Origin: an uncultured Streptosporangiaceae bacterium
GTDB lineage: Bacteria; Actinomycetota; Actinomycetes; Streptosporangiales; Streptosporangiaceae
Reading direction: 5' to 3'
Assembly (NCBI GenBank): GCA_964250865.1
Contig: CAXUJF010000006.1
Coordinates: forward strand, 1-39,061
Length of the DNA stretch: 39,061 bases
Part shown: piece by piece, positions 1 to 39,061 of the stretch
How positions within the stretch are numbered: the first letter of the stretch is position 1
Layout: the number at the start of each line of letters is the position of its first letter
Notes under the pieces: generated by a model
The model's database searches: none
What the model was told of the DNA's origin: nothing
The model's input: the letters and a program-made list of their open reading frames with translations, nothing else
Translations under genes and position numbers: made by a program

Positions 1-66
1 CCAGATCCGCCAAACACCCAGCTCGCAGCCCAGACAGGTTAAAGAACAAGCTAAGTCCTGACCGCC

Positions 67-483
67 ATGGCCGACAACGTAGCTGGCTCTGCTTCCCGTG
101 ACGAGAATCCCGGCGGAGCTCTCGGCGCTGCCCGTAGGTGTGATGCTCAGTGTGGCCGTCACCTGATCGTCAACGTGACTACGATCGCCGACTGGCTCCA
201 TGGCCACACCGACGCCGACCTAGCGCCGGTACGGGAATGGGCCTCTCGGGCCGATCTTTGGGAGCCACGACACTGCCTCCTGAGCCATGCTGAGTTGATA
301 TCGAGGATCAGGATGACAGGCGGCATTGACTGCGAGCATGCCCTCCAAGCGACGGTGCCGGTTACAGGAGTCATCAAACTTGACGATGGCGTGCATCGGT
401 ATGCGGTGGCAGTGGAGCTTCAACTCGCGGCTATCGCGGTAAGGATGCTGGCTGAGGCGGAGTCGCTGATGGCGTGGGTGTGA
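67..483 (+). CDS. ParB/Srx-fold nuclease-like protein, copy outside the island
   Basis: 138-aa ORF. C-terminal PVTGVIKLDDGVHRYAVAVEL resembles the DGxHR core of ParB N-terminal-domain nucleases. About 70% aa identity to 24387..24800. Confidence 0.6.
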   Translation: MADNVAGSASRDENPGGALGAARRCDAQCGRHLIVNVTTIADWLHGHTDADLAPVREWASRADLWEPRHCLLSHAELISRIRMTGGIDCEHALQATVPVTGVIKLDDGVHRYAVAVELQLAAIAVRMLAEAESLMAWV

Positions 484-560
484 TCGACGCTGGTCAGGCG
501 TCTTCATATGGCCCCGTTGGCCTCAGGCGACCCGGCAGCCGGGAGGCGCGGAGACACAAA

Positions 561-592
561 CAGCGGCTATGCCCAAGGGGGCAGCGCCGCTG
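561..592 (-). terminator. Probable native terminator of tRNA-Ser, now separated from the gene by the island
   Basis: Stem-loop CAGCGGC-TGCCC/GGGCA-GCCGCTG. On the minus strand it is followed by TTTGTGTCTC. It lies directly 3' of the attL tRNA fragment. Confidence 0.4.
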
Positions 593-598
593 CTGAGT

Positions 599-660
599 CG
601 CGCGGAGGCTCGGGGATTTGAACCCCGGATGGGCGGTAAACCCAAACCGCATTAGCAGTG
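599..660. repeat. attL: 62-bp direct repeat, equal to the 3' 58 nt of tRNA-Ser(GCU) plus 4 nt
   Basis: 62/62 identity with 34599..34660; mismatches at 598 and 661. Confidence 0.9.
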
Positions 661-777
661 TGATCCGAACCGTGCCGCGCTCTGCGGCGACCAATCGCGA
701 ACGCTCGTTTTCGCAGGTCAATCGTGCCGCGTTTGCTTGCAACAGCCAACGTTCGGCGCTTCCTTCCACGCCCGGCC

Positions 778-800
778 GTGCACGCGTTGTGCACGCGTGC
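778..800. repeat. Candidate arm-type integrase-binding site (P' arm), 23-mer GTGCACGCGTTGTGCACGCGTGC
   Basis: Identical 23-mer at 34514..34536. It contains two tandem GTGCACGCG 9-mers. It lies 117 bp inside attL. Confidence 0.5.
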
Positions 801-888
801 ACGGCTTTAGACGCAAGTCGGCCCGCCTCGGTGTTCTCAGCACCGTGACGGGCCTGGTCCCCCAACCGCGTAACCGGAAAGAGGATTG

Positions 889-1566
889 ATGAACAAGCTA
901 ACAGGCATCCCTCCCGTCATCCCGTCGTCCGCTCCGAACTGCCCCGAGCACCGTCTCGCCGAGTTCGCCCGCGAGCTGCACGCCCGAGGCGTGACCGCCG
1001 ACCAGGCCGAGGCGAACTGTGAGGCGTACGACGAGGCGGCCAAGCCCGCGCTTGTCGCCCTGCTGCGCCTGATTGAGCTGAGCGAGCGGCCCGTGACCAT
1101 CGGCGAGAACGTCGCCCACGTGCTCAGCTACCACGACGGCGGGTTCGCTATCGAGCACCTGCCCGAGCTGGTCACCATGGCGGCCGAGGCGTACGAGGTC
1201 AACCTGACCACGCGCGGCTGTGACTGCCGGAACGCCGGGGAACTGGCGGACGAGCTGATCGCCCTGATCCCGGCCGGCCAGCGGGCCGAGGTGCTTGAGC
1301 ACCTGATCGTTAACGAGCTCTACGACCACATCACGGCTGGTGCGCCGGATATGCCATGGGACGTCCCTAGCCGCGGAACCGCCGAGCTGATGGCCGCTCC
1401 GCTGATCGCCGCGCTCACCGCGCAGGACCGAGCCGATCGGGCGCTGCGGATGTACCTGTCCGGCGCCATCCGTGACGCGCTGGATTTCATGCTTGAGCAG
1501 CGCGCCGACCCGCTCATGTACGGCGAGCTGTTCAAGGCCGACGACGACCCGGAGAACGGCCAGTGA
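889..1566 (+). CDS. hypothetical protein (first gene of the coupled left-arm operon)
   Basis: ATG at 889 just after GGAAAGAGGA (TTG at 886 also possible). Coding-like high GC3. The C-terminal ~110 aa are paralogous to the next gene. Confidence 0.6.
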   Translation: MNKLTGIPPVIPSSAPNCPEHRLAEFARELHARGVTADQAEANCEAYDEAAKPALVALLRLIELSERPVTIGENVAHVLSYHDGGFAIEHLPELVTMAAEAYEVNLTTRGCDCRNAGELADELIALIPAGQRAEVLEHLIVNELYDHITAGAPDMPWDVPSRGTAELMAAPLIAALTAQDRADRALRMYLSGAIRDALDFMLEQRADPLMYGELFKADDDPENGQ

Positions 1567-1627
1567 GCGCGCTCATCACCGGCGCCTGCTTCGCCGTCCC
1601 TACCGTGGCCATCCTGGTAACGCGGCG

Positions 1628-2047
1628 GTGGCTGCCGTGAACGCGCCCGACGTCATCGGCACCTTGGGCGCGGCGATCGACCAAGCCGCCGCCGCCGTGA
1701 TCAACCTCGGCCACGCACGCCCGGCCGCCGCCGAGCTGGCCGACGCCATCCTCGCGCCGATGGGCGAGGACACCCGCGACATCGTGCTGCGGCACCTGGT
1801 CGCCGAGAAGCTGACCGAGCTGCTCAGCCTCACAGCCGACTGTGATGCCGATACGTTCCTGCTCGACTACGACCAGCCCAGCACTGGGCTCGCGGTGTCC
1901 GCCGCGGTCGGCCCGGTGCTGGACGCCATGAACGCGCAGGACCGTCAGGCGTCTGTCCTGCGCGAGCTGCTCATCGGCGAAATCCTCGCCACGCGGGACT
2001 ACCTGCGCGAGCAGCGCGAGGCCCTGAGCCTTCAGGACGCACGATGA
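1628..2047 (+). CDS. hypothetical protein, paralog of the C-terminal part of 889..1566
   Basis: GTG at 1628 (or 1637) within ORF 1472..2047. Alignable motifs ELAD..L..VL.HL and L.A..AQDR......L......D.L.EQR. The stop overlaps the next start (ATGA at 2044). Confidence 0.55.
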   Translation: MAAVNAPDVIGTLGAAIDQAAAAVINLGHARPAAAELADAILAPMGEDTRDIVLRHLVAEKLTELLSLTADCDADTFLLDYDQPSTGLAVSAAVGPVLDAMNAQDRQASVLRELLIGEILATRDYLREQREALSLQDAR

Positions 2048-2319
2048 GCGCCGCCGCGGTGACCGCCGGGCTGGTCGGCATCTCCGCTGACCACCTCGGC
2101 GCGGGGCTCACGAGCGCCCCGCGCCCCAAGGGTGGTCAGGGCTGGGCACACCCCGGCGAGCCGTGGGCCGACGCGGACGGCGGCACGCACGTCGCGCGCC
2201 TCGGCCGCGCGAACCGCCGCGGACTCATCAGCGGCCCCGACCTGGTGGCCGCTCTGCAGACCATCGGCGAGCCGTTCACCTCGGCGACTGCCGTGCCATG
2301 GCCGGGGGGTGCCCGATGA
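2044..2319 (+). CDS. hypothetical protein
   Basis: 91-aa ORF with ATGA overlaps to both neighbours. Confidence 0.5.
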   Translation: MSAAAVTAGLVGISADHLGAGLTSAPRPKGGQGWAHPGEPWADADGGTHVARLGRANRRGLISGPDLVAALQTIGEPFTSATAVPWPGGAR

Positions 2320-2690
2320 AGTGGCCGACTGTGCAGGCGAACCGCCGGGGGAACGTCGCCGAGCGTGTCCTTGACCGCTGGCTGAAGTGGCGTTCGATGG
2401 GCCGGGAGTATCCCGACGTGCTCGGCCGGTCGTGGAACGTCCAGGTGCGCCGCATCGATCGCGAGGCCGAGGCAATGCAGCGCACCGCCGGATTCCACTG
2501 CGAGGCGTGGTTCTTCCGCCGCCCGGACACACACATCGCCCTGTTTGACTTCCGGCGCCTGTTCGGCGACGGCCAGGTGCTCGGCGGCGAGACGTTCTTT
2601 TGCGCCAAGCACGCCGCGCGGTACGCACAGCACCGCGGCGTCGCCATCCTGCTGCCCGACAGCGACCCGAAGGGACATGCAGCCCCGTGA
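2316..2690 (+). CDS. hypothetical protein
   Basis: Internal ATG at 2316 of ORF 2163..2690 overlaps the upstream stop (ATGA). 124 aa. Confidence 0.6.
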   Translation: MKWPTVQANRRGNVAERVLDRWLKWRSMGREYPDVLGRSWNVQVRRIDREAEAMQRTAGFHCEAWFFRRPDTHIALFDFRRLFGDGQVLGGETFFCAKHAARYAQHRGVAILLPDSDPKGHAAP

Positions 2691-3976
2691 CCACGACCAC
2701 CGTGCCCGACTGGCGCGAGAACAGGCGGCAGGACCGCCTCGCGGACGCAAGGATCGCCCGTGAGCGCGACGAGGCCCGCGCACAGGCCAGCCTTGCGCAG
2801 CAGCGCCTCAACGCTGAGCTGCGGGGCGAGGCCGAGGCGCAGCGCCGCGCCGAGCATGTCGCCGCCAAACTGGCGCGCGGCGAACGCTGGGCAGCGCGCC
2901 GGGCATGGGTGGCCGCGCACCTGGCCGACCTCGTTTTTGCGCCCGTGATCGTCATTCCCGGCGTGCTCGCCTGGTCGGCCATGGGCGCGTTCGGAGAGCA
3001 GCTGTTCGGCGTCGTCGGCCTCGGCCTGCCCGCCGTCAGCGAAGGCGCCATGTGGGTGTTTGAGATGCGGAACGCCTACGTGAGCCAGCACTACCCGGAC
3101 AGGCCGGTTTGGCACCTGCGCCTCGGTGCCTGGGTGTTCACGGCGGTTGGCGCCGCGCTCAACTTCCTGCACGGCCTGACCGCCATCCCCGGCAGCGACC
3201 GCCCGCACGGCGTCACGGTCGGCCTGGTCATGGCGCTCATCTCGGCCGCGGGCATGGTCGCGCACCAGCTCGTCAAGACTGGCCCCAAGCGCACCCGTGC
3301 GCAGCGTGCCGCCGCCCGCCGCGAGGACCGTGCCCGCCGCGCTGCGATCCGCTCGGCGCCGGTCGACCTGGACGACGACGGCACCGCCCACGTCATGCTC
3401 GAGCCGGTCACCGTCCAGCTCGGCCGCAAGCGCGGCCGGACAGTCTTGACCGTGCTGGACGAGGCCGAGCCGGTGGCCCCGGCAGACACGGCTGACCGGA
3501 GCGACGACGTGGACGAAATCGGACGCCAGGTGGCCGAGCAGCTCGCGCTCGCGCTAGCCAACACTGACCGCATAGCCGCGATCCTGCGCCCGTACCGGGA
3601 CACCGCCGAGCAGCAAAGCGCCGCGCGTGGCGACACTGCCTCAGCCATTCCCGACGAGCCACGGCCGGACGCTGAAAACGCCAGCGAGCCCGAGATCAAG
3701 CCCGAGACCGAAGCCGACCCCGCACCGGACATCGAGCAGGAGCTAGACACGGCCACCGTGCCCAACCCGCGCCGACCGGCCAGCAGGCGGCCGAGTGGCC
3801 ACCGCCGGACTCGCAAGCTGACCACGGCCGAGGTGCGGCGGCGGATCGCCGCCGCCGAGCCGGGGACAAGCAACGCCGACCTGGCCAAGGCAACCGGCCG
3901 GTCAGAGCGCACCGTCCGCCGCCTGCGGAACGAGGCCACGCCGGAACTGGCCACCGCAGGCCGGGAAGGGGGTTGA
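2687..3976 (+). CDS. DUF2637-like membrane protein with C-terminal HTH (Spd-like)
   Basis: GTG at 2687 overlaps the upstream stop (GTGA). N-terminal charged coiled coil, four hydrophobic helices (VFAPVIVIPGVLAW, FGVVGLGLPAV, LGAWVFTAVGAALNFL, VGLVMALISAAGMVA), C-terminal HTH ADLAKATGRSERTVRRL. Confidence 0.7.
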   Translation: MTTTTVPDWRENRRQDRLADARIARERDEARAQASLAQQRLNAELRGEAEAQRRAEHVAAKLARGERWAARRAWVAAHLADLVFAPVIVIPGVLAWSAMGAFGEQLFGVVGLGLPAVSEGAMWVFEMRNAYVSQHYPDRPVWHLRLGAWVFTAVGAALNFLHGLTAIPGSDRPHGVTVGLVMALISAAGMVAHQLVKTGPKRTRAQRAAARREDRARRAAIRSAPVDLDDDGTAHVMLEPVTVQLGRKRGRTVLTVLDEAEPVAPADTADRSDDVDEIGRQVAEQLALALANTDRIAAILRPYRDTAEQQSAARGDTASAIPDEPRPDAENASEPEIKPETEADPAPDIEQELDTATVPNPRRPASRRPSGHRRTRKLTTAEVRRRIAAAEPGTSNADLAKATGRSERTVRRLRNEATPELATAGREGG

Positions 3977-4123
3977 CCAGACGTTGACTAGGCGGTCGCT
4001 ACTGGCCGCTAGCGCTCGGATACGTGCGAGCGTGTGAAGTGAAGTAACAGGGCGCCCCCGGGCGCGGTGACTCAACCACCGGCCCGGGGACTTGACCGAA
4101 GACCCCAAGGAGGTCAACGGACC

Positions 4124-4279
4124 ATGAGTGAAGTTATCAGCGCGACCCCGGCTCGCCCGGTGCACTGGCTGACGCCTGCCGAGTGTGCCCGGCTGTCCGC
4201 TCAGCTGGAAGCACTGGGCGAGCGCATCGGGCGGCTTGAGGACCAGCGGACGGCCGGGCTTGCGGGCGGTGCCCGGTGA
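4124..4279 (+). CDS. small hypothetical protein (51 aa)
   Basis: ATG at 4124 preceded by AAGGAGG at 8-nt spacing. The stop overlaps the next start. Confidence 0.6.
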   Translation: MSEVISATPARPVHWLTPAECARLSAQLEALGERIGRLEDQRTAGLAGGAR

Positions 4280-4869
4280 CCGCCCTGGACGAGCGGCCCG
4301 CGACCGCCACCCCCGACGACCCGCACGCCTACGACCCGACGTCTTCGGGCATCCCGCACCCGGCAACGCCCGGCGCGGACATCACGGCCGAGGACATCAC
4401 CGACCAATTCCGTGCCTTCACTCACCTGTTCATCGACCGGCTGTTCGACCACGTGGCCACCCAAGACCTCGGCCACGGTGCCGGGTCCGGTGTGCTGGCC
4501 TTCCTGACCGGCGACGACACGACGTTCACCGGATACCGCCGCAACCTCGCCGCCATGATGGCCGGATGGGGCGATCAGCTCTATGAGGCTGACGGCCCGG
4601 CGTGCGACGGACGCAACTGCACGACCCCGCGATGCCTCTGCCACAACCAGCCTGATCTCTGCCAGCCGTTCCCTGTCGCGCCCGAGCTGCGGCGCATCTT
4701 CGATGAGATCCGCCGCCGTGGCATCTGGCGGCAGCTGGTCGTGGAAGGCGTCGGCGAGTTCGAGCCGCGTTACTTCAACGTCCTGACCGGCGCAGTGCAG
4801 GACTACGAGCCGCGCGACTACAAGGACGAGCCCGACAACGAGCTGACCGTGAACGGTGGTGCGCGATGA
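4276..4869 (+). CDS. hypothetical protein (Cys-rich centre CDGRNCTTPRCLCHNQPDLC)
   Basis: 197-aa ORF with GTGA/ATGA coupling on both sides. Confidence 0.65.
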   Translation: MTALDERPATATPDDPHAYDPTSSGIPHPATPGADITAEDITDQFRAFTHLFIDRLFDHVATQDLGHGAGSGVLAFLTGDDTTFTGYRRNLAAMMAGWGDQLYEADGPACDGRNCTTPRCLCHNQPDLCQPFPVAPELRRIFDEIRRRGIWRQLVVEGVGEFEPRYFNVLTGAVQDYEPRDYKDEPDNELTVNGGAR

Positions 4870-5228
4870 CGGCGCCGACCGTTGCCAAGCCGGACAGCTG
4901 GGTCATGGAAGACGCCGCGTTTGCCGACGCCGACCGCAGGACCGCCCGGCGCAAGGCCCAGTGGGACTACCTGGACGATCTGACCGACAGCATGTCGGTC
5001 GTGCGCGAGGCGCGCCCCAACCCGTTCCATCAGGATCACTGGGGCTACAACGTGGCCGGGGACGTCCTGGCCTACCTCTGCCGCCAGCACAAGGAAGTCG
5101 CCGCCGAGATCCTGGCCTACCTGGAGATGACCGCCGACCAGATCGACAACACCGCCGACGAGTTCGGCACCGGCCTTATGGATGACATCACCGAGATTAT
5201 GCGCAAGCGCGAGGGCGGTGCCCAGTGA
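4866..5228 (+). CDS. hypothetical protein
   Basis: 120-aa ORF with coupled overlaps at 4866 and 5225. Confidence 0.65.
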   Translation: MTAPTVAKPDSWVMEDAAFADADRRTARRKAQWDYLDDLTDSMSVVREARPNPFHQDHWGYNVAGDVLAYLCRQHKEVAAEILAYLEMTADQIDNTADEFGTGLMDDITEIMRKREGGAQ

Positions 5229-5896
5229 CCGCCGTTGAGGAACGTCCGGTCATCGTGGCCACACAGGACGAGGCCATCGCCGACTATCACCGCACCAGCA
5301 TCCGCAAGCTTGAGGTCATCATTGACCAGAAGTTGGCCGCGCTGCGGCATCACGTGACCGAGCTCGAACGGTGGGACGCCGAATCGTTCGCCGCCGCCCT
5401 GCGGCTGCTGATGACCGGCCTCATGGCCAAAGTGCCCGGCGGCGATGCGACCGGCACTCAAGCGGCAGCGAGCCTCGTCGAGCACTTCGCCGACAGCGAC
5501 GATCCGCGGCGGCTCGGCGCGGACGTGGCGCGGTTCTTCGCGAGTGCCAAGCTGCCCGACTGCGCCGACGAGAGCGAGGACTGCGGCGCGTGCGCCGACT
5601 GCGATTTCTGGCTCATCCGCAGCCGGTACGACGACCCGCAAGGCGATGACGTGCAGGCGATTCTTGCTCAGCTGGCGGCCAACCGGCGGCGGCTGTACGA
5701 CGCAGGCGTTCCGCGCCCCGAGTGGGTCACGTTCCCGCGCGAGCTGATCGCCCAGGACGAGGCCCGCGCGACCGAGCTGCAGCGCGAAATCCTTGAGCGC
5801 GAAACCGAGCTGGGGCGACTCGCCGCACGTTGGCCCGCGCCGCACGCGAGGCTCTACGCCACGGGCGGCAAGGGCGGTCAGGCGGCGGCCAAATGA
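5225..5896 (+). CDS. hypothetical protein (CxxCxxC motif, C-terminal coiled coil)
   Basis: 223-aa ORF with a GTGA overlap upstream and an ATGA overlap downstream. Confidence 0.65.
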   Translation: MTAVEERPVIVATQDEAIADYHRTSIRKLEVIIDQKLAALRHHVTELERWDAESFAAALRLLMTGLMAKVPGGDATGTQAAASLVEHFADSDDPRRLGADVARFFASAKLPDCADESEDCGACADCDFWLIRSRYDDPQGDDVQAILAQLAANRRRLYDAGVPRPEWVTFPRELIAQDEARATELQREILERETELGRLAARWPAPHARLYATGGKGGQAAAK

Positions 5897-6066
5897 CCAC
5901 CGACGCGGCGGCCAACCGTCCGGCCAAAAGGGAGCCGATGACCGCTCAGCAGGCTTGCGAAATCCTGGCCAAACTCGCGGTCATGACGGCGGACATTCTT
6001 GACTTGGATGACCGCCTTGAGCGCCTCACAATCCGGCACCGTGACCACGCGGCCGAGGCGACCTAA
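5893..6066 (+). CDS. small hypothetical protein (57 aa)
   Basis: ATG at 5893 overlaps the upstream stop (ATGA). Last gene before a 270-bp non-coding gap. Confidence 0.5.
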   Translation: MTTDAAANRPAKREPMTAQQACEILAKLAVMTADILDLDDRLERLTIRHRDHAAEAT

Positions 6067-6342
6067 TGACCCCGGATTTGGCCGCCGTTCTGCTGGCCGT
6101 GGCGACCCCCCACGCGATCGGCCGAGGGGGTTGCGCGTGACCCTCTCAACCGGCTGCCGTCCGGGGGTGCGTGTGGGCACCCGGACGGGGGCCTGTGTGG
6201 GCCGCCAGACAACCCCCCACATGGGCACCCCTTCCGGCCTACCACTCCCCCACTCGCGCCGAGAGGGCCTGAGCGGGGGGGGCTACGCATCCAGGGATAC
6301 CCGTATACGTGCGCGTGAGGATTCCGAGAGGGGCTGTTGATC

Positions 6343-6660
6343 ATGCCGCCATGGGGTGAGCCGAAGCCGCGCGATCCGGCCAAGGCCAGGGCGAAGCGTC
6401 TCAAGGCCAAGCGCAACGAAGCGGACGAGCAGCTGTTCAATCAGCACAACCCGCGCGAGGCGTTCAACATCGCCACGCGTGCGCTGCAGGCCGAGGCTTC
6501 CGCCGCGCACCGCAGCAACGAGCTCGCCGGGCACCGGAGCTATGCCTACTTGATGGCCGCGCTGTTCGACATGGCCGAGAGCGTGGCGAAGGGCTGGCGG
6601 CCGACCGACGCCGACCTCAAGAGCGTCGGGCTGAACGTCCAGCGCACGGCCGAGGCATAG
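6343..6660 (+). CDS. hypothetical basic protein
   Basis: ATG at 6343, 9 nt after GAGAGGGG. 105 aa with a Lys/Arg-rich N-terminus. Confidence 0.6.
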   Translation: MPPWGEPKPRDPAKARAKRLKAKRNEADEQLFNQHNPREAFNIATRALQAEASAAHRSNELAGHRSYAYLMAALFDMAESVAKGWRPTDADLKSVGLNVQRTAEA

Positions 6661-6720
6661 CCATGGTCAAACGATCACCGTGCGTGACGCGCTGTGCGTC
6701 CGGCATGTCTACCGGCCCGT

Positions 6721-6858
6721 TCACTGGCACTCCAGATTCCACGGGCACCGTCACTGGCAGGTTCACCGGCATCCCAAGCTTCACGGGCAGCGCCAGCGGC
6801 ACGATCACCAGCACTCCAGATTCCACCCGCACGTTTACCGGCAGGTTCACCAGCACTC
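6721..6858. repeat. Iteron-like repeat field (84-bp period plus TCACNGGCA-type 9-mers)
   Basis: GCACTCCAGATTCCAC at 6727 and 6811. GGCAGGTTCACC at 6756 and 6840. At least 7 TCAC(C/T/G)(G/A)GCA-like boxes. Five of six reading frames are open. Confidence 0.6.
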
Positions 6859-6960
6859 AATTTTTCGCCTCACGCGCACACACACGCCTACGCGTAGAGG
6901 GGCCCGGCAGGTGTCCGCGGCGAATCTGGACACCTGCGCACGACACACGGAGAGTCACCA

Positions 6961-7215
6961 ATGAGTAATCCCGTCAAGATCCGCGAGAACCGCCTGCACA
7001 AGATGGCCGACCGCCAGGGCGTGTGGCTGGTCAAGCCACTGCGGCGCGACCCGCACGGCGCCGAGTTCGGCCGGTACTACATCGCCGTGCAGGACTTCCG
7101 GCGTCCGCCGGTCGCCGGGAAGGTCGACGGCATGGCCCGGATGACGCTGGACGACGTTGAGGCATGGCTGACCGCCGACCCGGCGACCCGCGACGACACA
7201 AGGCGGGCAGCGTGA
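6961..7215 (+). CDS. hypothetical protein
   Basis: 84-aa ORF. ATG preceded by GGAGAG. The stop overlaps the next start. Confidence 0.55.
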   Translation: MSNPVKIRENRLHKMADRQGVWLVKPLRRDPHGAEFGRYYIAVQDFRRPPVAGKVDGMARMTLDDVEAWLTADPATRDDTRRAA

Positions 7216-7517
7216 GCACCAGGACGCAGAAGTCGCGAGCGGCCAGCAGGCTTGAGCGCTTCCATGAGGCGCTCGCCACGACGACCGGGCAGGCCCGGCT
7301 CAATCTGGCTTACGACTGGTTCCGCTCCGAACTGGCCACGCTTGAGAAAACCGAACCGACCCGCGCGGCGATGCTGCGCGAGCGGATCACGGACGCGATG
7401 CTCGCCGACGCCGAGCAGCTCGCCGGGGAAGCGATCGAGCGGGCCAAGGCCGGGCGGCACGGAATGTCGCGGCGGCAGATCCAGCGCCTCGGGCAGCGTG
7501 TGCGAGGCGTCGAATGA
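7212..7517 (+). CDS. hypothetical helical protein
   Basis: GTG at 7212 overlaps the upstream stop (GTGA). 101 aa. Confidence 0.55.
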   Translation: MSTRTQKSRAASRLERFHEALATTTGQARLNLAYDWFRSELATLEKTEPTRAAMLRERITDAMLADAEQLAGEAIERAKAGRHGMSRRQIQRLGQRVRGVE

Positions 7518-7840
7518 CCACCATCAGCGATAGGGAAGGAACCGAGGGAAGGAACCTCGGCGAGTGCCGTTCCGCCGAACCCATCCGGGCAGGCTCGCGT
7601 GTGCGCGTGAGAGGCGAGGAAGTTCCCTTGCCGACTTCCCTGCCGCCGAGGGCCCGCGGCGAGTGCCTCGGCCTGGTGCTGCACTCCGCGGTGACGGTCG
7701 ACGACAGCGGCGCTGTTCACGCCGACGTCTGGACGGGACCGTGCCCGTGCGGCGGCATCGCCGGGGCACACCCGAGGGAAGTTCCCCGGCCTCCCGCGCG
7801 AGGGCGGGCGCGACCGCATTGGATCCTCGCGCCTCGCTAG
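7514..7840 (+). CDS. doubtful ORF overlapping a GGGAAG-box repeat region
   Basis: ATGA coupling at 7514, but mixed codon bias and embedded direct/inverted repeats; it may be regulatory DNA. Confidence 0.3.
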   Translation: MTTISDREGTEGRNLGECRSAEPIRAGSRVRVRGEEVPLPTSLPPRARGECLGLVLHSAVTVDDSGAVHADVWTGPCPCGGIAGAHPREVPRPPARGRARPHWILAPR

Positions 7841-7886
7841 TGCTGGGCGGGGTTTCCTGCCTGCCTTCCCTGACGGACACTGAGCA

Positions 7887-9011
7887 GTGACGGAAGGACG
7901 ACCAGTGACCACGTTCGCGGCGAGGCTCGCCGAACTCATGGAGCGGCACGGGTACGGCGTGCTCTCGCTGGCCCGCGACGTCCCCATTGACCGGGCGCAC
8001 GTGAGCCGCATGATGCACGGCAAAAAGCTGCCTTCCCGGCCGACAGCGCAGCGGCTTGACGAGCTGCTCCACGCGGGCGGCGAACTGGTCACCCTATCCG
8101 ACGAGGCACACCGGGGCGAGTTCGGCCGGGAGCAGCCATCTGGACGCGTTTCCGGGGCACCCGCAGACGTAGACGAGGTACGCCAGGCGAGCCAAATGCT
8201 GATCACGATGGAGCGGCGCCTCGGCGGTGACGCCGTGCTGCCCGCCGCCGTGAAGGCGTTTCGTGTGGCCAGTGACGCGGCCGGGGACGATCACGACCGG
8301 CTCGCCGCGGCGGCCGAAGCAGGCGAGGTCGCCGGGTGGATCGCGTACGACGCTGAGCGTCCGGACGTGTCCCGGCGCCTGGCGTCCGAGGCCCTGACGC
8401 TCAGCCGTGAGGCCGGGGACCGCGACATGGAGCTGTTTCTCGGCAGTCACGCCACGATGCTGGACGTCGAGCAGGGACGGCCAGCGTCGGCGCTGCGCAT
8501 CTCGGCCGCCATCCTCGAGCAGCGGTTGCCGAAGCACGTTGAGGCGGTGTTCCGCATCCGGCAGGGTCGTGCCCTGGTGCGCCTCGGCCGATCACGCGAG
8601 GGACTCGCCGACCTTGACCGCGCCGGGCAGCTCATCTCCGACGGGCCCGGCTCGCGCGATCCGTGGTGGACGTTCTGGGTTACCCCGTCGGAGATCTGGT
8701 GGCAGCAGGGAACGGCACTTGCTGACGTCGGCGACTGGCGCGGCGCGGTGCCGCTTCTGGGATCTGCGGCCAACGCTCGGTCGGCCCAGCACGGAGCACG
8801 GACGGTCCTGCACGATCAGGCGTGCTTGGCCGAGGCGCTTGTGCGTGCGGGCGCACTGTCCGATGCCGGGCAGGTCATTGGCGAACTGGCACCTGCTGCG
8901 CGCCTGATCACCTCGGCGCGGACGTCCAAGGTTTTGTTGCGCGCTGCGGCGCACGCGCGGACGGCCGAGGTAGACGACCTAGCGGACGAGATTCGCGGCC
9001 TGGCCGCATGA
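7887..9011 (+). CDS. XRE-family HTH regulator with a long helical-repeat (TPR-like) C-terminal domain
   Basis: N-terminal FAARLAELMERHGYGVLSLARDVPIDRAHVSRMMHGKK is a typical Cro/C1 HTH. The rest is helical and Ala/Leu/Arg-rich. An alternative GTG at 7905 sits behind GGAAGGA. Confidence 0.75.
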   Translation: MTEGRPVTTFAARLAELMERHGYGVLSLARDVPIDRAHVSRMMHGKKLPSRPTAQRLDELLHAGGELVTLSDEAHRGEFGREQPSGRVSGAPADVDEVRQASQMLITMERRLGGDAVLPAAVKAFRVASDAAGDDHDRLAAAAEAGEVAGWIAYDAERPDVSRRLASEALTLSREAGDRDMELFLGSHATMLDVEQGRPASALRISAAILEQRLPKHVEAVFRIRQGRALVRLGRSREGLADLDRAGQLISDGPGSRDPWWTFWVTPSEIWWQQGTALADVGDWRGAVPLLGSAANARSAQHGARTVLHDQACLAEALVRAGALSDAGQVIGELAPAARLITSARTSKVLLRAAAHARTAEVDDLADEIRGLAA

Positions 9012-9014
9012 TCG

Positions 9015-9168
9015 CCGCAACACCGCAACATGGCCGGTCAACGTGTTGCGGTTCGCTGGGCCTGTTGCGGCTCGTCTGGGTTTCCGCAGGTCAACGCTTG
9101 TTGGCAAGCGCCAACGCCGTGTTGCGCTTCCGCAACACAATCAGGCGCCGCAACACCGTGCCGCAACA
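9015..9168. repeat. Array of eight CCGCAACA / TGTTGCGG 8-mers
   Basis: Direct copies at 9015, 9023, 9130, 9148, 9161. Inverted copies at 9044, 9063 and 9119 (variant TGTTGCGC). Non-coding. Confidence 0.8.
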
Positions 9169-9332
9169 GTGTGCCCGTTAGCACATGAACTTGTTCGACT
9201 GCAACGTTGACACGCTTACCAAATCGAATCTACGTTCGATACATGGTCACTTTAGAAACCATGCGGCGGATCAAGGAACCTCCTTACGCTGAGAAAACCC
9301 TTCCCCGCGACGACAGCAAAGGGGAGCTGACG

Positions 9333-9668
9333 ATGACACATAAGACTGCCAAGATTCCGTTCGATCTAATGGACGGAGTTCCCGCCAGCGATGATCGCGA
9401 GGTCAACGAACTGGCCGAGGTGATCGCCTCACTGCCCGACCACAACGTCGAGAGCTTTATCCGCGGCGTATACCGCGCCATGCTCGGCTGGGAACGTACC
9501 GGCAACCCTGAAGTGCTGGCCAGCTTCGCTGACGGCACCCTTGTCACCACGCGGCTGCGGAGAGACCCTGAAACCGACCGGGCGCTACGAGAGGCGCCAA
9601 CGAAGCCGGCCGCTCCCGAGGACTCCGTGAACGTCGAGGATGCGCTGCGGGAGCGCGGCCTGCTGTAG
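9333..9668 (+). CDS. hypothetical protein (possible antitoxin-like partner)
   Basis: ATG at 9333 behind AAAGGGGAG. 111 aa. The next gene starts 10 nt after its stop. Confidence 0.6.
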   Translation: MTHKTAKIPFDLMDGVPASDDREVNELAEVIASLPDHNVESFIRGVYRAMLGWERTGNPEVLASFADGTLVTTRLRRDPETDRALREAPTKPAAPEDSVNVEDALRERGLL

Positions 9669-9678
9669 AGGGCGGCGC

Positions 9679-9972
9679 ATGGACTACCCCGACGGCGACC
9701 TGACGATTGACCGGGAGGGCTTGGCCCGGCTGGATGCCTGGCGGAAGGACGCCGATCGCGACGACGCCGACCGGGTCGCTGAACTGTTAGTCGACGTTTC
9801 CAAGCGGCGATGGCAGGGCGTGTGGTGGGCGGAGCGGGTCGCTGGCGATTCAGACATCACCGCGTTCCAGCCCCGCGAGGGTCTGTACGTCTACATCCGG
9901 CTCTGGGCCGACGTAGACCAATTCACGATCGACGGGTTCTCAGACATGCCGCCGGAGGGCGAAGAGGACTGA
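9679..9972 (+). CDS. hypothetical protein (weak RelE/ParE-like C-terminal pattern)
   Basis: ATG at 9679 within ORF 9640..9972. GLYVYIRLWADVDQFTIDGF resembles the conserved beta-strand end of RelE/ParE toxins (weak). Confidence 0.5.
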   Translation: MDYPDGDLTIDREGLARLDAWRKDADRDDADRVAELLVDVSKRRWQGVWWAERVAGDSDITAFQPREGLYVYIRLWADVDQFTIDGFSDMPPEGEED

Positions 9973-9982
9973 ACTGGGACTG

Positions 9983-10180
9983 ATGAGCGCCGAAGAGGTC
10001 ATCAACTACGCGGCGTACAACCTGGACGGCGGGCTGGAGGTCCGCACCACCCACCCCGGCGACCTGTACCCGGCTGAGCAGTGGGCGCGAGACCAGCAGG
10101 GGCTCGGCTCACGTGTTCTCCGGCGCCGGATCATCGTGGTTGAGGACTGGGTCGAGATGCCAATGGGTCGACAGGTCTAA
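9983..10180 (+). CDS. small hypothetical protein
   Basis: 65-aa ORF, 10 nt after the previous stop. Confidence 0.45.
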   Translation: MSAEEVINYAAYNLDGGLEVRTTHPGDLYPAEQWARDQQGLGSRVLRRRIIVVEDWVEMPMGRQV

Positions 10181-10355
10181 CTGAATTTGGTCCGCAGACC
10201 TACTGGGTCGACCGGGACGAGGCCTCGGAGCGCGTGGCCCAGCCCGTGGCCGCCCTGTCCGGGACCCAGGAGAACCGCCATGGAGGCGTGAGAGACGGAT
10301 CAGTGGGGATATGCGCAACGGCGTCAGCTACCTGACGCGCGAAGGAGGTAGCGCG

Positions 10356-10586
10356 ATGAGGGATTACCACTGGATCATGACTCTTGAGTCGGGCGAGGGC
10401 CGGGATGCATACCGAGTCACCACAGATGGCGTAATCACTCCGAAGGACGGTCAGACTCGCAGCGAACTGTTCGCGGAAATCTCGGATATGGCCATCGACG
10501 CGCTCAACTCAGATGGGTCTGGCAATCGGCTCGGCATCAGCTCGCCGGTGATTTTTTACAGTCTCGAGCCGGATCATCTGGACTAG
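10356..10586 (+). CDS. small hypothetical protein
   Basis: ATG at 10356 behind GAAGGAGG. 76 aa. Followed by the hairpin AACGCGG..CCGCGTT (10589-10614). Confidence 0.6.
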   Translation: MRDYHWIMTLESGEGRDAYRVTTDGVITPKDGQTRSELFAEISDMAIDALNSDGSGNRLGISSPVIFYSLEPDHLD

Positions 10587-10625
10587 CCAACGCGGACTGT
10601 CGTAGGCCCGCGTTACCGTGCTCTC

Positions 10626-10715
10626 GGGTGCCGTTCCCGCCCAAGGAAACGCTTGACCCCTCCGGGGATCCTCCCGCTCGCTGCCGGGCTGACGCGCTTG
10701 GGGAGAACGGCACCC
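10626..10715. terminator. Long imperfect inverted repeat between convergent genes (bidirectional terminator or structured RNA)
   Basis: GGGTGCCGTTC (10626-36) pairs with GAACGGCACCC (10705-15). Inner pairing CCCAAG/CTTGGG. Central CCCC-TCC-GGGG. Confidence 0.4.
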
Positions 10716-10766
10716 ATCCTGGCTGGGAGGCAGGGCCGGGCTCGTCCTGGCCACACCCCGCCCGCC

Positions 10767-11576
10767 TCAGCTGTTGTCGTCCTGCCAGTCACCGCTCACC
10801 GGGTCTTGGCCAATCTCGCACGAAGCGATCTGATACCCGCCCTCGGCGGTCCCCTGCGAGATCACCTGCCCATCGACCTCAATCTTGCACGACACCGATC
10901 CACCTCCCTGCAGCTGCGCGTTAATCGCGTAATAGATAGGGGCCTGATCGGGGATCGTCATCGTCTTGTCCATCGGCACCGAGCCAGTCAGGTTCGAGCC
11001 CGCCGGTCCGTAGGTGACGTCAGCGTCCGTCCCACTCACGATGAACGTGACCGTATCGGGCTGGCTCGGGGTGGGCGACGGCGCCGCGGAGGCGCTGAAC
11101 GACGGTGGGGCGGCTGAGGACTCAGCTGACGCGGCTGACGGATGCCACGGGCCCGCAACGACCCGGCCGCCGAGCAGGCCCTGGACCTGCTGGGCGTCCA
11201 CCTGGCTGGTCTGGATCCACCAGTTCGGGCCGACGTCGCTGTAGATCTGCTGAGCCCCCGTTGAGACCGAATTCTTCAGCACAGTCGCAGTTGAGACGGT
11301 GCCTGGGAACACGTCGATCAGGCCTGTCTCATCCGACGTGAAGTTGCAGAGCGTTTCCGAGGTAGCGCCCTGCACTACGGGTGTGTCGTTATCGCCGCCG
11401 GTGCAGGGCATCCGGCCATGCTTAAGTGCCGCGACGACCTGTGCGGCTGAGGAATACCGGACTGCAGTGGCGTTGGCGGAGGAGCTTCCGGAGCAGCCGG
11501 CCAGTGGCAGGGCAGCGATCACCATGGTTCCCCCGGCGATGGCTACGGCCGCGGCGCGGTGCCCGCTACTGGCCAC
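10767..11576 (-). CDS. Secreted lipoprotein with an MmpS-like C-terminal domain
   Basis: GTG at 11576. Signal peptide plus lipobox (AIAGGTMVIAALPLAGCSG), Ser/Ala/Pro linker, C-terminal TVTFIVSGT.ADVTYG...SVSCKIEVDGQVI...ASCEI pattern as in MmpS-type domains. Confidence 0.7.
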   Translation of the reverse strand: MASSGHRAAAVAIAGGTMVIAALPLAGCSGSSSANATAVRYSSAAQVVAALKHGRMPCTGGDNDTPVVQGATSETLCNFTSDETGLIDVFPGTVSTATVLKNSVSTGAQQIYSDVGPNWWIQTSQVDAQQVQGLLGGRVVAGPWHPSAASAESSAAPPSFSASAAPSPTPSQPDTVTFIVSGTDADVTYGPAGSNLTGSVPMDKTMTIPDQAPIYYAINAQLQGGGSVSCKIEVDGQVISQGTAEGGYQIASCEIGQDPVSGDWQDDNS

Positions 11577-12087
11577 TGTCGCCGTTCTCCGACGGCTCGA
11601 ACAGCACGTAATTCTTCGCCAATTCCACCGTCGCATACCCGTCCACCACGTCCCTGTCGGAGTAGGTGGCGGCGCAGTCAACGGTGTAGTCGCCGCTCCC
11701 GTCGCTTTTGACCGTTGACTCGTAGCAACCGGCCTTAGTGATGACAGAGTTGTCTTTCGCCACTGCGCCGGGCAGACCCTGCTCGGCGTCCTCGGTGATG
11801 CAGTGATGGCTCGTGCACGGGCTGGACTCGGCTTGGGCGCTGGACGGCGCATCTGATGGTGACGCAGACGCCTGGGTGCTCGCGGACGGTGCGGGGGCGG
11901 CGCTGCTGTTGCTGTTGTTGCCGCTTCCCTGGGCGATGGCGATCACCACGGCGACGAGGATGACGACCGCCCCGCCAATGATGAGCAGCTTGGGCGGCCG
12001 GTTCTTCTTCGGTTTCTGATGCGGGTGCATGGGGGTGCCGTAGGGTCCAGGTGGCCGCGGCGGCTGGTATTGGTGACTCACGGGCAT
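11566..12087 (-). CDS. Membrane-anchored secreted protein (Pro-rich N-terminus, 1 TM, Cys-containing ectodomain)
   Basis: ATG at 12087. KKNRPPKLLIIGGAVVILVAVVIAIA anchor, Ser/Ala-rich linker, 4 Cys in the C-terminal domain. Confidence 0.65.
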   Translation of the reverse strand: MPVSHQYQPPRPPGPYGTPMHPHQKPKKNRPPKLLIIGGAVVILVAVVIAIAQGSGNNSNSSAAPAPSASTQASASPSDAPSSAQAESSPCTSHHCITEDAEQGLPGAVAKDNSVITKAGCYESTVKSDGSGDYTVDCAATYSDRDVVDGYATVELAKNYVLFEPSENGDSGQ

Positions 12088-12131
12088 GTTCCGATCAGGT
12101 CGATGTGCCGTACCGAGAAGCTCCAGAGCCG

Positions 12132-12404
12132 TCAACAGGTCGGGTCAGTGCCCCCCTGCGACTCGCAATTTGAGCTGGACGAGGAACTGACCGAGCTCGA
12201 CAGCCCGTTGAGGGCATGTTCGACGGAGACAAGCTGGACGGCCATGATGATCGTGCCGACGAGAGTCACGACCGCAGCGACGCCTGCAAGGACGGCGATG
12301 AACACGACGGCGTTGCGGGTGTGCCGGGCATAGGTGAGCTCGACCGACTCGCGGGGGGCCGCGTGGGCGGCCGAGGCCGATTGCTGGACTGAAGACTCGG
12401 TCAT
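12132..12404 (-). CDS. Small membrane protein
   Basis: 90-aa ORF, one TM (AVVFIAVLAGVAAVVTLVGTIIMAV), Ser-rich tail. Confidence 0.55.
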   Translation of the reverse strand: MTESSVQQSASAAHAAPRESVELTYARHTRNAVVFIAVLAGVAAVVTLVGTIIMAVQLVSVEHALNGLSSSVSSSSSSNCESQGGTDPTC

Positions 12405-12417
12405 TTCCGTGATCCTC

Positions 12418-12795
12418 TCAGCGGGTCCGCGTCGCCAGCCGGTAGACAGCCCACGGGATCGTCACCAGGAAATCGACGACTACCCAGAACACGATGACGA
12501 GACCGAAGCCAATCGCGTTCCCCGCCTCCCCGGCTTGCTTCAAGCCGCTGGCGTAGTGGGTCATGCAGTCGCTGTACGACTTGAACAGCCCCTGCCAAGC
12601 CCCGTTCGCGCAGCCCTTCAGCACCTCAGCGTGGGTAGGAGTGGCGTGGGCCGAGGACGCGGCGGTGATGATCCAGATCAGGAAAATGACCTGGATAGCC
12701 AGGAAGAACCACAGGAAGATCCGGCGCTTCTTTCGTGGCTTGGCTGCCGCGGGCGGCGCGTAGGCGGCTTGCTGCTGTGGTGCTTGATGACTCAC
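12418..12795 (-). CDS. Integral membrane protein
   Basis: 125-aa ORF. KKRRIFLWFFLAIQVIFLIWIITAA and GFGLVIVFWVVVDFLVTIPWAV hydrophobic helices. Confidence 0.65.
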   Translation of the reverse strand: MSHQAPQQQAAYAPPAAAKPRKKRRIFLWFFLAIQVIFLIWIITAASSAHATPTHAEVLKGCANGAWQGLFKSYSDCMTHYASGLKQAGEAGNAIGFGLVIVFWVVVDFLVTIPWAVYRLATRTR

Positions 12796-12967
12796 GAGTA
12801 TCCTTTCGCTGCGATGCGTTATCGGATGATGACGCGGGGTGGCCAGCGGAAGTTGGCGGTCCCGCTCATCTGTAACCGGCTCGTTGCGTGACGCGACTTA
12901 GACCCAGATGGGTATGTCGTAGTCGGGTCGAACACTCGGCTTAAGACCGAATGGCCGCTCTTCTGGG

Positions 12968-13270
12968 GTGATCGTGATGACGACTGCGCGGGAGCTAATC
13001 GACGCGATCACCGAGCTTGCCGCCGGTCTGCCTGACGGCATGGAGACCGAGGTTGAGCTCGGGATCTGCGACGGCAAGAACGTCCAGATGGTCGACAAGA
13101 TGGACATCGATCACTGGACTCAGCTGAAAAACGGTCGGCCGGTCAGATGGTTTGTCCTACTCCGCGGTCACATTCATCCGGGCGAGAAGGCGGGCGACTT
13201 CATGCCTGGCCTAGCGAACGACCTGGACGAGGAACTTCGCCAGCTGACCGACGACGACGAGTGCGAGTAG
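12968..13270 (+). CDS. hypothetical acidic protein
   Basis: 100-aa ORF (ATG at 12977 also possible). Coding-like GC3 up to the stop. Acidic C-terminus. Confidence 0.55.
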   Translation: MIVMTTARELIDAITELAAGLPDGMETEVELGICDGKNVQMVDKMDIDHWTQLKNGRPVRWFVLLRGHIHPGEKAGDFMPGLANDLDEELRQLTDDDECE

Positions 13271-13416
13271 CCGGGCGGCTTAGAGACTGTGCTCGGCAGG
13301 TGGTCCGGCAGAAGCCGGACGATCGTGTTCCTCTGCTCTGCGGATAGAGGCGGCCATGTTGCGACCTCGGCGACAATCCGCCGCCGCTGCTCGGGAGTAA
13401 CGCCTACGACGCTCAT
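13174..13416 (-). CDS. hypothetical protein; 3' end overlaps the convergent gene by 97 nt
   Basis: ATGA-coupled to the upstream gene at 13413-16. The first ~45 aa look coding; the tail looks like antisense read-through. Confidence 0.4.
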   Translation of the reverse strand: MSVVGVTPEQRRRIVAEVATWPPLSAEQRNTIVRLLPDHLPSTVSKPPGYSHSSSSVSWRSSSSRSFARPGMKSPAFSPG

Positions 13417-13709
13417 GCGCCCGGCGCGAAAGTAATTCCGGTACGCCTGAGTTTTAGGTGATTCCTACCGGGAAGGCGTGGCGGGCTGCAGGAGAGCAGA
13501 TCCATCCTGGCAGCGCAATCCGGCGCTATCTTGTCCCGCAGTTCTCCGATCAGGCGTGCCGCGGCGAGTGTTGACAGGCATTCGCCGCCTCCGGTGTAGT
13601 CGTCCACGGCCTCTTCGAGCAAGGCCGCCTCAGCGCGGCTCAGTGCGTTTAGGACGTCTGCCGGCCGAACATCGAGGTCCAGGTGGAGTGAGTAGCTCAT
13701 GTGAGACAA
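13413..13709 (-). CDS. hypothetical protein
   Basis: 98-aa ORF downstream of an AT-rich promoter-like gap (13710-13800). Confidence 0.5.
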   Translation of the reverse strand: MSHMSYSLHLDLDVRPADVLNALSRAEAALLEEAVDDYTGGGECLSTLAAARLIGELRDKIAPDCAARMDLLSCSPPRLPGRNHLKLRRTGITFAPGA

Positions 13710-13848
13710 GACGGTTCCTGAGCTTTATCATGACGCCGTTTTCGTAAGAAAAGTAAACCGAGAGTAATCAATCAGAAGCTTTCGGTAACACTCATCTTTG
13801 AACCCGGAAACCCGTAGCGAGTGGCGGGCGCCATGACAGGCCGGTCAC

Positions 13849-13880
13849 GGTGCGATCGCACCTGAGGGGATCACCCCCTG
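13849..13880 (-). terminator. Palindrome plus hairpin closing the tape-measure operon
   Basis: Perfect 14-bp palindrome GGTGCGATCGCACC (13849-62) and hairpin AGGGG-ATCA-CCCCT (13865-79), directly after the stop at 13894. Confidence 0.45.
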
Positions 13881-13893
13881 CCGCCGATCGCCG

Positions 13894-14307
13894 CTACCGG
13901 GAGCGAGCCTTCTTGCCGCGGCCCTTGGCCGGGGTCTGCTGGCCAGAGTCTTCCTGCGCCTCCGACATGATGCGCGTAGCCGCACTGATAACGGTCTGCA
14001 CGATTTCATCGGTCAGGGCCGGATACTCGAGCAGCGCACGCCAGCCGTCGCCGAGCAGGGCATCCATCACGAAGTCCTGCGCAACGCCTGCGCCGTTCTT
14101 CCACCGAAGATGCGTGTACTGCAGCCGCTCGTTCGGCCGGAGCCTGGTCCGCATCGTGTAGGCGGTGCCGTCGAGGCTGAACACTGGGACGCGCTCGCTA
14201 ATGTCTTCCGGCGGGACGTCCGTCCTGATCATGATCACGTCGGGCTTGCTGGCGTCATCCTGAGCCTCGGCGCCCTGGTCGCTCTTGGCGGATGCGGTGG
14301 CGGTCAT
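13894..14307 (-). CDS. hypothetical protein with a basic tail (last gene of the operon)
   Basis: 137-aa ORF with an ATGA overlap at 14304-07. The VPVFSLDGTAYTM pattern is faintly reminiscent of phage tail assembly chaperones. Confidence 0.6.
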   Translation of the reverse strand: MTATASAKSDQGAEAQDDASKPDVIMIRTDVPPEDISERVPVFSLDGTAYTMRTRLRPNERLQYTHLRWKNGAGVAQDFVMDALLGDGWRALLEYPALTDEIVQTVISAATRIMSEAQEDSGQQTPAKGRGKKARSR

Positions 14308-14588
14308 TTACTTCCCTTTCGTCTTCCACTGCTCTGACTGTTGGCCCTGGCTTGTGCCTGACTCGGCCCAACCCGGCGAGCCGTGCGTCTCGCCGCGTTG
14401 CCCGAGTGAACGTCGCGGAGCCGGTCGGCGACTGCCCGCGTGATCTTCTTGGCGGCCGGGCTTTTTGCCGCCGCCGCGCGGCGTTCCGCCCCGGCGACTT
14501 CCTTACGCCCAATCGGGCCGACCGGCTGCGGCTTGGCCTTGGCTGCCTTTTTGCCGCTGGTCTTCCCGGCGGCCCGATTGGGCGGCAT
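14304..14588 (-). CDS. Poly-basic Lys/Ala/Pro/Arg-rich protein (histone H1/HU-tail-like)
   Basis: ATG at 14588, 2 nt after the upstream stop. MPPNRAAGKTSGKKAAKAKPQP...AAKKITR...RRKGSK. Confidence 0.55.
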   Translation of the reverse strand: MPPNRAAGKTSGKKAAKAKPQPVGPIGRKEVAGAERRAAAAKSPAAKKITRAVADRLRDVHSGNAARRTARRVGPSQAQARANSQSSGRRKGSK

Positions 14589-14590
14589 CG

Positions 14591-15286
14591 TCACCCTCGC
14601 CGCTTCTGGGCCGGAACGCCGAGGTGGACGAGTTTGCCCTGATGTCCCCACTCGGTGACAACGTGCGGGTCGGCATCCTGGACGTCTTGCACGGTGATCT
14701 CGCCGTCATAGTCGGCGGTCAGCTGCCTCCGGCGAACTGCCTTGCGGACACGAGGGTCACTGATCTGATCGGGGTCAAGGATGGGAACGACTTCATCGCC
14801 GGTCGGCGGATATCCGAGTCCGCGCAGCTGCCCACGCTGCTGGGCGTCGAAAATCAGCGCCGGATTTTCCTGCTGGGCACGGTGTACGTCATCCATCGTC
14901 CACTGGCGCTGCTCGTCAGCGACTTGGTGCTGCGGCTGCTCGGCAGGCGCGGTGCTGGGCGCGGTTGACCGGATGGCCTCGCCAAGCGCCTCGGCGAATC
15001 CCTCGGCCGTGGGGTCAAGGCTGCCGACCTTGGCCAAGAATGCCCGCGAGTCGAGCAAGCGGTCGGGGTCGGCCCCGGCGGCCATGGCGGCACGGTAGGC
15101 GGCGAGCTCCGCCTGCGCCTGGCGGCTGCCCTGCTCGGCTCGTGTCGCCTGCTGCTGGGCTGAGTCGGCGTCACGGCGGAGCTGGGCCGGATCCGGTGGC
15201 GCTTCCTTGACGCCGAGCGCGACCGCCAGCTGTTCGCGCTGCGCCTCGGGCAGGTCGGCGAACGGGCTGGCAGCGTCCCAGCTCAT
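14591..15286 (-). CDS. Scaffold-like helical acidic protein with a duplicated C-terminal motif
   Basis: ATG at 15286 overlaps the upstream stop (ATGA). Ala/Gln/Glu-rich. Motifs WTMDDVHRAQQENPALIFDAQQRGQLRGLG and ITVQDVQDADPHVVTEWGHQGKLVHLGV. Confidence 0.6.
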   Translation of the reverse strand: MSWDAASPFADLPEAQREQLAVALGVKEAPPDPAQLRRDADSAQQQATRAEQGSRQAQAELAAYRAAMAAGADPDRLLDSRAFLAKVGSLDPTAEGFAEALGEAIRSTAPSTAPAEQPQHQVADEQRQWTMDDVHRAQQENPALIFDAQQRGQLRGLGYPPTGDEVVPILDPDQISDPRVRKAVRRRQLTADYDGEITVQDVQDADPHVVTEWGHQGKLVHLGVPAQKRRG

Positions 15287-16020
15287 GAAATCGCGCCTTC
15301 CATCCAGAGGTCGATTTCGTGCTCGGAAAGCGCCGACAGCTCTCCCGAGGCGATCTGAGCGGCCATCGGGTCGCTGATGTTGTCCATGGCGATCAGGACG
15401 CCGTTCGGGCCGCGCGCGATGACCTTCGGCCGCCACGCTGGCCGCGTCGAATCCACGGCCTGCAGCAGCGCGAGCGCGCCGTCTGCGTTGCCGTCCTGAG
15501 CCTGGCCGAGCACGGCGAGGATCTGCCCGGCGACTTGCTGCACGCGGTTCCGGCGGTGCGTGATGCTGACCGCCGAGCCTTGCCGCTTGACCGCGATGTG
15601 CCCCGAGCTTTCGCGCGGGCCGGATGGCGAGGGCGGTTCGACGCTGAGCGCCTCGGCCGTCTGGGCGAGCGCGGCCACAGCGGCGTCATGGTTGTCGGCG
15701 AGGCGATGCACGCGAGCGCAGGCGTCGGCGACGTCCCTGACGGCCTGGCGCATTTCTGCCAGGTTCGGACTGACTGCGAGCGCGTCGATTTCTTCGCCGA
15801 GGTCGCCCAGGTCGGCCGTGCGCTGTTCGGCTCGCTTGCGCTCAGCCCTGGTTTGCTCGCCTCGGGCGGCCAGGCTGGTATGCCGGGCACGGTCGGCGAG
15901 CGCGTGCAGCCGGTCGAAACTGACCGTCCGGCCTTCCGCTAGCTGGCGTTCGGCGTTGCTGAGATCGGCCTGCGCCGCGGCGGCGTCGGCCTGTGCTGCC
16001 TCTGGTGTCGTCATGGTCAT
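15283..16020 (-). CDS. hypothetical coiled-coil protein
   Basis: ATG at 16020 or 16014 behind AGGGGAG (the ORF extends to 16038). The N-terminal ~100 aa are Ala/Arg/Glu-rich and helical. Confidence 0.6.
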   Translation of the reverse strand: MTMTTPEAAQADAAAAQADLSNAERQLAEGRTVSFDRLHALADRARHTSLAARGEQTRAERKRAEQRTADLGDLGEEIDALAVSPNLAEMRQAVRDVADACARVHRLADNHDAAVAALAQTAEALSVEPPSPSGPRESSGHIAVKRQGSAVSITHRRNRVQQVAGQILAVLGQAQDGNADGALALLQAVDSTRPAWRPKVIARGPNGVLIAMDNISDPMAAQIASGELSALSEHEIDLWMEGAIS

Positions 16021-16457
16021 TAGCTCCCCTGCGGCCATTGGTAGACGGCCACGTTCATGCCGGTCGGCGAGTCCCAGTCAAGCCACACCGATCCGTCGCC
16101 CTGCGCGAACCGATGGCGCGTGAACGGGCCGATGAGGCGGGTCGTACCGGCGGCCACGGGGACGATCAGGTCGTCCTGCATGGTCCGGCCGATTGCGAAC
16201 GTTCCGCCCCGGACGACGCAAGTGTGAGTCATGTCGTCGTCGTTGGAGACCATCACCTGCAGCTTGTCGGCGCCGAACGCGAGGTGCTCGCCGTAGGTGG
16301 CCCGGTCCGTGGTGATGACGTTGCCGCCAATGGCGTCCACGGGGGATTCTGGCTTGAGTGTGACGCTGCCGTCCCTGGTGAGCGGCACGGGTGCGAGCAT
16401 CGTGCGAAACGACTGCTCGGCCTCGTCAGGCTGCTCGGCGATGGCTGACCCGTTCAC
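16020..16457 (-). CDS. hypothetical beta-rich protein
   Basis: 145-aa ORF with a GTG start behind GGAGAG. Overlaps the upstream gene by 32 nt. Confidence 0.6.
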   Translation of the reverse strand: MNGSAIAEQPDEAEQSFRTMLAPVPLTRDGSVTLKPESPVDAIGGNVITTDRATYGEHLAFGADKLQVMVSNDDDMTHTCVVRGGTFAIGRTMQDDLIVPVAAGTTRLIGPFTRHRFAQGDGSVWLDWDSPTGMNVAVYQWPQGS

Positions 16458-16902
16458 TGTCTCTCCGCTCTCGGCCGTAGTCCTCGGCGGACTGGCGATC
16501 TATCTGCCAATCGCGCCCGGCTCGGCGGGCGCGGATGCGGCCCGGTTTTTCCAGCTGACCGCGAGCAAGGCGGCGAACCGATCGGGGGATGACTCCCATG
16601 ACGTCAGCCGCTTCGCTCACGGTCAGCCAGGACCGCTCCGCCACGAGTCTCAGAATGACGGCAGGCTGACCGCTAGCGGTCCTTGCGGCAGCGCGGAGTT
16701 CCTCGCGCAGCTCATCTACCTCTGGCGAGTTGGGCATGACGCCGTTAAGGCGCATCAGCCACTCGTCGGCCGTCGCGAACCTGCGTTCGCTGACCGCGGC
16801 CAGCGCGGGCGGGATGATCACGGCACCGGGGCAAACGGCCGCGCCTGGCGGCACATGATCGGCCGGGACGATGGCCACGACGTGACCCTCCGGGGCGATC
16901 AC
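16426..16902 (-). CDS. MerR/excisionase-type HTH DNA-binding protein
   Basis: C-terminal WLTVSEAADVMGVIPRSVRRLARGQL...AGRDWQIDRQSAEDY matches the HTH_17/excisionase pattern. Confidence 0.6.
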   Translation of the reverse strand: MIAPEGHVVAIVPADHVPPGAAVCPGAVIIPPALAAVSERRFATADEWLMRLNGVMPNSPEVDELREELRAAARTASGQPAVILRLVAERSWLTVSEAADVMGVIPRSVRRLARGQLEKPGRIRARRAGRDWQIDRQSAEDYGRERRDSERVSHRRAA

Positions 16903-16941
16903 CGGCCAGCCGCCCGGCGGTTGGGCGCGGTCGTGTCCTGA

Positions 16942-19900
16942 TTAAGCAAGGCCGACCGCCGTGCTCAGCTTCATTACGATTGCCTGATATTCCTCGGGAG
17001 TGGGTCGCGCTCCGCTGAAGCTGAGATTGAACGTGTTGTGATGGTGGTGAATCTCGCTGGACGTTTGCGCAGGCATCGCAGTGTTCCCGGCCGCAATGTT
17101 GCTTCGCACCATTCCCGCGAATTCGGAGGGAATTACCATTTCGCCCTGATGGATGATCGCCGGGCCGGTCTGCGGGATCGACCAGGAGCCGTCCTCGTAC
17201 CAGCCGTACGCCTGCTCGTGCGCAAGCGCGGCTTCCGGCGTTCCATACCTTTGGGCGATGTAGTTCGCCATCGCCGTAGCCTGCCCGGCATACGTGGTCG
17301 GATTACCGCCATACTGGGCATACTCAGACGCGCCCGAGATGAACTGGGCCATCCCGTAGGCATCGCTGGTGGGGTTTTTCGCGGTCAGGGAAAAGCTCGC
17401 GTCTTCGCGCGCCTCCACACCAAGAAGCGCCTGCAACTGGGCGCCGGTCCAGCCATGTTTCGCCGCCGCCGACGTTAGGGCCGCCACCCCTGAGCTGTTG
17501 GCGACGCCGGCCATGCCGATCCCGCCGCCGCCTGCTGCGGACACCGCCGCAGCCTTGGCTGCAGCCGCCTTAATCGCCGCCGTCACCATTGCTTCGAGAC
17601 TCTGCTCGGCAGCGGTCTCGGTGGTGCCGTACTCGCTGTCAGCGAATTGCCCGAGCGCGGACGCCGTACCGCCGAGCGGATCCGTGGCGTTGACCAGCCC
17701 CCCGGCACCGAATCCGGGGAGCGCCCCCCGCAGGTGGTCGACCGCACCCGCGTTGACCATCGCCGTCGGGACAACCAGCTCGCCAGGCATCGCCATGATC
17801 GGGACGCTGTCCTTGCCGGGAACGCCACCTGTGACAAACATGCCTGCTGCCGCTGGCTCGAATGCACCCGACGCCGATCGGGTGCCCTTCACAACCGAAG
17901 TGCTGATCGACTCCTCGTTGATCGACCACTTGCCCTCGGCGTTGAGCACCAGCTGAATCGCTTTGCTCAGCGGGATCTTCTCAATCCCGCTGACCATCTG
18001 GGCGATCTGTGTTGTGTTCTCGCCCGCCGCCTTACCGGCCGCGACCAGCGAACCAGTCAGATTGTCGGTCATCTTCTGGGCCTGCTGCGATTTCGGCCCA
18101 TAGTCCACGTCAGCTTGGGCAACCGCGTCGATCGCCTTTTGCACACCGGCATACTTCAGGACTGCCTGGTCGAGAGAGCTTTCCAGCGTGCCCGTGATCG
18201 CGTTGGCTTGCTTAGTCATCGACCCGGTGAGTTGGTCTTCCCAGCCCTTGAGATCCGAGACGGCCTTTTTCGCGTCCTCGTTCTTACCCGCGTAGGGCGT
18301 GAGCTTGTCGATCTGCTGCTGAATGTAGCCGGTGACCTGCTTGGTGCTGTCACCGTTCTGAACCATGGCGTTCGCGGCTTGCTCGATCGCGGACGCCTGG
18401 GAGTAGAACGACTGCTGCAGGGTGACCGAGGCGCTGTTGGTGCCCCGCATGGACGCGCCAGCGGCCTCCACGTTCGACTTGAGGGTGTCGAACCCCTGAG
18501 CGACCGTCAGCTGCGCCTGCTGCTCGGACACAAAGTTACCGACCAGTTGCGTGTACGTACTGTCCAGCGCCGTGATTCGCGTCTGGGCACTTAGCGCACT
18601 GTTCCCGAACTCCATCAGGTTGCCGCTGAGCGCCTGGCTCGAGCTGGCCATCGCGCCGTTCTTCTGCAGCCACTTGTCGATGGCGTCGACCGCACCGTCC
18701 GCGCTGTTTTTGAACTTGCCAGCACCGACCCCCGCCAGCGTGGCCATCTGCTCGACCTGCTGCCCGGACAGCCCGTACTGCACTCCGAGCGTGGTCAGCT
18801 GACTGCTGATGTTACTGGCAGCCTCGGCGGCTTGGTGCTGAGCTTCCGTTACAGCGGGGATCGCGGTCGCGTACCCGTCTATGCCGTCGTGCATCTGCTC
18901 AAACGACGTAGCGGCGGCACGGTTGGCGAGGGTCGCCTCCACCGTCGCGCCCTGGCCCTTGACGGTGGAGTCAGTGACCTGCTCTTGCGCGTCGTAAACT
19001 GACTGCAGATTGTCCGCGAACTGGCCGGCACTATCCCCCGATGCCGTGATCTTGGCAGTGAGGTCACTAGTGGAAACGCCGACCTTGCCGGTTACCGTGT
19101 CGGTCATCGACAGCTGATCGGCGAGCTTCTGATACCCGGCGACGTTCAGGCCAGTTGCGTTGTCCTGCTTCGCCATAGTGCCGATCAGGTCGTTCTGCTT
19201 GTTCTCGTAATCGGCGACCTTGTAGCCGATTACACCGATCGCGGCAGTGAACAGCAGAAGGTCCGTCAGCGGATCCGCGAACATCTTGAGCAGCATCCCG
19301 GCCATGCCGCCGCTGGCAAGCTCCATAATCCCGGTGCTGGCTGCCGCCGCGTCGGCCGAGGCGGCAACCTCGTCCATGGCTACCGCTTCGGCGTTAAGGG
19401 CTACGACGGATTCCGCGAACCGCTCATCGGAGGCGGTAAGCGTGGCGTCCAGCTCGACCAGGGCGCCCGGGAGTTCGCCGATGGTGACGCCGAGGCGCTC
19501 GGCCTGCTCCTGCATGGTGAAGAACGAGGCCGCGGCCTCGGTGACCGCACCTGTCGTTTCCGCGAGATCAGACTCAACCTCACGGAGCATCGTGGCCATC
19601 GTGCCAAGCTGCTCATCCATCCCGGCTATCCCGCCGGTCTCGAACTCGGCGGTCATGGCGGCCAGTTCCCCGGAGACTGCCGCGATCTGCGGGTACATGG
19701 CTTCGAGCCGCTCGGACAGGCTGAGCAGCACCTCGTCGCTGGCGCCACCTTCGGCAGCGAACGCGGCGAACCGGGTGTCCAGGGAAGACAGCTCAGCGGA
19801 CAGGTCGGCGGCCTCGGTGGCCATGCCGAACAGCTCGGCCCGCATTGACTCGGCGTCGGCTGCGGCGGCCTTCTCCGCGTCAGACACCCCGTTGAGGCTA

Positions 19901-21042
19901 GCGGTCAGCGGCCCGTAATCCACCGATCCGAAACTGTCGGCGGTCAGTTCGCGCAGCGTGGTCATTTCCTCAGCCACACCGGCCGCCGCCTGCTCAACAC
20001 CGAGCAGCCCGGCGACAGCCTCGGCGGATTCGGAACGCACCCCCTCAAGGGCGGAACCAATCTCGCCGATCGTGCCCGCCGCGTCACCCTCGGCGTTCAG
20101 GCCGACGTTCGCCGAGACGGAACCGAGCTCCTCGTCTAGCCGTTCCTGAAACTCGGCCACGTCCGGAATTGCGGTGACCCGGACGACCATGCCGCCGGTT
20201 TCCTCGTCCAGCGCGGCTTCGAAGTCGGCAGAGTCCGGCAGGACGGTAACCCGCGCGGTCAAGCCGGCCGTTTCCTCGGCGAGCTGATCAGCAAACTGGG
20301 ATAGGTCCGGGGTGATCGATACGGACGCGCTGCCCGCGGCGGCACCTTCCAGGGCGGCGCCGATCTGCCCGGCGGCCCCGGAAACGTCCCCGAGATGGGA
20401 AACGAGCCCGGCACCGAATCCAGCGCCGAGGGTGTTGAGCCGGTCGTTAAGGCCAGCGATTTCGTTACTGAGCACCGGGACAACCCCGGAAGCTCCGGTG
20501 ATGGAGGCGGCCAACTCGTCAACGCCACTCTCGGCCGACAGTGATGCATCGGCGAGGCCGTTCATTGTGCCGTCGAAACCGGTCACTGCTCCGGCGGCGC
20601 TGTCTGCCGCGCCTTGCACACCGGCCAGCTCATCGGCGAGCCCGGCGATCCCGGCTTGGGCGTCGCCGGTACTGGCCGACACGTTGAGGTCGGTGTCCAG
20701 TCCGGATATTTCCTCCGCGAGCGCCTCGGCGCGGCCAAACGCCGCTCCCGTGTTGGCGTTGACGAACAGGGTTGCCTGCTCGCCGTCCGTGCGCTCAATG
20801 AACGCATCGACCTCGGATTGGGCCAGGGTCGTGTTCGCGGCTACGTCGATAGTGGCGGACAAGCCGCCGACCTGCTCATAGACGGCGGCCTCAAAGTCGG
20901 CCATGTTGGGCAGGACCCGGACGGCGAGTTGCAGGCCGCCTAGTTCCTCGTCTAGAGCTGCCGCAAAGTCGGAGGTGTCGGGAGTGACGTCAACATAAGC
21001 TGACGCGATCTCAAAGCCCGATTCGCCCGCCATGTCCGTCAT
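16942..21042 (-). CDS. Tape-measure-like protein with a C-terminal lytic transglycosylase (SLT) domain
   Basis: 1366 aa. Five N-terminal D-F-x-A-x-L-D-E-E-x-G-G modules, long Ala/Gly/Gln helical regions, a hydrophobic core (GMLLKMFADPLTDLLLFTAAIGVIGY) and the SLT-like motif GVEAREDASF..NPTSDAYGMAQF. Confidence 0.8.
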   Translation of the reverse strand: MTDMAGESGFEIASAYVDVTPDTSDFAAALDEELGGLQLAVRVLPNMADFEAAVYEQVGGLSATIDVAANTTLAQSEVDAFIERTDGEQATLFVNANTGAAFGRAEALAEEISGLDTDLNVSASTGDAQAGIAGLADELAGVQGAADSAAGAVTGFDGTMNGLADASLSAESGVDELAASITGASGVVPVLSNEIAGLNDRLNTLGAGFGAGLVSHLGDVSGAAGQIGAALEGAAAGSASVSITPDLSQFADQLAEETAGLTARVTVLPDSADFEAALDEETGGMVVRVTAIPDVAEFQERLDEELGSVSANVGLNAEGDAAGTIGEIGSALEGVRSESAEAVAGLLGVEQAAAGVAEEMTTLRELTADSFGSVDYGPLTASLNGVSDAEKAAAADAESMRAELFGMATEAADLSAELSSLDTRFAAFAAEGGASDEVLLSLSERLEAMYPQIAAVSGELAAMTAEFETGGIAGMDEQLGTMATMLREVESDLAETTGAVTEAAASFFTMQEQAERLGVTIGELPGALVELDATLTASDERFAESVVALNAEAVAMDEVAASADAAAASTGIMELASGGMAGMLLKMFADPLTDLLLFTAAIGVIGYKVADYENKQNDLIGTMAKQDNATGLNVAGYQKLADQLSMTDTVTGKVGVSTSDLTAKITASGDSAGQFADNLQSVYDAQEQVTDSTVKGQGATVEATLANRAAATSFEQMHDGIDGYATAIPAVTEAQHQAAEAASNISSQLTTLGVQYGLSGQQVEQMATLAGVGAGKFKNSADGAVDAIDKWLQKNGAMASSSQALSGNLMEFGNSALSAQTRITALDSTYTQLVGNFVSEQQAQLTVAQGFDTLKSNVEAAGASMRGTNSASVTLQQSFYSQASAIEQAANAMVQNGDSTKQVTGYIQQQIDKLTPYAGKNEDAKKAVSDLKGWEDQLTGSMTKQANAITGTLESSLDQAVLKYAGVQKAIDAVAQADVDYGPKSQQAQKMTDNLTGSLVAAGKAAGENTTQIAQMVSGIEKIPLSKAIQLVLNAEGKWSINEESISTSVVKGTRSASGAFEPAAAGMFVTGGVPGKDSVPIMAMPGELVVPTAMVNAGAVDHLRGALPGFGAGGLVNATDPLGGTASALGQFADSEYGTTETAAEQSLEAMVTAAIKAAAAKAAAVSAAGGGGIGMAGVANSSGVAALTSAAAKHGWTGAQLQALLGVEAREDASFSLTAKNPTSDAYGMAQFISGASEYAQYGGNPTTYAGQATAMANYIAQRYGTPEAALAHEQAYGWYEDGSWSIPQTGPAIIHQGEMVIPSEFAGMVRSNIAAGNTAMPAQTSSEIHHHHNTFNLSFSGARPTPEEYQAIVMKLSTAVGLA

Positions 21043-21386
21043 GTGTCACCGCGCACCTGGTAGAGACTTGGACGCAAGAAAGGACTTGCCGGTACGGTCT
21101 CGGGGCCTACATAACCGGTTGACGGGTGGTAGACCCTATGCCCTAGTTCGACCCAGGCGGCGTAAGTTCGCCCGCCTGCGCCGCCGGTCGCGGACACGAT
21201 GAGCGTGTGACCGTTCAGGTGGTGCTCAATCGAATCCCGCAGCTCGCCCGTCTCCACCGGGCAGTAACGCTGAGCGTCCCCGGCGATCTGCGGGCCGAGC
21301 TTGGTCTCAAACAGCCGGTCAGTAGCCGCGTGGACGTTCTCAAGCCAGTCGGCGCGCATCTGCACCCGGCCCACCCGGCGGCTCAT
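21039..21386 (-). CDS. HK97 gp10-family head-tail adaptor-like protein
   Basis: ATG at 21386 overlaps the XRE stop (ATGA); its own stop overlaps the TMP start. Motifs PVETGELRDSI, YAAWVELG and SPFLRPS are typical of the gp10 family. Confidence 0.7.
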   Translation of the reverse strand: MSRRVGRVQMRADWLENVHAATDRLFETKLGPQIAGDAQRYCPVETGELRDSIEHHLNGHTLIVSATGGAGGRTYAAWVELGHRVYHPSTGYVGPETVPASPFLRPSLYQVRGDT

Positions 21387-21724
21387 GCAGCGGCCCCAGA
21401 GGCGGCAACGGCGGTTCGCGCGCGGGTTCGGTGGGCTGCGGCCTCGGCGCGCAGCTGCCGTATGTAGTCCTGGGCCCACTCGGGAAGATCCGCCAGCGCG
21501 CCCAGCTCGGGACCAGCCGGGGCGTTCGCGTCCATGAAATCGCTGATCTGGGCGCCGAGCGCCTCGGCGAGCGCGAACGCGGTATTGACGCCAGGCGTCA
21601 TGCGGCCCTGCTCATACCGGGTGAGCGTGCCGACTGTGATGCCGCTGATGACGGCGAGCTGCTCGCGGGTCAATCCGCGCGTGGTGCGCGCCTCGGCGAG
21701 CTTGTGACCGGCGAACCTGGCCAT
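21383..21724 (-). CDS. XRE-family HTH regulator heading the operon
   Basis: LAEARTTRGLTREQLAVISGITVGTLTRYEQGRMTP is a canonical Cro/C1 HTH. Confidence 0.8.
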   Translation of the reverse strand: MARFAGHKLAEARTTRGLTREQLAVISGITVGTLTRYEQGRMTPGVNTAFALAEALGAQISDFMDANAPAGPELGALADLPEWAQDYIRQLRAEAAAHRTRARTAVAASGAAA

Positions 21725-21968
21725 GGGCGGGAGTTCCTAACCGCTTACGGCCACCGGGCGACGCCGCGGCCTTCCGATGGCCGTCCGCGTTGCTCAGCTA
21801 CCCGTCATCAGGCACCGCCCGGATGCCCTCAAGGTTTTTCCCGCCCGGAGAATTGCGCTGTTCGCCGTCATGACGGGCCTGTCGGCATCCGCCTCGCCTC
21901 CAGGGCGGGCACGTCAATTTGGCTAGCTTGATCCGGTGTCCAGTTGTTATCACCCATTGTGACAGGTC

Positions 21969-21980
21969 GAACACGTGTTC
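21969..21980. promoter_or_regulatory. Perfect 12-bp palindrome GAACACGTGTTC in a divergent intergenic region
   Basis: Lies between the XRE gene (minus) and the recombinase gene (plus); candidate operator. Confidence 0.4.
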
Positions 21981-22024
21981 CGCAAGATCAAGTAGGCGGA
22001 TACGCCTGCCCCGATCCATGTATT

Positions 22025-22105
22025 CAGTTGTGCTTTTGCTGGCGAGTCGCTCGCACTCCCGGTAACCGCTCCGTACAGTTGTGCTTATGAGTAAAAGCAC
22101 AACTA
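22025..22105. promoter_or_regulatory. lox/FRT-like site: 10-bp inverted arms with an 8-bp spacer, plus a third direct copy
   Basis: AGTTGTGCTT (22077-86), spacer ATGAGTAA, AAGCACAACT (22095-104). Direct copy CAGTTGTGCTTTT at 22025-37. The spacer contains the recombinase ATG. Confidence 0.5.
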
Positions 22106-22740
22106 GACGCTTCGGATCGGCTCCCGGGCAGGCTCCGGCGAACAAGGGCCGGAAGTTCCGGGCCCAGGTACTCACCCGCGGTGAGGCCGAGGCGCTTATC
22201 GGGGCCTGCTCGGCGACCTCGAGGACGGGAGTGCGTAACCGGGCGCTGATCGTCGTGCTGTGGCGCGGTGGCCTGCGCATCGCCGAGGCGCTCGCGCTGG
22301 CGGTCGCCGACGTCGAGCCCGGGCGCGGCACGGTGCGCGTGATGGACGGCAAGGGCGGCAAGCCCCGGACGGTCGGCCTTGACCCGGGCGCGATGGCGAC
22401 CGTACAGCGGTGGATAGACATGCGCCGGGCGGCAGGCGGACGTCGCGGGCCGGTGTTCTGCACACTCGCCGGGGATCCGCTCTCGCCTCAGTACGTGCGG
22501 GCGATGCTCGCGCGCCTCGCCGACCGGGCCGGTGTCGACAAGCGCGTCGCGCCTCACCAGTTGCGCCACACGCTCGCGGCCGAGATGGTGGCCGAGGGCG
22601 TGCCCATGCCAATCATCCGGGACCAGCTCGGGCATAGCAGCTTGGCGGTCACTGACAGGTATCTGCGGGACGTGGCACCAGGCGAGGTGATTGCTGCGAT
22701 GCAGCGACGGGAGTGGGCCGAGCCGGGGCGGCAAGCGTGA
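22087..22740 (+). CDS. Short tyrosine recombinase (catalytic domain only)
   Basis: 217 aa. All catalytic signatures are present: GGLRIAE (R), GKGGKPRTV (K), HQLRHT (HxxR), LGHSSLAVTDRY (H..Y). There is no N-terminal core-binding domain. Confidence 0.85.
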   Translation: MSKSTTRRFGSAPGQAPANKGRKFRAQVLTRGEAEALIGACSATSRTGVRNRALIVVLWRGGLRIAEALALAVADVEPGRGTVRVMDGKGGKPRTVGLDPGAMATVQRWIDMRRAAGGRRGPVFCTLAGDPLSPQYVRAMLARLADRAGVDKRVAPHQLRHTLAAEMVAEGVPMPIIRDQLGHSSLAVTDRYLRDVAPGEVIAAMQRREWAEPGRQA

Positions 22741-22821
22741 CAACCTGCACCGCGCCAACTACGACGGAGTTGGTCGGCGCGGCCGGGTGAACCGAGCCGG
22801 ACACGTAAGTCGCAAGTAGGC

Positions 22822-23238
22822 TCAGGGCAAGCGCACGAAAAACTGGATGCTGGCCGTCTCTTTTCCGTCGACGTCCAACTGCCAGACATACGTTGCGCCT
22901 TGCTTAAGCGGCATAGGTCCCAGGTTGACGGCGAAGGAGGCGCCCAGGGTCGACGCGCCATCCCATCCGGCAGGTTCCTGCATTTCGATCTGCCCTGATA
23001 TCTCAACCCGCTGCACTCCCCCGATGCCTGGCACCTCTACCACCTGACCTGATGGATCAAGCAGTCGGATTGCAACGACAATCGGGGAACCGAGACGATC
23101 AGGGGGGACCTGCAGGAAGGCGACAACCCCCTGCGGGGCCGGATCTGGCCCTGTGAATGCCCAGCCTGCTCCGAGCATATGAACTTTGCCGGAGGAGTCT
23201 GCCTCCGCGAAGTCACAGAGGACCAACGTCGCTTGCAT
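22822..23238 (-). CDS. hypothetical beta-rich protein (DUF6941-like pattern)
   Basis: 138-aa ORF. The start overlaps the upstream stop (TGATG). The family call rests on my recollection of the N-terminal L.L.D.A......GK...LG pattern. Confidence 0.6.
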   Translation of the reverse strand: MQATLVLCDFAEADSSGKVHMLGAGWAFTGPDPAPQGVVAFLQVPPDRLGSPIVVAIRLLDPSGQVVEVPGIGGVQRVEISGQIEMQEPAGWDGASTLGASFAVNLGPMPLKQGATYVWQLDVDGKETASIQFFVRLP

Positions 23239-23669
23239 CAGGTTTTGGCCCGAAGTGCGCTAGGTGAGAAGAAGGTTCTCACACGTCCCGTCGTTGGCGT
23301 CGGCAGCAATAGGAAGCCCTTGGTCTGGACCGTTTGGCGGCTGACGCCTGACGTTTCAGACCCCTGTGCCGGCATGCGCTCATCCAGCTCAACTGCAGGA
23401 TCTAGGTAGTCGTTAAGAGCTTCTCTCACCAACTGCTTGGTCTCGTACAGACTAGGACCTGATACCTCGAAGCCCTTCAGACTGGCTGAGGTCGCGTGAA
23501 ACTTCCCGTCGACGTATCGGTAAACAACGATGATTTTGCGAGGTGGGCGCTTCAGGTCAGCGGGCTCAGCCGCGTCCCACATTGCGGCGGCATCTTCCCA
23601 GCTAGGTTCTGGCTCAGCAGCGCTCTGTCGCCGCTCGTGCACGTCCATATCCTCCACAACGTCCATCAT
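23238..23669 (-). CDS. HicB-like (UPF0150 fold) protein, possible antitoxin
   Basis: KIIVVYRYVDGKFHATSASLKGFEVSGPSLYETKQLVREALNDYL matches the HicB N-terminal domain pattern. The C-terminal tail is of low quality. Confidence 0.5.
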   Translation of the reverse strand: MMDVVEDMDVHERRQSAAEPEPSWEDAAAMWDAAEPADLKRPPRKIIVVYRYVDGKFHATSASLKGFEVSGPSLYETKQLVREALNDYLDPAVELDERMPAQGSETSGVSRQTVQTKGFLLLPTPTTGRVRTFFSPSALRAKT

Positions 23670-23701
23670 GCCTCGGCTAAGTCCCGGTCGACCAGTACTG
23701 G

Positions 23702-24046
23702 TTACTCGATCGTCATCGCTGTCCGAAGCACGAAGGTGCCCTCATTTTCGTCGTTGGGGTTCAGAGGGTCCATAAAGGCGGTCACCGGCCGTCCCGCATA
23801 GGTAGTGCCCCTTGCCATCACACGGCGCCCGTTCTTCTGGTCTTCGACCCACCTCGCCTCGGCGTCCCTAGCGAGCAGCACGGCCTCTCGTACCTCATCG
23901 CCAGTCAGCCAGTGGTTCTCCTTCTGCCTGATCTTGGCTTCGACCGCAGGTGGGATGTCGAGACGCGCGATCACCACCTCGGCCATAGCTTGCCAGGCTA
24001 GCGGGCCATCGGTGCGGACGGTCAGACTTCGGCTCTGCCTCTTCAT
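23702..24046 (-). CDS. hypothetical protein (weak BrnT/DUF497-like pattern, possible toxin)
   Basis: ATG at 24046 behind GGAAGGGG. AKIRQKENHWLTGDEVREAV....GRRVMARGTTYAGRPVTAF resembles the BrnT-type layout (weak). Confidence 0.45.
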   Translation of the reverse strand: MKRQSRSLTVRTDGPLAWQAMAEVVIARLDIPPAVEAKIRQKENHWLTGDEVREAVLLARDAEARWVEDQKNGRRVMARGTTYAGRPVTAFMDPLNPNDENEGTFVLRTAMTIE

Positions 24047-24169
24047 GCCCCTTCCGGGGCTAAAACAGCTAGTCACGCATATACACATCGGCAGCACGCT
24101 GACGAAGCCGCGAAGCACAGCCAGGGCGACCCTTCCGGAAGCCTGTCTTCAGGGCTCTGCCGCCTCAGC

Positions 24170-24388
24170 CTATGCTCGCGAAATAGTAAATCCCCGCTGC
24201 TCACAGTCTTGCTGGACTTCCTCAAGGCGATACACGGCGTTCTCGGCAACGCCCCCTCGATGGGTGATGGTCACATACGAGTCGTCGTACTCCTCGTGGC
24301 CGCGGCGTCCGGCGTACTGCAGGACCCTCATCGGATCGCGCGCCTCAAAACGCTCACCACGCTCAAGATCGTTAAGGTTGACCGCCAT
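24170..24388 (-). CDS. small hypothetical protein
   Basis: ATG at 24388 within ORF 24170..24445. Its start codon shares the CCATGG at 24385-90 with the divergent ParB-like gene. Confidence 0.35.
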   Translation of the reverse strand: MAVNLNDLERGERFEARDPMRVLQYAGRRGHEEYDDSYVTITHRGGVAENAVYRLEEVQQDCEQRGFTISRA

Positions 24389-24800
24389 GGCCGTCAAAGT
24401 AGCTGACTCCAACCCTGGTGATGGGGATTTCGAAGGGCTCGGCACTGTCCGTAGGTGTGACGCTCACTGTGGTCGTCACGTGATGGTCAAGGTTGCCGTA
24501 ATTGCCGACTGGCTCCATGGGAACACCGACGCCGACCTTGCCTTGGTCCGGGAGTGGGCTGCTCGAGCTGACCTCTGGAAACCCGGGCACTGTCGCCTAA
24601 ACCACGATGAGCTGGTCTCAAGGATCAGGACGGCAGGCGGCGTTGATTGCGAACATGCGCTGAAAGCGACGGTGCCAGTTACGGGCGTCATCAAGCTCAA
24701 TGATGGCGTACACCGATACGCGGTGGCGGTGGAACTTGGACTTGCCACTGTCCCGGTAAAGCTGTCGACTAACACTGAATCCCCTATGGCTTGGCCGTGA
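24387..24800 (+). CDS. ParB/Srx-fold nuclease-like protein, copy inside the island
   Basis: C-terminal 137 aa of ORF 23805..24800. The start is fixed by homology to 67..483 (MAVKVADS vs MADNVAGS). Contains the DGVHRYAVAVELGL motif. Confidence 0.7.
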   Translation: MAVKVADSNPGDGDFEGLGTVRRCDAHCGRHVMVKVAVIADWLHGNTDADLALVREWAARADLWKPGHCRLNHDELVSRIRTAGGVDCEHALKATVPVTGVIKLNDGVHRYAVAVELGLATVPVKLSTNTESPMAWP

Positions 24801-24810
24801 CTAGCGCTGA

Positions 24811-25011
24811 TCAGCCCCGCGTCTTCCCATCGCGAATCTTGGCGATGTACTCCTTCGTCCAGCCTGCGTGACGTGCGATGCGTGACGGCCCGCGGCCGTC
24901 GCTGAGCGCTTCCCTGATCAGCTTCATGAGATCAGCGTGCGCGGTATCGAGCCGCCGCCTGGCCTGCTCTAGCTTGCGGTCGAGTTCGTCGGGTTCGTCT
25001 GCCTCTGCCAT
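24811..25011 (-). CDS. small HTH DNA-binding protein
   Basis: 66 aa: a helical N-terminus followed by PSRIARHAGWTKEYIAKIR (HTH). Same architecture as 34298..34498. Confidence 0.6.
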   Translation of the reverse strand: MAEADEPDELDRKLEQARRRLDTAHADLMKLIREALSDGRGPSRIARHAGWTKEYIAKIRDGKTRG

Positions 25012-25021
25012 AGGGCCATAC

Positions 25022-25091
25022 TAACTTAGTTAACGAACAAAGTTGACTCGATGCGTCTGGCAAGCTAACTTTGTTATTGAACAAAGTTGAC
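25022..25091. promoter_or_regulatory. Divergent promoter/operator region with three AACAAAGTT boxes
   Basis: GAACAAAGTTGAC at 25035 and 25079. Inverted AACTTTGTT at 25066. Palindrome TAACTTAGTTA at 25022. TTGACT (25043) with TAACTT 17 nt downstream looks like a -35/-10 pair. Confidence 0.5.
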
Positions 25092-25107
25092 GCTATGGGG
25101 GGACGAG

Positions 25108-25485
25108 ATGACCAGTACGAACGGCGCTGAGCGCAACGAGCAGCGGTGCCTCCGCTGCGGACGCAAGATCACTGCGGCAGCGAGCCGCGCGGCGGGCATG
25201 GGCCGCACCTGCCAGGCCCGCGTCAGGGATGCGCTCGCCACGGCCGTGCGGCCCGGCGTCAAGGCCGAGCAGGTCGCCAAGGCCGTCGAGCTCATCGCGC
25301 AGGGCGGCGTCGTCCCCCCCTCCCGGCCGGCCGTGTTCCGCACGGTCGGCAGCGCCGGAGACGTCATCTACCTCACCCACGCGGCGACCTGCACGTGCCC
25401 GGCCGGGCTGCGCGCGCGGCGTTGCTACCACTCAGTTGCCGTCGAGCTGATGACCACCGCGGCGACCATCCAGCGGGCCGCGTGA
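25108..25485 (+). CDS. SWIM zinc-finger protein
   Basis: ATG at 25108 behind GGGGGGACGAG. N-terminal RCLRCGRKI...GMGRTC zinc-ribbon-like segment. C-terminal CTCPAGLRARRCYH fits the SWIM signature CxCx(n)CxH. Confidence 0.7.
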   Translation: MTSTNGAERNEQRCLRCGRKITAAASRAAGMGRTCQARVRDALATAVRPGVKAEQVAKAVELIAQGGVVPPSRPAVFRTVGSAGDVIYLTHAATCTCPAGLRARRCYHSVAVELMTTAATIQRAA

Positions 25486-25604
25486 TGGCCGTCCGGCTCG
25501 AGGAACTGCGCGCCAGCCTTGCCGCAGCAGGCATCACCGCGACCTCGCCCGCCCAGCTGGACGCCGAGGCCGAGCAGCTCGCACAAGAGGAACGTCAAGG
25601 CTGA
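25485..25604 (+). CDS. small hypothetical protein (39 aa)
   Basis: The ATG overlaps the upstream stop (TGATG). Below the ORF-track size cut in its own right. Confidence 0.35.
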   Translation: MAVRLEELRASLAAAGITATSPAQLDAEAEQLAQEERQG

Positions 25605-25744
25605 TGGATTGCTACTACTGCGACGAGCCGATTACCGGGACGCCGGTCACGGACGCGGGCGACCCGCTACGGCGTACGTGGTGCAGCGACGAGTGCCACG
25701 ATGACAGCGCGCAGGCGTGGATGGAGCAGCACTACCAGGCATGA
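25604..25744 (+). CDS. small zinc-ribbon-like protein (46 aa)
   Basis: Hand translation: MDCYYCDEPITG...RTWCSDECHDDSAQAWMEQHYQA. The ATG overlaps the previous stop (TGATG). Not in the ORF track (<60 aa). Confidence 0.45.
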   Translation: MDCYYCDEPITGTPVTDAGDPLRRTWCSDECHDDSAQAWMEQHYQA

Positions 25745-25807
25745 TGCGCACCGCGGCCAGCGCCGGGACGGACACGTTCCGGCGCTGCGCATTTCCCGGC
25801 AAACGCG

Positions 25808-26167
25808 TCAGGTGAGATCAGCCGTTCCGATCACCTGGCGCATTTCGCAGGCGTCGCAGACGGTGAACACAACCGTCAGGTGACCGATGCCGGCCCATGC
25901 CCAGCCACACGATGGGAACTGGCCGCAAAGGTCGCACAGGCGGTCATCGATCGGCACGACAGCCTCGCGCGGGTAGCAGTCCTGGCACCATGCAGCAGGA
26001 ACAGCAACGTCCGTCCATATCTGGCCGCTGGTCGCCGCTTCCCGAAGATGAGGGCAGCCTGTTGCTTTCCCGCTGCTGAGGTCACCGACGAGCTTGTCCG
26101 CGTACGTTCTGATGATCTGGCCAGCGTCGGGAGTTGCCGGACCCGTGAACATCGGGCCTGGCGTCAC
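25808..26167 (-). CDS. Cys-rich hypothetical protein
   Basis: 119-aa ORF with a GTGA overlap to the upstream gene. About 10 Cys, including CQDC, CDLC and CDAC pairs. Confidence 0.55.
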   Translation of the reverse strand: MTPGPMFTGPATPDAGQIIRTYADKLVGDLSSGKATGCPHLREAATSGQIWTDVAVPAAWCQDCYPREAVVPIDDRLCDLCGQFPSCGWAWAGIGHLTVVFTVCDACEMRQVIGTADLT

Positions 26168-26418
26168 GCGTCGCCGCCCGCGTCCAGGTCTTTTAGGTCG
26201 GACCCGAACAATCGCATCTCCTCGTGCGTGCGCGGCTTGACCCGGCCCGCGCGGATCCCCTGCTCGCGATCAGCCTTGCGGAACGCACGGAGTCCCGCGC
26301 GGACGCGTTCGCGCTGCTGCTCGATGGTCGCATCCTCTGGTAGCGGCTCGAGCCCCTCCAGTGCCGCTTCAAGCGCAGCACGATTCGCGCGCCGTTTCGG
26401 CCGTCCGGCCATGGTCAT
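26164..26418 (-). CDS. small basic hypothetical protein
   Basis: ATG at 26418 (MTMAGRPKRR) within ORF 26164..26613. 84 aa. Confidence 0.5.
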   Translation of the reverse strand: MTMAGRPKRRANRAALEAALEGLEPLPEDATIEQQRERVRAGLRAFRKADREQGIRAGRVKPRTHEEMRLFGSDLKDLDAGGDA

Positions 26419-26488
26419 TCCCCCCTCAATAGCCGATCCGCCGCCATCAGGCGGTCGGTAGCGCCCTGCAGCGTCATCGCCTGGGCGA

Positions 26489-27283
26489 TCAAGTTTCCCC
26501 ACTGCGACCGCCTCGGCGATGGTGCATGGCGGTGTAGGACTCCCGTTCGATCGCCCTGAGCTTCCGCTGCCGCCGCTGCCGGGCCTTGAAGGCGTGCCAG
26601 TCGTTGATGGCATCTGCGTTCCTGCCGATCTTGGCCAGGTTGCCTGACGTGAGGTACATCAGGTGATCAGCAATCGCCACGGCCTCGCCCGACCCGATCA
26701 GACCGGGCGGCCATGGCAGGTCGCCGCGCCGAGCGGCGACCTGCGCCTGGTGCAGTCGGTCAATCGCATCCGGGTAGAGGCCGCCGAGTGCGGCCACTGC
26801 GTAGGGCGCGAGCAGCACGGCCGGGACCGGAAGGCCATCGCCGAGGTTTCGCAGAGCGTGCCGCTTGTGCGTTCGTTCCGACCATGGCGATTCAGCGATG
26901 AGGGACGGACCTGCGGCGTCGCACAACTCTCGGGTGAGCGGCACGACGTTCTCGCAGTCGATCGCCCACGCGAGCCATGCCAGCGTCGAACGCCTCGGCC
27001 GCCGCTGGCCGCGTTCAAGCCGGGAGATGGTTGACCGGGCGACCCCCGACCGCCTCTCCATGTCGAGCGTGCTCATCTCCCCGGCGATGCGCATCTCGCG
27101 GACGAGCTTGCCGACACCGGCCGCGATAAGTTCCTGCTCGAAATCTGGCGGGCGCCCGGTGACCGGTACGCCGTTGACGCAGCGCACGACATACTGCGGA
27201 CCCGGCCGAGGTGCCGCAACATTGTTCGTCTGGTCATTGGATTGATCCAGAGTCGCTGACCTGCGGTTATGCGATATAGCCAT
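26489..27283 (-). CDS. XRE-family HTH regulator
   Basis: MSTLDMERRSGVARSTISRLERGQRRP is a Cro/C1-type HTH. 264 aa. Confidence 0.75.
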   Translation of the reverse strand: MAISHNRRSATLDQSNDQTNNVAAPRPGPQYVVRCVNGVPVTGRPPDFEQELIAAGVGKLVREMRIAGEMSTLDMERRSGVARSTISRLERGQRRPRRSTLAWLAWAIDCENVVPLTRELCDAAGPSLIAESPWSERTHKRHALRNLGDGLPVPAVLLAPYAVAALGGLYPDAIDRLHQAQVAARRGDLPWPPGLIGSGEAVAIADHLMYLTSGNLAKIGRNADAINDWHAFKARQRRQRKLRAIERESYTAMHHRRGGRSGET

Positions 27284-27380
27284 GGATCAACCGACCATCC
27301 GGCTCGTTGCCCAATGCGCACGCGCACGCATTTACAGACTCGTTGCCCCCGCGCGCTGTGCTCGTCATGGTGCTGCTCGA

Positions 27381-28172
27381 TCAGCCATGGGCGGCCTCGT
27401 CGTTCTCAAAGTCTTGAGTGATCGGCACTTCCACGTCTTCCCACACTTCGCCGTCTTCGCGAGTGCAAAGAGCGGTGGCCACCACGGTGCCGTGTGCGTT
27501 GTCACCCCGGCCAACTCTCCACCGGGCCGGCCTTCCAAGCCGAAGAGGCGATACCTGCCCTGGCTCTCCGGGAAACCCGAAGTCGTTGGCCATCAGGGAT
27601 GTGCTCGTCGGCGCTCCTCCCCGTCCGAACCACGCACCCGTGGGCACGGCCAACAGCATCTTCAACAGTGGCTGAGGTGTCGAGGCGTCGAGGCGGACCT
27701 CCAGCCAGGCGTTAGTCGGGCCGCCGCTGGTGGAATCCGGAACGAGACGGCCCGTCAGCTTCGGACACGTCCGGTCGTATTCTCTGCGCTTCTCGATGTT
27801 CAGGATCTCTCTAGCCGACCTAGCGCTGTCCTCGGCGGCCTTAGCGCTGTCCTGAGCCGATGCGGCGCTGTCCCTGGAGGTTTTGGCGCTGTCCTCGGCG
27901 GACTGGGCACTGCGGCGCTGATAGTAAAGAGCACCACCGGAAAGCAGCAATGCGACGATCGATACCACGAGTGCCACGTGCCCCGCGGTGATCATGCCTT
28001 TGTGTGTCACTGGCTGAGCGGCCTGCTGTAGCGGAATCATCCGGTAATGCTTCATGCGCGGATAGTAGCGGTCGGCGCACCGGCATCGGCCATAGTAAAT
28101 GAACGCATCATCGTCGTGCGGCTCGCGGCAGCGCGTTTTCTGGTCATGCCAGCAGACGAACGTCGCAGTCAC
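27381..28172 (-). CDS. Membrane-anchored protein with a Cys-rich N-terminus and a heptad DSA repeat
   Basis: GTG at 28172 is favoured by high GC3 upstream of the ATG at 28055 (alternative start). TM VALVVSIVALLLSGGALYY. Four repeats of x-[ERQ]-D-S-A-x-x encoded by 21-nt DNA repeats. Confidence 0.55.
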   Translation of the reverse strand: MTATFVCWHDQKTRCREPHDDDAFIYYGRCRCADRYYPRMKHYRMIPLQQAAQPVTHKGMITAGHVALVVSIVALLLSGGALYYQRRSAQSAEDSAKTSRDSAASAQDSAKAAEDSARSAREILNIEKRREYDRTCPKLTGRLVPDSTSGGPTNAWLEVRLDASTPQPLLKMLLAVPTGAWFGRGGAPTSTSLMANDFGFPGEPGQVSPLRLGRPARWRVGRGDNAHGTVVATALCTREDGEVWEDVEVPITQDFENDEAAHG

Positions 28173-28213
28173 TTCGGCGCCTGCGAGCGTGATGCCGCAG
28201 CGGGTGCGACGAG

Positions 28214-28411
28214 CTAGCGATAAACGCCGTGTGCGAGCGAGTACATGCCCGAGTCGCAAGGCTGCCAGGCACCACGCATAAGGCGGTCGTCCCCGTAGGT
28301 CGCGCTGGCGGCTGCTCCGTCCGCACTTCGGTAGATGGCCTTACCGTTCTCGGCGTCCTGGCCGTCGAGCGGACCGCCGACGTACCGGACAGACGTTGCT
28401 GTATCGGTCAT
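28214..28411 (-). CDS. small hypothetical protein
   Basis: ATG at 28411 directly behind GGAAGGAGAGGA. 65 aa. Confidence 0.6.
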   Translation of the reverse strand: MTDTATSVRYVGGPLDGQDAENGKAIYRSADGAAASATYGDDRLMRGAWQPCDSGMYSLAHGVYR

Positions 28412-28432
28412 TCCTCTCCTTCCGACCCTGGC

Positions 28433-28712
28433 TTGCGGGGTTTAGCTTTTTTATTGCGGGGTTTAGATCGGTGAAAATTCCTAAACCCCGTAGGATCTCG
28501 ACTCTCTGACCTGCGGTTACGGGGTTTGCGGTGTTTACGGGGTTTAATTTCCACGCGCGCACACGGGACGATGCCCTTAGTAGCGCTGGGCCCAAAACAA
28601 ACCCCGCAAACCCCGTAAACACCGCAGCGGTACCCCTGACCTGCGGAAACATGGGTGCGGGGTTTAGAAAAGCCGCAAACTCTAAACCCCGCAGACGCTC
28701 TAAACCCCGCAG
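28433..28712. repeat. Iteron field: ten (G)CGGGGTTTA(G) / CTAAACCCCG(C) boxes; candidate replication origin
   Basis: Forward copies at 28433, 28454, 28517, 28535, 28655. Inverted copies at 28481, 28598, 28607, 28682, 28700. CTGACCTGCGG at 28506 and 28636. Non-coding, directly 3' of the helicase gene. Confidence 0.7.
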
Positions 28713-28715
28713 CGG

Positions 28716-30323
28716 TCACTCGGTGGCCTCGTCCACGCGCCACGTGTTGACCTTGGTCCGCTTGTCCTGCTCGCAGCGCAGCACGAACGATCCGCGCCAG
28801 CGGCCGATCTGCCCGGCGAGGATCTTGCCCGCCGACCTCGCGGGCGACTGCATTGCCTTGCTGCGTGGGAGGTTGAACGTCCCTTCCCACGGATCGAGGC
28901 CGCCGGGCGGCACGTCGGCCGAGGCGCACAGCTCAGCCGCGGTGAGCCACCGTTCGCCGTGGATCGTGCGCCACTGGGCGAAGAACGCCGTCCACTGGGA
29001 CTCTTCATCGTCGATGTTCCGCACGGTGTCGACGTTGGCGAGGAACCCGCCGATGCCGTGGTGAGCGAGGAACCCGCCGACCGCCTCGGCCCACGGCGTG
29101 AACTGCCGCATGGTGAGGCCCTGGTGCCGGGGTGCCCCGTTGCGTGTCCAGTCGGCGACCAGGACGAGCAGGTGCCACAGAACGTCCCGCTGGTTGTCCG
29201 GGGCGAGGATCCACTGATCGAGGTGGGGGATCTCGAATCCGGTACGGTCTTCCGGCCGCGGGGTGTCGGGGTTGAGGCCGACCAGGACCGCACGTGTCCG
29301 CATGTCGCCACCGAGCCGCAGGTTATTGCCCGTTGCCGTCCATACGCGGTCATTGGCGAACGACGCCGTTGAGTTTTTCCCGAGCAGCCGGTCGGCCCAC
29401 GTCCGGTCAGTGATCAGCCGTGCGAGCACGGGTGAGTCAATGGCGGTTCCCTCGGCGAGGTTGTCGAAGATGATCGTGCCGACCGGATCGGCGAGAACCG
29501 ACGTGATCGCCTTGCGGAGTTCCTCGTCCGAGTTCGTCCACGTGAGCACGCGCTGCCCGTAGAGCATCCCGAGGCCGCAGGTCAGGATCGTTTTTCCTGA
29601 GCTGGGCATGGTCGACGTGACGACGCCGAACGGGATGAGCGTGCGCAGATAGGACCGCAGGACGGGGGTTACCAGCAGCGCGAGGTAATTCGCCTTGTCC
29701 GCGTCGCCGACCCATGGGAAGTCACCCAGGAAACGGTGCAGGAGAAACTCGCGCGCGGCCCGTACCTGCATCGCGCTCGGCTCGGCCGGGACCGGCTTGA
29801 GCGGCACCTTGCTGGCCAGATACAGGCCGGTCGCCCGGTCGTACCCGGCCGTCTGCAGCAGCGACCCGTCAGGCCGCAGGACCGGGGCCCCGACGATGCC
29901 GTAGAGCGGCTGCAGGTCCGGCCACTCTTTCGGCGCGAGCGCGGCGGCGAGCACACTCGGCGGCGGCGTCACTTCCTCCCGGTCAGCCTTCGGCCGGCCC
30001 TTGTCGTCCTTCCGCATGACGGTCTTGTAGGTGAACGTGTTCGCGGCCAGGAGGGCGGCCAGCTCAGGCGCGCGTATCTCGCTGGCCGTGACCGGAAGCG
30101 GCGAGTCTTCATCGCCCGACGCGGCACCCGGCGTTCCCGATACGCGCTCCACGTGGACGACCTGACCGGCACTGACGTAGGTACCGGGGATCGTGCCCGC
30201 GTCGATCGCGTCGCGCAGCGCCCGAATGGTGACCGGGCCCGTGCCCGTCTCAATCGGCGGCTTATCCCCGCCGGGGCTGACGGAGTGCAGAACGAGAGCG
30301 CTCGTCCCGTCAATGTCGCTCAC
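28716..30323 (-). CDS. SF3-type P-loop helicase (phage/plasmid primase-associated)
   Basis: 535 aa. Walker A TSTMPSSGKT, Walker B-like GTIIFDN, motif C-like VWTATGNN. GTGA-coupled to the Prim-Pol gene. Confidence 0.75.
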   Translation of the reverse strand: MSDIDGTSALVLHSVSPGGDKPPIETGTGPVTIRALRDAIDAGTIPGTYVSAGQVVHVERVSGTPGAASGDEDSPLPVTASEIRAPELAALLAANTFTYKTVMRKDDKGRPKADREEVTPPPSVLAAALAPKEWPDLQPLYGIVGAPVLRPDGSLLQTAGYDRATGLYLASKVPLKPVPAEPSAMQVRAAREFLLHRFLGDFPWVGDADKANYLALLVTPVLRSYLRTLIPFGVVTSTMPSSGKTILTCGLGMLYGQRVLTWTNSDEELRKAITSVLADPVGTIIFDNLAEGTAIDSPVLARLITDRTWADRLLGKNSTASFANDRVWTATGNNLRLGGDMRTRAVLVGLNPDTPRPEDRTGFEIPHLDQWILAPDNQRDVLWHLLVLVADWTRNGAPRHQGLTMRQFTPWAEAVGGFLAHHGIGGFLANVDTVRNIDDEESQWTAFFAQWRTIHGERWLTAAELCASADVPPGGLDPWEGTFNLPRSKAMQSPARSAGKILAGQIGRWRGSFVLRCEQDKRTKVNTWRVDEATE

Positions 30324-31210
30324 GCGGCCCCCTGACGGGGCGTGCTGGCGCCCGCGCGGAATCCCGATGCGATCGTGCGCCGTGTCTCGCCCGGCCGCTG
30401 GCCGACCTGCTGCGCCGCTGCCGCGAGCGCCTCGGCTGCGGTGTCCTCGTCCAGGGCCCCGGCCGCGACGACGCTGCCGACCTTGAGCGCCGCCGTGAAC
30501 AGCGCGTCATTGTGCTGGCCGTCCGGGGAGTCGAGCACCCGTTGCACTTCACCGCGCAGCACTGCCTCGGCGTAGCGGTTCGCGCGGCCAAGGTCGGGCA
30601 GCTGGGCGACGTTGTTCCGTGCCGGGCGTTCCGGCTCACGCAGGCGTTCCGTCCAGACATCAGGCAGCGGCGTAAGTGCCCGGCGCCAGTCGGCACGCCA
30701 CTCGTAAGGCTCACCCGTCCGGGGATGCCGTGAGGGCGCGACCACGATGTAACCGCCGTCTGCCTTGACGTCGACCCCGATGCCGCCTTTACGGGCGCCT
30801 GACGGGATCCGCACGCCGGGGTGCGAGTAGATCAGGTGATATCCGCCGCCGCCGGTTCGCTGGGCCAGCGTCCGGGGCAGCTCGCCCGCTTCCATCGCCG
30901 CCCGCATGGTCGGCAGGCCGTGCGGCGCGTCCACGTCGATTACCACCGTGCCCGAGGCGGCCCCGGTGCGGACGGCGAGCAGGCCGCGCGGGTAGCGGCG
31001 GATCATCTCGGCCGCCCGGTCGGCGTCCAGCGTGGCCGCATAGAGCGCGTGACAAGACAGGCACGTGCAGGCTTCCATTTGCTCGGCGGTCGTGTGCTGC
31101 TCGCGGCACGGATCGCACAGCGCCACGGGCACCTTGCTCGCGGAGAGCACGAACACGGGCCAGCCCCGGCCGATGTACGCTCGCGCGGCGGCGAGCTGGT
31201 CGGCCGTCAC
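30320..31210 (-). CDS. Bifunctional DNA primase/polymerase (Prim-Pol domain)
   Basis: YIGRGWPVFVL, VVIDVDAPHG, TGGGGYHLIY and VDVKADGGYIVVAPS are the AEP Prim-Pol motifs. GTGA overlaps on both sides. Confidence 0.85.
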   Translation of the reverse strand: MTADQLAAARAYIGRGWPVFVLSASKVPVALCDPCREQHTTAEQMEACTCLSCHALYAATLDADRAAEMIRRYPRGLLAVRTGAASGTVVIDVDAPHGLPTMRAAMEAGELPRTLAQRTGGGGYHLIYSHPGVRIPSGARKGGIGVDVKADGGYIVVAPSRHPRTGEPYEWRADWRRALTPLPDVWTERLREPERPARNNVAQLPDLGRANRYAEAVLRGEVQRVLDSPDGQHNDALFTAALKVGSVVAAGALDEDTAAEALAAAAQQVGQRPGETRRTIASGFRAGASTPRQGAA

Positions 31211-31584
31211 GCCGCTGCCTCATTGCCGCCGGTCCGGCCATACGTGCGAGCGATGGCGATAGTCACGCGGTGACCGCACGGCAGGCGCCTCGGCCCGGTC
31301 ACGTCGGCCAGCTCGCGGGCCCGGCCGAGGTGTGGATTCCGGCAGTGCGGGCAGGTGGCGAGGTACCACCAGCACCGACGCCGGCCGGACGGCACGAGCA
31401 GGGACACGCGCGCGGTGAGCGGCGGTTCCGCTGCTGCGCTGCGCCGCCGCTGTCGCGCGGTCGCTAGGCGATTGTCAGCCCCGGCGGTTATGCTGGTCGC
31501 CTGGGATGCAGTTGCGGTGACGTTCTGGTTTGGGCCGGTCTCGAGGTGGCGACCTCGGGGCCGGTCACTGCTTTCAGGGGACAT
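31207..31584 (-). CDS. small zinc-finger-like protein upstream of Prim-Pol
   Basis: 125-aa ORF. CPHCRNPH....PCGH motif. Coupled (GTGA) to Prim-Pol. Confidence 0.55.
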   Translation of the reverse strand: MSPESSDRPRGRHLETGPNQNVTATASQATSITAGADNRLATARQRRRSAAAEPPLTARVSLLVPSGRRRCWWYLATCPHCRNPHLGRARELADVTGPRRLPCGHRVTIAIARTYGRTGGNEAAA

Positions 31585-31752
31585 CGGTCATTGCCTCACT
31601 TCCGTTACGTGAGGCCCACGAACCCGCCAGGGGCTACCCGTGTACGCGCTGTATGACGAGTTCGCTAGTCGTCGTGCTGCGGGGGCTGCAAGGCCGCCAG
31701 GACCACCCTTCCCCGCCCGACACGTCACCTTGGCACTAGCCATCGGTGGTGG

Positions 31753-32004
31753 TTACGCGCTCAGTGCCTCGGCGGCTTCGGGCCGCCCGGTGGCGAGTTC
31801 CTCGTCCACGCCCAGCGCCCGGAAGATGCTTGAGCGGGACACGCGGTACTTAATTCCTACAAAAAGCACCTCGCACGGGAACTTGCCAGCCCTTGCGAGC
31901 TCGAACGCCTTGGTGCGCCCGAGGCCGAACGTCCGGCCGGCAGTCACAAGGTCGACGCTCACGGGCAGCGCGAGCAGCTCGGCGCGGCTCATTTCTTTGA
32001 TCAT
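31753..32004 (-). CDS. xis: Excisionase-family HTH protein (MerR-like HTH_17)
   Basis: 83 aa. LVTAGRTFGLGRTKAFELARAGKFPCEVLFVGIKYRVSRSSI fits the excisionase/AlpA-like pattern. RBS GGAGACGGAG. Confidence 0.7.
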   Translation of the reverse strand: MIKEMSRAELLALPVSVDLVTAGRTFGLGRTKAFELARAGKFPCEVLFVGIKYRVSRSSIFRALGVDEELATGRPEAAEALSA

Positions 32005-32029
32005 GGCTCCGTCTCCAGATCGAAACTAA

Positions 32030-32145
32030 GGCGATTGCATAGTTTTGCATCTGCTCTGCGATCTGCACACGCTCAGAATGCCCGGGACGTGCCAAGAATG
32101 CAAGCGACTCGCACAGTCGCGCGCCAAAGTCTGGCGATTGCATAG
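32030..32145. promoter_or_regulatory. Divergent switch region with repeated GGCGATTGCATAG / TTGCAT boxes
   Basis: GGCGATTGCATAG at 32030 and 32133. TTGCAT at 32045 and inverted ATGCAA at 32098. Hairpin GCGACT-CGCAC-AGTCGC at 32104-20. Confidence 0.55.
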
Positions 32146-32167
32146 AACCGTGCCTTACAGTCGGCAC

Positions 32168-32842
32168 GTGGACGCGGACGAGGAACAAGAGACGAACGGG
32201 GACGGCGACGGCCAAGACCGGCCCCACCAGCACGTGACCGTCAATCAGATCGTGGCCGACAACATGGCGTATTGGCGTAAGGTCGCCGGCCTGACACAGG
32301 AGCAGCTCGGCGAGCGTCTTGGGTGGAGCAACGTCGTCGTATCTGCGGCTGAGCGATCGGCGCACAGCAACCGGCCGCGGTCGTTCACGGTTGATGACCT
32401 TGTGAATCTCGCCATCGCGCTCGGCGTTCCGCTGGCTGCCCTTTTTCTGCCGCCCACTGACGACGGCATGCCTGCCGACTTCATGTTCTCGACCGGCATG
32501 GGGGATGGAAACATGGGCGGTCTGCTGCTGCTGGTCCTAGCGGACGACGGCAGCGATAGCGATGTCATGGACGCTTACCGCAGGCGCCTCGGCGTGGCGG
32601 TTAACGGCTACCTCGACCGGGGCTTGGCCGAGCAGATCGCCAAGATGCTGCGCGACCCGACCAGCGCCGAGATGAACGCCGACCGGATCGCACGGCTCCG
32701 CTTGCACCAAGCCGAGCTTGAGTCGACGTTCACGGCGGCCAACACCGCCGCCCTGACCGCTGCTGCTCAGTTTGGCGAGATAGCCGACGTCCTTGAGAAG
32801 TGGGACGCGGAACACGGCGACGACCAGGAGGTGACCGAATGA
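32168..32842 (+). CDS. XRE-family HTH regulator upstream of int
   Basis: GTG at 32168 within ORF 32045..32842. IVADNMAYWRKVAGLTQEQLGERLGWSNVVVSAAERS is an HTH. The stop overlaps the int start (ATGA). Confidence 0.7.
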   Translation: MDADEEQETNGDGDGQDRPHQHVTVNQIVADNMAYWRKVAGLTQEQLGERLGWSNVVVSAAERSAHSNRPRSFTVDDLVNLAIALGVPLAALFLPPTDDGMPADFMFSTGMGDGNMGGLLLLVLADDGSDSDVMDAYRRRLGVAVNGYLDRGLAEQIAKMLRDPTSAEMNADRIARLRLHQAELESTFTAANTAALTAAAQFGEIADVLEKWDAEHGDDQEVTE

Positions 32843-34287
32843 GGGGATCGGTCTTCCCGCTGTGCTTCTGCCGCGACCCCCAGACGGGCAAGGCGCTCGG
32901 CAAGAAGTGTCCCAAGTTCGGCAAGAAGGGGCACGGTAAGTGGTACTTCCGGTACAGCGCGCCAGCGGGCGCAGACGGCAAGCGCCGTCAGCCGAGGATC
33001 GGGCCGTTCGACACGAAGACGGTGGCTGAGGAGGAGCTGACCGCGGCGCTCGCACGGATCGCGGGCGGAGGCCAGGTGCACGACCGCTCGCTTCTGGTCG
33101 GTGCCTACCTGACCGCGTACGCGGCCGGGAAGCTGGACGTTAAGGCAAGCACGCTCGCGTCGATCCATGAGGCTGTCCGGCTGTACTGGATTCCGGCGCT
33201 CGGTCACCTGCGGCTCGTTGACCTGCGTGACCACCACGTCTCCGAGGCCGTGCGCGAGATGATGAAGATCAACCGGCCGCTACCGGAGGACGAGAAGCCG
33301 TCCGAGGTGCTCCGCCGGATGATCGCCGCCCGGGCCGACGATGTGCGCCGCGAGCTGCCGCCCGGCGAGAAGCGGCGCAAGAAATCGACCGTGCCGCTGT
33401 CACCGGCACGAATCGCGCTCATGTTCGCCGTTCTGCGTGCGGCACTCAACGACGCGGTGCCGGGCAAGATCGAGCACAACCCGTGTGCCACCGTCAAGCT
33501 GCCGAGGGTGGCCAAGGTCAAGCCGCTGCCCTGGACAGCGCCGCGCCTGGAGGGGTTCGGCAAGGCGCTCGCCAAACGGGTGTCGGCCGCCTTGGCAACC
33601 CGCGAGCTGACCATCGCCGAGCGCCAGGTGATATGGGGCGAGCCATCGCTACGACCGTCCCCGGTCATGGTCTGGATGCCCGCCCAGACCGGCGAGTTTC
33701 TCGACTTCATCGAGGGTGAGCGGCTGTTCGGACTGTTCTGCCTGGTCGCCTACTGCGGCTTGCGCCGGGACGAAGTGATCGGCCTCAAATGGGCCGAGGT
33801 CGACCTAGCCGAGGCAGTCGCATGGGTGCGCGAGACAGGGCACGGCGAGGGAACCAAGAGTGAGGCGGGGGTCCGTGCCGTGCCGCTCGCTGGGCCCGTG
33901 CTCGAGGCGCTCCGAGCATGGCGCAAGGTCCAGGCCGCCGACCAGCTCGCGTGGGGCCGTGACTGGGCAGACACCGACCTCGTGTTCACCCGCGAGGACG
34001 GTACGGCGGTACCGGGCCCGTGGGTGAGCACGAGGTTCGAGACACTCGCCTACCGGGCCGGCCTGCCGCCCGTCCGGTTCCACGACCTGCGGCACGGCGC
34101 CGCGAGCCTGGCCAAGGCCGCTGGGCTGGACTCCAAGTACATCGCCGCGCTTCTCGGCCACGCGCGCAGCTCGTTCACTGATGACGTGTACGTGCTGCTG
34201 TTCCCCGAGGTCGCCAACGCAGCTGCGGAAGCCGCCGCGGCGATTGTTCCTCGCCGGGGTATTGCTCAGAGCAGAGCAGATGTGTAG
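32839..34287 (+). CDS. int: Tyrosine integrase (pSAM2/phage-integrase family)
   Basis: 482 aa. CGLRRDEV (R), HDLRHGAAS (HxxR), LGHARSSFTDDVY (H..Y). Adjacent to the intact tRNA and attR. Confidence 0.9.
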   Translation: MRGSVFPLCFCRDPQTGKALGKKCPKFGKKGHGKWYFRYSAPAGADGKRRQPRIGPFDTKTVAEEELTAALARIAGGGQVHDRSLLVGAYLTAYAAGKLDVKASTLASIHEAVRLYWIPALGHLRLVDLRDHHVSEAVREMMKINRPLPEDEKPSEVLRRMIAARADDVRRELPPGEKRRKKSTVPLSPARIALMFAVLRAALNDAVPGKIEHNPCATVKLPRVAKVKPLPWTAPRLEGFGKALAKRVSAALATRELTIAERQVIWGEPSLRPSPVMVWMPAQTGEFLDFIEGERLFGLFCLVAYCGLRRDEVIGLKWAEVDLAEAVAWVRETGHGEGTKSEAGVRAVPLAGPVLEALRAWRKVQAADQLAWGRDWADTDLVFTREDGTAVPGPWVSTRFETLAYRAGLPPVRFHDLRHGAASLAKAAGLDSKYIAALLGHARSSFTDDVYVLLFPEVANAAAEAAAAIVPRRGIAQSRADV

Positions 34288-34297
34288 AGTGTTGAGC

Positions 34298-34498
34298 ATG
34301 GCACCGGACGAGCTGACACTGCGGCAAGCACGCGAGCTGCTTGCCACGTGGGCGGCCGACTTCCATGCCGTGCTTGCTCGGCGCGACTCCACGGTCCGTA
34401 CCGCCGTTGCGGCTGGCGTCAGCGTGTCCGAGGCACACCGCCTCACTGGACTCGCGCGGAACACAATCAGCAACATCGTGGCCGGTGAGGCATCATGA
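34298..34498 (+). CDS. small HTH protein next to int (possible directionality or regulatory factor)
   Basis: ATG at 34298 within ORF 34181..34498. C-terminal VSVSEAHRLTGLARNTISNIV is an HTH. Confidence 0.55.
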   Translation: MAPDELTLRQARELLATWAADFHAVLARRDSTVRTAVAAGVSVSEAHRLTGLARNTISNIVAGEAS

Positions 34499-34513
34499 CC
34501 GCCGCGCCGTCGT

Positions 34514-34536
34514 GTGCACGCGTTGTGCACGCGTGC
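34514..34536. repeat. Candidate arm-type integrase-binding site (P arm), identical to 778..800
   Basis: 23/23 identity. It lies 63 bp inside attR. Confidence 0.5.
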
Positions 34537-34550
34537 CCCGGAAATGGAAA

Positions 34551-34597
34551 GAGCAGCGGCCTCGGCCAAGATGTTCTCTCGGACGAAACCGCTGCTC
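34551..34597 (-). terminator. Element-borne hairpin plus U-tract replacing the tRNA terminator
   Basis: GAGCAGCGG (34551-59) pairs with CCGCTGCTC (34589-97). On the minus strand it is followed by TTTCCATTTCC. It lies immediately 3' of the tRNA. Confidence 0.4.
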
Positions 34598-34598
34598 A

Positions 34599-34660
34599 CG
34601 CGCGGAGGCTCGGGGATTTGAACCCCGGATGGGCGGTAAACCCAAACCGCATTAGCAGTG
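34599..34660. repeat. attR: 62-bp direct repeat inside the intact tRNA-Ser
   Basis: 62/62 identity with 599..660. Confidence 0.9.
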
Positions 34661-34692
34661 CGGCGCCATAGACCGGACTAGGCGAAGCCTCC
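34603..34692 (-). tRNA. tRNA-Ser (anticodon GCU), 90 nt, no encoded CCA
   Basis: Hand fold: acceptor GGAGGCT/AGCCTCC, anticodon stem CCGCA/TGCGG with loop CTGCTAA, long variable arm, T-arm CGGGG-TTCAAAT-CCCCG, discriminator G. Confidence 0.95.
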
Positions 34693-34837
34693 AACGGCGG
34701 TGCGCGTCAGCTTACCGCGCTCAGCCGGTTCGCGAACCAGCGTATCGCCAGTGCCCACCTCATCCAACCGGGATGGCGCGGTGTGGCTTTCTGGCCGGCC
34801 GTCCCGTCGGGCCGCTGCGCCGGGCCGCGGCCGCCGG

Positions 34838-36463
<1,626 letters not shown>

Positions 36464-36492
36464 CGTGCTGCGCACGGCCCACCTCCTCGTGG

Positions 36493-36690
36493 CTATTTCG
36501 CTGATATTCCCACAGCGCGCACGAGGGCACCACGCCAGGATGCGGCGTCCGTCACATCGGGCTCGGCCCCGCCGGCCAGCTCGGTGCCGGACCGCAGCTT
36601 GGCCGCGGCTCGTGACACCGTGCTCCTGACCGTGCCCCGGCTCACCCCGAGGGCGGCCGGTTCCCGGGCCCATAGCCGTACGTTACCGAA
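36493..36690 (-). pseudogene. Remnant of an ECF-type sigma factor (region 4 only)
   Basis: ALGVSRGTVRSTVSRAAAKLR matches the sigma-70 region 4.2 HTH. No region 2 is recognisable upstream in any frame that I read. Confidence 0.35.
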
Positions 36691-36873
36691 AGTAGCCGCC
36701 CGTGCACCTGCACACGTCGCACTTGCGTCGTTACCGAGAGAACAGACCGGTGCCGCGCCGAGGTTCGGACGTAGTTTCGAAAATTGCTGATGGTGCCTCT
36801 GCGTGAACACTGCAAAAAGGTTGCGAATCCGCTTGACGCAGGCCACCGATAGTAAGCATCGTCAAGAGAGACA

Positions 36874-38106
36874 ATGCAATCCCATGGGGGGCAAGTGCGC
36901 AGTCTGCGCGGAAATAGCCCGTCCGTAGATAGTGCCACGGACGCTATTGGTCCCGCACGTTTTGCCCGTCGGCGGCTGCTCAAGGCGGCCGTCTTCGGCT
37001 CGCCGGGCTCGCGTGAGGACGAGCTTACGGCTGATGCCGCATACGCCGTGAACAGCAGCGCAACACATGCAGTTATCGGTACTGTGCTCGATGTTAGCCC
37101 ACATATCCTGGTCCTTCAGACCGCGGCCGGCGAAGAGCGGCTCACCTTGGCCGCCTCCACGGCCGCTTGGCGCGGGGGGCCGGTCGCCCCGGCCGCGCTC
37201 AGGCAAGGCGATAGAGCAATTGTTAAGCGCAATTATGTCCGGAACACGGTCGCTGACCGTATATGGGCGGAGATCGGCCGCGTGACCGGAACGATAGTCG
37301 AGCGTGACGCCGGCACCCTGCTGGTGGACGAGGGAACGGAACAGGGACGCAAGATCCTGGTCATCCCGGATCAGGCCAGTGGCCGGATCCAGGTCCGGTT
37401 CCCGCGTCTGCAGCCCGGTTATCTGGTGGACGTCATCGGCCTGCGGCACCCGGGGTTCGTGGCGGGCCTGATCCCGGCTACCTCGCAACCACCGTACCGA
37501 GCCGACCATCCGCCCAGCCCGCCGCTGATCAGCGGCCACATTCCGGACACGATCAGCGGCACCGCGACCTGGCACGAACCCGGCGAGGAGCCCGAGGATC
37601 TGATCGGCCTGGCCTACCCCGCGCTCGACCCGGAGACGGGGTGCGAAGGACACAGCCTGACGCCGGCCCCGGACGACCCCGGGCTGGCGGCCGACGCGGG
37701 GCGCGGCCACACCGGACGGCACACCCGGGCGTCACTGGCCCGCACCGGGGCTGGCCAGCCTGACCCCCGGTACCCGCCGACGGCCGGCGGCCACGGGCAG
37801 TGCTCCGAGGCGTACCACGCCGATCAGTTCGCGGTCGACCCGCACCTGGCCGGCCCGGGCTGCGTCCGGCTGCCGTACTTGTCTCTCGGCAGCATGCTGC
37901 GGATCCGCAACGACTGTGCCCAGCGGGCCCGGGACCTGCCGGTGACCAGCTGCGGGGCATCGGCCCGGCTGTTCTGCGACCGGTGCGTCACCTGCGGCAC
38001 GTCCCCGCGAGGCCGGGTAGCCGACCTGACCATGTCCGCGTTCGTCGACCTCGGTGGCGACCTCGATCGCGGATGCTTCAACGCGACGATCACGATTGGC
38101 GGCTGA
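36874..38106 (+). CDS. hypothetical secreted protein (possible Tat signal, Cys-containing C-terminal domain)
   Basis: 410-aa ORF. FARRRLLKAAVFGS looks like a twin-arginine signal. The exact start is uncertain. Confidence 0.55.
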   Translation: MQSHGGQVRSLRGNSPSVDSATDAIGPARFARRRLLKAAVFGSPGSREDELTADAAYAVNSSATHAVIGTVLDVSPHILVLQTAAGEERLTLAASTAAWRGGPVAPAALRQGDRAIVKRNYVRNTVADRIWAEIGRVTGTIVERDAGTLLVDEGTEQGRKILVIPDQASGRIQVRFPRLQPGYLVDVIGLRHPGFVAGLIPATSQPPYRADHPPSPPLISGHIPDTISGTATWHEPGEEPEDLIGLAYPALDPETGCEGHSLTPAPDDPGLAADAGRGHTGRHTRASLARTGAGQPDPRYPPTAGGHGQCSEAYHADQFAVDPHLAGPGCVRLPYLSLGSMLRIRNDCAQRARDLPVTSCGASARLFCDRCVTCGTSPRGRVADLTMSAFVDLGGDLDRGCFNATITIGG

Positions 38107-38108
38107 CA

Positions 38109-39061
38109 ATGCCCAGTGCGGTACCCGGCGCGGTACTCAGCGCGATCCGGGAGGTACAGATCCCGCTGCTCGCCGTGATGCTGCTGAGCGGGTGCGGGGC
38201 CAAGGGCATCCGCGCGCTGAAGAGCCGGGAACTGGCCGTGGGCCTCGGGCCGACGGTCCTGTTCCCGCTCCGGCTGCGCCGGCCGATCGCGATGGCCGTG
38301 TGCGCCACCGAGTTCGGGCTGGGCATCGGGCTGATCGTGACGGCCGGAAGGCTGGGGCGAGGGCTGCCCGCGACGGTCGTGCGCACCGGCGTCAGCCTGC
38401 TGTTCCTGATCGCGGTGGGCGCACTGATCGAACTGCGGGAACGCCGCCCCGACGCGGGCTGCGGCTGTTTCGGCGACCTGAGCGTGACCCCGGTCGGGCC
38501 GCGCACGATCGCCCGGTCCGCGGTACTGGCCCTGGCGGCCATCGTGACCGTGGGCGGGCCGCCGCTGCAGATGCCGGCCTCGGGTCAGGCGGCCACGCTG
38601 TGGGTCGTGACCCTGGTCGCCGAGGTGCTGCTGCTGGCCGCGCTGTCGCCGGAACTGGGCGAAGCCATGGCCCGGCTCGGCTACTCCGAGCCGTGTGAGG
38701 TGCGGCGGATCAGCGTGGACCGGACCCTGGCCGCGCTGACCGGCAGCGCCCCCTGGCGCCGGTACGCCGATCTGGTCACCGAGGCGGCGCCGGCCGACAT
38801 CTGGCGCGAAGGCTGCTGGCGCTACCTGCTCTACCCCGGGGAAACCGGCGACCGCCGCGTCGATCTCGTCTTCGCGGTCAGCCTGCGGTCACGCCGACCC
38901 CAGGTCCAGGTGGCCGTGCTGGACGCGCTGACCGACGAGATCCTCACCGGCGCGCCGCAGTCCAGCCCCGCCCCGGAGCGGCCCGCCAGCCTGCCGGTGC
39001 CCGGGCCGGGCCGGCTGCGGCCGCTGCCCGACCTGGACGTCAGCCGCCCGATGGCCGGGCT
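38109..39061 (+). CDS. MauE/DoxX-like membrane protein (3' end outside the window)
   Basis: Hand translation from ATG 38109: MPSAVPGAVLSAIREVQIPLLAVMLLSGC...GCGCFGDL..., several TM helices. Open to the window end, hence absent from the ORF track. Confidence 0.6.
   Translation, partial: MPSAVPGAVLSAIREVQIPLLAVMLLSGCGAKGIRALKSRELAVGLGPTVLFPLRLRRPIAMAVCATEFGLGIGLIVTAGRLGRGLPATVVRTGVSLLFLIAVGALIELRERRPDAGCGCFGDLSVTPVGPRTIARSAVLALAAIVTVGGPPLQMPASGQAATLWVVTLVAEVLLLAALSPELGEAMARLGYSEPCEVRRISVDRTLAALTGSAPWRRYADLVTEAAPADIWREGCWRYLLYPGETGDRRVDLVFAVSLRSRRPQVQVAVLDALTDEILTGAPQSSPAPERPASLPVPGPGRLRPLPDLDVSRPMAG

Follow-up and report, generated by a model that had tools for sequence, protein, structure and literature searches.

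The window, a stretch of 39,061 nucleotides from an uncultured Streptosporangiaceae bacterium, contains a 34-kb island at tRNA-Ser(GCU) that is best read as a mosaic, non-autonomous integrative element. Judged by its sequence, the backbone is clearly of the actinomycete AICE/plasmid type but is missing the FtsK-like TraB translocase, and it carries an 8-kb operon of translationally coupled, siphovirus-type genes. The island is best taken as a helper-dependent element, most likely a phage satellite or a phage-interfering element; more specifically we propose, tentatively and at a little less than an even chance, a non-autonomous mosaic whose operon parasitises the assembly of a co-resident siphovirus, as a satellite, by interference or both. 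A reading made from the sequence alone (the sequence-only reading) had described the island as neither a canonical prophage nor a canonical AICE, which agrees with the negative outcome of all searches for terminase, portal, capsid, tube and TraB. It had also preferred a satellite or a new class of integrative element to random decay; decay is indeed unlikely, but the island is a new combination of known modules, and the term new class is overstated.

Integration and replication modules

A perfect 62-bp direct repeat (599-660 and 34599-34660) bounds the island; on the tRNA it starts 4 nt 5' of the anticodon and ends 3 nt beyond the 3' end; the repeat and an alignment of the two copies both confirm the duplication from the anticodon loop to the 3' end that had been reported before. 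The integration target is the intact tRNA-Ser(GCU) gene on the minus strand (34602-34692; ARAGORN; Rfam RF00005, 53.7 bits), within which the repeat core forms attR (34599..34660). At attL (599..660) the core corresponds to the 3' part of tRNA-Ser, and the adjoining 5' half is not tRNA sequence in the copy alignment. This left copy, too, was called by ARAGORN (602-692); its 5' half is unrelated, however, and Rfam did not accept it, so that only the right copy passes. The island holds 53 called genes, a correction of the approximately 60 plausible ORFs first estimated, and is 86% coding, with no pseudogenes or phage-gene fragments detected in it.

The integration module (31753..34287) consists of an Xis-like gene on the minus strand, an HTH regulator and a tyrosine integrase. 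As had been noticed, the integrase (32839-34287, plus strand; Phage_integrase and Arm-DNA-bind_4 domains) lies beside the intact tRNA, at a distance of 315 nt. Its cluster has five members at ≥90% identity, one of which, 92% identical, is on a 43,453-bp ENA contig. The HTH regulator (32045-32842, plus strand) stands between the integrase and the divergent Xis-like gene (31753-32004); the divergent position of the latter is as first described, whereas its identity as Xis is putative and follows from size and position, because its PHROG match is weak and that family is of unknown function.

The replication module (28716..31584, minus strand) comprises a D5/SF3-like helicase (28716-30323; phrog_19930, E 8e-65), a Prim-Pol (30320-31210; E 9e-32) and a 125-aa ORF (31207-31584). 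The best fold matches of the helicase are the ASFV PrimPol-helicase and SCCmec Cch, the latter having been described as related to SaPI Rep. Next to the helicase gene lies an iteron field, a putative replication origin (28434..28711, both strands), with ten TGCGGGGTTTA-type sites where 0.75 would be expected by chance and none elsewhere in the island, confirming the earlier observation of Prim-Pol and an SF3-type helicase beside iterons. This iteron region is partly kept 3' of the helicase gene in L027. Thus, two of the features by which AICEs are recognised, a site-specific integration module at a tRNA or other att site and an autonomous replication module of the RepSA, RepAM or Prim-Pol type (here Prim-Pol, helicase and iterons), are both present.

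Terminase, portal, capsid, tail tube, lysis and TraB genes were not found

In Pfam and PHROG scans of 93 and 73 ORFs, no match to terminase, portal, capsid, tail tube or lysis genes was found, and an NCBIfam scan of ten key proteins yielded none of these classes either. Searches of the island by tblastn with all ORFs of related phages gave no capsid, tube or Dit remnants, and no ORF of at least 250 aa is left unaccounted for as a possible portal, terminase or capsid. The gene set of a temperate siphovirus prophage (terminase, portal, major capsid, tube and lysis) is therefore not there. AICEs are defined by the TraB translocase, and the FtsK/SpoIIIE-like Tra/TraB protein is missing as well: there was no Pfam FtsK_SpoIIIE match, and tblastn with four TraB/FtsK-like proteins revealed no remnant. 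Since no canonical Walker A motif occurs in the island in any frame, the SGKT loop of the helicase is the only P-loop. These absences, which hold at the level of the profile, motif and homology searches used, uphold both of the corresponding claims of the sequence-only reading.

The same searches bear on whether the island might be an ordinary temperate phage whose terminase, portal and capsid have diverged too far to be recognised by profiles, which we consider highly improbable. Although many of the ORFs match nothing in any library, the longest unannotated ones (leaving aside the tape measure protein (TMP), regulators and replication proteins) are only 429, 292 and 251 aa in length, the first two being membrane proteins and the third helical. 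No Walker A motif is available for a terminase, and the capsid, tube and Dit genes of related phages are easily detected elsewhere but absent here.

The backbone resembles the transfer region of AICEs and plasmids

The left arm (886..10586, plus strand) contains about 20 small ORFs, mostly ATGA/GTGA-coupled, and resembles the transfer/spread region of AICEs and plasmids; an HTH_31 regulator (7905-9011, plus strand) is among its genes, and Pfam and PHROG scans of the arm gave no structural-protein match. Compared with positions 4659-13737 of the closest relative, L023, the arm is 91% identical at the nucleotide level with the same gene order, ORF lengths are kept, and dN/dS is 0.08-0.4 in 11 of 15 ORFs and 0.41-0.67 in the other four, values which indicate that the arm is under purifying selection.

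One gene of the arm encodes a 429-aa membrane-anchored HTH protein (2687..3976, plus strand) with 57 homologues, whose family adjoins the TraB/FtsK translocase elsewhere. One homologue is located directly upstream of the annotated FtsK in the Amycolatopsis plasmid pXL100, and others lie about 3 kb or less from TraB-like ATPases in L025 and L037; because of these neighbours, we read the backbone as AICE-derived. In an AF2 model, for which the PDB has no significant match, the protein combines a long helix with TM helices and an HTH at the C-terminus. An hhalign comparison with a DUF2637 protein was negative.

A translationally coupled operon of siphovirus-derived genes

The phage-like operon runs on the minus strand from 21724 to 13894, and the junctions show ATGA/GTGA overlaps, as they do in the left arm, in agreement with the translational coupling first noted. 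Its first gene encodes an XRE-type HTH_3 regulator (21383..21724; HTH_3 E 1.2e-11; weak phrog_233 and phrog_8952 matches), the C-terminal tail of which, DLPEWAQDYIRQLRAEAAAHR, matches residues ~77-129 of the scaffold in L032 and L033. It is followed by a gp10-like Neck1/tail-completion protein (21039..21386; phrog_5, E 1.8e-7) that shares 78% aa identity with a gene from the connector region of the phage contigs L016, L019 and L032; its dN/dS against L019 is ~0.15, indicating that gp10, too, is under purifying selection.

The largest gene (16942..21042) encodes a 1366-aa TMP homologue with a C-terminal peptidoglycan-hydrolase-type insert at residues ~1180-1290. Residues 1-1151 are 39% identical to P0003, whose gene in siphophage contigs L010 and L011 has the chaperone genes on one side and Dit on the other; there are also transglycosylase PHROG matches and a match to NF052397 (E 5e-12). 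The protein is intact end to end, with its C-terminal end conserved across the family alignment. The peptidoglycan-hydrolase domain that is fused to TMP here stands alone upstream of TraB in the AICE L025.

Next in order is an HTH_17/excisionase-family DNA-binding protein (16426..16902; likely start at an internal Met near 16755; Pfam HTH_17 E 7e-5, TIGR01764 E 1.3e-4), for which a TerS match (phrog_57, E 0.007) is comparably weak to matches with RDF and excisionase PHROGs. The 145-aa product of 16020..16457 is a homologue of a head/connector-region protein (phrog_24894, E 5.5e-10; phrog_16194 'tail protein', E 9e-6), with 47% identity over its C-terminal 38-51 aa to a gene that L009, L032 and L033 carry a short distance downstream of their major head gene. 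A 251-aa helical protein (15283..16038), specific to modules of the island type, has no Pfam, PHROG or PDB match and no scaffold similarity, and is 40% identical over 245 aa to L017 854-1576, where a truncated scaffold gene follows as well.

The scaffold-derived protein itself (14591..15286, 231 aa) consists of the C-terminal half of a head scaffold and an extra 55-aa C-terminal domain. It matches the C-terminal halves of two profiles (phrog_8952, E 4e-20; phrog_15186, E 7e-18), aligns with the scaffold of L009, L032 and L033, whose gene precedes that of the major head protein, from residue 121/151 to the end, and matches the annotated scaffolding protein of Streptomyces phage Darolandstone; its 513 representative homologues are mostly 200-300 aa and match by their C-terminal half. 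The scaffold gene is split, with one part in the HTH_3 tail and the other in the 231-aa ORF, and the split may be a plain rearrangement scar. The operon ends with a basic K/A-rich protein (14304..14588, 94 aa), 42% identical to the product of an 85-aa gene preceding TMP in L013/L014 and similar by eye to a K/A-rich 92-aa ORF at the equivalent position of L017, and with a tail assembly chaperone homologue (13894..14307, 137 aa). In viral contig L034, the gene that immediately follows the one for the tail tube is 36% identical to the latter (E 1e-12), and the chaperone-position gene of phage L010 matches this L034 gene as well.

Overall, these matches indicate that the phage-type genes of the operon are genuinely homologous to structural genes belonging to one group of siphoviruses. 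The gp10-like, TMP and scaffold-like genes recognised at first sight stand, but they are not the only virion-type genes, as the chaperone (13894-14307) and head-region (16020-16457) homologues have to be added; likewise, a scaffold homologue is present, but the true one is 14591-15286 and covers the C-terminal half only. The gene order of the operon is not colinear with that of phages, so simple deletions cannot explain the arrangement.

Divergent from the operon is a short tyrosine recombinase gene that had been overlooked (22081-22740, plus strand, 219 aa; Phage_integrase E 4e-33). It has the catalytic domain only, matches Xer models in the C-terminal domain only, is similar in size to the 198-200-aa tyrosine-invertase models, and shows 49% identity to the recombinase beside the TMP module of L012.

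Relatives of the island and recurrence of the module

The island family is found in several metagenomes. L023 has the identical 62-mer and an attP-like junction in which the right end, the att core and the left end follow each other, and probably shares the integrase (P0364) in addition to the left arm. The matches listed for TMP and helicase include none from a 43,453-bp contig, which is the length of the L023 contig. As L023 is without a close TMP among those matches, the phage-like module looks accessory rather than the core transfer device of the family; the operon would then lie outside the conserved core, and the family would persist without it. The central modules vary among close relatives, and the module proteins are singletons with no relative at ≥90% identity.

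Parts of the module recur nevertheless. L017 has the set of truncated scaffold, 251-aa protein, basic protein and TMP at 37-40% aa identity, L013/L014 have a part of it, and TMP-plus-chaperone modules without a tube gene are present in at least four other loci (L008/L018, L012, L013/L014 and L017). Two island-type TMP modules are close to TraB-like genes, one in L008, which has an AICE-like gene set, and one in L014 (~9 kb). A large protein collection contains no more than 17 TMP homologues, which makes for a small sample of contexts.

As an alternative, which we regard as unlikely though plausible, the island may be a mobilisable AICE derivative that excises and replicates as in the favoured reading below. 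An AICE or plasmid in the same host would supply the FtsK-like TraB, which would recognise a clt-like site on the island and carry it from hypha to hypha, with the operon as anti-phage cargo and the island itself unpackaged. The scaffold, tape measure and neck proteins would then be dominant negative and poison the assembly of an infecting siphovirus, protecting the host. The left arm, a conserved relative of a transfer region that is short of TraB alone, fits this explanation, as do the TMP modules near TraB-like genes in L008 and L014, the stand-alone hydrolase domain upstream of TraB in L025, and L023 with its left arm and probably its integrase in common but no close TMP among the matches listed; Pettis and Cohen reportedly found in 1994 that pIJ101 Tra mobilises clt+ plasmids in trans. 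However, neither a clt-like repeat nor a co-resident TraB was seen, there was no PADLOC match, decoy structural proteins are no established type of stand-alone defence, and the intact retention of chaperone, neck protein and full-length TMP would be left unexplained.

We also weighed whether the island is an inert relic, an immobile patchwork left at a tRNA hotspot by repeated integration, deletion and recombination between AICEs and prophages, whose genes are intact only because these events are recent; this appears quite unlikely. There are signs of accretion, since the flank gene 67-483, left of att, is a paralogue of island gene 24387-24800, and in L023, fragments of recombinase and regulator genes mark a decayed related element to the left of att; the split scaffold gene, the dissimilar central modules of close relatives and the singleton status of the module proteins point the same way. 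Against this, the att repeats are perfect and the integrase intact, the island is 86% coding with no pseudogenes or phage-gene fragments detected, the left arm and gp10 are under purifying selection, the non-phage gene order comes with exact ATGA junctions, and the truncated-scaffold cassette is conserved across deep divergence in L017 and L013. Random decay in general is a poor fit for similar reasons: left-arm ORF lengths are kept with dN/dS of 0.08-0.4 in 11/15, the phage-like genes are full length and ATGA-coupled in an order unlike that of phages, the scaffold/251-aa/basic/TMP set is conserved in L017 and partly in L013, and at least four other loci have TMP modules without a tube gene.

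A proposed helper-dependent element compared with known systems

For the favoured reading of a helper-dependent element, we envisage that the att cores would recombine under the action of Int and Xis to release the island as a circle, which the helicase and Prim-Pol would copy from the iterons. Exit from the cell would require a helper; as the island has no machinery for leaving the cell, it is probably reliant on a helper phage or plasmid. The operon would exploit the way in which a siphovirus of the L009/L010/L032 type, resident in the same cell, assembles its particles. The truncated scaffold may act on helper procapsids, as SaPI CpmB does by mimicking the C-terminus of the helper scaffold, and the island's tape measure, chaperone and neck protein may be incorporated into helper tails, with packaging of the island (satellite behaviour), a lowered helper yield (interference) or both as the outcome. 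Several observations weigh against this reading: no helper phage, cos/pac site or small terminase was identified, the HTH_17 protein being ambiguous; 34 kb is two to three times the typical PICI size; L023 is without TMP or helicase among the matches listed, and the operon appears to be outside the conserved core; the module proteins are without relatives at ≥90% identity; the split scaffold may be a scar; with two TMP modules near TraB-like genes, the module may be cargo, for example for anti-phage interference; and the contexts of 17 TMP homologues are a small sample.

The island resembles AICEs of the pSAM2 type and pXL100 in its att site at a tRNA 3' end, which has genes for a tyrosine integrase and Xis beside it, in its Prim-Pol-type replicon and HTH regulators, in the small coupled ORFs that follow each other in long runs, and in a gene of the 429-aa family, whose members in pXL100, L025 and L037 neighbour TraB/FtsK; in contrast to them, it has phage morphogenesis genes and no FtsK/SpoIIIE-like TraB. 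The Nudix (Pif)/GntR (KorSA) pair of AICEs was not found in it by Pfam.

With PICIs and SaPIs the island shares the layout of int, regulator, xis, primase, helicase and iteron-ori, the absence of capsid, portal and large terminase genes and of a capsid, tail and lysis gene set, and a helicase fold close to SCCmec Cch; its homologue of the scaffold C-half is a candidate capsid-remodelling protein that may be analogous to CpmB. However, at 34 kb it is larger than PICIs, whose ~8-18 kb are fitted to small capsids, and neither a small terminase nor Ppi/Rpp is recognisable in it. Unlike PICIs, it has genes for a full tape measure, a chaperone and a neck protein, and ~10 kb of it are plasmid-like transfer-region genes. 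P4-like satellites likewise combine an integrase with a primase/helicase replicon and have no structural gene set of their own, but differ in host phylum, size and content, and no sid, psu or delta homologues were found in the island by Pfam and PHROG. The cfPICIs are satellite-type elements with some virion genes, including head-tail connector proteins, yet they have capsid, portal, protease and packaging genes of their own and depend on others for tails only; the island has no capsid, portal, protease or terminase, and instead bears a tail-side TMP and chaperone.

The source lineage of the five phage-type genes is represented by siphovirus contigs L009/L010/L016/L019/L032, which are from uncultured actinophages, and by Streptomyces phages Darolandstone and Raleigh (78% aa identity for gp10, 39% for TMP and ~32% for the scaffold C-half; the head-region protein and the chaperone also have counterparts). 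These contigs carry full structural operons in canonical order (major head, adaptor, tube, two chaperone genes, Dit and tail tip), whereas the island has five genes only, in a different order.

Much work has been devoted to the phage satellites of Firmicutes and Proteobacteria; to our knowledge, integrated ones have hardly been described in actinomycetes, and we know of no satellite that carries its own tape measure. If functional, the island would connect the two main gene-transfer routes of actinomycetes, conjugation and phage particles, and would be the first parasitic element known to us that supplies its own tape measure protein. That it represents the first integrated phage-satellite lineage in Actinomycetota, an AICE chassis hijacking siphovirus assembly at both ends, is a doubtful proposition at about one chance in four; if true, the TraB-bearing relatives L008 and L014 would have two routes of spread, conjugation and phage particles. 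Should the module serve defence alone, the carriage of decoy assembly proteins by plasmid-like elements would be an unlisted type of anti-phage function.

Variable region, regulators and small proteins

Four small secreted/membrane proteins (10767..12795, minus strand) are moron-like, with weak PHROG matches to superinfection-exclusion families and phrog_8241, and PADLOC gave no solid match for this cluster. The variable region (22822..25485) has a mixed content: a DUF6941 protein (22822-23238), two small ORFs, the paralogue of the flank gene (24387-24800), a small HTH gene (24811-25011), operator-like repeats (25021-25097) and a DUF6011 protein (25087-25485). The DUF6011 protein and an HTH regulator are common to the island and the AICE-like locus L008, the regulator (26489-27283, minus strand) being 47% identical to that of L008; this, too, speaks for AICE ancestry. 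Beyond it is the gene for a 292-aa membrane protein with 7-aa repeats (27381-28259, minus strand), which is 66% identical to its L023 homologue with a dN/dS of ~0.2.

Limits of the island and the genes absent from it

The island is bounded by a perfect 62-bp direct repeat (599-660 and 34599-34660), which runs, as the sequence-only reading had it, from 4 nt 5' of the anticodon to 3 nt beyond the tRNA end. ARAGORN called a tRNA-Ser(GCU) at both copies of the repeat; the 5' halves of the two calls are unrelated and only the right copy (34603-34692, minus strand) passed the Rfam tRNA model, indicating that the intact tRNA is the right-hand one. The island extends over approximately 661-34598, leftwards from the tRNA 3' end, with 53 genes called, 86% of it coding, and a G+C content of 66.9% compared to 70.9% in the right flank. 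ARAGORN took the degenerate copy at the left att (602-692, minus strand) for a full tRNA-Ser and Rfam rejected it; calls of this kind can inflate tRNA gene counts beside islands.

A Pfam scan of 93 candidate ORFs translated from both strands, a PHROG scan of 73 of them and NCBIfam searches with ten key proteins yielded no match to terminase, portal, capsid, protease, tail tube, Dit, holin, endolysin or FtsK/SpoIIIE. The motif [AG]xxxxGK[ST] was absent from the plausible ORFs in any frame, the sole P-loop being the SGKT loop of the helicase, and tblastn of four TraB/FtsK-like proteins from related elements against the window gave no match. When all ORFs of at least 60 aa from twelve related phage or viral loci were used as tblastn queries, just five genes of the phage-like operon (21724 to 13894) and a DUF6011 gene were matched in the window, with no fragments of capsid, tube or Dit genes; for 19 kb of the island, megablast gave no match among GenBank phages either. 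The longest ORFs other than the annotated proteins encode 429, 292 and 251 aa, and the first of these was modeled as a membrane-anchored HTH protein with no significant fold match in the PDB. The absence of terminase, portal, capsid, tail tube, lysis and TraB genes, which had been proposed from inspection, was thus borne out by the profile, motif and tblastn searches of the window. Since these genes are missing, the island is neither a complete prophage nor a conjugative AICE (actinomycete integrative and conjugative element): it lacks the FtsK-like translocase TraB that defines AICEs and the structural genes expected of a prophage, so that its earlier description as canonical for neither class holds. 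We conclude that the island is without its own means to transfer or package itself.

A TraB-less left arm under purifying selection

The left arm (886-10586, plus strand), a TraB-less transfer region of the AICE type, consists of approximately 20 small ORFs linked by ATGA/GTGA overlaps, with a family match for one HTH_31 regulator only. For the 429-aa protein there are 57 homologues; the few with a source name are from Streptosporangiaceae and Trebonia MAGs, a hint as to the group of the host. Its genomic context was inspected closely in Amycolatopsis plasmid pXL100 and in two other loci with enough flanking sequence, both AICE-like. In pXL100 the homologue directly precedes an annotated FtsK translocase. 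In L025, an element also carrying GntR, Nudix, WhiB and NlpC/P60 genes, it is approximately 3 kb upstream of a TraB-like ATPase, a Walker-A protein of 730 aa, and in L037 it is 2.7 kb from a TraB homologue. Assignment of the 429-aa protein to DUF2637 was rejected (hhalign probability 4%).

A close relative of the left arm, L023 (ENA ERZ25039595 contig_57466), was compared over its first 18 kb. Positions 4659-13737 of this contig share 91% nucleotide identity and the same gene order with window 587-9662, and TraB is absent there too. All 15 left-arm ORF pairs kept their lengths, with dN/dS of 0.08-0.4 in 11 of them and 0.41-0.67 in the other four, and the TraB-less left arm is therefore under purifying selection. 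The 292-aa membrane protein (27381-28259, minus strand) is 66% identical to its L023 homologue, with a dN/dS of approximately 0.2. Overall, we conclude that the parts of the island are under selection. Two of the genes kept in L023 contain internal repeats: ORF 6663-6968 (plus strand) has 3.7 copies of a 42-bp repeat (14 aa, Thr/Gly-rich) at 6702-6858, retained in L023, and the 292-aa gene has four 21-bp (7-aa) repeats at 27813-27917, which are coding and not iterons.

At 4572-4730 of L023, an island-type right end, an identical 62-bp att and a left arm stand in direct succession, the right-end copy before the att being 90.7% identical to window 34501-34598; such an attP-like junction is expected of a circular form or of a tandem array. 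The decayed relative to the left of this junction is without int, Prim-Pol and helicase and keeps fragments of a short recombinase, an HTH regulator and the 292-aa membrane protein. A 43,453-bp ENA contig, perhaps that of L023, encodes an integrase that shares 92% identity with that of the window, and no TMP (tape measure protein) or helicase from a contig of this length was among the matches listed. If the two contigs are the same, the left arm and integrase would be conserved and the centre and replicon variable. In the window itself, the left flank gene just outside attL (67-483, plus strand) is a paralogue, 78% identical in nucleotides, of island gene 24387-24800 (plus strand), and was probably left behind by an older related element integrated in tandem, which would place the true chromosomal flank beyond the left end of the window. 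An exact-sequence look-up matched the left flank gene to a 670-bp contig only and the TMP to nothing. The paralogous flank gene and the decayed relative in L023 point to repeated integration and decay at this tRNA-Ser. To the right of gene 24387-24800, an AT-rich pair of 33-bp direct repeats (25021-25097), each with a AACTTTGTT/AACAAAGTT palindrome, separates the DUF6011 gene from a small HTH gene (24811-25011) divergent to it and looks like an operator.

Integration and replication genes of the right arm

Searches with Pfam, PHROG and NCBIfam identified in the right arm a tyrosine integrase of 482 aa with an arm-binding domain (32839-34287, plus strand), an XRE-type HTH protein (32045-32842, plus strand), a 125-aa ORF, a Prim-Pol (30320-31210, minus strand; E 9e-32) and a protein of 535 aa, which is similar to phage primase/polymerase families in their C-terminal part (phrog_19930, E 8e-65). 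The divergent Xis-like gene (83 aa; 31753-32004, minus strand) showed just a weak PHROG match to a family of unknown function. The AlphaFold model of the 535-aa protein, built with 33 homologues as input (mean pLDDT 72.7), had as best fold matches the ASFV PrimPol-helicase, the SCCmec Cch helicase and PriRep1, with TM-scores that were low because these proteins are multi-domain; the model supports its reading as a putative D5/SF3-like replicative helicase. The sequence that adjoins the helicase gene on its 3' side has ten TGCGGGGTTTA-type sites, in both orientations, inside 28434-28711, compared to 0.75 expected from shuffles of the whole window, and part of this region is also conserved after the helicase gene in L027, a further small island. 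With 869 matches at E <= 1e-30, the helicase family is a large one and is found in small int-xis-rep islands; scans of viral contigs gave no match for the helicase, for the integrase or for the 251-aa protein. The island can very probably excise and replicate.

A rearranged operon of phage morphogenesis genes

The phage-like operon, encoded entirely on the minus strand with exact ATGA overlaps at four junctions, is headed by an HTH_3 (XRE-type) regulator (21383-21724). There follow a gp10-like Neck1/tail-completion protein (21039-21386; phrog_5), 78% identical in amino acids to a connector-region gene of three siphovirus-type contigs (L016, L019 and L032), and a TMP homologue of 1366 aa (16942-21042), which over residues 1-1151 shares 39% identity with P0003, a protein whose gene in siphovirus contigs L010/L011 is flanked by the chaperone genes and by Dit, and which has a C-terminal peptidoglycan-hydrolase-type insert. 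Downstream are an HTH_17/excisionase-family protein (16426-16902), a 145-aa protein (16020-16457; phrog_24894) with a homologue that follows the major head gene at a short distance in phage contigs L009, L032 and L033, and a 251-aa protein with no family match (15283-16038). The next gene encodes a scaffold-derived protein of 231 aa (14591-15286), which is similar to scaffold PHROGs in their C-terminal halves (E 4e-20 and 7e-18), aligns to residues 121/151 to the end of scaffold genes preceding the phrog_267 major head gene, and also matches the annotated scaffolding protein of Streptomyces phage Darolandstone. The operon ends with a basic protein of 94 aa (14304-14588) and a 137-aa protein (13894-14307), homologous to a gene directly after the tail tube gene in a viral contig (L034), the position of a tail assembly chaperone. 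PDB sequence searches with four module proteins gave no match, and PADLOC found no defence system. The hydrolase-type insert of the TMP (17170-17590; residues ~1180-1290) is 77-80% identical to IMG/VR contigs L003 and L004, and a related stand-alone domain is encoded in L025 (11948-12373) beside the NlpC/P60 gene and upstream of the TraB-like gene.

The order in the operon is gp10, TMP, head protein, scaffold C-terminus and chaperone, whereas in the phages the scaffold comes first, followed by major head, head protein, then gp10, then tube, chaperone and TMP; because of this difference, prophage deletions alone cannot yield the operon. The C-terminal tail of the HTH_3 regulator (residues 72-103, DLPEWAQDYIRQLRAEAAAHR) matches a scaffold motif just upstream of the alignment start of the 231-aa protein, and is either the scar of a rearrangement that split a scaffold gene or a functional fusion to a scaffold fragment. 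The island is a mosaic integrative element. The sequence-only reading preferred a satellite or a new class of element to random decay, and the selection on parts of the island together with a gene order beyond the reach of deletions speaks against such decay. A recent, inert mosaic is a less probable reading.

Tape measure modules in other loci and the role of the operon

The TMP family is rare: with its alignment as query, a set of 185,579 species genomes gave only 2 loci and the JGI metagenomes 7, and the family counts 17 proteins in 5.8 billion. In six loci (L009, L010/L011, L016, L019, L020 and L032) the TMP lies in canonical siphovirus operons with tube, chaperones and Dit. Whether the architecture is a one-off had been raised earlier; island-type loci without a tube gene recur in L008/L018, L012, L013/L014 and L017 besides the window. 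L017 contains an HTH gene, a homologue of the 251-aa protein (40% identity), a truncated scaffold (127 aa), the basic protein, TMP and Dit, and L013/L014 has in common with the window the basic protein and the additional domain at the C-terminus of the 231-aa protein. Upstream of the TMP, both L008 and L012 have an HTH_17 gene and four small ORFs, of which the last is weakly chaperone-like. Island-type and phage-type TMPs are intermixed by identity (L013, for example, is nearest to the phage-type L020, 51%), which suggests that TMPs may have been exchanged repeatedly between islands and phages.

Divergent from the TMP operon, recombinases of approximately 200 aa, of the Tyr or Ser type, are found in L012, L008 and the window. 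That of the window (22081-22740, plus strand) is a second tyrosine recombinase of 219 aa, with the catalytic domain only and of Xer C-terminal/invertase size, and the L012 protein is 49% identical to it; no convincing flanking inverted repeats, as an invertible promoter would have, were found around it. It may act in resolution or inversion. Since a fragment of this recombinase sits at the equivalent place in the L023 relic, it may be a backbone gene rather than the mark of a nested TMP-carrying element.

We favor a mechanism in which the operon would exploit a siphovirus of the L009/L010/L032 type, either like a satellite or by interference. The retained genes would each act at an assembly checkpoint (scaffold C-terminus, neck, chaperone and tape measure), and the cassette with the truncated scaffold has been conserved across deep divergence. 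In addition, the island has its integration and replication genes arranged as in PICI and P4-type satellites, and the scaffold C-half of the 231-aa protein parallels SaPI CpmB. Against this mechanism counts the 34-kb size, in which the island departs from PICI-type satellites, and no clear packaging determinant was found in the island. The module is also apparently accessory in its family and occurs close to TraB-like genes: in L008 it has replication/regulation genes on one side and, on the other, a TraB-like Walker-A protein of 701 aa with DUF6919 and DUF2637 genes alongside, and in L014 a TraB homologue is 9 kb downstream. The main rival is that the island derives from an AICE and is mobilised in trans by TraB, the operon being anti-phage cargo. 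To our knowledge, neither a satellite that encodes a tape measure protein of its own nor an AICE derivative that lacks TraB and carries a phage morphogenesis operon has been described. The AICE-like locus L008, with its island-type TMP module, also encodes a Lipoprotein_Ltp family protein (4471-5247); in Streptococcus thermophilus phages this family blocks incoming phage tape measure proteins.

What the first reader, a model, noticed from the sequence alone, without database searches (positions are those of the whole stretch)
13894..21724. Nine-gene coupled operon: XRE, gp10-like adaptor, 1366-aa tape-measure/SLT protein, HTH and five unknowns, without tube, chaperone or baseplate genes
Seen: the minus-strand ORFs from 21724 to 13894 overlap or are separated by less than 40 nt. 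There are ATGA overlaps at 21383-86, 21039-42, 15283-86 and 14304-07. The operon ends at a palindrome/hairpin (13849-13880). The large protein has five N-terminal D-F-x-A-x-L-D-E-E-x-G-G modules, a hydrophobic core and a C-terminal transglycosylase motif (EAREDASF..SDAYGMAQF). Established: in siphophages the tape measure is preceded by the major tail protein and G/GT chaperones and followed by Dit/Tal. Here it follows an XRE regulator and a head-tail adaptor homolog. It is followed by a MerR/excisionase-type HTH protein, a beta-rich 145-aa protein, a coiled-coil protein, a scaffold-like protein, a poly-basic protein and a 137-aa protein. Inference: this is a repurposed virion-derived module. 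It could remodel a helper phage tail or head for a satellite, or act as a wall-piercing DNA delivery or transfer device.
Basis: partly seen in the sequence, partly recalled or inferred. Interest (0 to 1): 0.8.

Follow-up and report, generated by a model that had tools for sequence, protein, structure and literature searches.

The report
Satellite-like island with tail-hijack operon
A 34-kb island in a tRNA-Ser gene of a high-GC actinomycete carries an operon of borrowed phage parts (tape measure, its chaperone, a neck protein, a cut-down scaffold) but no capsid, portal, terminase or tail-tube genes. It most likely parasitises a helper phage by building hybrid tails and heads, a strategy only recently shown for phage satellites.

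Summary
The 1366-aa protein is a true tape measure protein. It is 39% identical over about 1150 residues to tape measures that sit between tube/chaperone and Dit genes in metagenomic siphophages.

One claim is wrong: the last gene (13894-14307) is a tail assembly chaperone, shown by profile, gene position and structure. ORF2 is a Neck1/HK97-gp10-type protein, 60-78% identical to the same phages. ORF7 is a scaffold homologue with two copies of the C-terminal motif that ends the real phage scaffold.

No capsid, portal, large terminase, tube or Dit gene exists anywhere in the window. The operon lies in a 34.0-kb island flanked by tRNA-Ser repeats, with an integrase, a Prim-Pol/helicase pair and XRE regulators.

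Related islands (metagenomes, one Actinomycetota MAG, Streptomyces sp. RPT161) repeat a core: small recombinase, HTH_17 protein, a 245-aa protein, a truncated scaffold, then a variable tape measure or tailspike.

Best reading is a PICI/PLE-like satellite that builds chimeric tails and redirects capsid assembly. This is a new variant of a known kind. Function is inferred, not shown.

The parts
21383..21724 (-). ORF1: XRE-type HTH regulator (113 aa). Its C-terminal 40 aa resemble the N-terminal 'LPxWAQ...R.E' motif of actinophage scaffolding proteins.
   Evidence: Pfam HTH_3 7.6e-13. phrog_8952 positions 71-111 (2.7e-5), phrog_233 head scaffolding (1.5e-4) and DUF7239 for aa 67-111.
21039..21386 (-). 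ORF2: Neck1 / HK97-gp10-type head-tail joining protein (115 aa). ATGA-coupled to ORF1 and to the tape measure gene.
   Evidence: phrog_5 'tail completion or Neck1' 1.5e-8. 78% identical to phage L014, 66% to L003, 60% to L002, where the homologue lies in the connector gene cluster.
16942..21042 (-). ORF3: tape measure protein (1366 aa) with a transglycosylase-like domain inserted at aa 1182-1316.
   Evidence: 39% identity over aa 1-1151 to the tape measure of phages L003/L004/L014, which is flanked there by tube, chaperone and SPP1_Dit genes. Also homologous to L002 and L011 tape measures. Domain hits. Repeats.
16426..16902 (-). ORF4: HTH_17 / excisionase-type DNA-binding protein. Possibly a small-terminase-like or AlpA-like regulator. 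It is the conserved lead gene of the module in sibling islands.
   Evidence: HTH_17 6.6e-5, TIGR01764 1.3e-4, phrog_57 small terminase 0.0087. 37% identical over 117 aa to the L019 gene 9627-10019, which hits phrog_57 at 4e-6.
16020..16457 (-). ORF5: 145-aa virion-associated protein of unknown role. Homologue of a gene two positions after the major capsid gene in phage L002.
   Evidence: phrog_24894 4.4e-11, phrog_16194 'tail protein' 3e-7. 47% identity over the C-terminal 51 aa, 37% overall, to L002 3404-3862. Structure prediction failed.
15283..16020 (-). ORF6: 245-aa helical protein. It marks the island family and always sits directly upstream of the scaffold-like gene.
   Evidence: 36 relatives of 238-253 aa (one truncated at 180 aa). 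Found next to scaffold-like genes in L015, L019 (Streptomyces sp. RPT161), L020 and L021. Absent from phage records and viral contigs.
14591..15286 (-). ORF7: scaffolding-protein homologue (231 aa) with two copies of the scaffold C-terminal motif (14813-14902 and 14618-14698).
   Evidence: phrog_8952 8.7e-20. tblastn to Streptomyces phage Darolandstone gp6 scaffolding protein and to the L002 scaffold. The motif equals the C-terminus of the L002 scaffold.
14304..14588 (-). ORF8: 94-aa poly-basic protein. Conserved partner that follows the scaffold-like gene.
   Evidence: Homologues after the scaffold-like gene in L005/L008 (42% over 40 aa) and L015 (92 aa, same position).
13894..14307 (-). ORF9: tail assembly chaperone (gpG-like, 137 aa). 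No frameshift extension is evident.
   Evidence: 108 relatives. Six of 66 hit phrog_10551 tail assembly chaperone. The family profile hits the gene between tube and tape measure in L003 (3.7e-27), L011 (6e-19) and L002 (1e-12). AlphaFold2 model pLDDT 85; best BFVD matches are chaperones of Streptomyces phages KimJongPhill (8.5e-6) and Zuko (1.6e-5); best PDB match is the HK97 chaperone 2ob9 (weak, E 0.17).
13849..13880 (-). Two short palindromes after the last gene (GGGG-TGAT-CCCC, GGTGCGATCGCACC). Possible terminator.
   Evidence: Sequence. Fold -33.3 kcal/mol, z = -1.76. Not called by the terminator scan.
22081..22740 (+). Small tyrosine recombinase (219 aa, catalytic domain only), divergent from the operon.
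   Evidence: Phage_integrase 2.7e-34. 50-52% identical orthologues at the same position in L006 and L010. Replaced by a small serine resolvase in L001, L012 and L020.
26489..27283 (-). XRE regulator (264 aa) shared with sibling islands.
   Evidence: HTH_31/HTH_3. 48-50% identical to L001 and L006 genes.
28716..31210 (-). Replication module: Prim-Pol (30320-31210) and a 535-aa primase/helicase-associated protein (28716-30323).
   Evidence: Prim-Pol 2e-32. phrog_19930 DNA polymerase/primase 8e-65.
32045..34287 (+). XRE regulator (32045-32842) and island tyrosine integrase (32800-34287).
   Evidence: HTH_3 9e-6. Phage_integrase 1.4e-19 plus Arm-DNA-bind_4.
603..666 (.). Left copy of the att core (3' part of tRNA-Ser).
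   Evidence: Identical to 34603-34666, exactly 34,000 bp away. None expected by chance.
34602..34692 (-). tRNA-Ser(gct) carrying the right copy of the att core. This is the island's integration site.
   Evidence: ARAGORN. Alignment and pattern searches.

Best explanation
The operon is the morphogenesis-hijack module of an integrated, helper-dependent phage satellite (PICI/PLE-like island) of an actinomycete.

Shown by sequence:
- The island is bounded by tRNA-Ser repeats.
- It has its own integrase, XRE regulators and a Prim-Pol/helicase replication pair.
- It has no major capsid, portal, large terminase, tail tube or Dit gene.
- The operon holds homologues of only some parts of one metagenomic siphophage lineage: a tape measure protein, its assembly chaperone, a Neck1 head-tail joining protein, a head-region protein, and a scaffold homologue that keeps the scaffold's C-terminal motif. 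In other phages that end of the scaffold binds the capsid protein (own knowledge).

Inferred mechanism:
1. When a helper siphophage of that lineage replicates in the cell, the XRE-controlled operon is expressed.
2. The island's chaperone loads the island's tape measure onto the helper's tail-tip initiator.
3. Helper tube subunits polymerise around it, giving chimeric tails. The tape measure's transglycosylase domain helps cross the cell wall on entry.
4. The island's Neck1 protein joins these tails to heads.
5. The scaffold variant, with the conserved 245-aa and basic partner proteins, competes with the helper's scaffold for the capsid protein. This changes or captures capsid assembly for the island's DNA.
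6. The HTH_17 protein may act as small terminase or activator to direct packaging or expression.
For: 1. The large protein is a true tape measure. Its homologues sit in canonical tube-chaperone-tape measure-Dit modules in L002, L003/L004, L011 and L014.
2. ORF9 is a tail assembly chaperone by profile, gene position and structure.
3. Neck1 is 60-78% identical to the same phages.
4. ORF7 is homologous to phage scaffolds. It carries twice the motif that ends the real L002 scaffold (QRQWTRADL...GLLIDLGIAPTRKRR). Sibling islands carry 126-147-aa N-terminally truncated scaffolds, or 60-120-aa proteins, with the same motif. A first regex found the motif in no other gene of the window or the loci searched. 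A broadened regex run on seven later loci also matched one segment of the Dit gene in L003, L014 and L015.
5. No other phage structural gene is in the window. Only 14.8-21.4 kb matches the phages.
6. The architecture is island-like: att repeats, integrase, Prim-Pol.
7. The module recurs in L001, L005/L008, L006, L010, L012, L015, L019, L020 and L021. Each has a recombinase or integrase and none has capsid genes. The tail cargo varies: two unrelated tape measure families, or a tailspike.
8. Gene order differs from the phage order, yet the novel junctions are ATGA-coupled.
9. There is precedent. Vibrio cholerae PLEs encode a tape measure, a chaperone and a hub, build chimeric tails and need the tape measure for transduction (PMC12987554). 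Mycolicibacterium EPIP satellites encode a tape measure (PMC12822802).
Against: - No helper phage, excision, packaging or transfer has been observed. Everything rests on homology and synteny.
- At 34 kb the island is twice the size of typical PICIs, so the need for smaller capsids is unclear.
- About 13 kb of the island (886-13709) is unannotatable. It could hide divergent functions.
- The chaperone has no visible G/GT frameshift partner.
- ORF5, ORF6 and ORF8 have no assigned function.
- The small-terminase reading of ORF4 is weak (E 0.0087; excisionase-type domain is equally likely).
- The tape measure family is rare: 16 homologues among 5.8 billion clusters. Most contexts are metagenomic contigs, and one (L015) might be an assembly chimera.
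Confidence: 0.6

Rival explanations
1. Decaying prophage remnant. The operon is what is left of a siphophage structural region after deletions and rearrangements, and it has no present function.
For: All assignable genes are phage-derived. Most virion genes are missing. The scaffold gene looks split, with its N-terminal motif fused to the XRE protein.
Against: - All nine ORFs are intact, including a 4.1-kb one, with coding-type GC3.
- Junctions between genes that are not neighbours in the phages are ATGA-coupled.
- The HTH_17 / 245-aa / truncated-scaffold / basic-protein core is conserved at 33-46% identity in at least six other islands, including a Streptomyces genome. These always have integrase or replication genes and never capsid genes.
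- Unrelated tape measure families and a tailspike occupy the same module, which indicates selection for tail cargo.
Confidence: 0.15
2. Anti-phage defence by assembly poisoning only. The island does not travel in virions. It expresses decoy tape measure, chaperone, neck and scaffold proteins that spoil assembly of an infecting phage and so protect the population.
For: Satellites and defence overlap. Interference with tail assembly through the tape measure is a known defence route (Rta of PLE11, PMC12987554). Truncated scaffolds that keep the capsid-binding end would compete with the phage scaffold. Membrane proteins with weak superinfection-exclusion hits lie nearby.
Against: - A complete, full-length tape measure with a matching chaperone and a neck protein 78% identical to the phage's is more than a decoy needs.
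- The island has its own integrase and replication module, as mobile satellites do.
- A possible small-terminase-like gene leads the module.
Confidence: 0.15
3. Cell-wall-piercing device of a conjugative or other non-viral transfer element.
For: The large protein has a transglycosylase-like domain and a hydrophobic segment. The island integrates in a tRNA gene, as actinomycete integrative elements do.
Against: - No FtsK/TraB, relaxase or type IV secretion gene was found by Pfam, PHROGs or NCBIfam.
- The transglycosylase domain is an optional insert. It is absent from most homologues, which align only to aa 1-1151.
- A tail assembly chaperone, Neck1 and scaffold have no role outside virion assembly.
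Confidence: 0.03

Closest known systems
Vibrio cholerae PLEs (PICI-like elements) with chimeric tail assembly (Mathur, Boyd et al., Nature 2026, PMC12987554)
   Same: An integrated satellite that carries its own tape measure and tail assembly chaperone while taking tube and other tail parts from the helper. In PLEs the tape measure is needed for transduction. It also carries a capsid-redirecting scaffold-type function (own knowledge: PLE TcaP).
   Different: No sequence relation was found or tested beyond function. The PLE helper is a myovirus, and PLEs also encode a baseplate hub, which is absent here. This island adds a Neck1 protein. It is 34 kb, in a Gram-positive high-GC host, with a Prim-Pol replicon.
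EPIPs, 11-kb satellites of Mycolicibacterium aichiense (Qian et al., bioRxiv 2025, PMC12822802; Alyssa1 OR387110)
   Same: An actinobacterial host. The gene set includes a tape measure, head-tail joining proteins, an HTH protein and a scaffold, with no tube genes. Tails of altered length were seen by microscopy.
   Different: No BLAST homology except a weak match of the tape measure N-terminal repeats (E 6e-4). EPIPs have a serine integrase, an annotated capsid protein and a small terminase. They have no Prim-Pol and were isolated as free particles.
SaPI1 CpmB / PICI capsid-size redirection (own knowledge: Dearborn et al., eLife 2017)
   Same: A small island-encoded protein that shares the capsid-binding C-terminus of the helper's scaffolding protein and competes with it. 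Here, truncated scaffold homologues keep the exact C-terminal motif of a related phage's scaffold. The island layout (integrase, regulators, primase, morphogenesis operon) is also the same.
   Different: The window's version is 231 aa with the motif duplicated. Its effect on capsid size is unknown. Classical PICIs encode no tail parts and are 10-18 kb.
Capsid-forming satellites (cf-PICIs; Streptomyces MulchRoom and MiniFlayer, PMC10690885)
   Same: Satellites of siphophages, some in Streptomyces. Some cf-PICIs carry putative tape measure genes.
   Different: The division of labour is opposite. Those elements encode capsid, portal and terminases and borrow tails. This island encodes none of these and carries tail-assembly parts.
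Siphophage tape measure proteins with peptidoglycan-hydrolase motifs (own knowledge: mycobacteriophage TM4, Piuri and Hatfull 2006)
   Same: Same protein family features: N-terminal repeats, a long helical body, an inserted wall-hydrolase domain, a conserved C-terminal end.
   Different: The gene is not between chaperone and Dit. It follows a neck gene, and its chaperone lies 2.6 kb downstream at the end of the operon.

Membership tests
Phage satellite (PICI/PLE-like chromosomal island) | Integrated element with integrase and flanking att repeats | tested here: met
   A 64-bp identical core at 603-666 and 34603-34666 in tRNA-Ser. Tyrosine integrase at 32800-34287.
Phage satellite (PICI/PLE-like chromosomal island) | Own replication module | tested here: met
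   Prim-Pol 2e-32 plus a 535-aa primase/helicase-associated protein, phrog_19930 8e-65. Homology only.
Phage satellite (PICI/PLE-like chromosomal island) | Lacks the genes needed to make a virion alone (capsid, portal, large terminase, tube) | tested here: met
   No Pfam, PHROG or NCBIfam hit. No tblastn match to related phages outside 14.8-21.4 kb.
Phage satellite (PICI/PLE-like chromosomal island) | Genes that redirect helper assembly or packaging | tested here: inconclusive
   Scaffold variant with the capsid-binding end, tape measure, chaperone and Neck1 are present by homology. Activity is untested.
Phage satellite (PICI/PLE-like chromosomal island) | Helper-dependent induction, packaging and transfer | not testable with these tools
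   Needs host, helper phage and experiments.
Phage satellite (PICI/PLE-like chromosomal island) | Small size (about 10-20 kb) | tested here: not met
   34.0 kb between the att copies. The annotated satellite-like part is about 21 kb (13.4-34.6 kb).
PLE-type chimeric tail module | Satellite-encoded tape measure plus tail assembly chaperone | tested here: met
   ORF3 and ORF9.
PLE-type chimeric tail module | Satellite-encoded baseplate hub | tested here: not met
   No Dit, Tal or hub homologue in the window.
EPIP satellites | Sequence homology and shared gene set (serine integrase, small terminase, adaptor, stopper, capsid protein, tape measure; 11 kb) | tested here: not met
   Reciprocal tblastn with Alyssa1 gave only a weak tape measure N-terminal match (E 6e-4). 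Here the integrases are tyrosine-type, there is no capsid protein, and the island is 34 kb.
Siphophage tape measure protein | Homology to tape measures in canonical tail modules | tested here: met
   39% over 1151 aa to L003/L014, and homology to L002 and L011, each followed by Dit.
Siphophage tape measure protein | Gene located between the chaperone (G/GT) and Dit | tested here: not met
   It is preceded by Neck1 and followed by the HTH_17 gene. The chaperone is the last gene of the operon.
Tail assembly chaperone (gpG-like) | Family, position and fold of known chaperones | tested here: met
   The profile hits the pre-tape-measure gene in three phages. phrog_10551 in six family members. Structure matches to Streptomyces phage chaperones at 8.5e-6 and 1.6e-5.
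Tail assembly chaperone (gpG-like) | Programmed -1 frameshift giving a GT product | tested here: not met
   No downstream ORF in the -1 frame. Only a 54-aa overlapping ORF in the other frame, ending 16 codons past the stop.
CpmB-like alternative scaffold | Shares the C-terminal capsid-binding end of the helper-type scaffold | tested here: met
   The motif occurs twice in ORF7 and at the C-terminus of the L002 phage scaffold and of island proteins in L015, L019, L020 and L021.
CpmB-like alternative scaffold | Changes capsid size | not testable with these tools
   Needs microscopy of particles.
Complete prophage | Large terminase, portal and major capsid protein | tested here: not met
   None detected.
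Actinomycete integrative conjugative element | FtsK/TraB-type translocase or type IV secretion genes | tested here: not met
   No hits.

The most novel reading that the evidence does not exclude
This is a previously undescribed family of integrated actinomycete satellites that reprogramme both ends of the helper's virion at once. They would build private tails with their own tape measure, chaperone and neck protein, or with a tailspike in sister islands. They would build private heads with N-terminally truncated scaffolds that keep only the capsid-binding end. The tail cargo would be swapped between islands, and with the helper itself, by recombination at the tape measure gene. In addition, the operon's XRE regulator carries a scaffold-like tail. 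It could therefore sense the helper's head-assembly proteins directly, as SaPI Stl repressors sense helper proteins.
Probability: 0.3. Interest if true: 0.75.

Novelty: new variant of a known kind. Interest (0 to 1): 0.6.

Why it matters
Satellite-encoded tape measures were shown to work only recently, in Vibrio PLEs, and were seen in Mycolicibacterium EPIPs. This locus would extend chimeric tail assembly to integrated islands of high-GC actinomycetes, including Streptomyces. It combines that with a CpmB-style scaffold mimic and a neck protein.

It also gives a recognisable signature for finding such satellites, which current viral-contig collections miss: small recombinase, HTH_17 protein, 245-aa protein, truncated scaffold with a WTxxDV...GxLxxLG...KRR end, and variable tail cargo. 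It points to a concrete helper lineage for experiments.

Satellites that bring their own tape measure or tailspike could alter host range and gene flow in antibiotic-producing bacteria.

Tried and rejected
- Single-sequence AlphaFold2 of ORF5 gave pLDDT 32 and was useless.
- A word-indexed homologue search found nothing for ORF5.
- tblastn of ORF2, ORF5, ORF6, the L002 152-aa protein and the DUF6941 protein against 50,697 phage records found nothing.
- PDB sequence searches for ORF5 and ORF6 profiles, the 458-aa protein and DUF6941 were uninformative.
- I tested whether the small recombinase flips a promoter or the operon. No convincing inverted repeats appeared in the window or in four sibling loci.
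- I tested whether the module plus small recombinase is a separate nested element. No internal att-like copy exists. The shared 264-aa XRE regulator and the replication genes show it belongs to the larger island.
- I tested whether the roughly 110-aa protein upstream of the tape measure in sibling islands is a chaperone or an ORF5 relative. hhalign found no relation.
- EPIP homology was tested and rejected.
- Scans gave little. The genome-collection scan with the tape measure profile gave one MAG locus. The tape measure scan of viral contigs gave one locus, matching only the transglycosylase-like domain (aa 1189-1286). The ORF6 scan of viral contigs gave none.
- The window's own contig is not on record for a sample look-up, and the host taxon could not be fixed.
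- Four literature searches failed for technical reasons, so coverage of the literature is incomplete.

Full report
**Observation**

The nine minus-strand ORFs from 21724 to 13894 are present as described. The ATGA stop/start overlaps are at 21383-86, 21039-42, 15283-86 and 14304-07. The remaining junctions are +39, -32, -1 and +2 nt. Third-position GC is 0.73-0.88 in all nine, which fits coding sequence in this roughly 67% GC DNA.

The 1366-aa protein has five N-terminal P-D-x-x-D-F...L-D-E-E-x-G-G modules. Three are strict (aa 25, 49, 273) and two degenerate (aa 249, 297). It has one moderately hydrophobic stretch near aa 580-610. It has a transglycosylase-like domain at aa 1182-1316.

The palindromes at 13849-13880 exist. 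They have no T tract and fold only slightly better than shuffled sequence, with z = -1.76. One element of the title, 'without chaperone', is wrong (see gene identities).

**Surroundings**

Two tRNA-Ser(gct) calls lie at 602-692 and 34602-34692. They share an identical 64-bp core exactly 34,000 bp apart. These are the att repeats of a 34-kb island.

Next to the right repeat lie a tyrosine integrase (32800-34287) and an XRE regulator. On the opposite strand are a Prim-Pol (30320-31210), a 535-aa primase/helicase-associated protein and a second XRE regulator (26489-27283). Then comes a small tyrosine recombinase (22081-22740), divergent from the operon.

No major capsid, portal, large terminase, tail tube, Dit or conjugation gene was found anywhere in the window with Pfam, PHROGs or NCBIfam. 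Every ORF of four related phage loci was compared with the window. Only 14.8-21.4 kb matched.

**Gene identities**

- **ORF3, tape measure.** It has only 16 homologues among 5.8 billion protein clusters, none named. Several lie in canonical siphophage tail modules. In L003/L004/L014 the order is tube (Phage_TTP_17), a 134-aa gene, a 74-aa gene, the homologue, then SPP1_Dit. L002 and L011 are similar. Identity is 39% over residues 1-1151. It is therefore a true tape measure protein. The transglycosylase domain is an insert before the conserved C-terminal end, and most relatives lack it.
- **ORF2, Neck1.** It hits phrog_5 (tail completion or Neck1) and is 78%, 66% and 60% identical to a connector-cluster gene of L014, L003 and L002.
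- **ORF9, tail assembly chaperone.** It has 108 relatives of about 100-180 aa, with two longer outliers. Six of 66 hit phrog_10551, tail assembly chaperone. A profile of the family hits exactly the gene between tube and tape measure in L003 (3.7e-27), L011 and L002. The AlphaFold2 model (pLDDT 85) best matches chaperones of Streptomyces phages KimJongPhill and Zuko. In the PDB its best match is the HK97 chaperone, weakly.
- **ORF7, scaffold homologue.** It is homologous to scaffolding proteins of Streptomyces phage Darolandstone (gp6) and of L002.
- **ORF5.** It resembles an L002 gene two positions after the capsid gene. Its role is unknown.
- **ORF4.** It is an HTH_17/excisionase-type protein. 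Its Streptomyces orthologue hits a small-terminase PHROG at 4e-6, but only over the HTH part.
- **ORF1.** It is an XRE repressor-type protein. Its C-terminal 40 residues match the N-terminal motif of scaffolds.

**The scaffold motif**

The real L002 scaffold ends ...QRQWTRADLQGRSGEEIQEAMEQGLLIDLGIAPTRKRR. ORF7 carries this motif twice, at 14813-14902 and 14618-14698.

Sibling islands carry it at the C-terminus of 126-147-aa proteins. These align with only the last roughly 125 residues of the 301-aa phage scaffold. Other siblings carry it in 60-120-aa proteins.

A first regular expression for the motif matched no other gene in any frame of the window or the loci searched. A broadened version, run on seven later loci, also matched one segment of the Dit gene in L003, L014 and L015.

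From established work on P22 and on 80alpha/SaPI1 (own knowledge), the scaffold C-terminus binds the capsid protein. SaPI1 CpmB redirects capsid size by sharing that end. These island proteins have the same design.

**Recurrence**

Island-type contexts of the tape measure family are L001, L005 (same as L008, an Actinomycetota MAG), L006, L010 and L012. All show a small recombinase divergent from an operon of HTH_17 protein, motif-bearing small proteins and the tape measure. The recombinase is a roughly 210-aa tyrosine type or a roughly 200-aa serine type. None of these contexts has capsid or tube genes.

ORF6 defines a wider family of 36 proteins, nearly all of 238-253 aa.

| Locus | Source | Arrangement |
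|---|---|---|
| L019 | Streptomyces sp. RPT161 | Follows an ORF4 orthologue and precedes a scaffold-like gene. Sits in a Prim-Pol/integrase island that also carries an unrelated-family tape measure (phrog_4197, 1e-95). |
| L021 | metagenome | HTH, tape measure with a lysozyme domain, ORF6, scaffold-like. |
| L020 | metagenome | A pectate-lyase-type tailspike replaces the tape measure. |
| L015 | metagenome | ORF6, scaffold-like, basic protein, then a tape measure and Dit 80-91% identical in DNA to phage L003/L014 from the tape measure start onward. |

L015 is either a recombinant with the presumed helper lineage or an assembly chimera. The family was not found in viral-contig collections.

**Mechanism**

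Shown: homology, gene content, island architecture and recurrence.

Inferred: a helper siphophage of the L003/L014/L002 lineage supplies capsid protein, portal, terminase, tube and tail tip. The island supplies a tape measure with its own chaperone, giving chimeric tails, and a compatible neck protein. It also supplies a scaffold variant with partner proteins that captures or resizes capsid assembly. ORF4 may direct packaging or expression.

This mirrors two published cases. Vibrio PLEs encode a tape measure, chaperone and hub, incorporate them into virions and lose about 99.9% of transduction without the tape measure (PMC12987554). Mycolicibacterium EPIPs encode a tape measure and show altered tails (PMC12822802).

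**Rivals**

- **Decaying prophage remnant.** Argued against by intact ORFs, ATGA coupling at junctions that do not exist in the phages, and conservation of the core across diverged islands.
- **Pure decoy-based defence.** Cannot be excluded without experiments.
- **Conjugative or wall-piercing device.** Lacks any supporting gene.

**Comparison and novelty**

The locus works like a PLE/PICI-type satellite but belongs to none of the described families. It has no homology to EPIP Alyssa1 beyond a weak tape measure repeat match. It has no hub as in PLEs. Its division of labour is the opposite of capsid-forming satellites such as Streptomyces MulchRoom and MiniFlayer. At 34 kb it exceeds PICI norms. 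I rate it a new variant of a known kind.

**Limits**

No host, helper or expression data are available. ORF5, ORF6 and ORF8 are unassigned. About 13 kb of the island is unannotated. Most comparative loci are metagenomic. Four literature searches failed.

Noticed in passing
window 602-692 and 34602-34692: Two tRNA-Ser(gct) calls share an identical 64-bp core exactly 34,000 bp apart. These are the att repeats that bound a 34-kb island containing the finding.
   Followed up: yes
window 22081-22740; L006 7840-8475; L010 129-749; L001 7496-8077; L012 2101-2703; L020 8957-9460: A small recombinase always sits divergent from the module. It is a roughly 210-aa tyrosine type (catalytic domain only) in some islands and a roughly 170-200-aa serine resolvase/invertase in others. 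The size suggests resolution or inversion rather than integration. No convincing inverted repeats were found.
   Followed up: partly
window 21383-21505 (C-terminal third of ORF1): The XRE regulator ends in 'DLPEWAQDYIRQLRAEAAAHRTRA'. This matches the N-terminal motif of actinophage scaffolds (phrog_8952 positions 71-111, phrog_233, DUF7239), while ORF7 covers positions 119-233 of the same profile. It is either a split scaffold gene or a regulator with a scaffold-like sensor tail.
   Followed up: partly
window 21645-21661, 21795-21811, 21857-21878: Three copies of CTGATGACGG (one inverted) lie around the ORF1 start and the intergenic region towards the recombinase. They look like operator sites.
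   Followed up: no
window 22822-24118 (minus strand): A three-gene set lies upstream of the small recombinase: 138 aa, 143 aa, then a 138-aa DUF6941 protein. The last two are coupled at 23238. DUF6941 has a weak phmmer hit (3e-4) to the head-to-tail connector gp9 of phage Darolandstone.
   Followed up: partly
window 886-10180 (plus strand): About 18 co-oriented ORFs have coding-type GC3 and almost no Pfam, PHROG or NCBIfam hit. The exceptions are an XRE-type regulator at 7887-9011 and a weak HTH hit in the 458-aa ORF (2600-3976). This is unexplained cargo making up a third of the island.
   Followed up: partly
window 10767-12795 (minus strand): A cluster of small membrane or Pro-rich proteins. 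The 189-aa one (11566-12135) has weak hits to superinfection-exclusion PHROGs.
   Followed up: no
L015 (Ga0116134_1003420) 1-7531: The left 2.2 kb is island-type (70-74% DNA identity to L005). From the tape measure start onward the DNA is 80-91% identical to phage L003/L014, including Dit (97% protein identity). It is either a natural island-phage recombinant or a metagenome assembly chimera.
   Followed up: partly
L001 4471-5247 and 5964-6374: A sibling island encodes a Lipoprotein_Ltp-family protein and a NUDIX protein. In Streptococcus phage TP-J34, Ltp blocks tape-measure-dependent DNA entry (own knowledge). An island that carries both an Ltp-like protein and its own tape measure is suggestive.
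   Followed up: no
L020 12312-14129; L010 6486-8893: Sibling modules carry receptor-binding cargo. L020 has a 605-aa pectate-lyase/K1-lyase tailspike in place of the tape measure. L010 has a 117-aa fibre-assembly-like protein plus a 684-aa protein after the tape measure.
   Followed up: partly
L019 (Streptomyces sp. RPT161, JAPZVN010000023.1) 9627-18285: A cultured Streptomyces genome carries the ORF4-ORF6-ORF7 trio. Its scaffold-like C-terminus is nearly identical (ITVQDVQDADP...GKLAHLGIPAQKRRG). It also carries a 1324-aa tape measure of a different family on the opposite strand. This strain is a tractable system for experiments.
   Followed up: partly

Follow-up and report, generated by a model that had tools for sequence, protein, structure and literature searches.

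Among described site-specific recombination systems, TnpI at the resolution site of transposon Tn4430 appears, by its arrangement, to be the closest functional analogue of the locus analyzed here. At that internal resolution site (IRS), crossover takes place in an inverted core, and resolution is imposed by neighboring direct repeats to which TnpI itself binds (PMC2847244). TnpI is a protein of 284 aa with a core-binding domain; two accessory repeats make up the rest of its site, and the system is part of a Tn3-family transposon that also encodes the TnpA transposase. In Tn5401, the site reportedly also overlaps the tnpI–tnpA promoter, which TnpI is said to repress. A recombination site that doubles as an operator is likewise found in Tn3 and gamma-delta, where res is also the operator of the resolvase gene, but these resolvases are serine recombinases of unrelated chemistry and site layout. 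Among tyrosine recombinases, XerS/difSL and XerH/difH each pair a single recombinase with a palindromic site next to its own gene; Xer proteins have a core-binding domain, are chromosomal, and are linked to FtsK. Cre/loxP (phage P1) and Flp/FRT are phage- or plasmid-borne systems for cyclization or dimer resolution, with inverted-arm sites around an 8-bp spacer, and FRT has a third arm. The Fim recombinases, which depend on IHF and Lrp, act at two sites to flip the 314-bp segment lying between them, and the pdif modules of Acinetobacter plasmids are sites without an adjacent recombinase gene that bracket cargo genes.

The stretch of DNA analyzed here, called the window throughout, comprises 39,061 nt from an uncultured Streptosporangiaceae bacterium and carries a ~34-kb phage-like integrated element inserted in tRNA-Ser(GCT). 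The element lies between two direct copies of a 62-bp sequence corresponding to the 3′ portion of this tRNA gene (~600–662 and ~34600–34662); ARAGORN calls a tRNA at both copies, and Rfam accepts the right copy only. Among its gene products are tail and tail-completion proteins, a tape-measure-like protein of 1,366 aa, and a Prim-Pol with a primase/helicase. An earlier reading made from the bare sequence (the sequence-only reading) had called the short recombinase gene the element's "second", and an arm-type integrase does lie beside the right repeat (Table 1); together with the tRNA-Ser repeats, this integrase would account for integration of the element. The short recombinase gene and its site are in the middle of the element, the site being intact and not split into attL and attR, and it is for this reason that the site is not considered the one used for element integration. 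Neither is the gene a chromosomal housekeeping gene at dif, since it sits inside the integrated element and its relatives lie on phage- or plasmid-like contigs.

Table 1. Features of the short recombinase locus and its surroundings in the window
Feature	Coordinates	Strand	Basis or remark
Divergent Xre-type HTH gene	21383..21724	−	Pfam HTH_3; neighbor outside the conserved module
Direct-repeat accessory half-site (DR), CAGTTGTGCTTTT	22025..22037	+	roughly −62 to −50 relative to predicted transcription start
Predicted −10 hexamer, TACAGT (TAnnnT)	22074..22079	+	overlaps first 3 nt of IR-L; conservation in relatives
Left inverted arm (IR-L), AGTTGTGCTT	22077..22086	+	sequence reading, repeat finder
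Central 8-bp spacer, ATGAGTAA	22087..22094	+	start codon, predicted leaderless transcription start, presumed crossover region
Right inverted arm (IR-R), AAGCACAACT	22095..22104	+	codons 3–6 (K-S-T-T)
217-aa catalytic-domain-only, Xer-like tyrosine recombinase	22087..22740	+	Pfam, NCBIfam, PDB sequence search, model, fold search
495-aa arm-type integrase	32800–34287		adjoins right 62-bp repeat

The surroundings of the gene differ on its two sides. The Xre-type gene upstream is syntenic in a single relative (L296), with ParA, a serine integrase, or other genes in its place elsewhere; synteny by tblastx is noisy at high GC and was relied on for L296 alone. Downstream, a block of lower GC (~0.60) at ~22.8–25.2 kb holds five small minus-strand ORFs (22822–25011), one with DUF6941 and the others without a family, and PADLOC finds no defense genes in it. 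The low-GC block reported in the sequence-only reading is therefore present, but it lies downstream of the recombinase gene, whose own GC is 0.73. A protein with DUF6011 and a SWIM zinc finger is common to this element (25087–25485) and that of another relative (L297, 330–707). No transposase adjoins the recombinase gene in the window or in most relatives.

The site itself is a perfect 10-8-10 inverted repeat (22077–22104) with the ATG inside its spacer and a third copy of the half-site 51 bp upstream of the left arm, start to start. Direct sequence reading and a repeat finder (repeats D11, I10, and I15) confirm this layout, as it had been described earlier. Across the 39,061 bases of the window there are exactly three copies of the half-site 10-mer, clustered inside 80 bp, and no one-mismatch copy elsewhere. 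The significance of the site lies in this third copy and in its conservation, because the palindrome alone is not statistically unusual; eight distinct perfect 10-nt inverted repeats with spacers of 4–12 nt occur in the window, against ~1 expected from first-order Markov simulations of it. No Rfam family matches at the site. Likeness to loxP and FRT extends to the inverted arms and the 8-bp spacer, but loxP and FRT arms are 13 bp long (10–12 bp in the short-recombinase sites), neither site overlaps a start codon, and both Cre and Flp carry N-terminal DNA-binding domains. The analogy once drawn with the third arm of FRT is correct in that such an arm exists; it is otherwise loose, since the FRT arm is adjacent and the DR stands off by 51 bp (relatives have 41 or 71 bp) and is more like an accessory element.

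Several further observations were made around the site. A genome scan for GTTGCGCTT-N8-AAGCGCAAC was dominated by a cyanobacterial repeat with no recombinase homolog nearby and was dismissed as coincidence: in these loci (L173–L292), GTTGCGCTT-TAGCGCTA-AAGCGCAAC is the core of a perfect ~40-bp hairpin (GGTWCGTW...WACGWACC), of which genomes of filamentous cyanobacteria (Nostoc, Floridaenema, Phormidium, and others) each carry many copies. A telomere-resolvase role was also rejected, the spacer not being palindromic and the element being integrated. Beginning 15 nt past the recombinase stop codon is a stem–loop, CCAACT-N7-AGTTGG (22755–22773), which re-employs the outer 5 nt of the half-site motif by chance; it may be a terminator, and the terminator scan is silent there. 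In a search of public reads, one run matched, with 6% of sampled words and coverage only at 23345–23495.

The protein encoded at this site has a single Pfam match, Phage_integrase (PF00589; residues 28–194, E = 2.6e-34), and its R-K-HxxR-H/W-Y set (R64, K89, H157, R160, H183, and Y192) is invariant across 25 homologs at 55–80% identity. An AlphaFold model built on 25 homologs (pLDDT 84.5) consists of a Xer-type catalytic domain with residues 1–30 disordered and no folded N-terminal domain. Pfam, the invariant residues, and the model thus agree with the earlier description of a short recombinase that has a complete catalytic set and lacks a core-binding domain. Fold and active site place the product in the tyrosine recombinase superfamily, with strand exchange itself as a prediction. 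The top fold matches are XerA, in first place, and XerH, and the nearest solved structures in PDB sequence and fold searches are an archaeal XerA and a XerC-like protein. Despite being nearest to the Xer group (XerS/difSL, XerH/difH, archaeal XerA) in sequence and fold, the protein differs from it in lacking ~85 N-terminal residues, in being carried on mobile elements, and in failing every Xer equivalog cut-off. Its alignment begins at position 86 of 263 in the NCBIfam XerA model and 105 of 295 in the XerC model, covering their C-terminal two-thirds, with 123 bits against a cut-off of 220 and 121 bits against a cut-off of 335, respectively; it reaches none of the NCBIfam family cut-offs tested. 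It has no notable sequence identity to TnpI.

In size, the protein is closer to FimB and FimE, which also consist of a catalytic domain only (~200 aa), and aligned end to end it is collinear with their models PRK09870/09871 (198–200 residues), query residues 27–194 falling on model positions 5–173 of 198. This raises the idea of a FimB/FimE-like invertase flipping a promoter segment, and DR and IR-R are indeed mutually inverted, with 15 nt that are 93% complementary (repeat I10). Such a function is nevertheless very improbable: NCBIfam invertase scores of 57–59 bits fall far under the cut-offs of 221–222, no full inverted site pair in the 39 kb encloses any segment that could be inverted, and the 59 bp from DR to IR-R are too short for a normal synapse.

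Homologs of the short recombinase are numerous, with more than 1,800 matches, mostly from soil metagenomes, and a typical length of 205–235 aa among the best 120 of these; their source labels read only "XerD" or "tyrosine-type recombinase". The N-terminal tail keeps the motif M-x-K-S-[TAS]-T-x-R-L-G-S-x-P-G-Q-x-P-x-N-K-G. No relatives above 40% identity were found in GenBank phages, PLSDB plasmids, or IMG/VR, and a DNA-pattern scan of IMG/VR returned only unrelated low-GC matches.

The layout of the site is retained together with the gene. Thirteen relatives at 59–80% identity could be read with their flanks, and 10 of them have the clean arrangement of DR, IR-L, an 8-nt spacer with ATG or GTG, and IR-R as codons 3–6. 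Clean loci are L086, L089, L227, L318, L090, L293, L294, L296, and L324–331, all with ATG apart from L318, in which the spacer begins with GTG; degenerate versions occur in L088, L297, and L339. All 16 actinobacterial sites share a spacer length of 8 nt, and a search of ±6–10 kb gives one site per element. The repeats also change together: the central base of the half-site switches among T, C, and A jointly in DR, IR-L, and IR-R, and codon 5 varies among ACA, GCA, and TCA in step with IR-L and DR. Repeat identity is 9.1/10 inside a locus versus 7.4–7.5/10 across loci, a similarity reached in none of 20,000 permutations in a test that takes no account of phylogenetic relatedness. DR and IR-L are mostly 51 bp apart; two loci have 71 bp and three distant relatives 41 bp, differences of whole helical turns that would keep the same helical face. 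Homology between loci starts ~3 nt ahead of DR and stops at the stop codon. The conserved unit is thus a compact recombinase-plus-site module of ~720 bp, in line with the self-contained module that had been proposed.

Beyond these relatives, the palindrome is absent from homologs at 41–51% identity, most of them from Solirubrobacterales. A set of homologs at ~50–54% identity (L010, L095–L100, L103, and L106), from one Solirubrobacteraceae MAG and untyped metagenome contigs, has a longer N-terminus, no palindrome, and another conserved upstream motif, GAGCCATGGAGGGCAAnCCATG.

An account of why a start codon should lie within a recombination site is offered by the promoter. A TAnnnT hexamer stands exactly 7 nt ahead of the ATG or GTG in 10 of the 13 close relatives; direct reading of the window finds no Shine–Dalgarno sequence upstream of the ATG. 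In mycobacteria, (T)ANNNT serves as the −10 motif and is found between −6 and −13; roughly one transcript in four has no leader, and an ATG or GTG at the 5′ end is enough for translation (PMC6448022). The position of TAnnnT in the window agrees with both the −10 and the leaderless rules. Since an E. coli-type scan of the window gives no promoter there, the −10 call in the window is drawn from conservation. The exact 7-nt distance from hexamer to start codon suggests that the recombinase mRNA is probably leaderless, and leaderless transcription would in turn place the ATG inside the spacer. This is a simpler explanation of the ATG than the expression switch listed earlier among the possible roles, and in leadered relatives the palindrome lies upstream of the ribosome-binding site. 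These distant homologs (52–61% identity; other phyla or subclades) have DR and the palindrome ahead of a normal ribosome-binding site, and the promoter tool calls a sigma-70 promoter there (L093, L091, L007, and L337) whose −35 falls between DR and IR-L and whose −10 overlaps IR-L.

The conserved geometry is thus predicted to run DR, −35, IR-L with −10, a start point in the spacer, and IR-R, and the leaderless actinobacterial version appears to shift IR-R into the coding sequence. This promoter/operator geometry makes self-repression very likely. An autoregulatory operator, which the sequence-only reading had named as the simpler alternative, is accordingly strongly backed by the overlap of −10 and IR-L and by the predicted start in the spacer. 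Regulation might instead act on RNA, with a hairpin, or alternative pairing of IR-L:IR-R and DR:IR-R, controlling translation of a leadered transcript; a hairpin is predicted if the region is transcribed (z = −2.0). We regard this as most unlikely, because the conserved −10 sets the start inside the palindrome and the left arm, like DR, would be left out of the RNA. Sites also occur without any gene, and in L296 the central mismatch is G.G and not a wobble pair.

The strong case for an operator raises the possibility that the site is an operator only, and that the protein is a recombinase-derived repressor of its own promoter, and perhaps of others, in which recombination has been lost. Such a loss would suit the conserved promoter/operator geometry, the single site per element, and the missing core-binding domain. 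It is, in our judgment, unlikely, given that homologs at 55–80% identity all retain the six catalytic residues, the tyrosine nucleophile among them, and that self-regulation alone offers no selectable function. Further, two tripartite sites occur without a gene, in plasmid-like contigs (L001 and L003-A). Neither has a −10 box, TCCAGT standing in its place, and both are at positions unsuited to a promoter: after a ParA operon in L001 and between convergent genes in L003-A. These orphan sites suggest that sites are kept for something other than the recombinase promoter. The invariance of all catalytic residues, together with the orphan sites at non-promoter positions, argues that recombination activity has been retained alongside the operator role. 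L001 has backbone genes in common with the plasmids L324 and L089. One and the same IS (DDE_3) end is found within 140–350 bp of both orphan sites (L001, 4167–4292; L003, 5024–5060); it also flanks the recombinase module of L086 on both sides (3805–3924 and 6515–6639), where the IS elements are unrelated to the module.

The contexts of the gene-linked modules fit replicon maintenance. In L324–331, a TrwC-relaxase element, parB–parA is followed by a pair of parS-like palindromes, after which come the site, the recombinase gene, and an Endonuclease VII gene that overlaps it. SSB and ParA accompany the module in L089, a ParE-type toxin pair in L227 and L318, HicA in L297, and Fic and PemK in L296. 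Phage-like carriers include L293, L294, L296, L337, and the window, some with their own serine or tyrosine integrase. The parS-like sequence of L324 (~5740–5800) is a 16-bp palindrome, GTCTCCCATGGGAGAC, of which two copies lie downstream of parA and ahead of the site. In L324 (6645–7265), L294 (10644–11102), and L293 (6924–7382), the short recombinase gene is followed by one for Endonuclease_7 (PF02945). This recombinase–Endonuclease VII operon thus occurs in three independent contexts, plasmid and phage, with overlapping genes in two of the three, and Endonuclease VII may be the Holliday-junction-resolving partner of the short recombinase; the window contains no Endonuclease VII homolog. At the 3′ end of the recombinase gene, L088 (7859–10108) has perfect 53-bp direct repeats that bracket an SRPBCC gene, and a 2,076-bp tandem repeat runs into the contig end. 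In L296 (11551–11937), the recombinase gene is frameshifted and accompanied by a second partial copy (residues 88–217).

The observed architecture, its conservation, the co-variation of the repeats, the catalytic residues, and the contexts lead us to infer binding, repression, strand exchange, and a biological role of the following kind, which we hold with somewhat more confidence than doubt: a self-contained, autoregulated, TnpI/IRS-like resolution module, carried by actinobacterial mobile elements and idle in a single-copy prophage. Transcription would proceed from a promoter whose −10 box overlaps IR-L, and its first nucleotide would probably be the A of the ATG, so that the mRNA would have no leader. 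The product would be a Xer-like catalytic domain with a conserved, basic, disordered tail of 27 residues, and would bind three half-sites, two inverted about the 8-bp center and one direct copy five helical turns upstream. Bound there, it would mask both the −10 box and the start point, thereby repressing its own synthesis. Where two tripartite sites come to lie on one molecule—in replicon dimers, cointegrates, or tandem copies—the inverted pair would serve as the crossover core and the upstream DR as an accessory arm favoring resolution, in the manner of TnpI at the IRS of Tn4430. If the two sites are identical, their exchange would give the gene back. In an integrated, single-copy prophage, the module would be without a partner site, and only self-regulation would be expected.

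The comparison with TnpI and its IRS is founded on a site that stands directly before the recombinase gene and combines an inverted core with a direct accessory repeat of the same motif. It is incomplete, in that the module has a single accessory repeat 41–71 bp off and a core on the start codon, with no adjoining transposase. Multimer resolution, one of the roles suggested earlier, is the best-supported recombination role, because relatives adjoin parAB–parS and toxin–antitoxin genes. Against a resolution module, integrative phages that package concatemers have no obvious need for dimer resolution, and several carriers are phage-like with an integrase of their own (the window, L294, and L337). 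Simple partner-site recombination is also a poor fit to the spacers, which are unequal between orphan and gene-linked sites. A recombinase without a core-binding domain may, in addition, need helper proteins.

It is conceivable that partner sites, orphan or IR-only, serve integration, docking, cassette capture, or gene on/off switching, whereby other circles are joined to the element or the gene is parted from its promoter. Orphan and IR-only sites do occur in Streptosporangiaceae MAGs: the contig L003 has a tripartite site (5197–5274) and an IR-only site (7789–7816), both without a recombinase gene, which lie 2.5 kb apart and bracket a multicopper oxidase gene, and the contig stops 184 bp beyond the second site. 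Several sites, including L003-B and L088, are at contig ends; the DNA downstream of the gene is variable and of lower GC; and any crossover in the spacer would, by the logic of the sequence, uncouple the −10 box from the ORF. We consider such use improbable all the same. Orphan and gene-linked spacers all differ, and the spacers of orphan-type sites (ACAGGCGA, AGGGGCCA, and TGACGCAA) differ from one another too. The single site of the window is intact and its 39 kb contain no other, so inversion, excision, and capture are impossible there, and the expression switch and cassette capture once proposed for this locus are not supported within the window. Captured cargo would be expected upstream, where the neighbor is syntenic with that of L296, whereas the variable, low-GC DNA is downstream; and integration of the element already has an explanation in the 495-aa integrase and its tRNA-Ser repeats.

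The paired sites of L003 resemble pdif modules in flanking a cargo gene. They differ in that pdif relies on host XerC/XerD, and L003 is the sole example, with two unequal spacers. A broader proposal takes up this resemblance: that the proteins form a previously undescribed, catalytic-domain-only, Xer-like family acting as a portable system of two parts, carried by phages, plasmids, and integrative elements of actinobacteria, with a tripartite site built into its own leaderless promoter. The recombinase would go no further than the first strand exchange, leaving the Holliday junction to be completed by Endonuclease VII, made from the same transcript, or by a resolvase of the host. Gene-less sites on other replicons or around cargo would act as points of docking or exchange, giving rise to pdif-like traffic of modules in Actinomycetota. 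We think this doubtful, and keep it at low probability on account of the paired sites of L003, the Endonuclease VII operon, and the 3′-end duplications of L088 and L296.

The TnpI/IRS-like resolution module remains our preferred reading, and the module is real, conserved, and previously uncharacterized. If it operates as proposed, it would represent a minimal tyrosine recombinase of ~215 aa without a core-binding domain, with a cognate site of ~80 bp. Such an enzyme would offer insight into site recognition without the usual clamp, and possibly a small orthogonal recombination tool for high-GC bacteria. For the annotation of actinobacterial mobile elements, these results set such "XerD" calls apart from chromosomal Xer proteins and true integrases. 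The locus further suggests how, at a leaderless promoter, a site for protein binding can be driven into the opening codons of the gene, coupling the evolution of a DNA site to that of the codons it overlaps.
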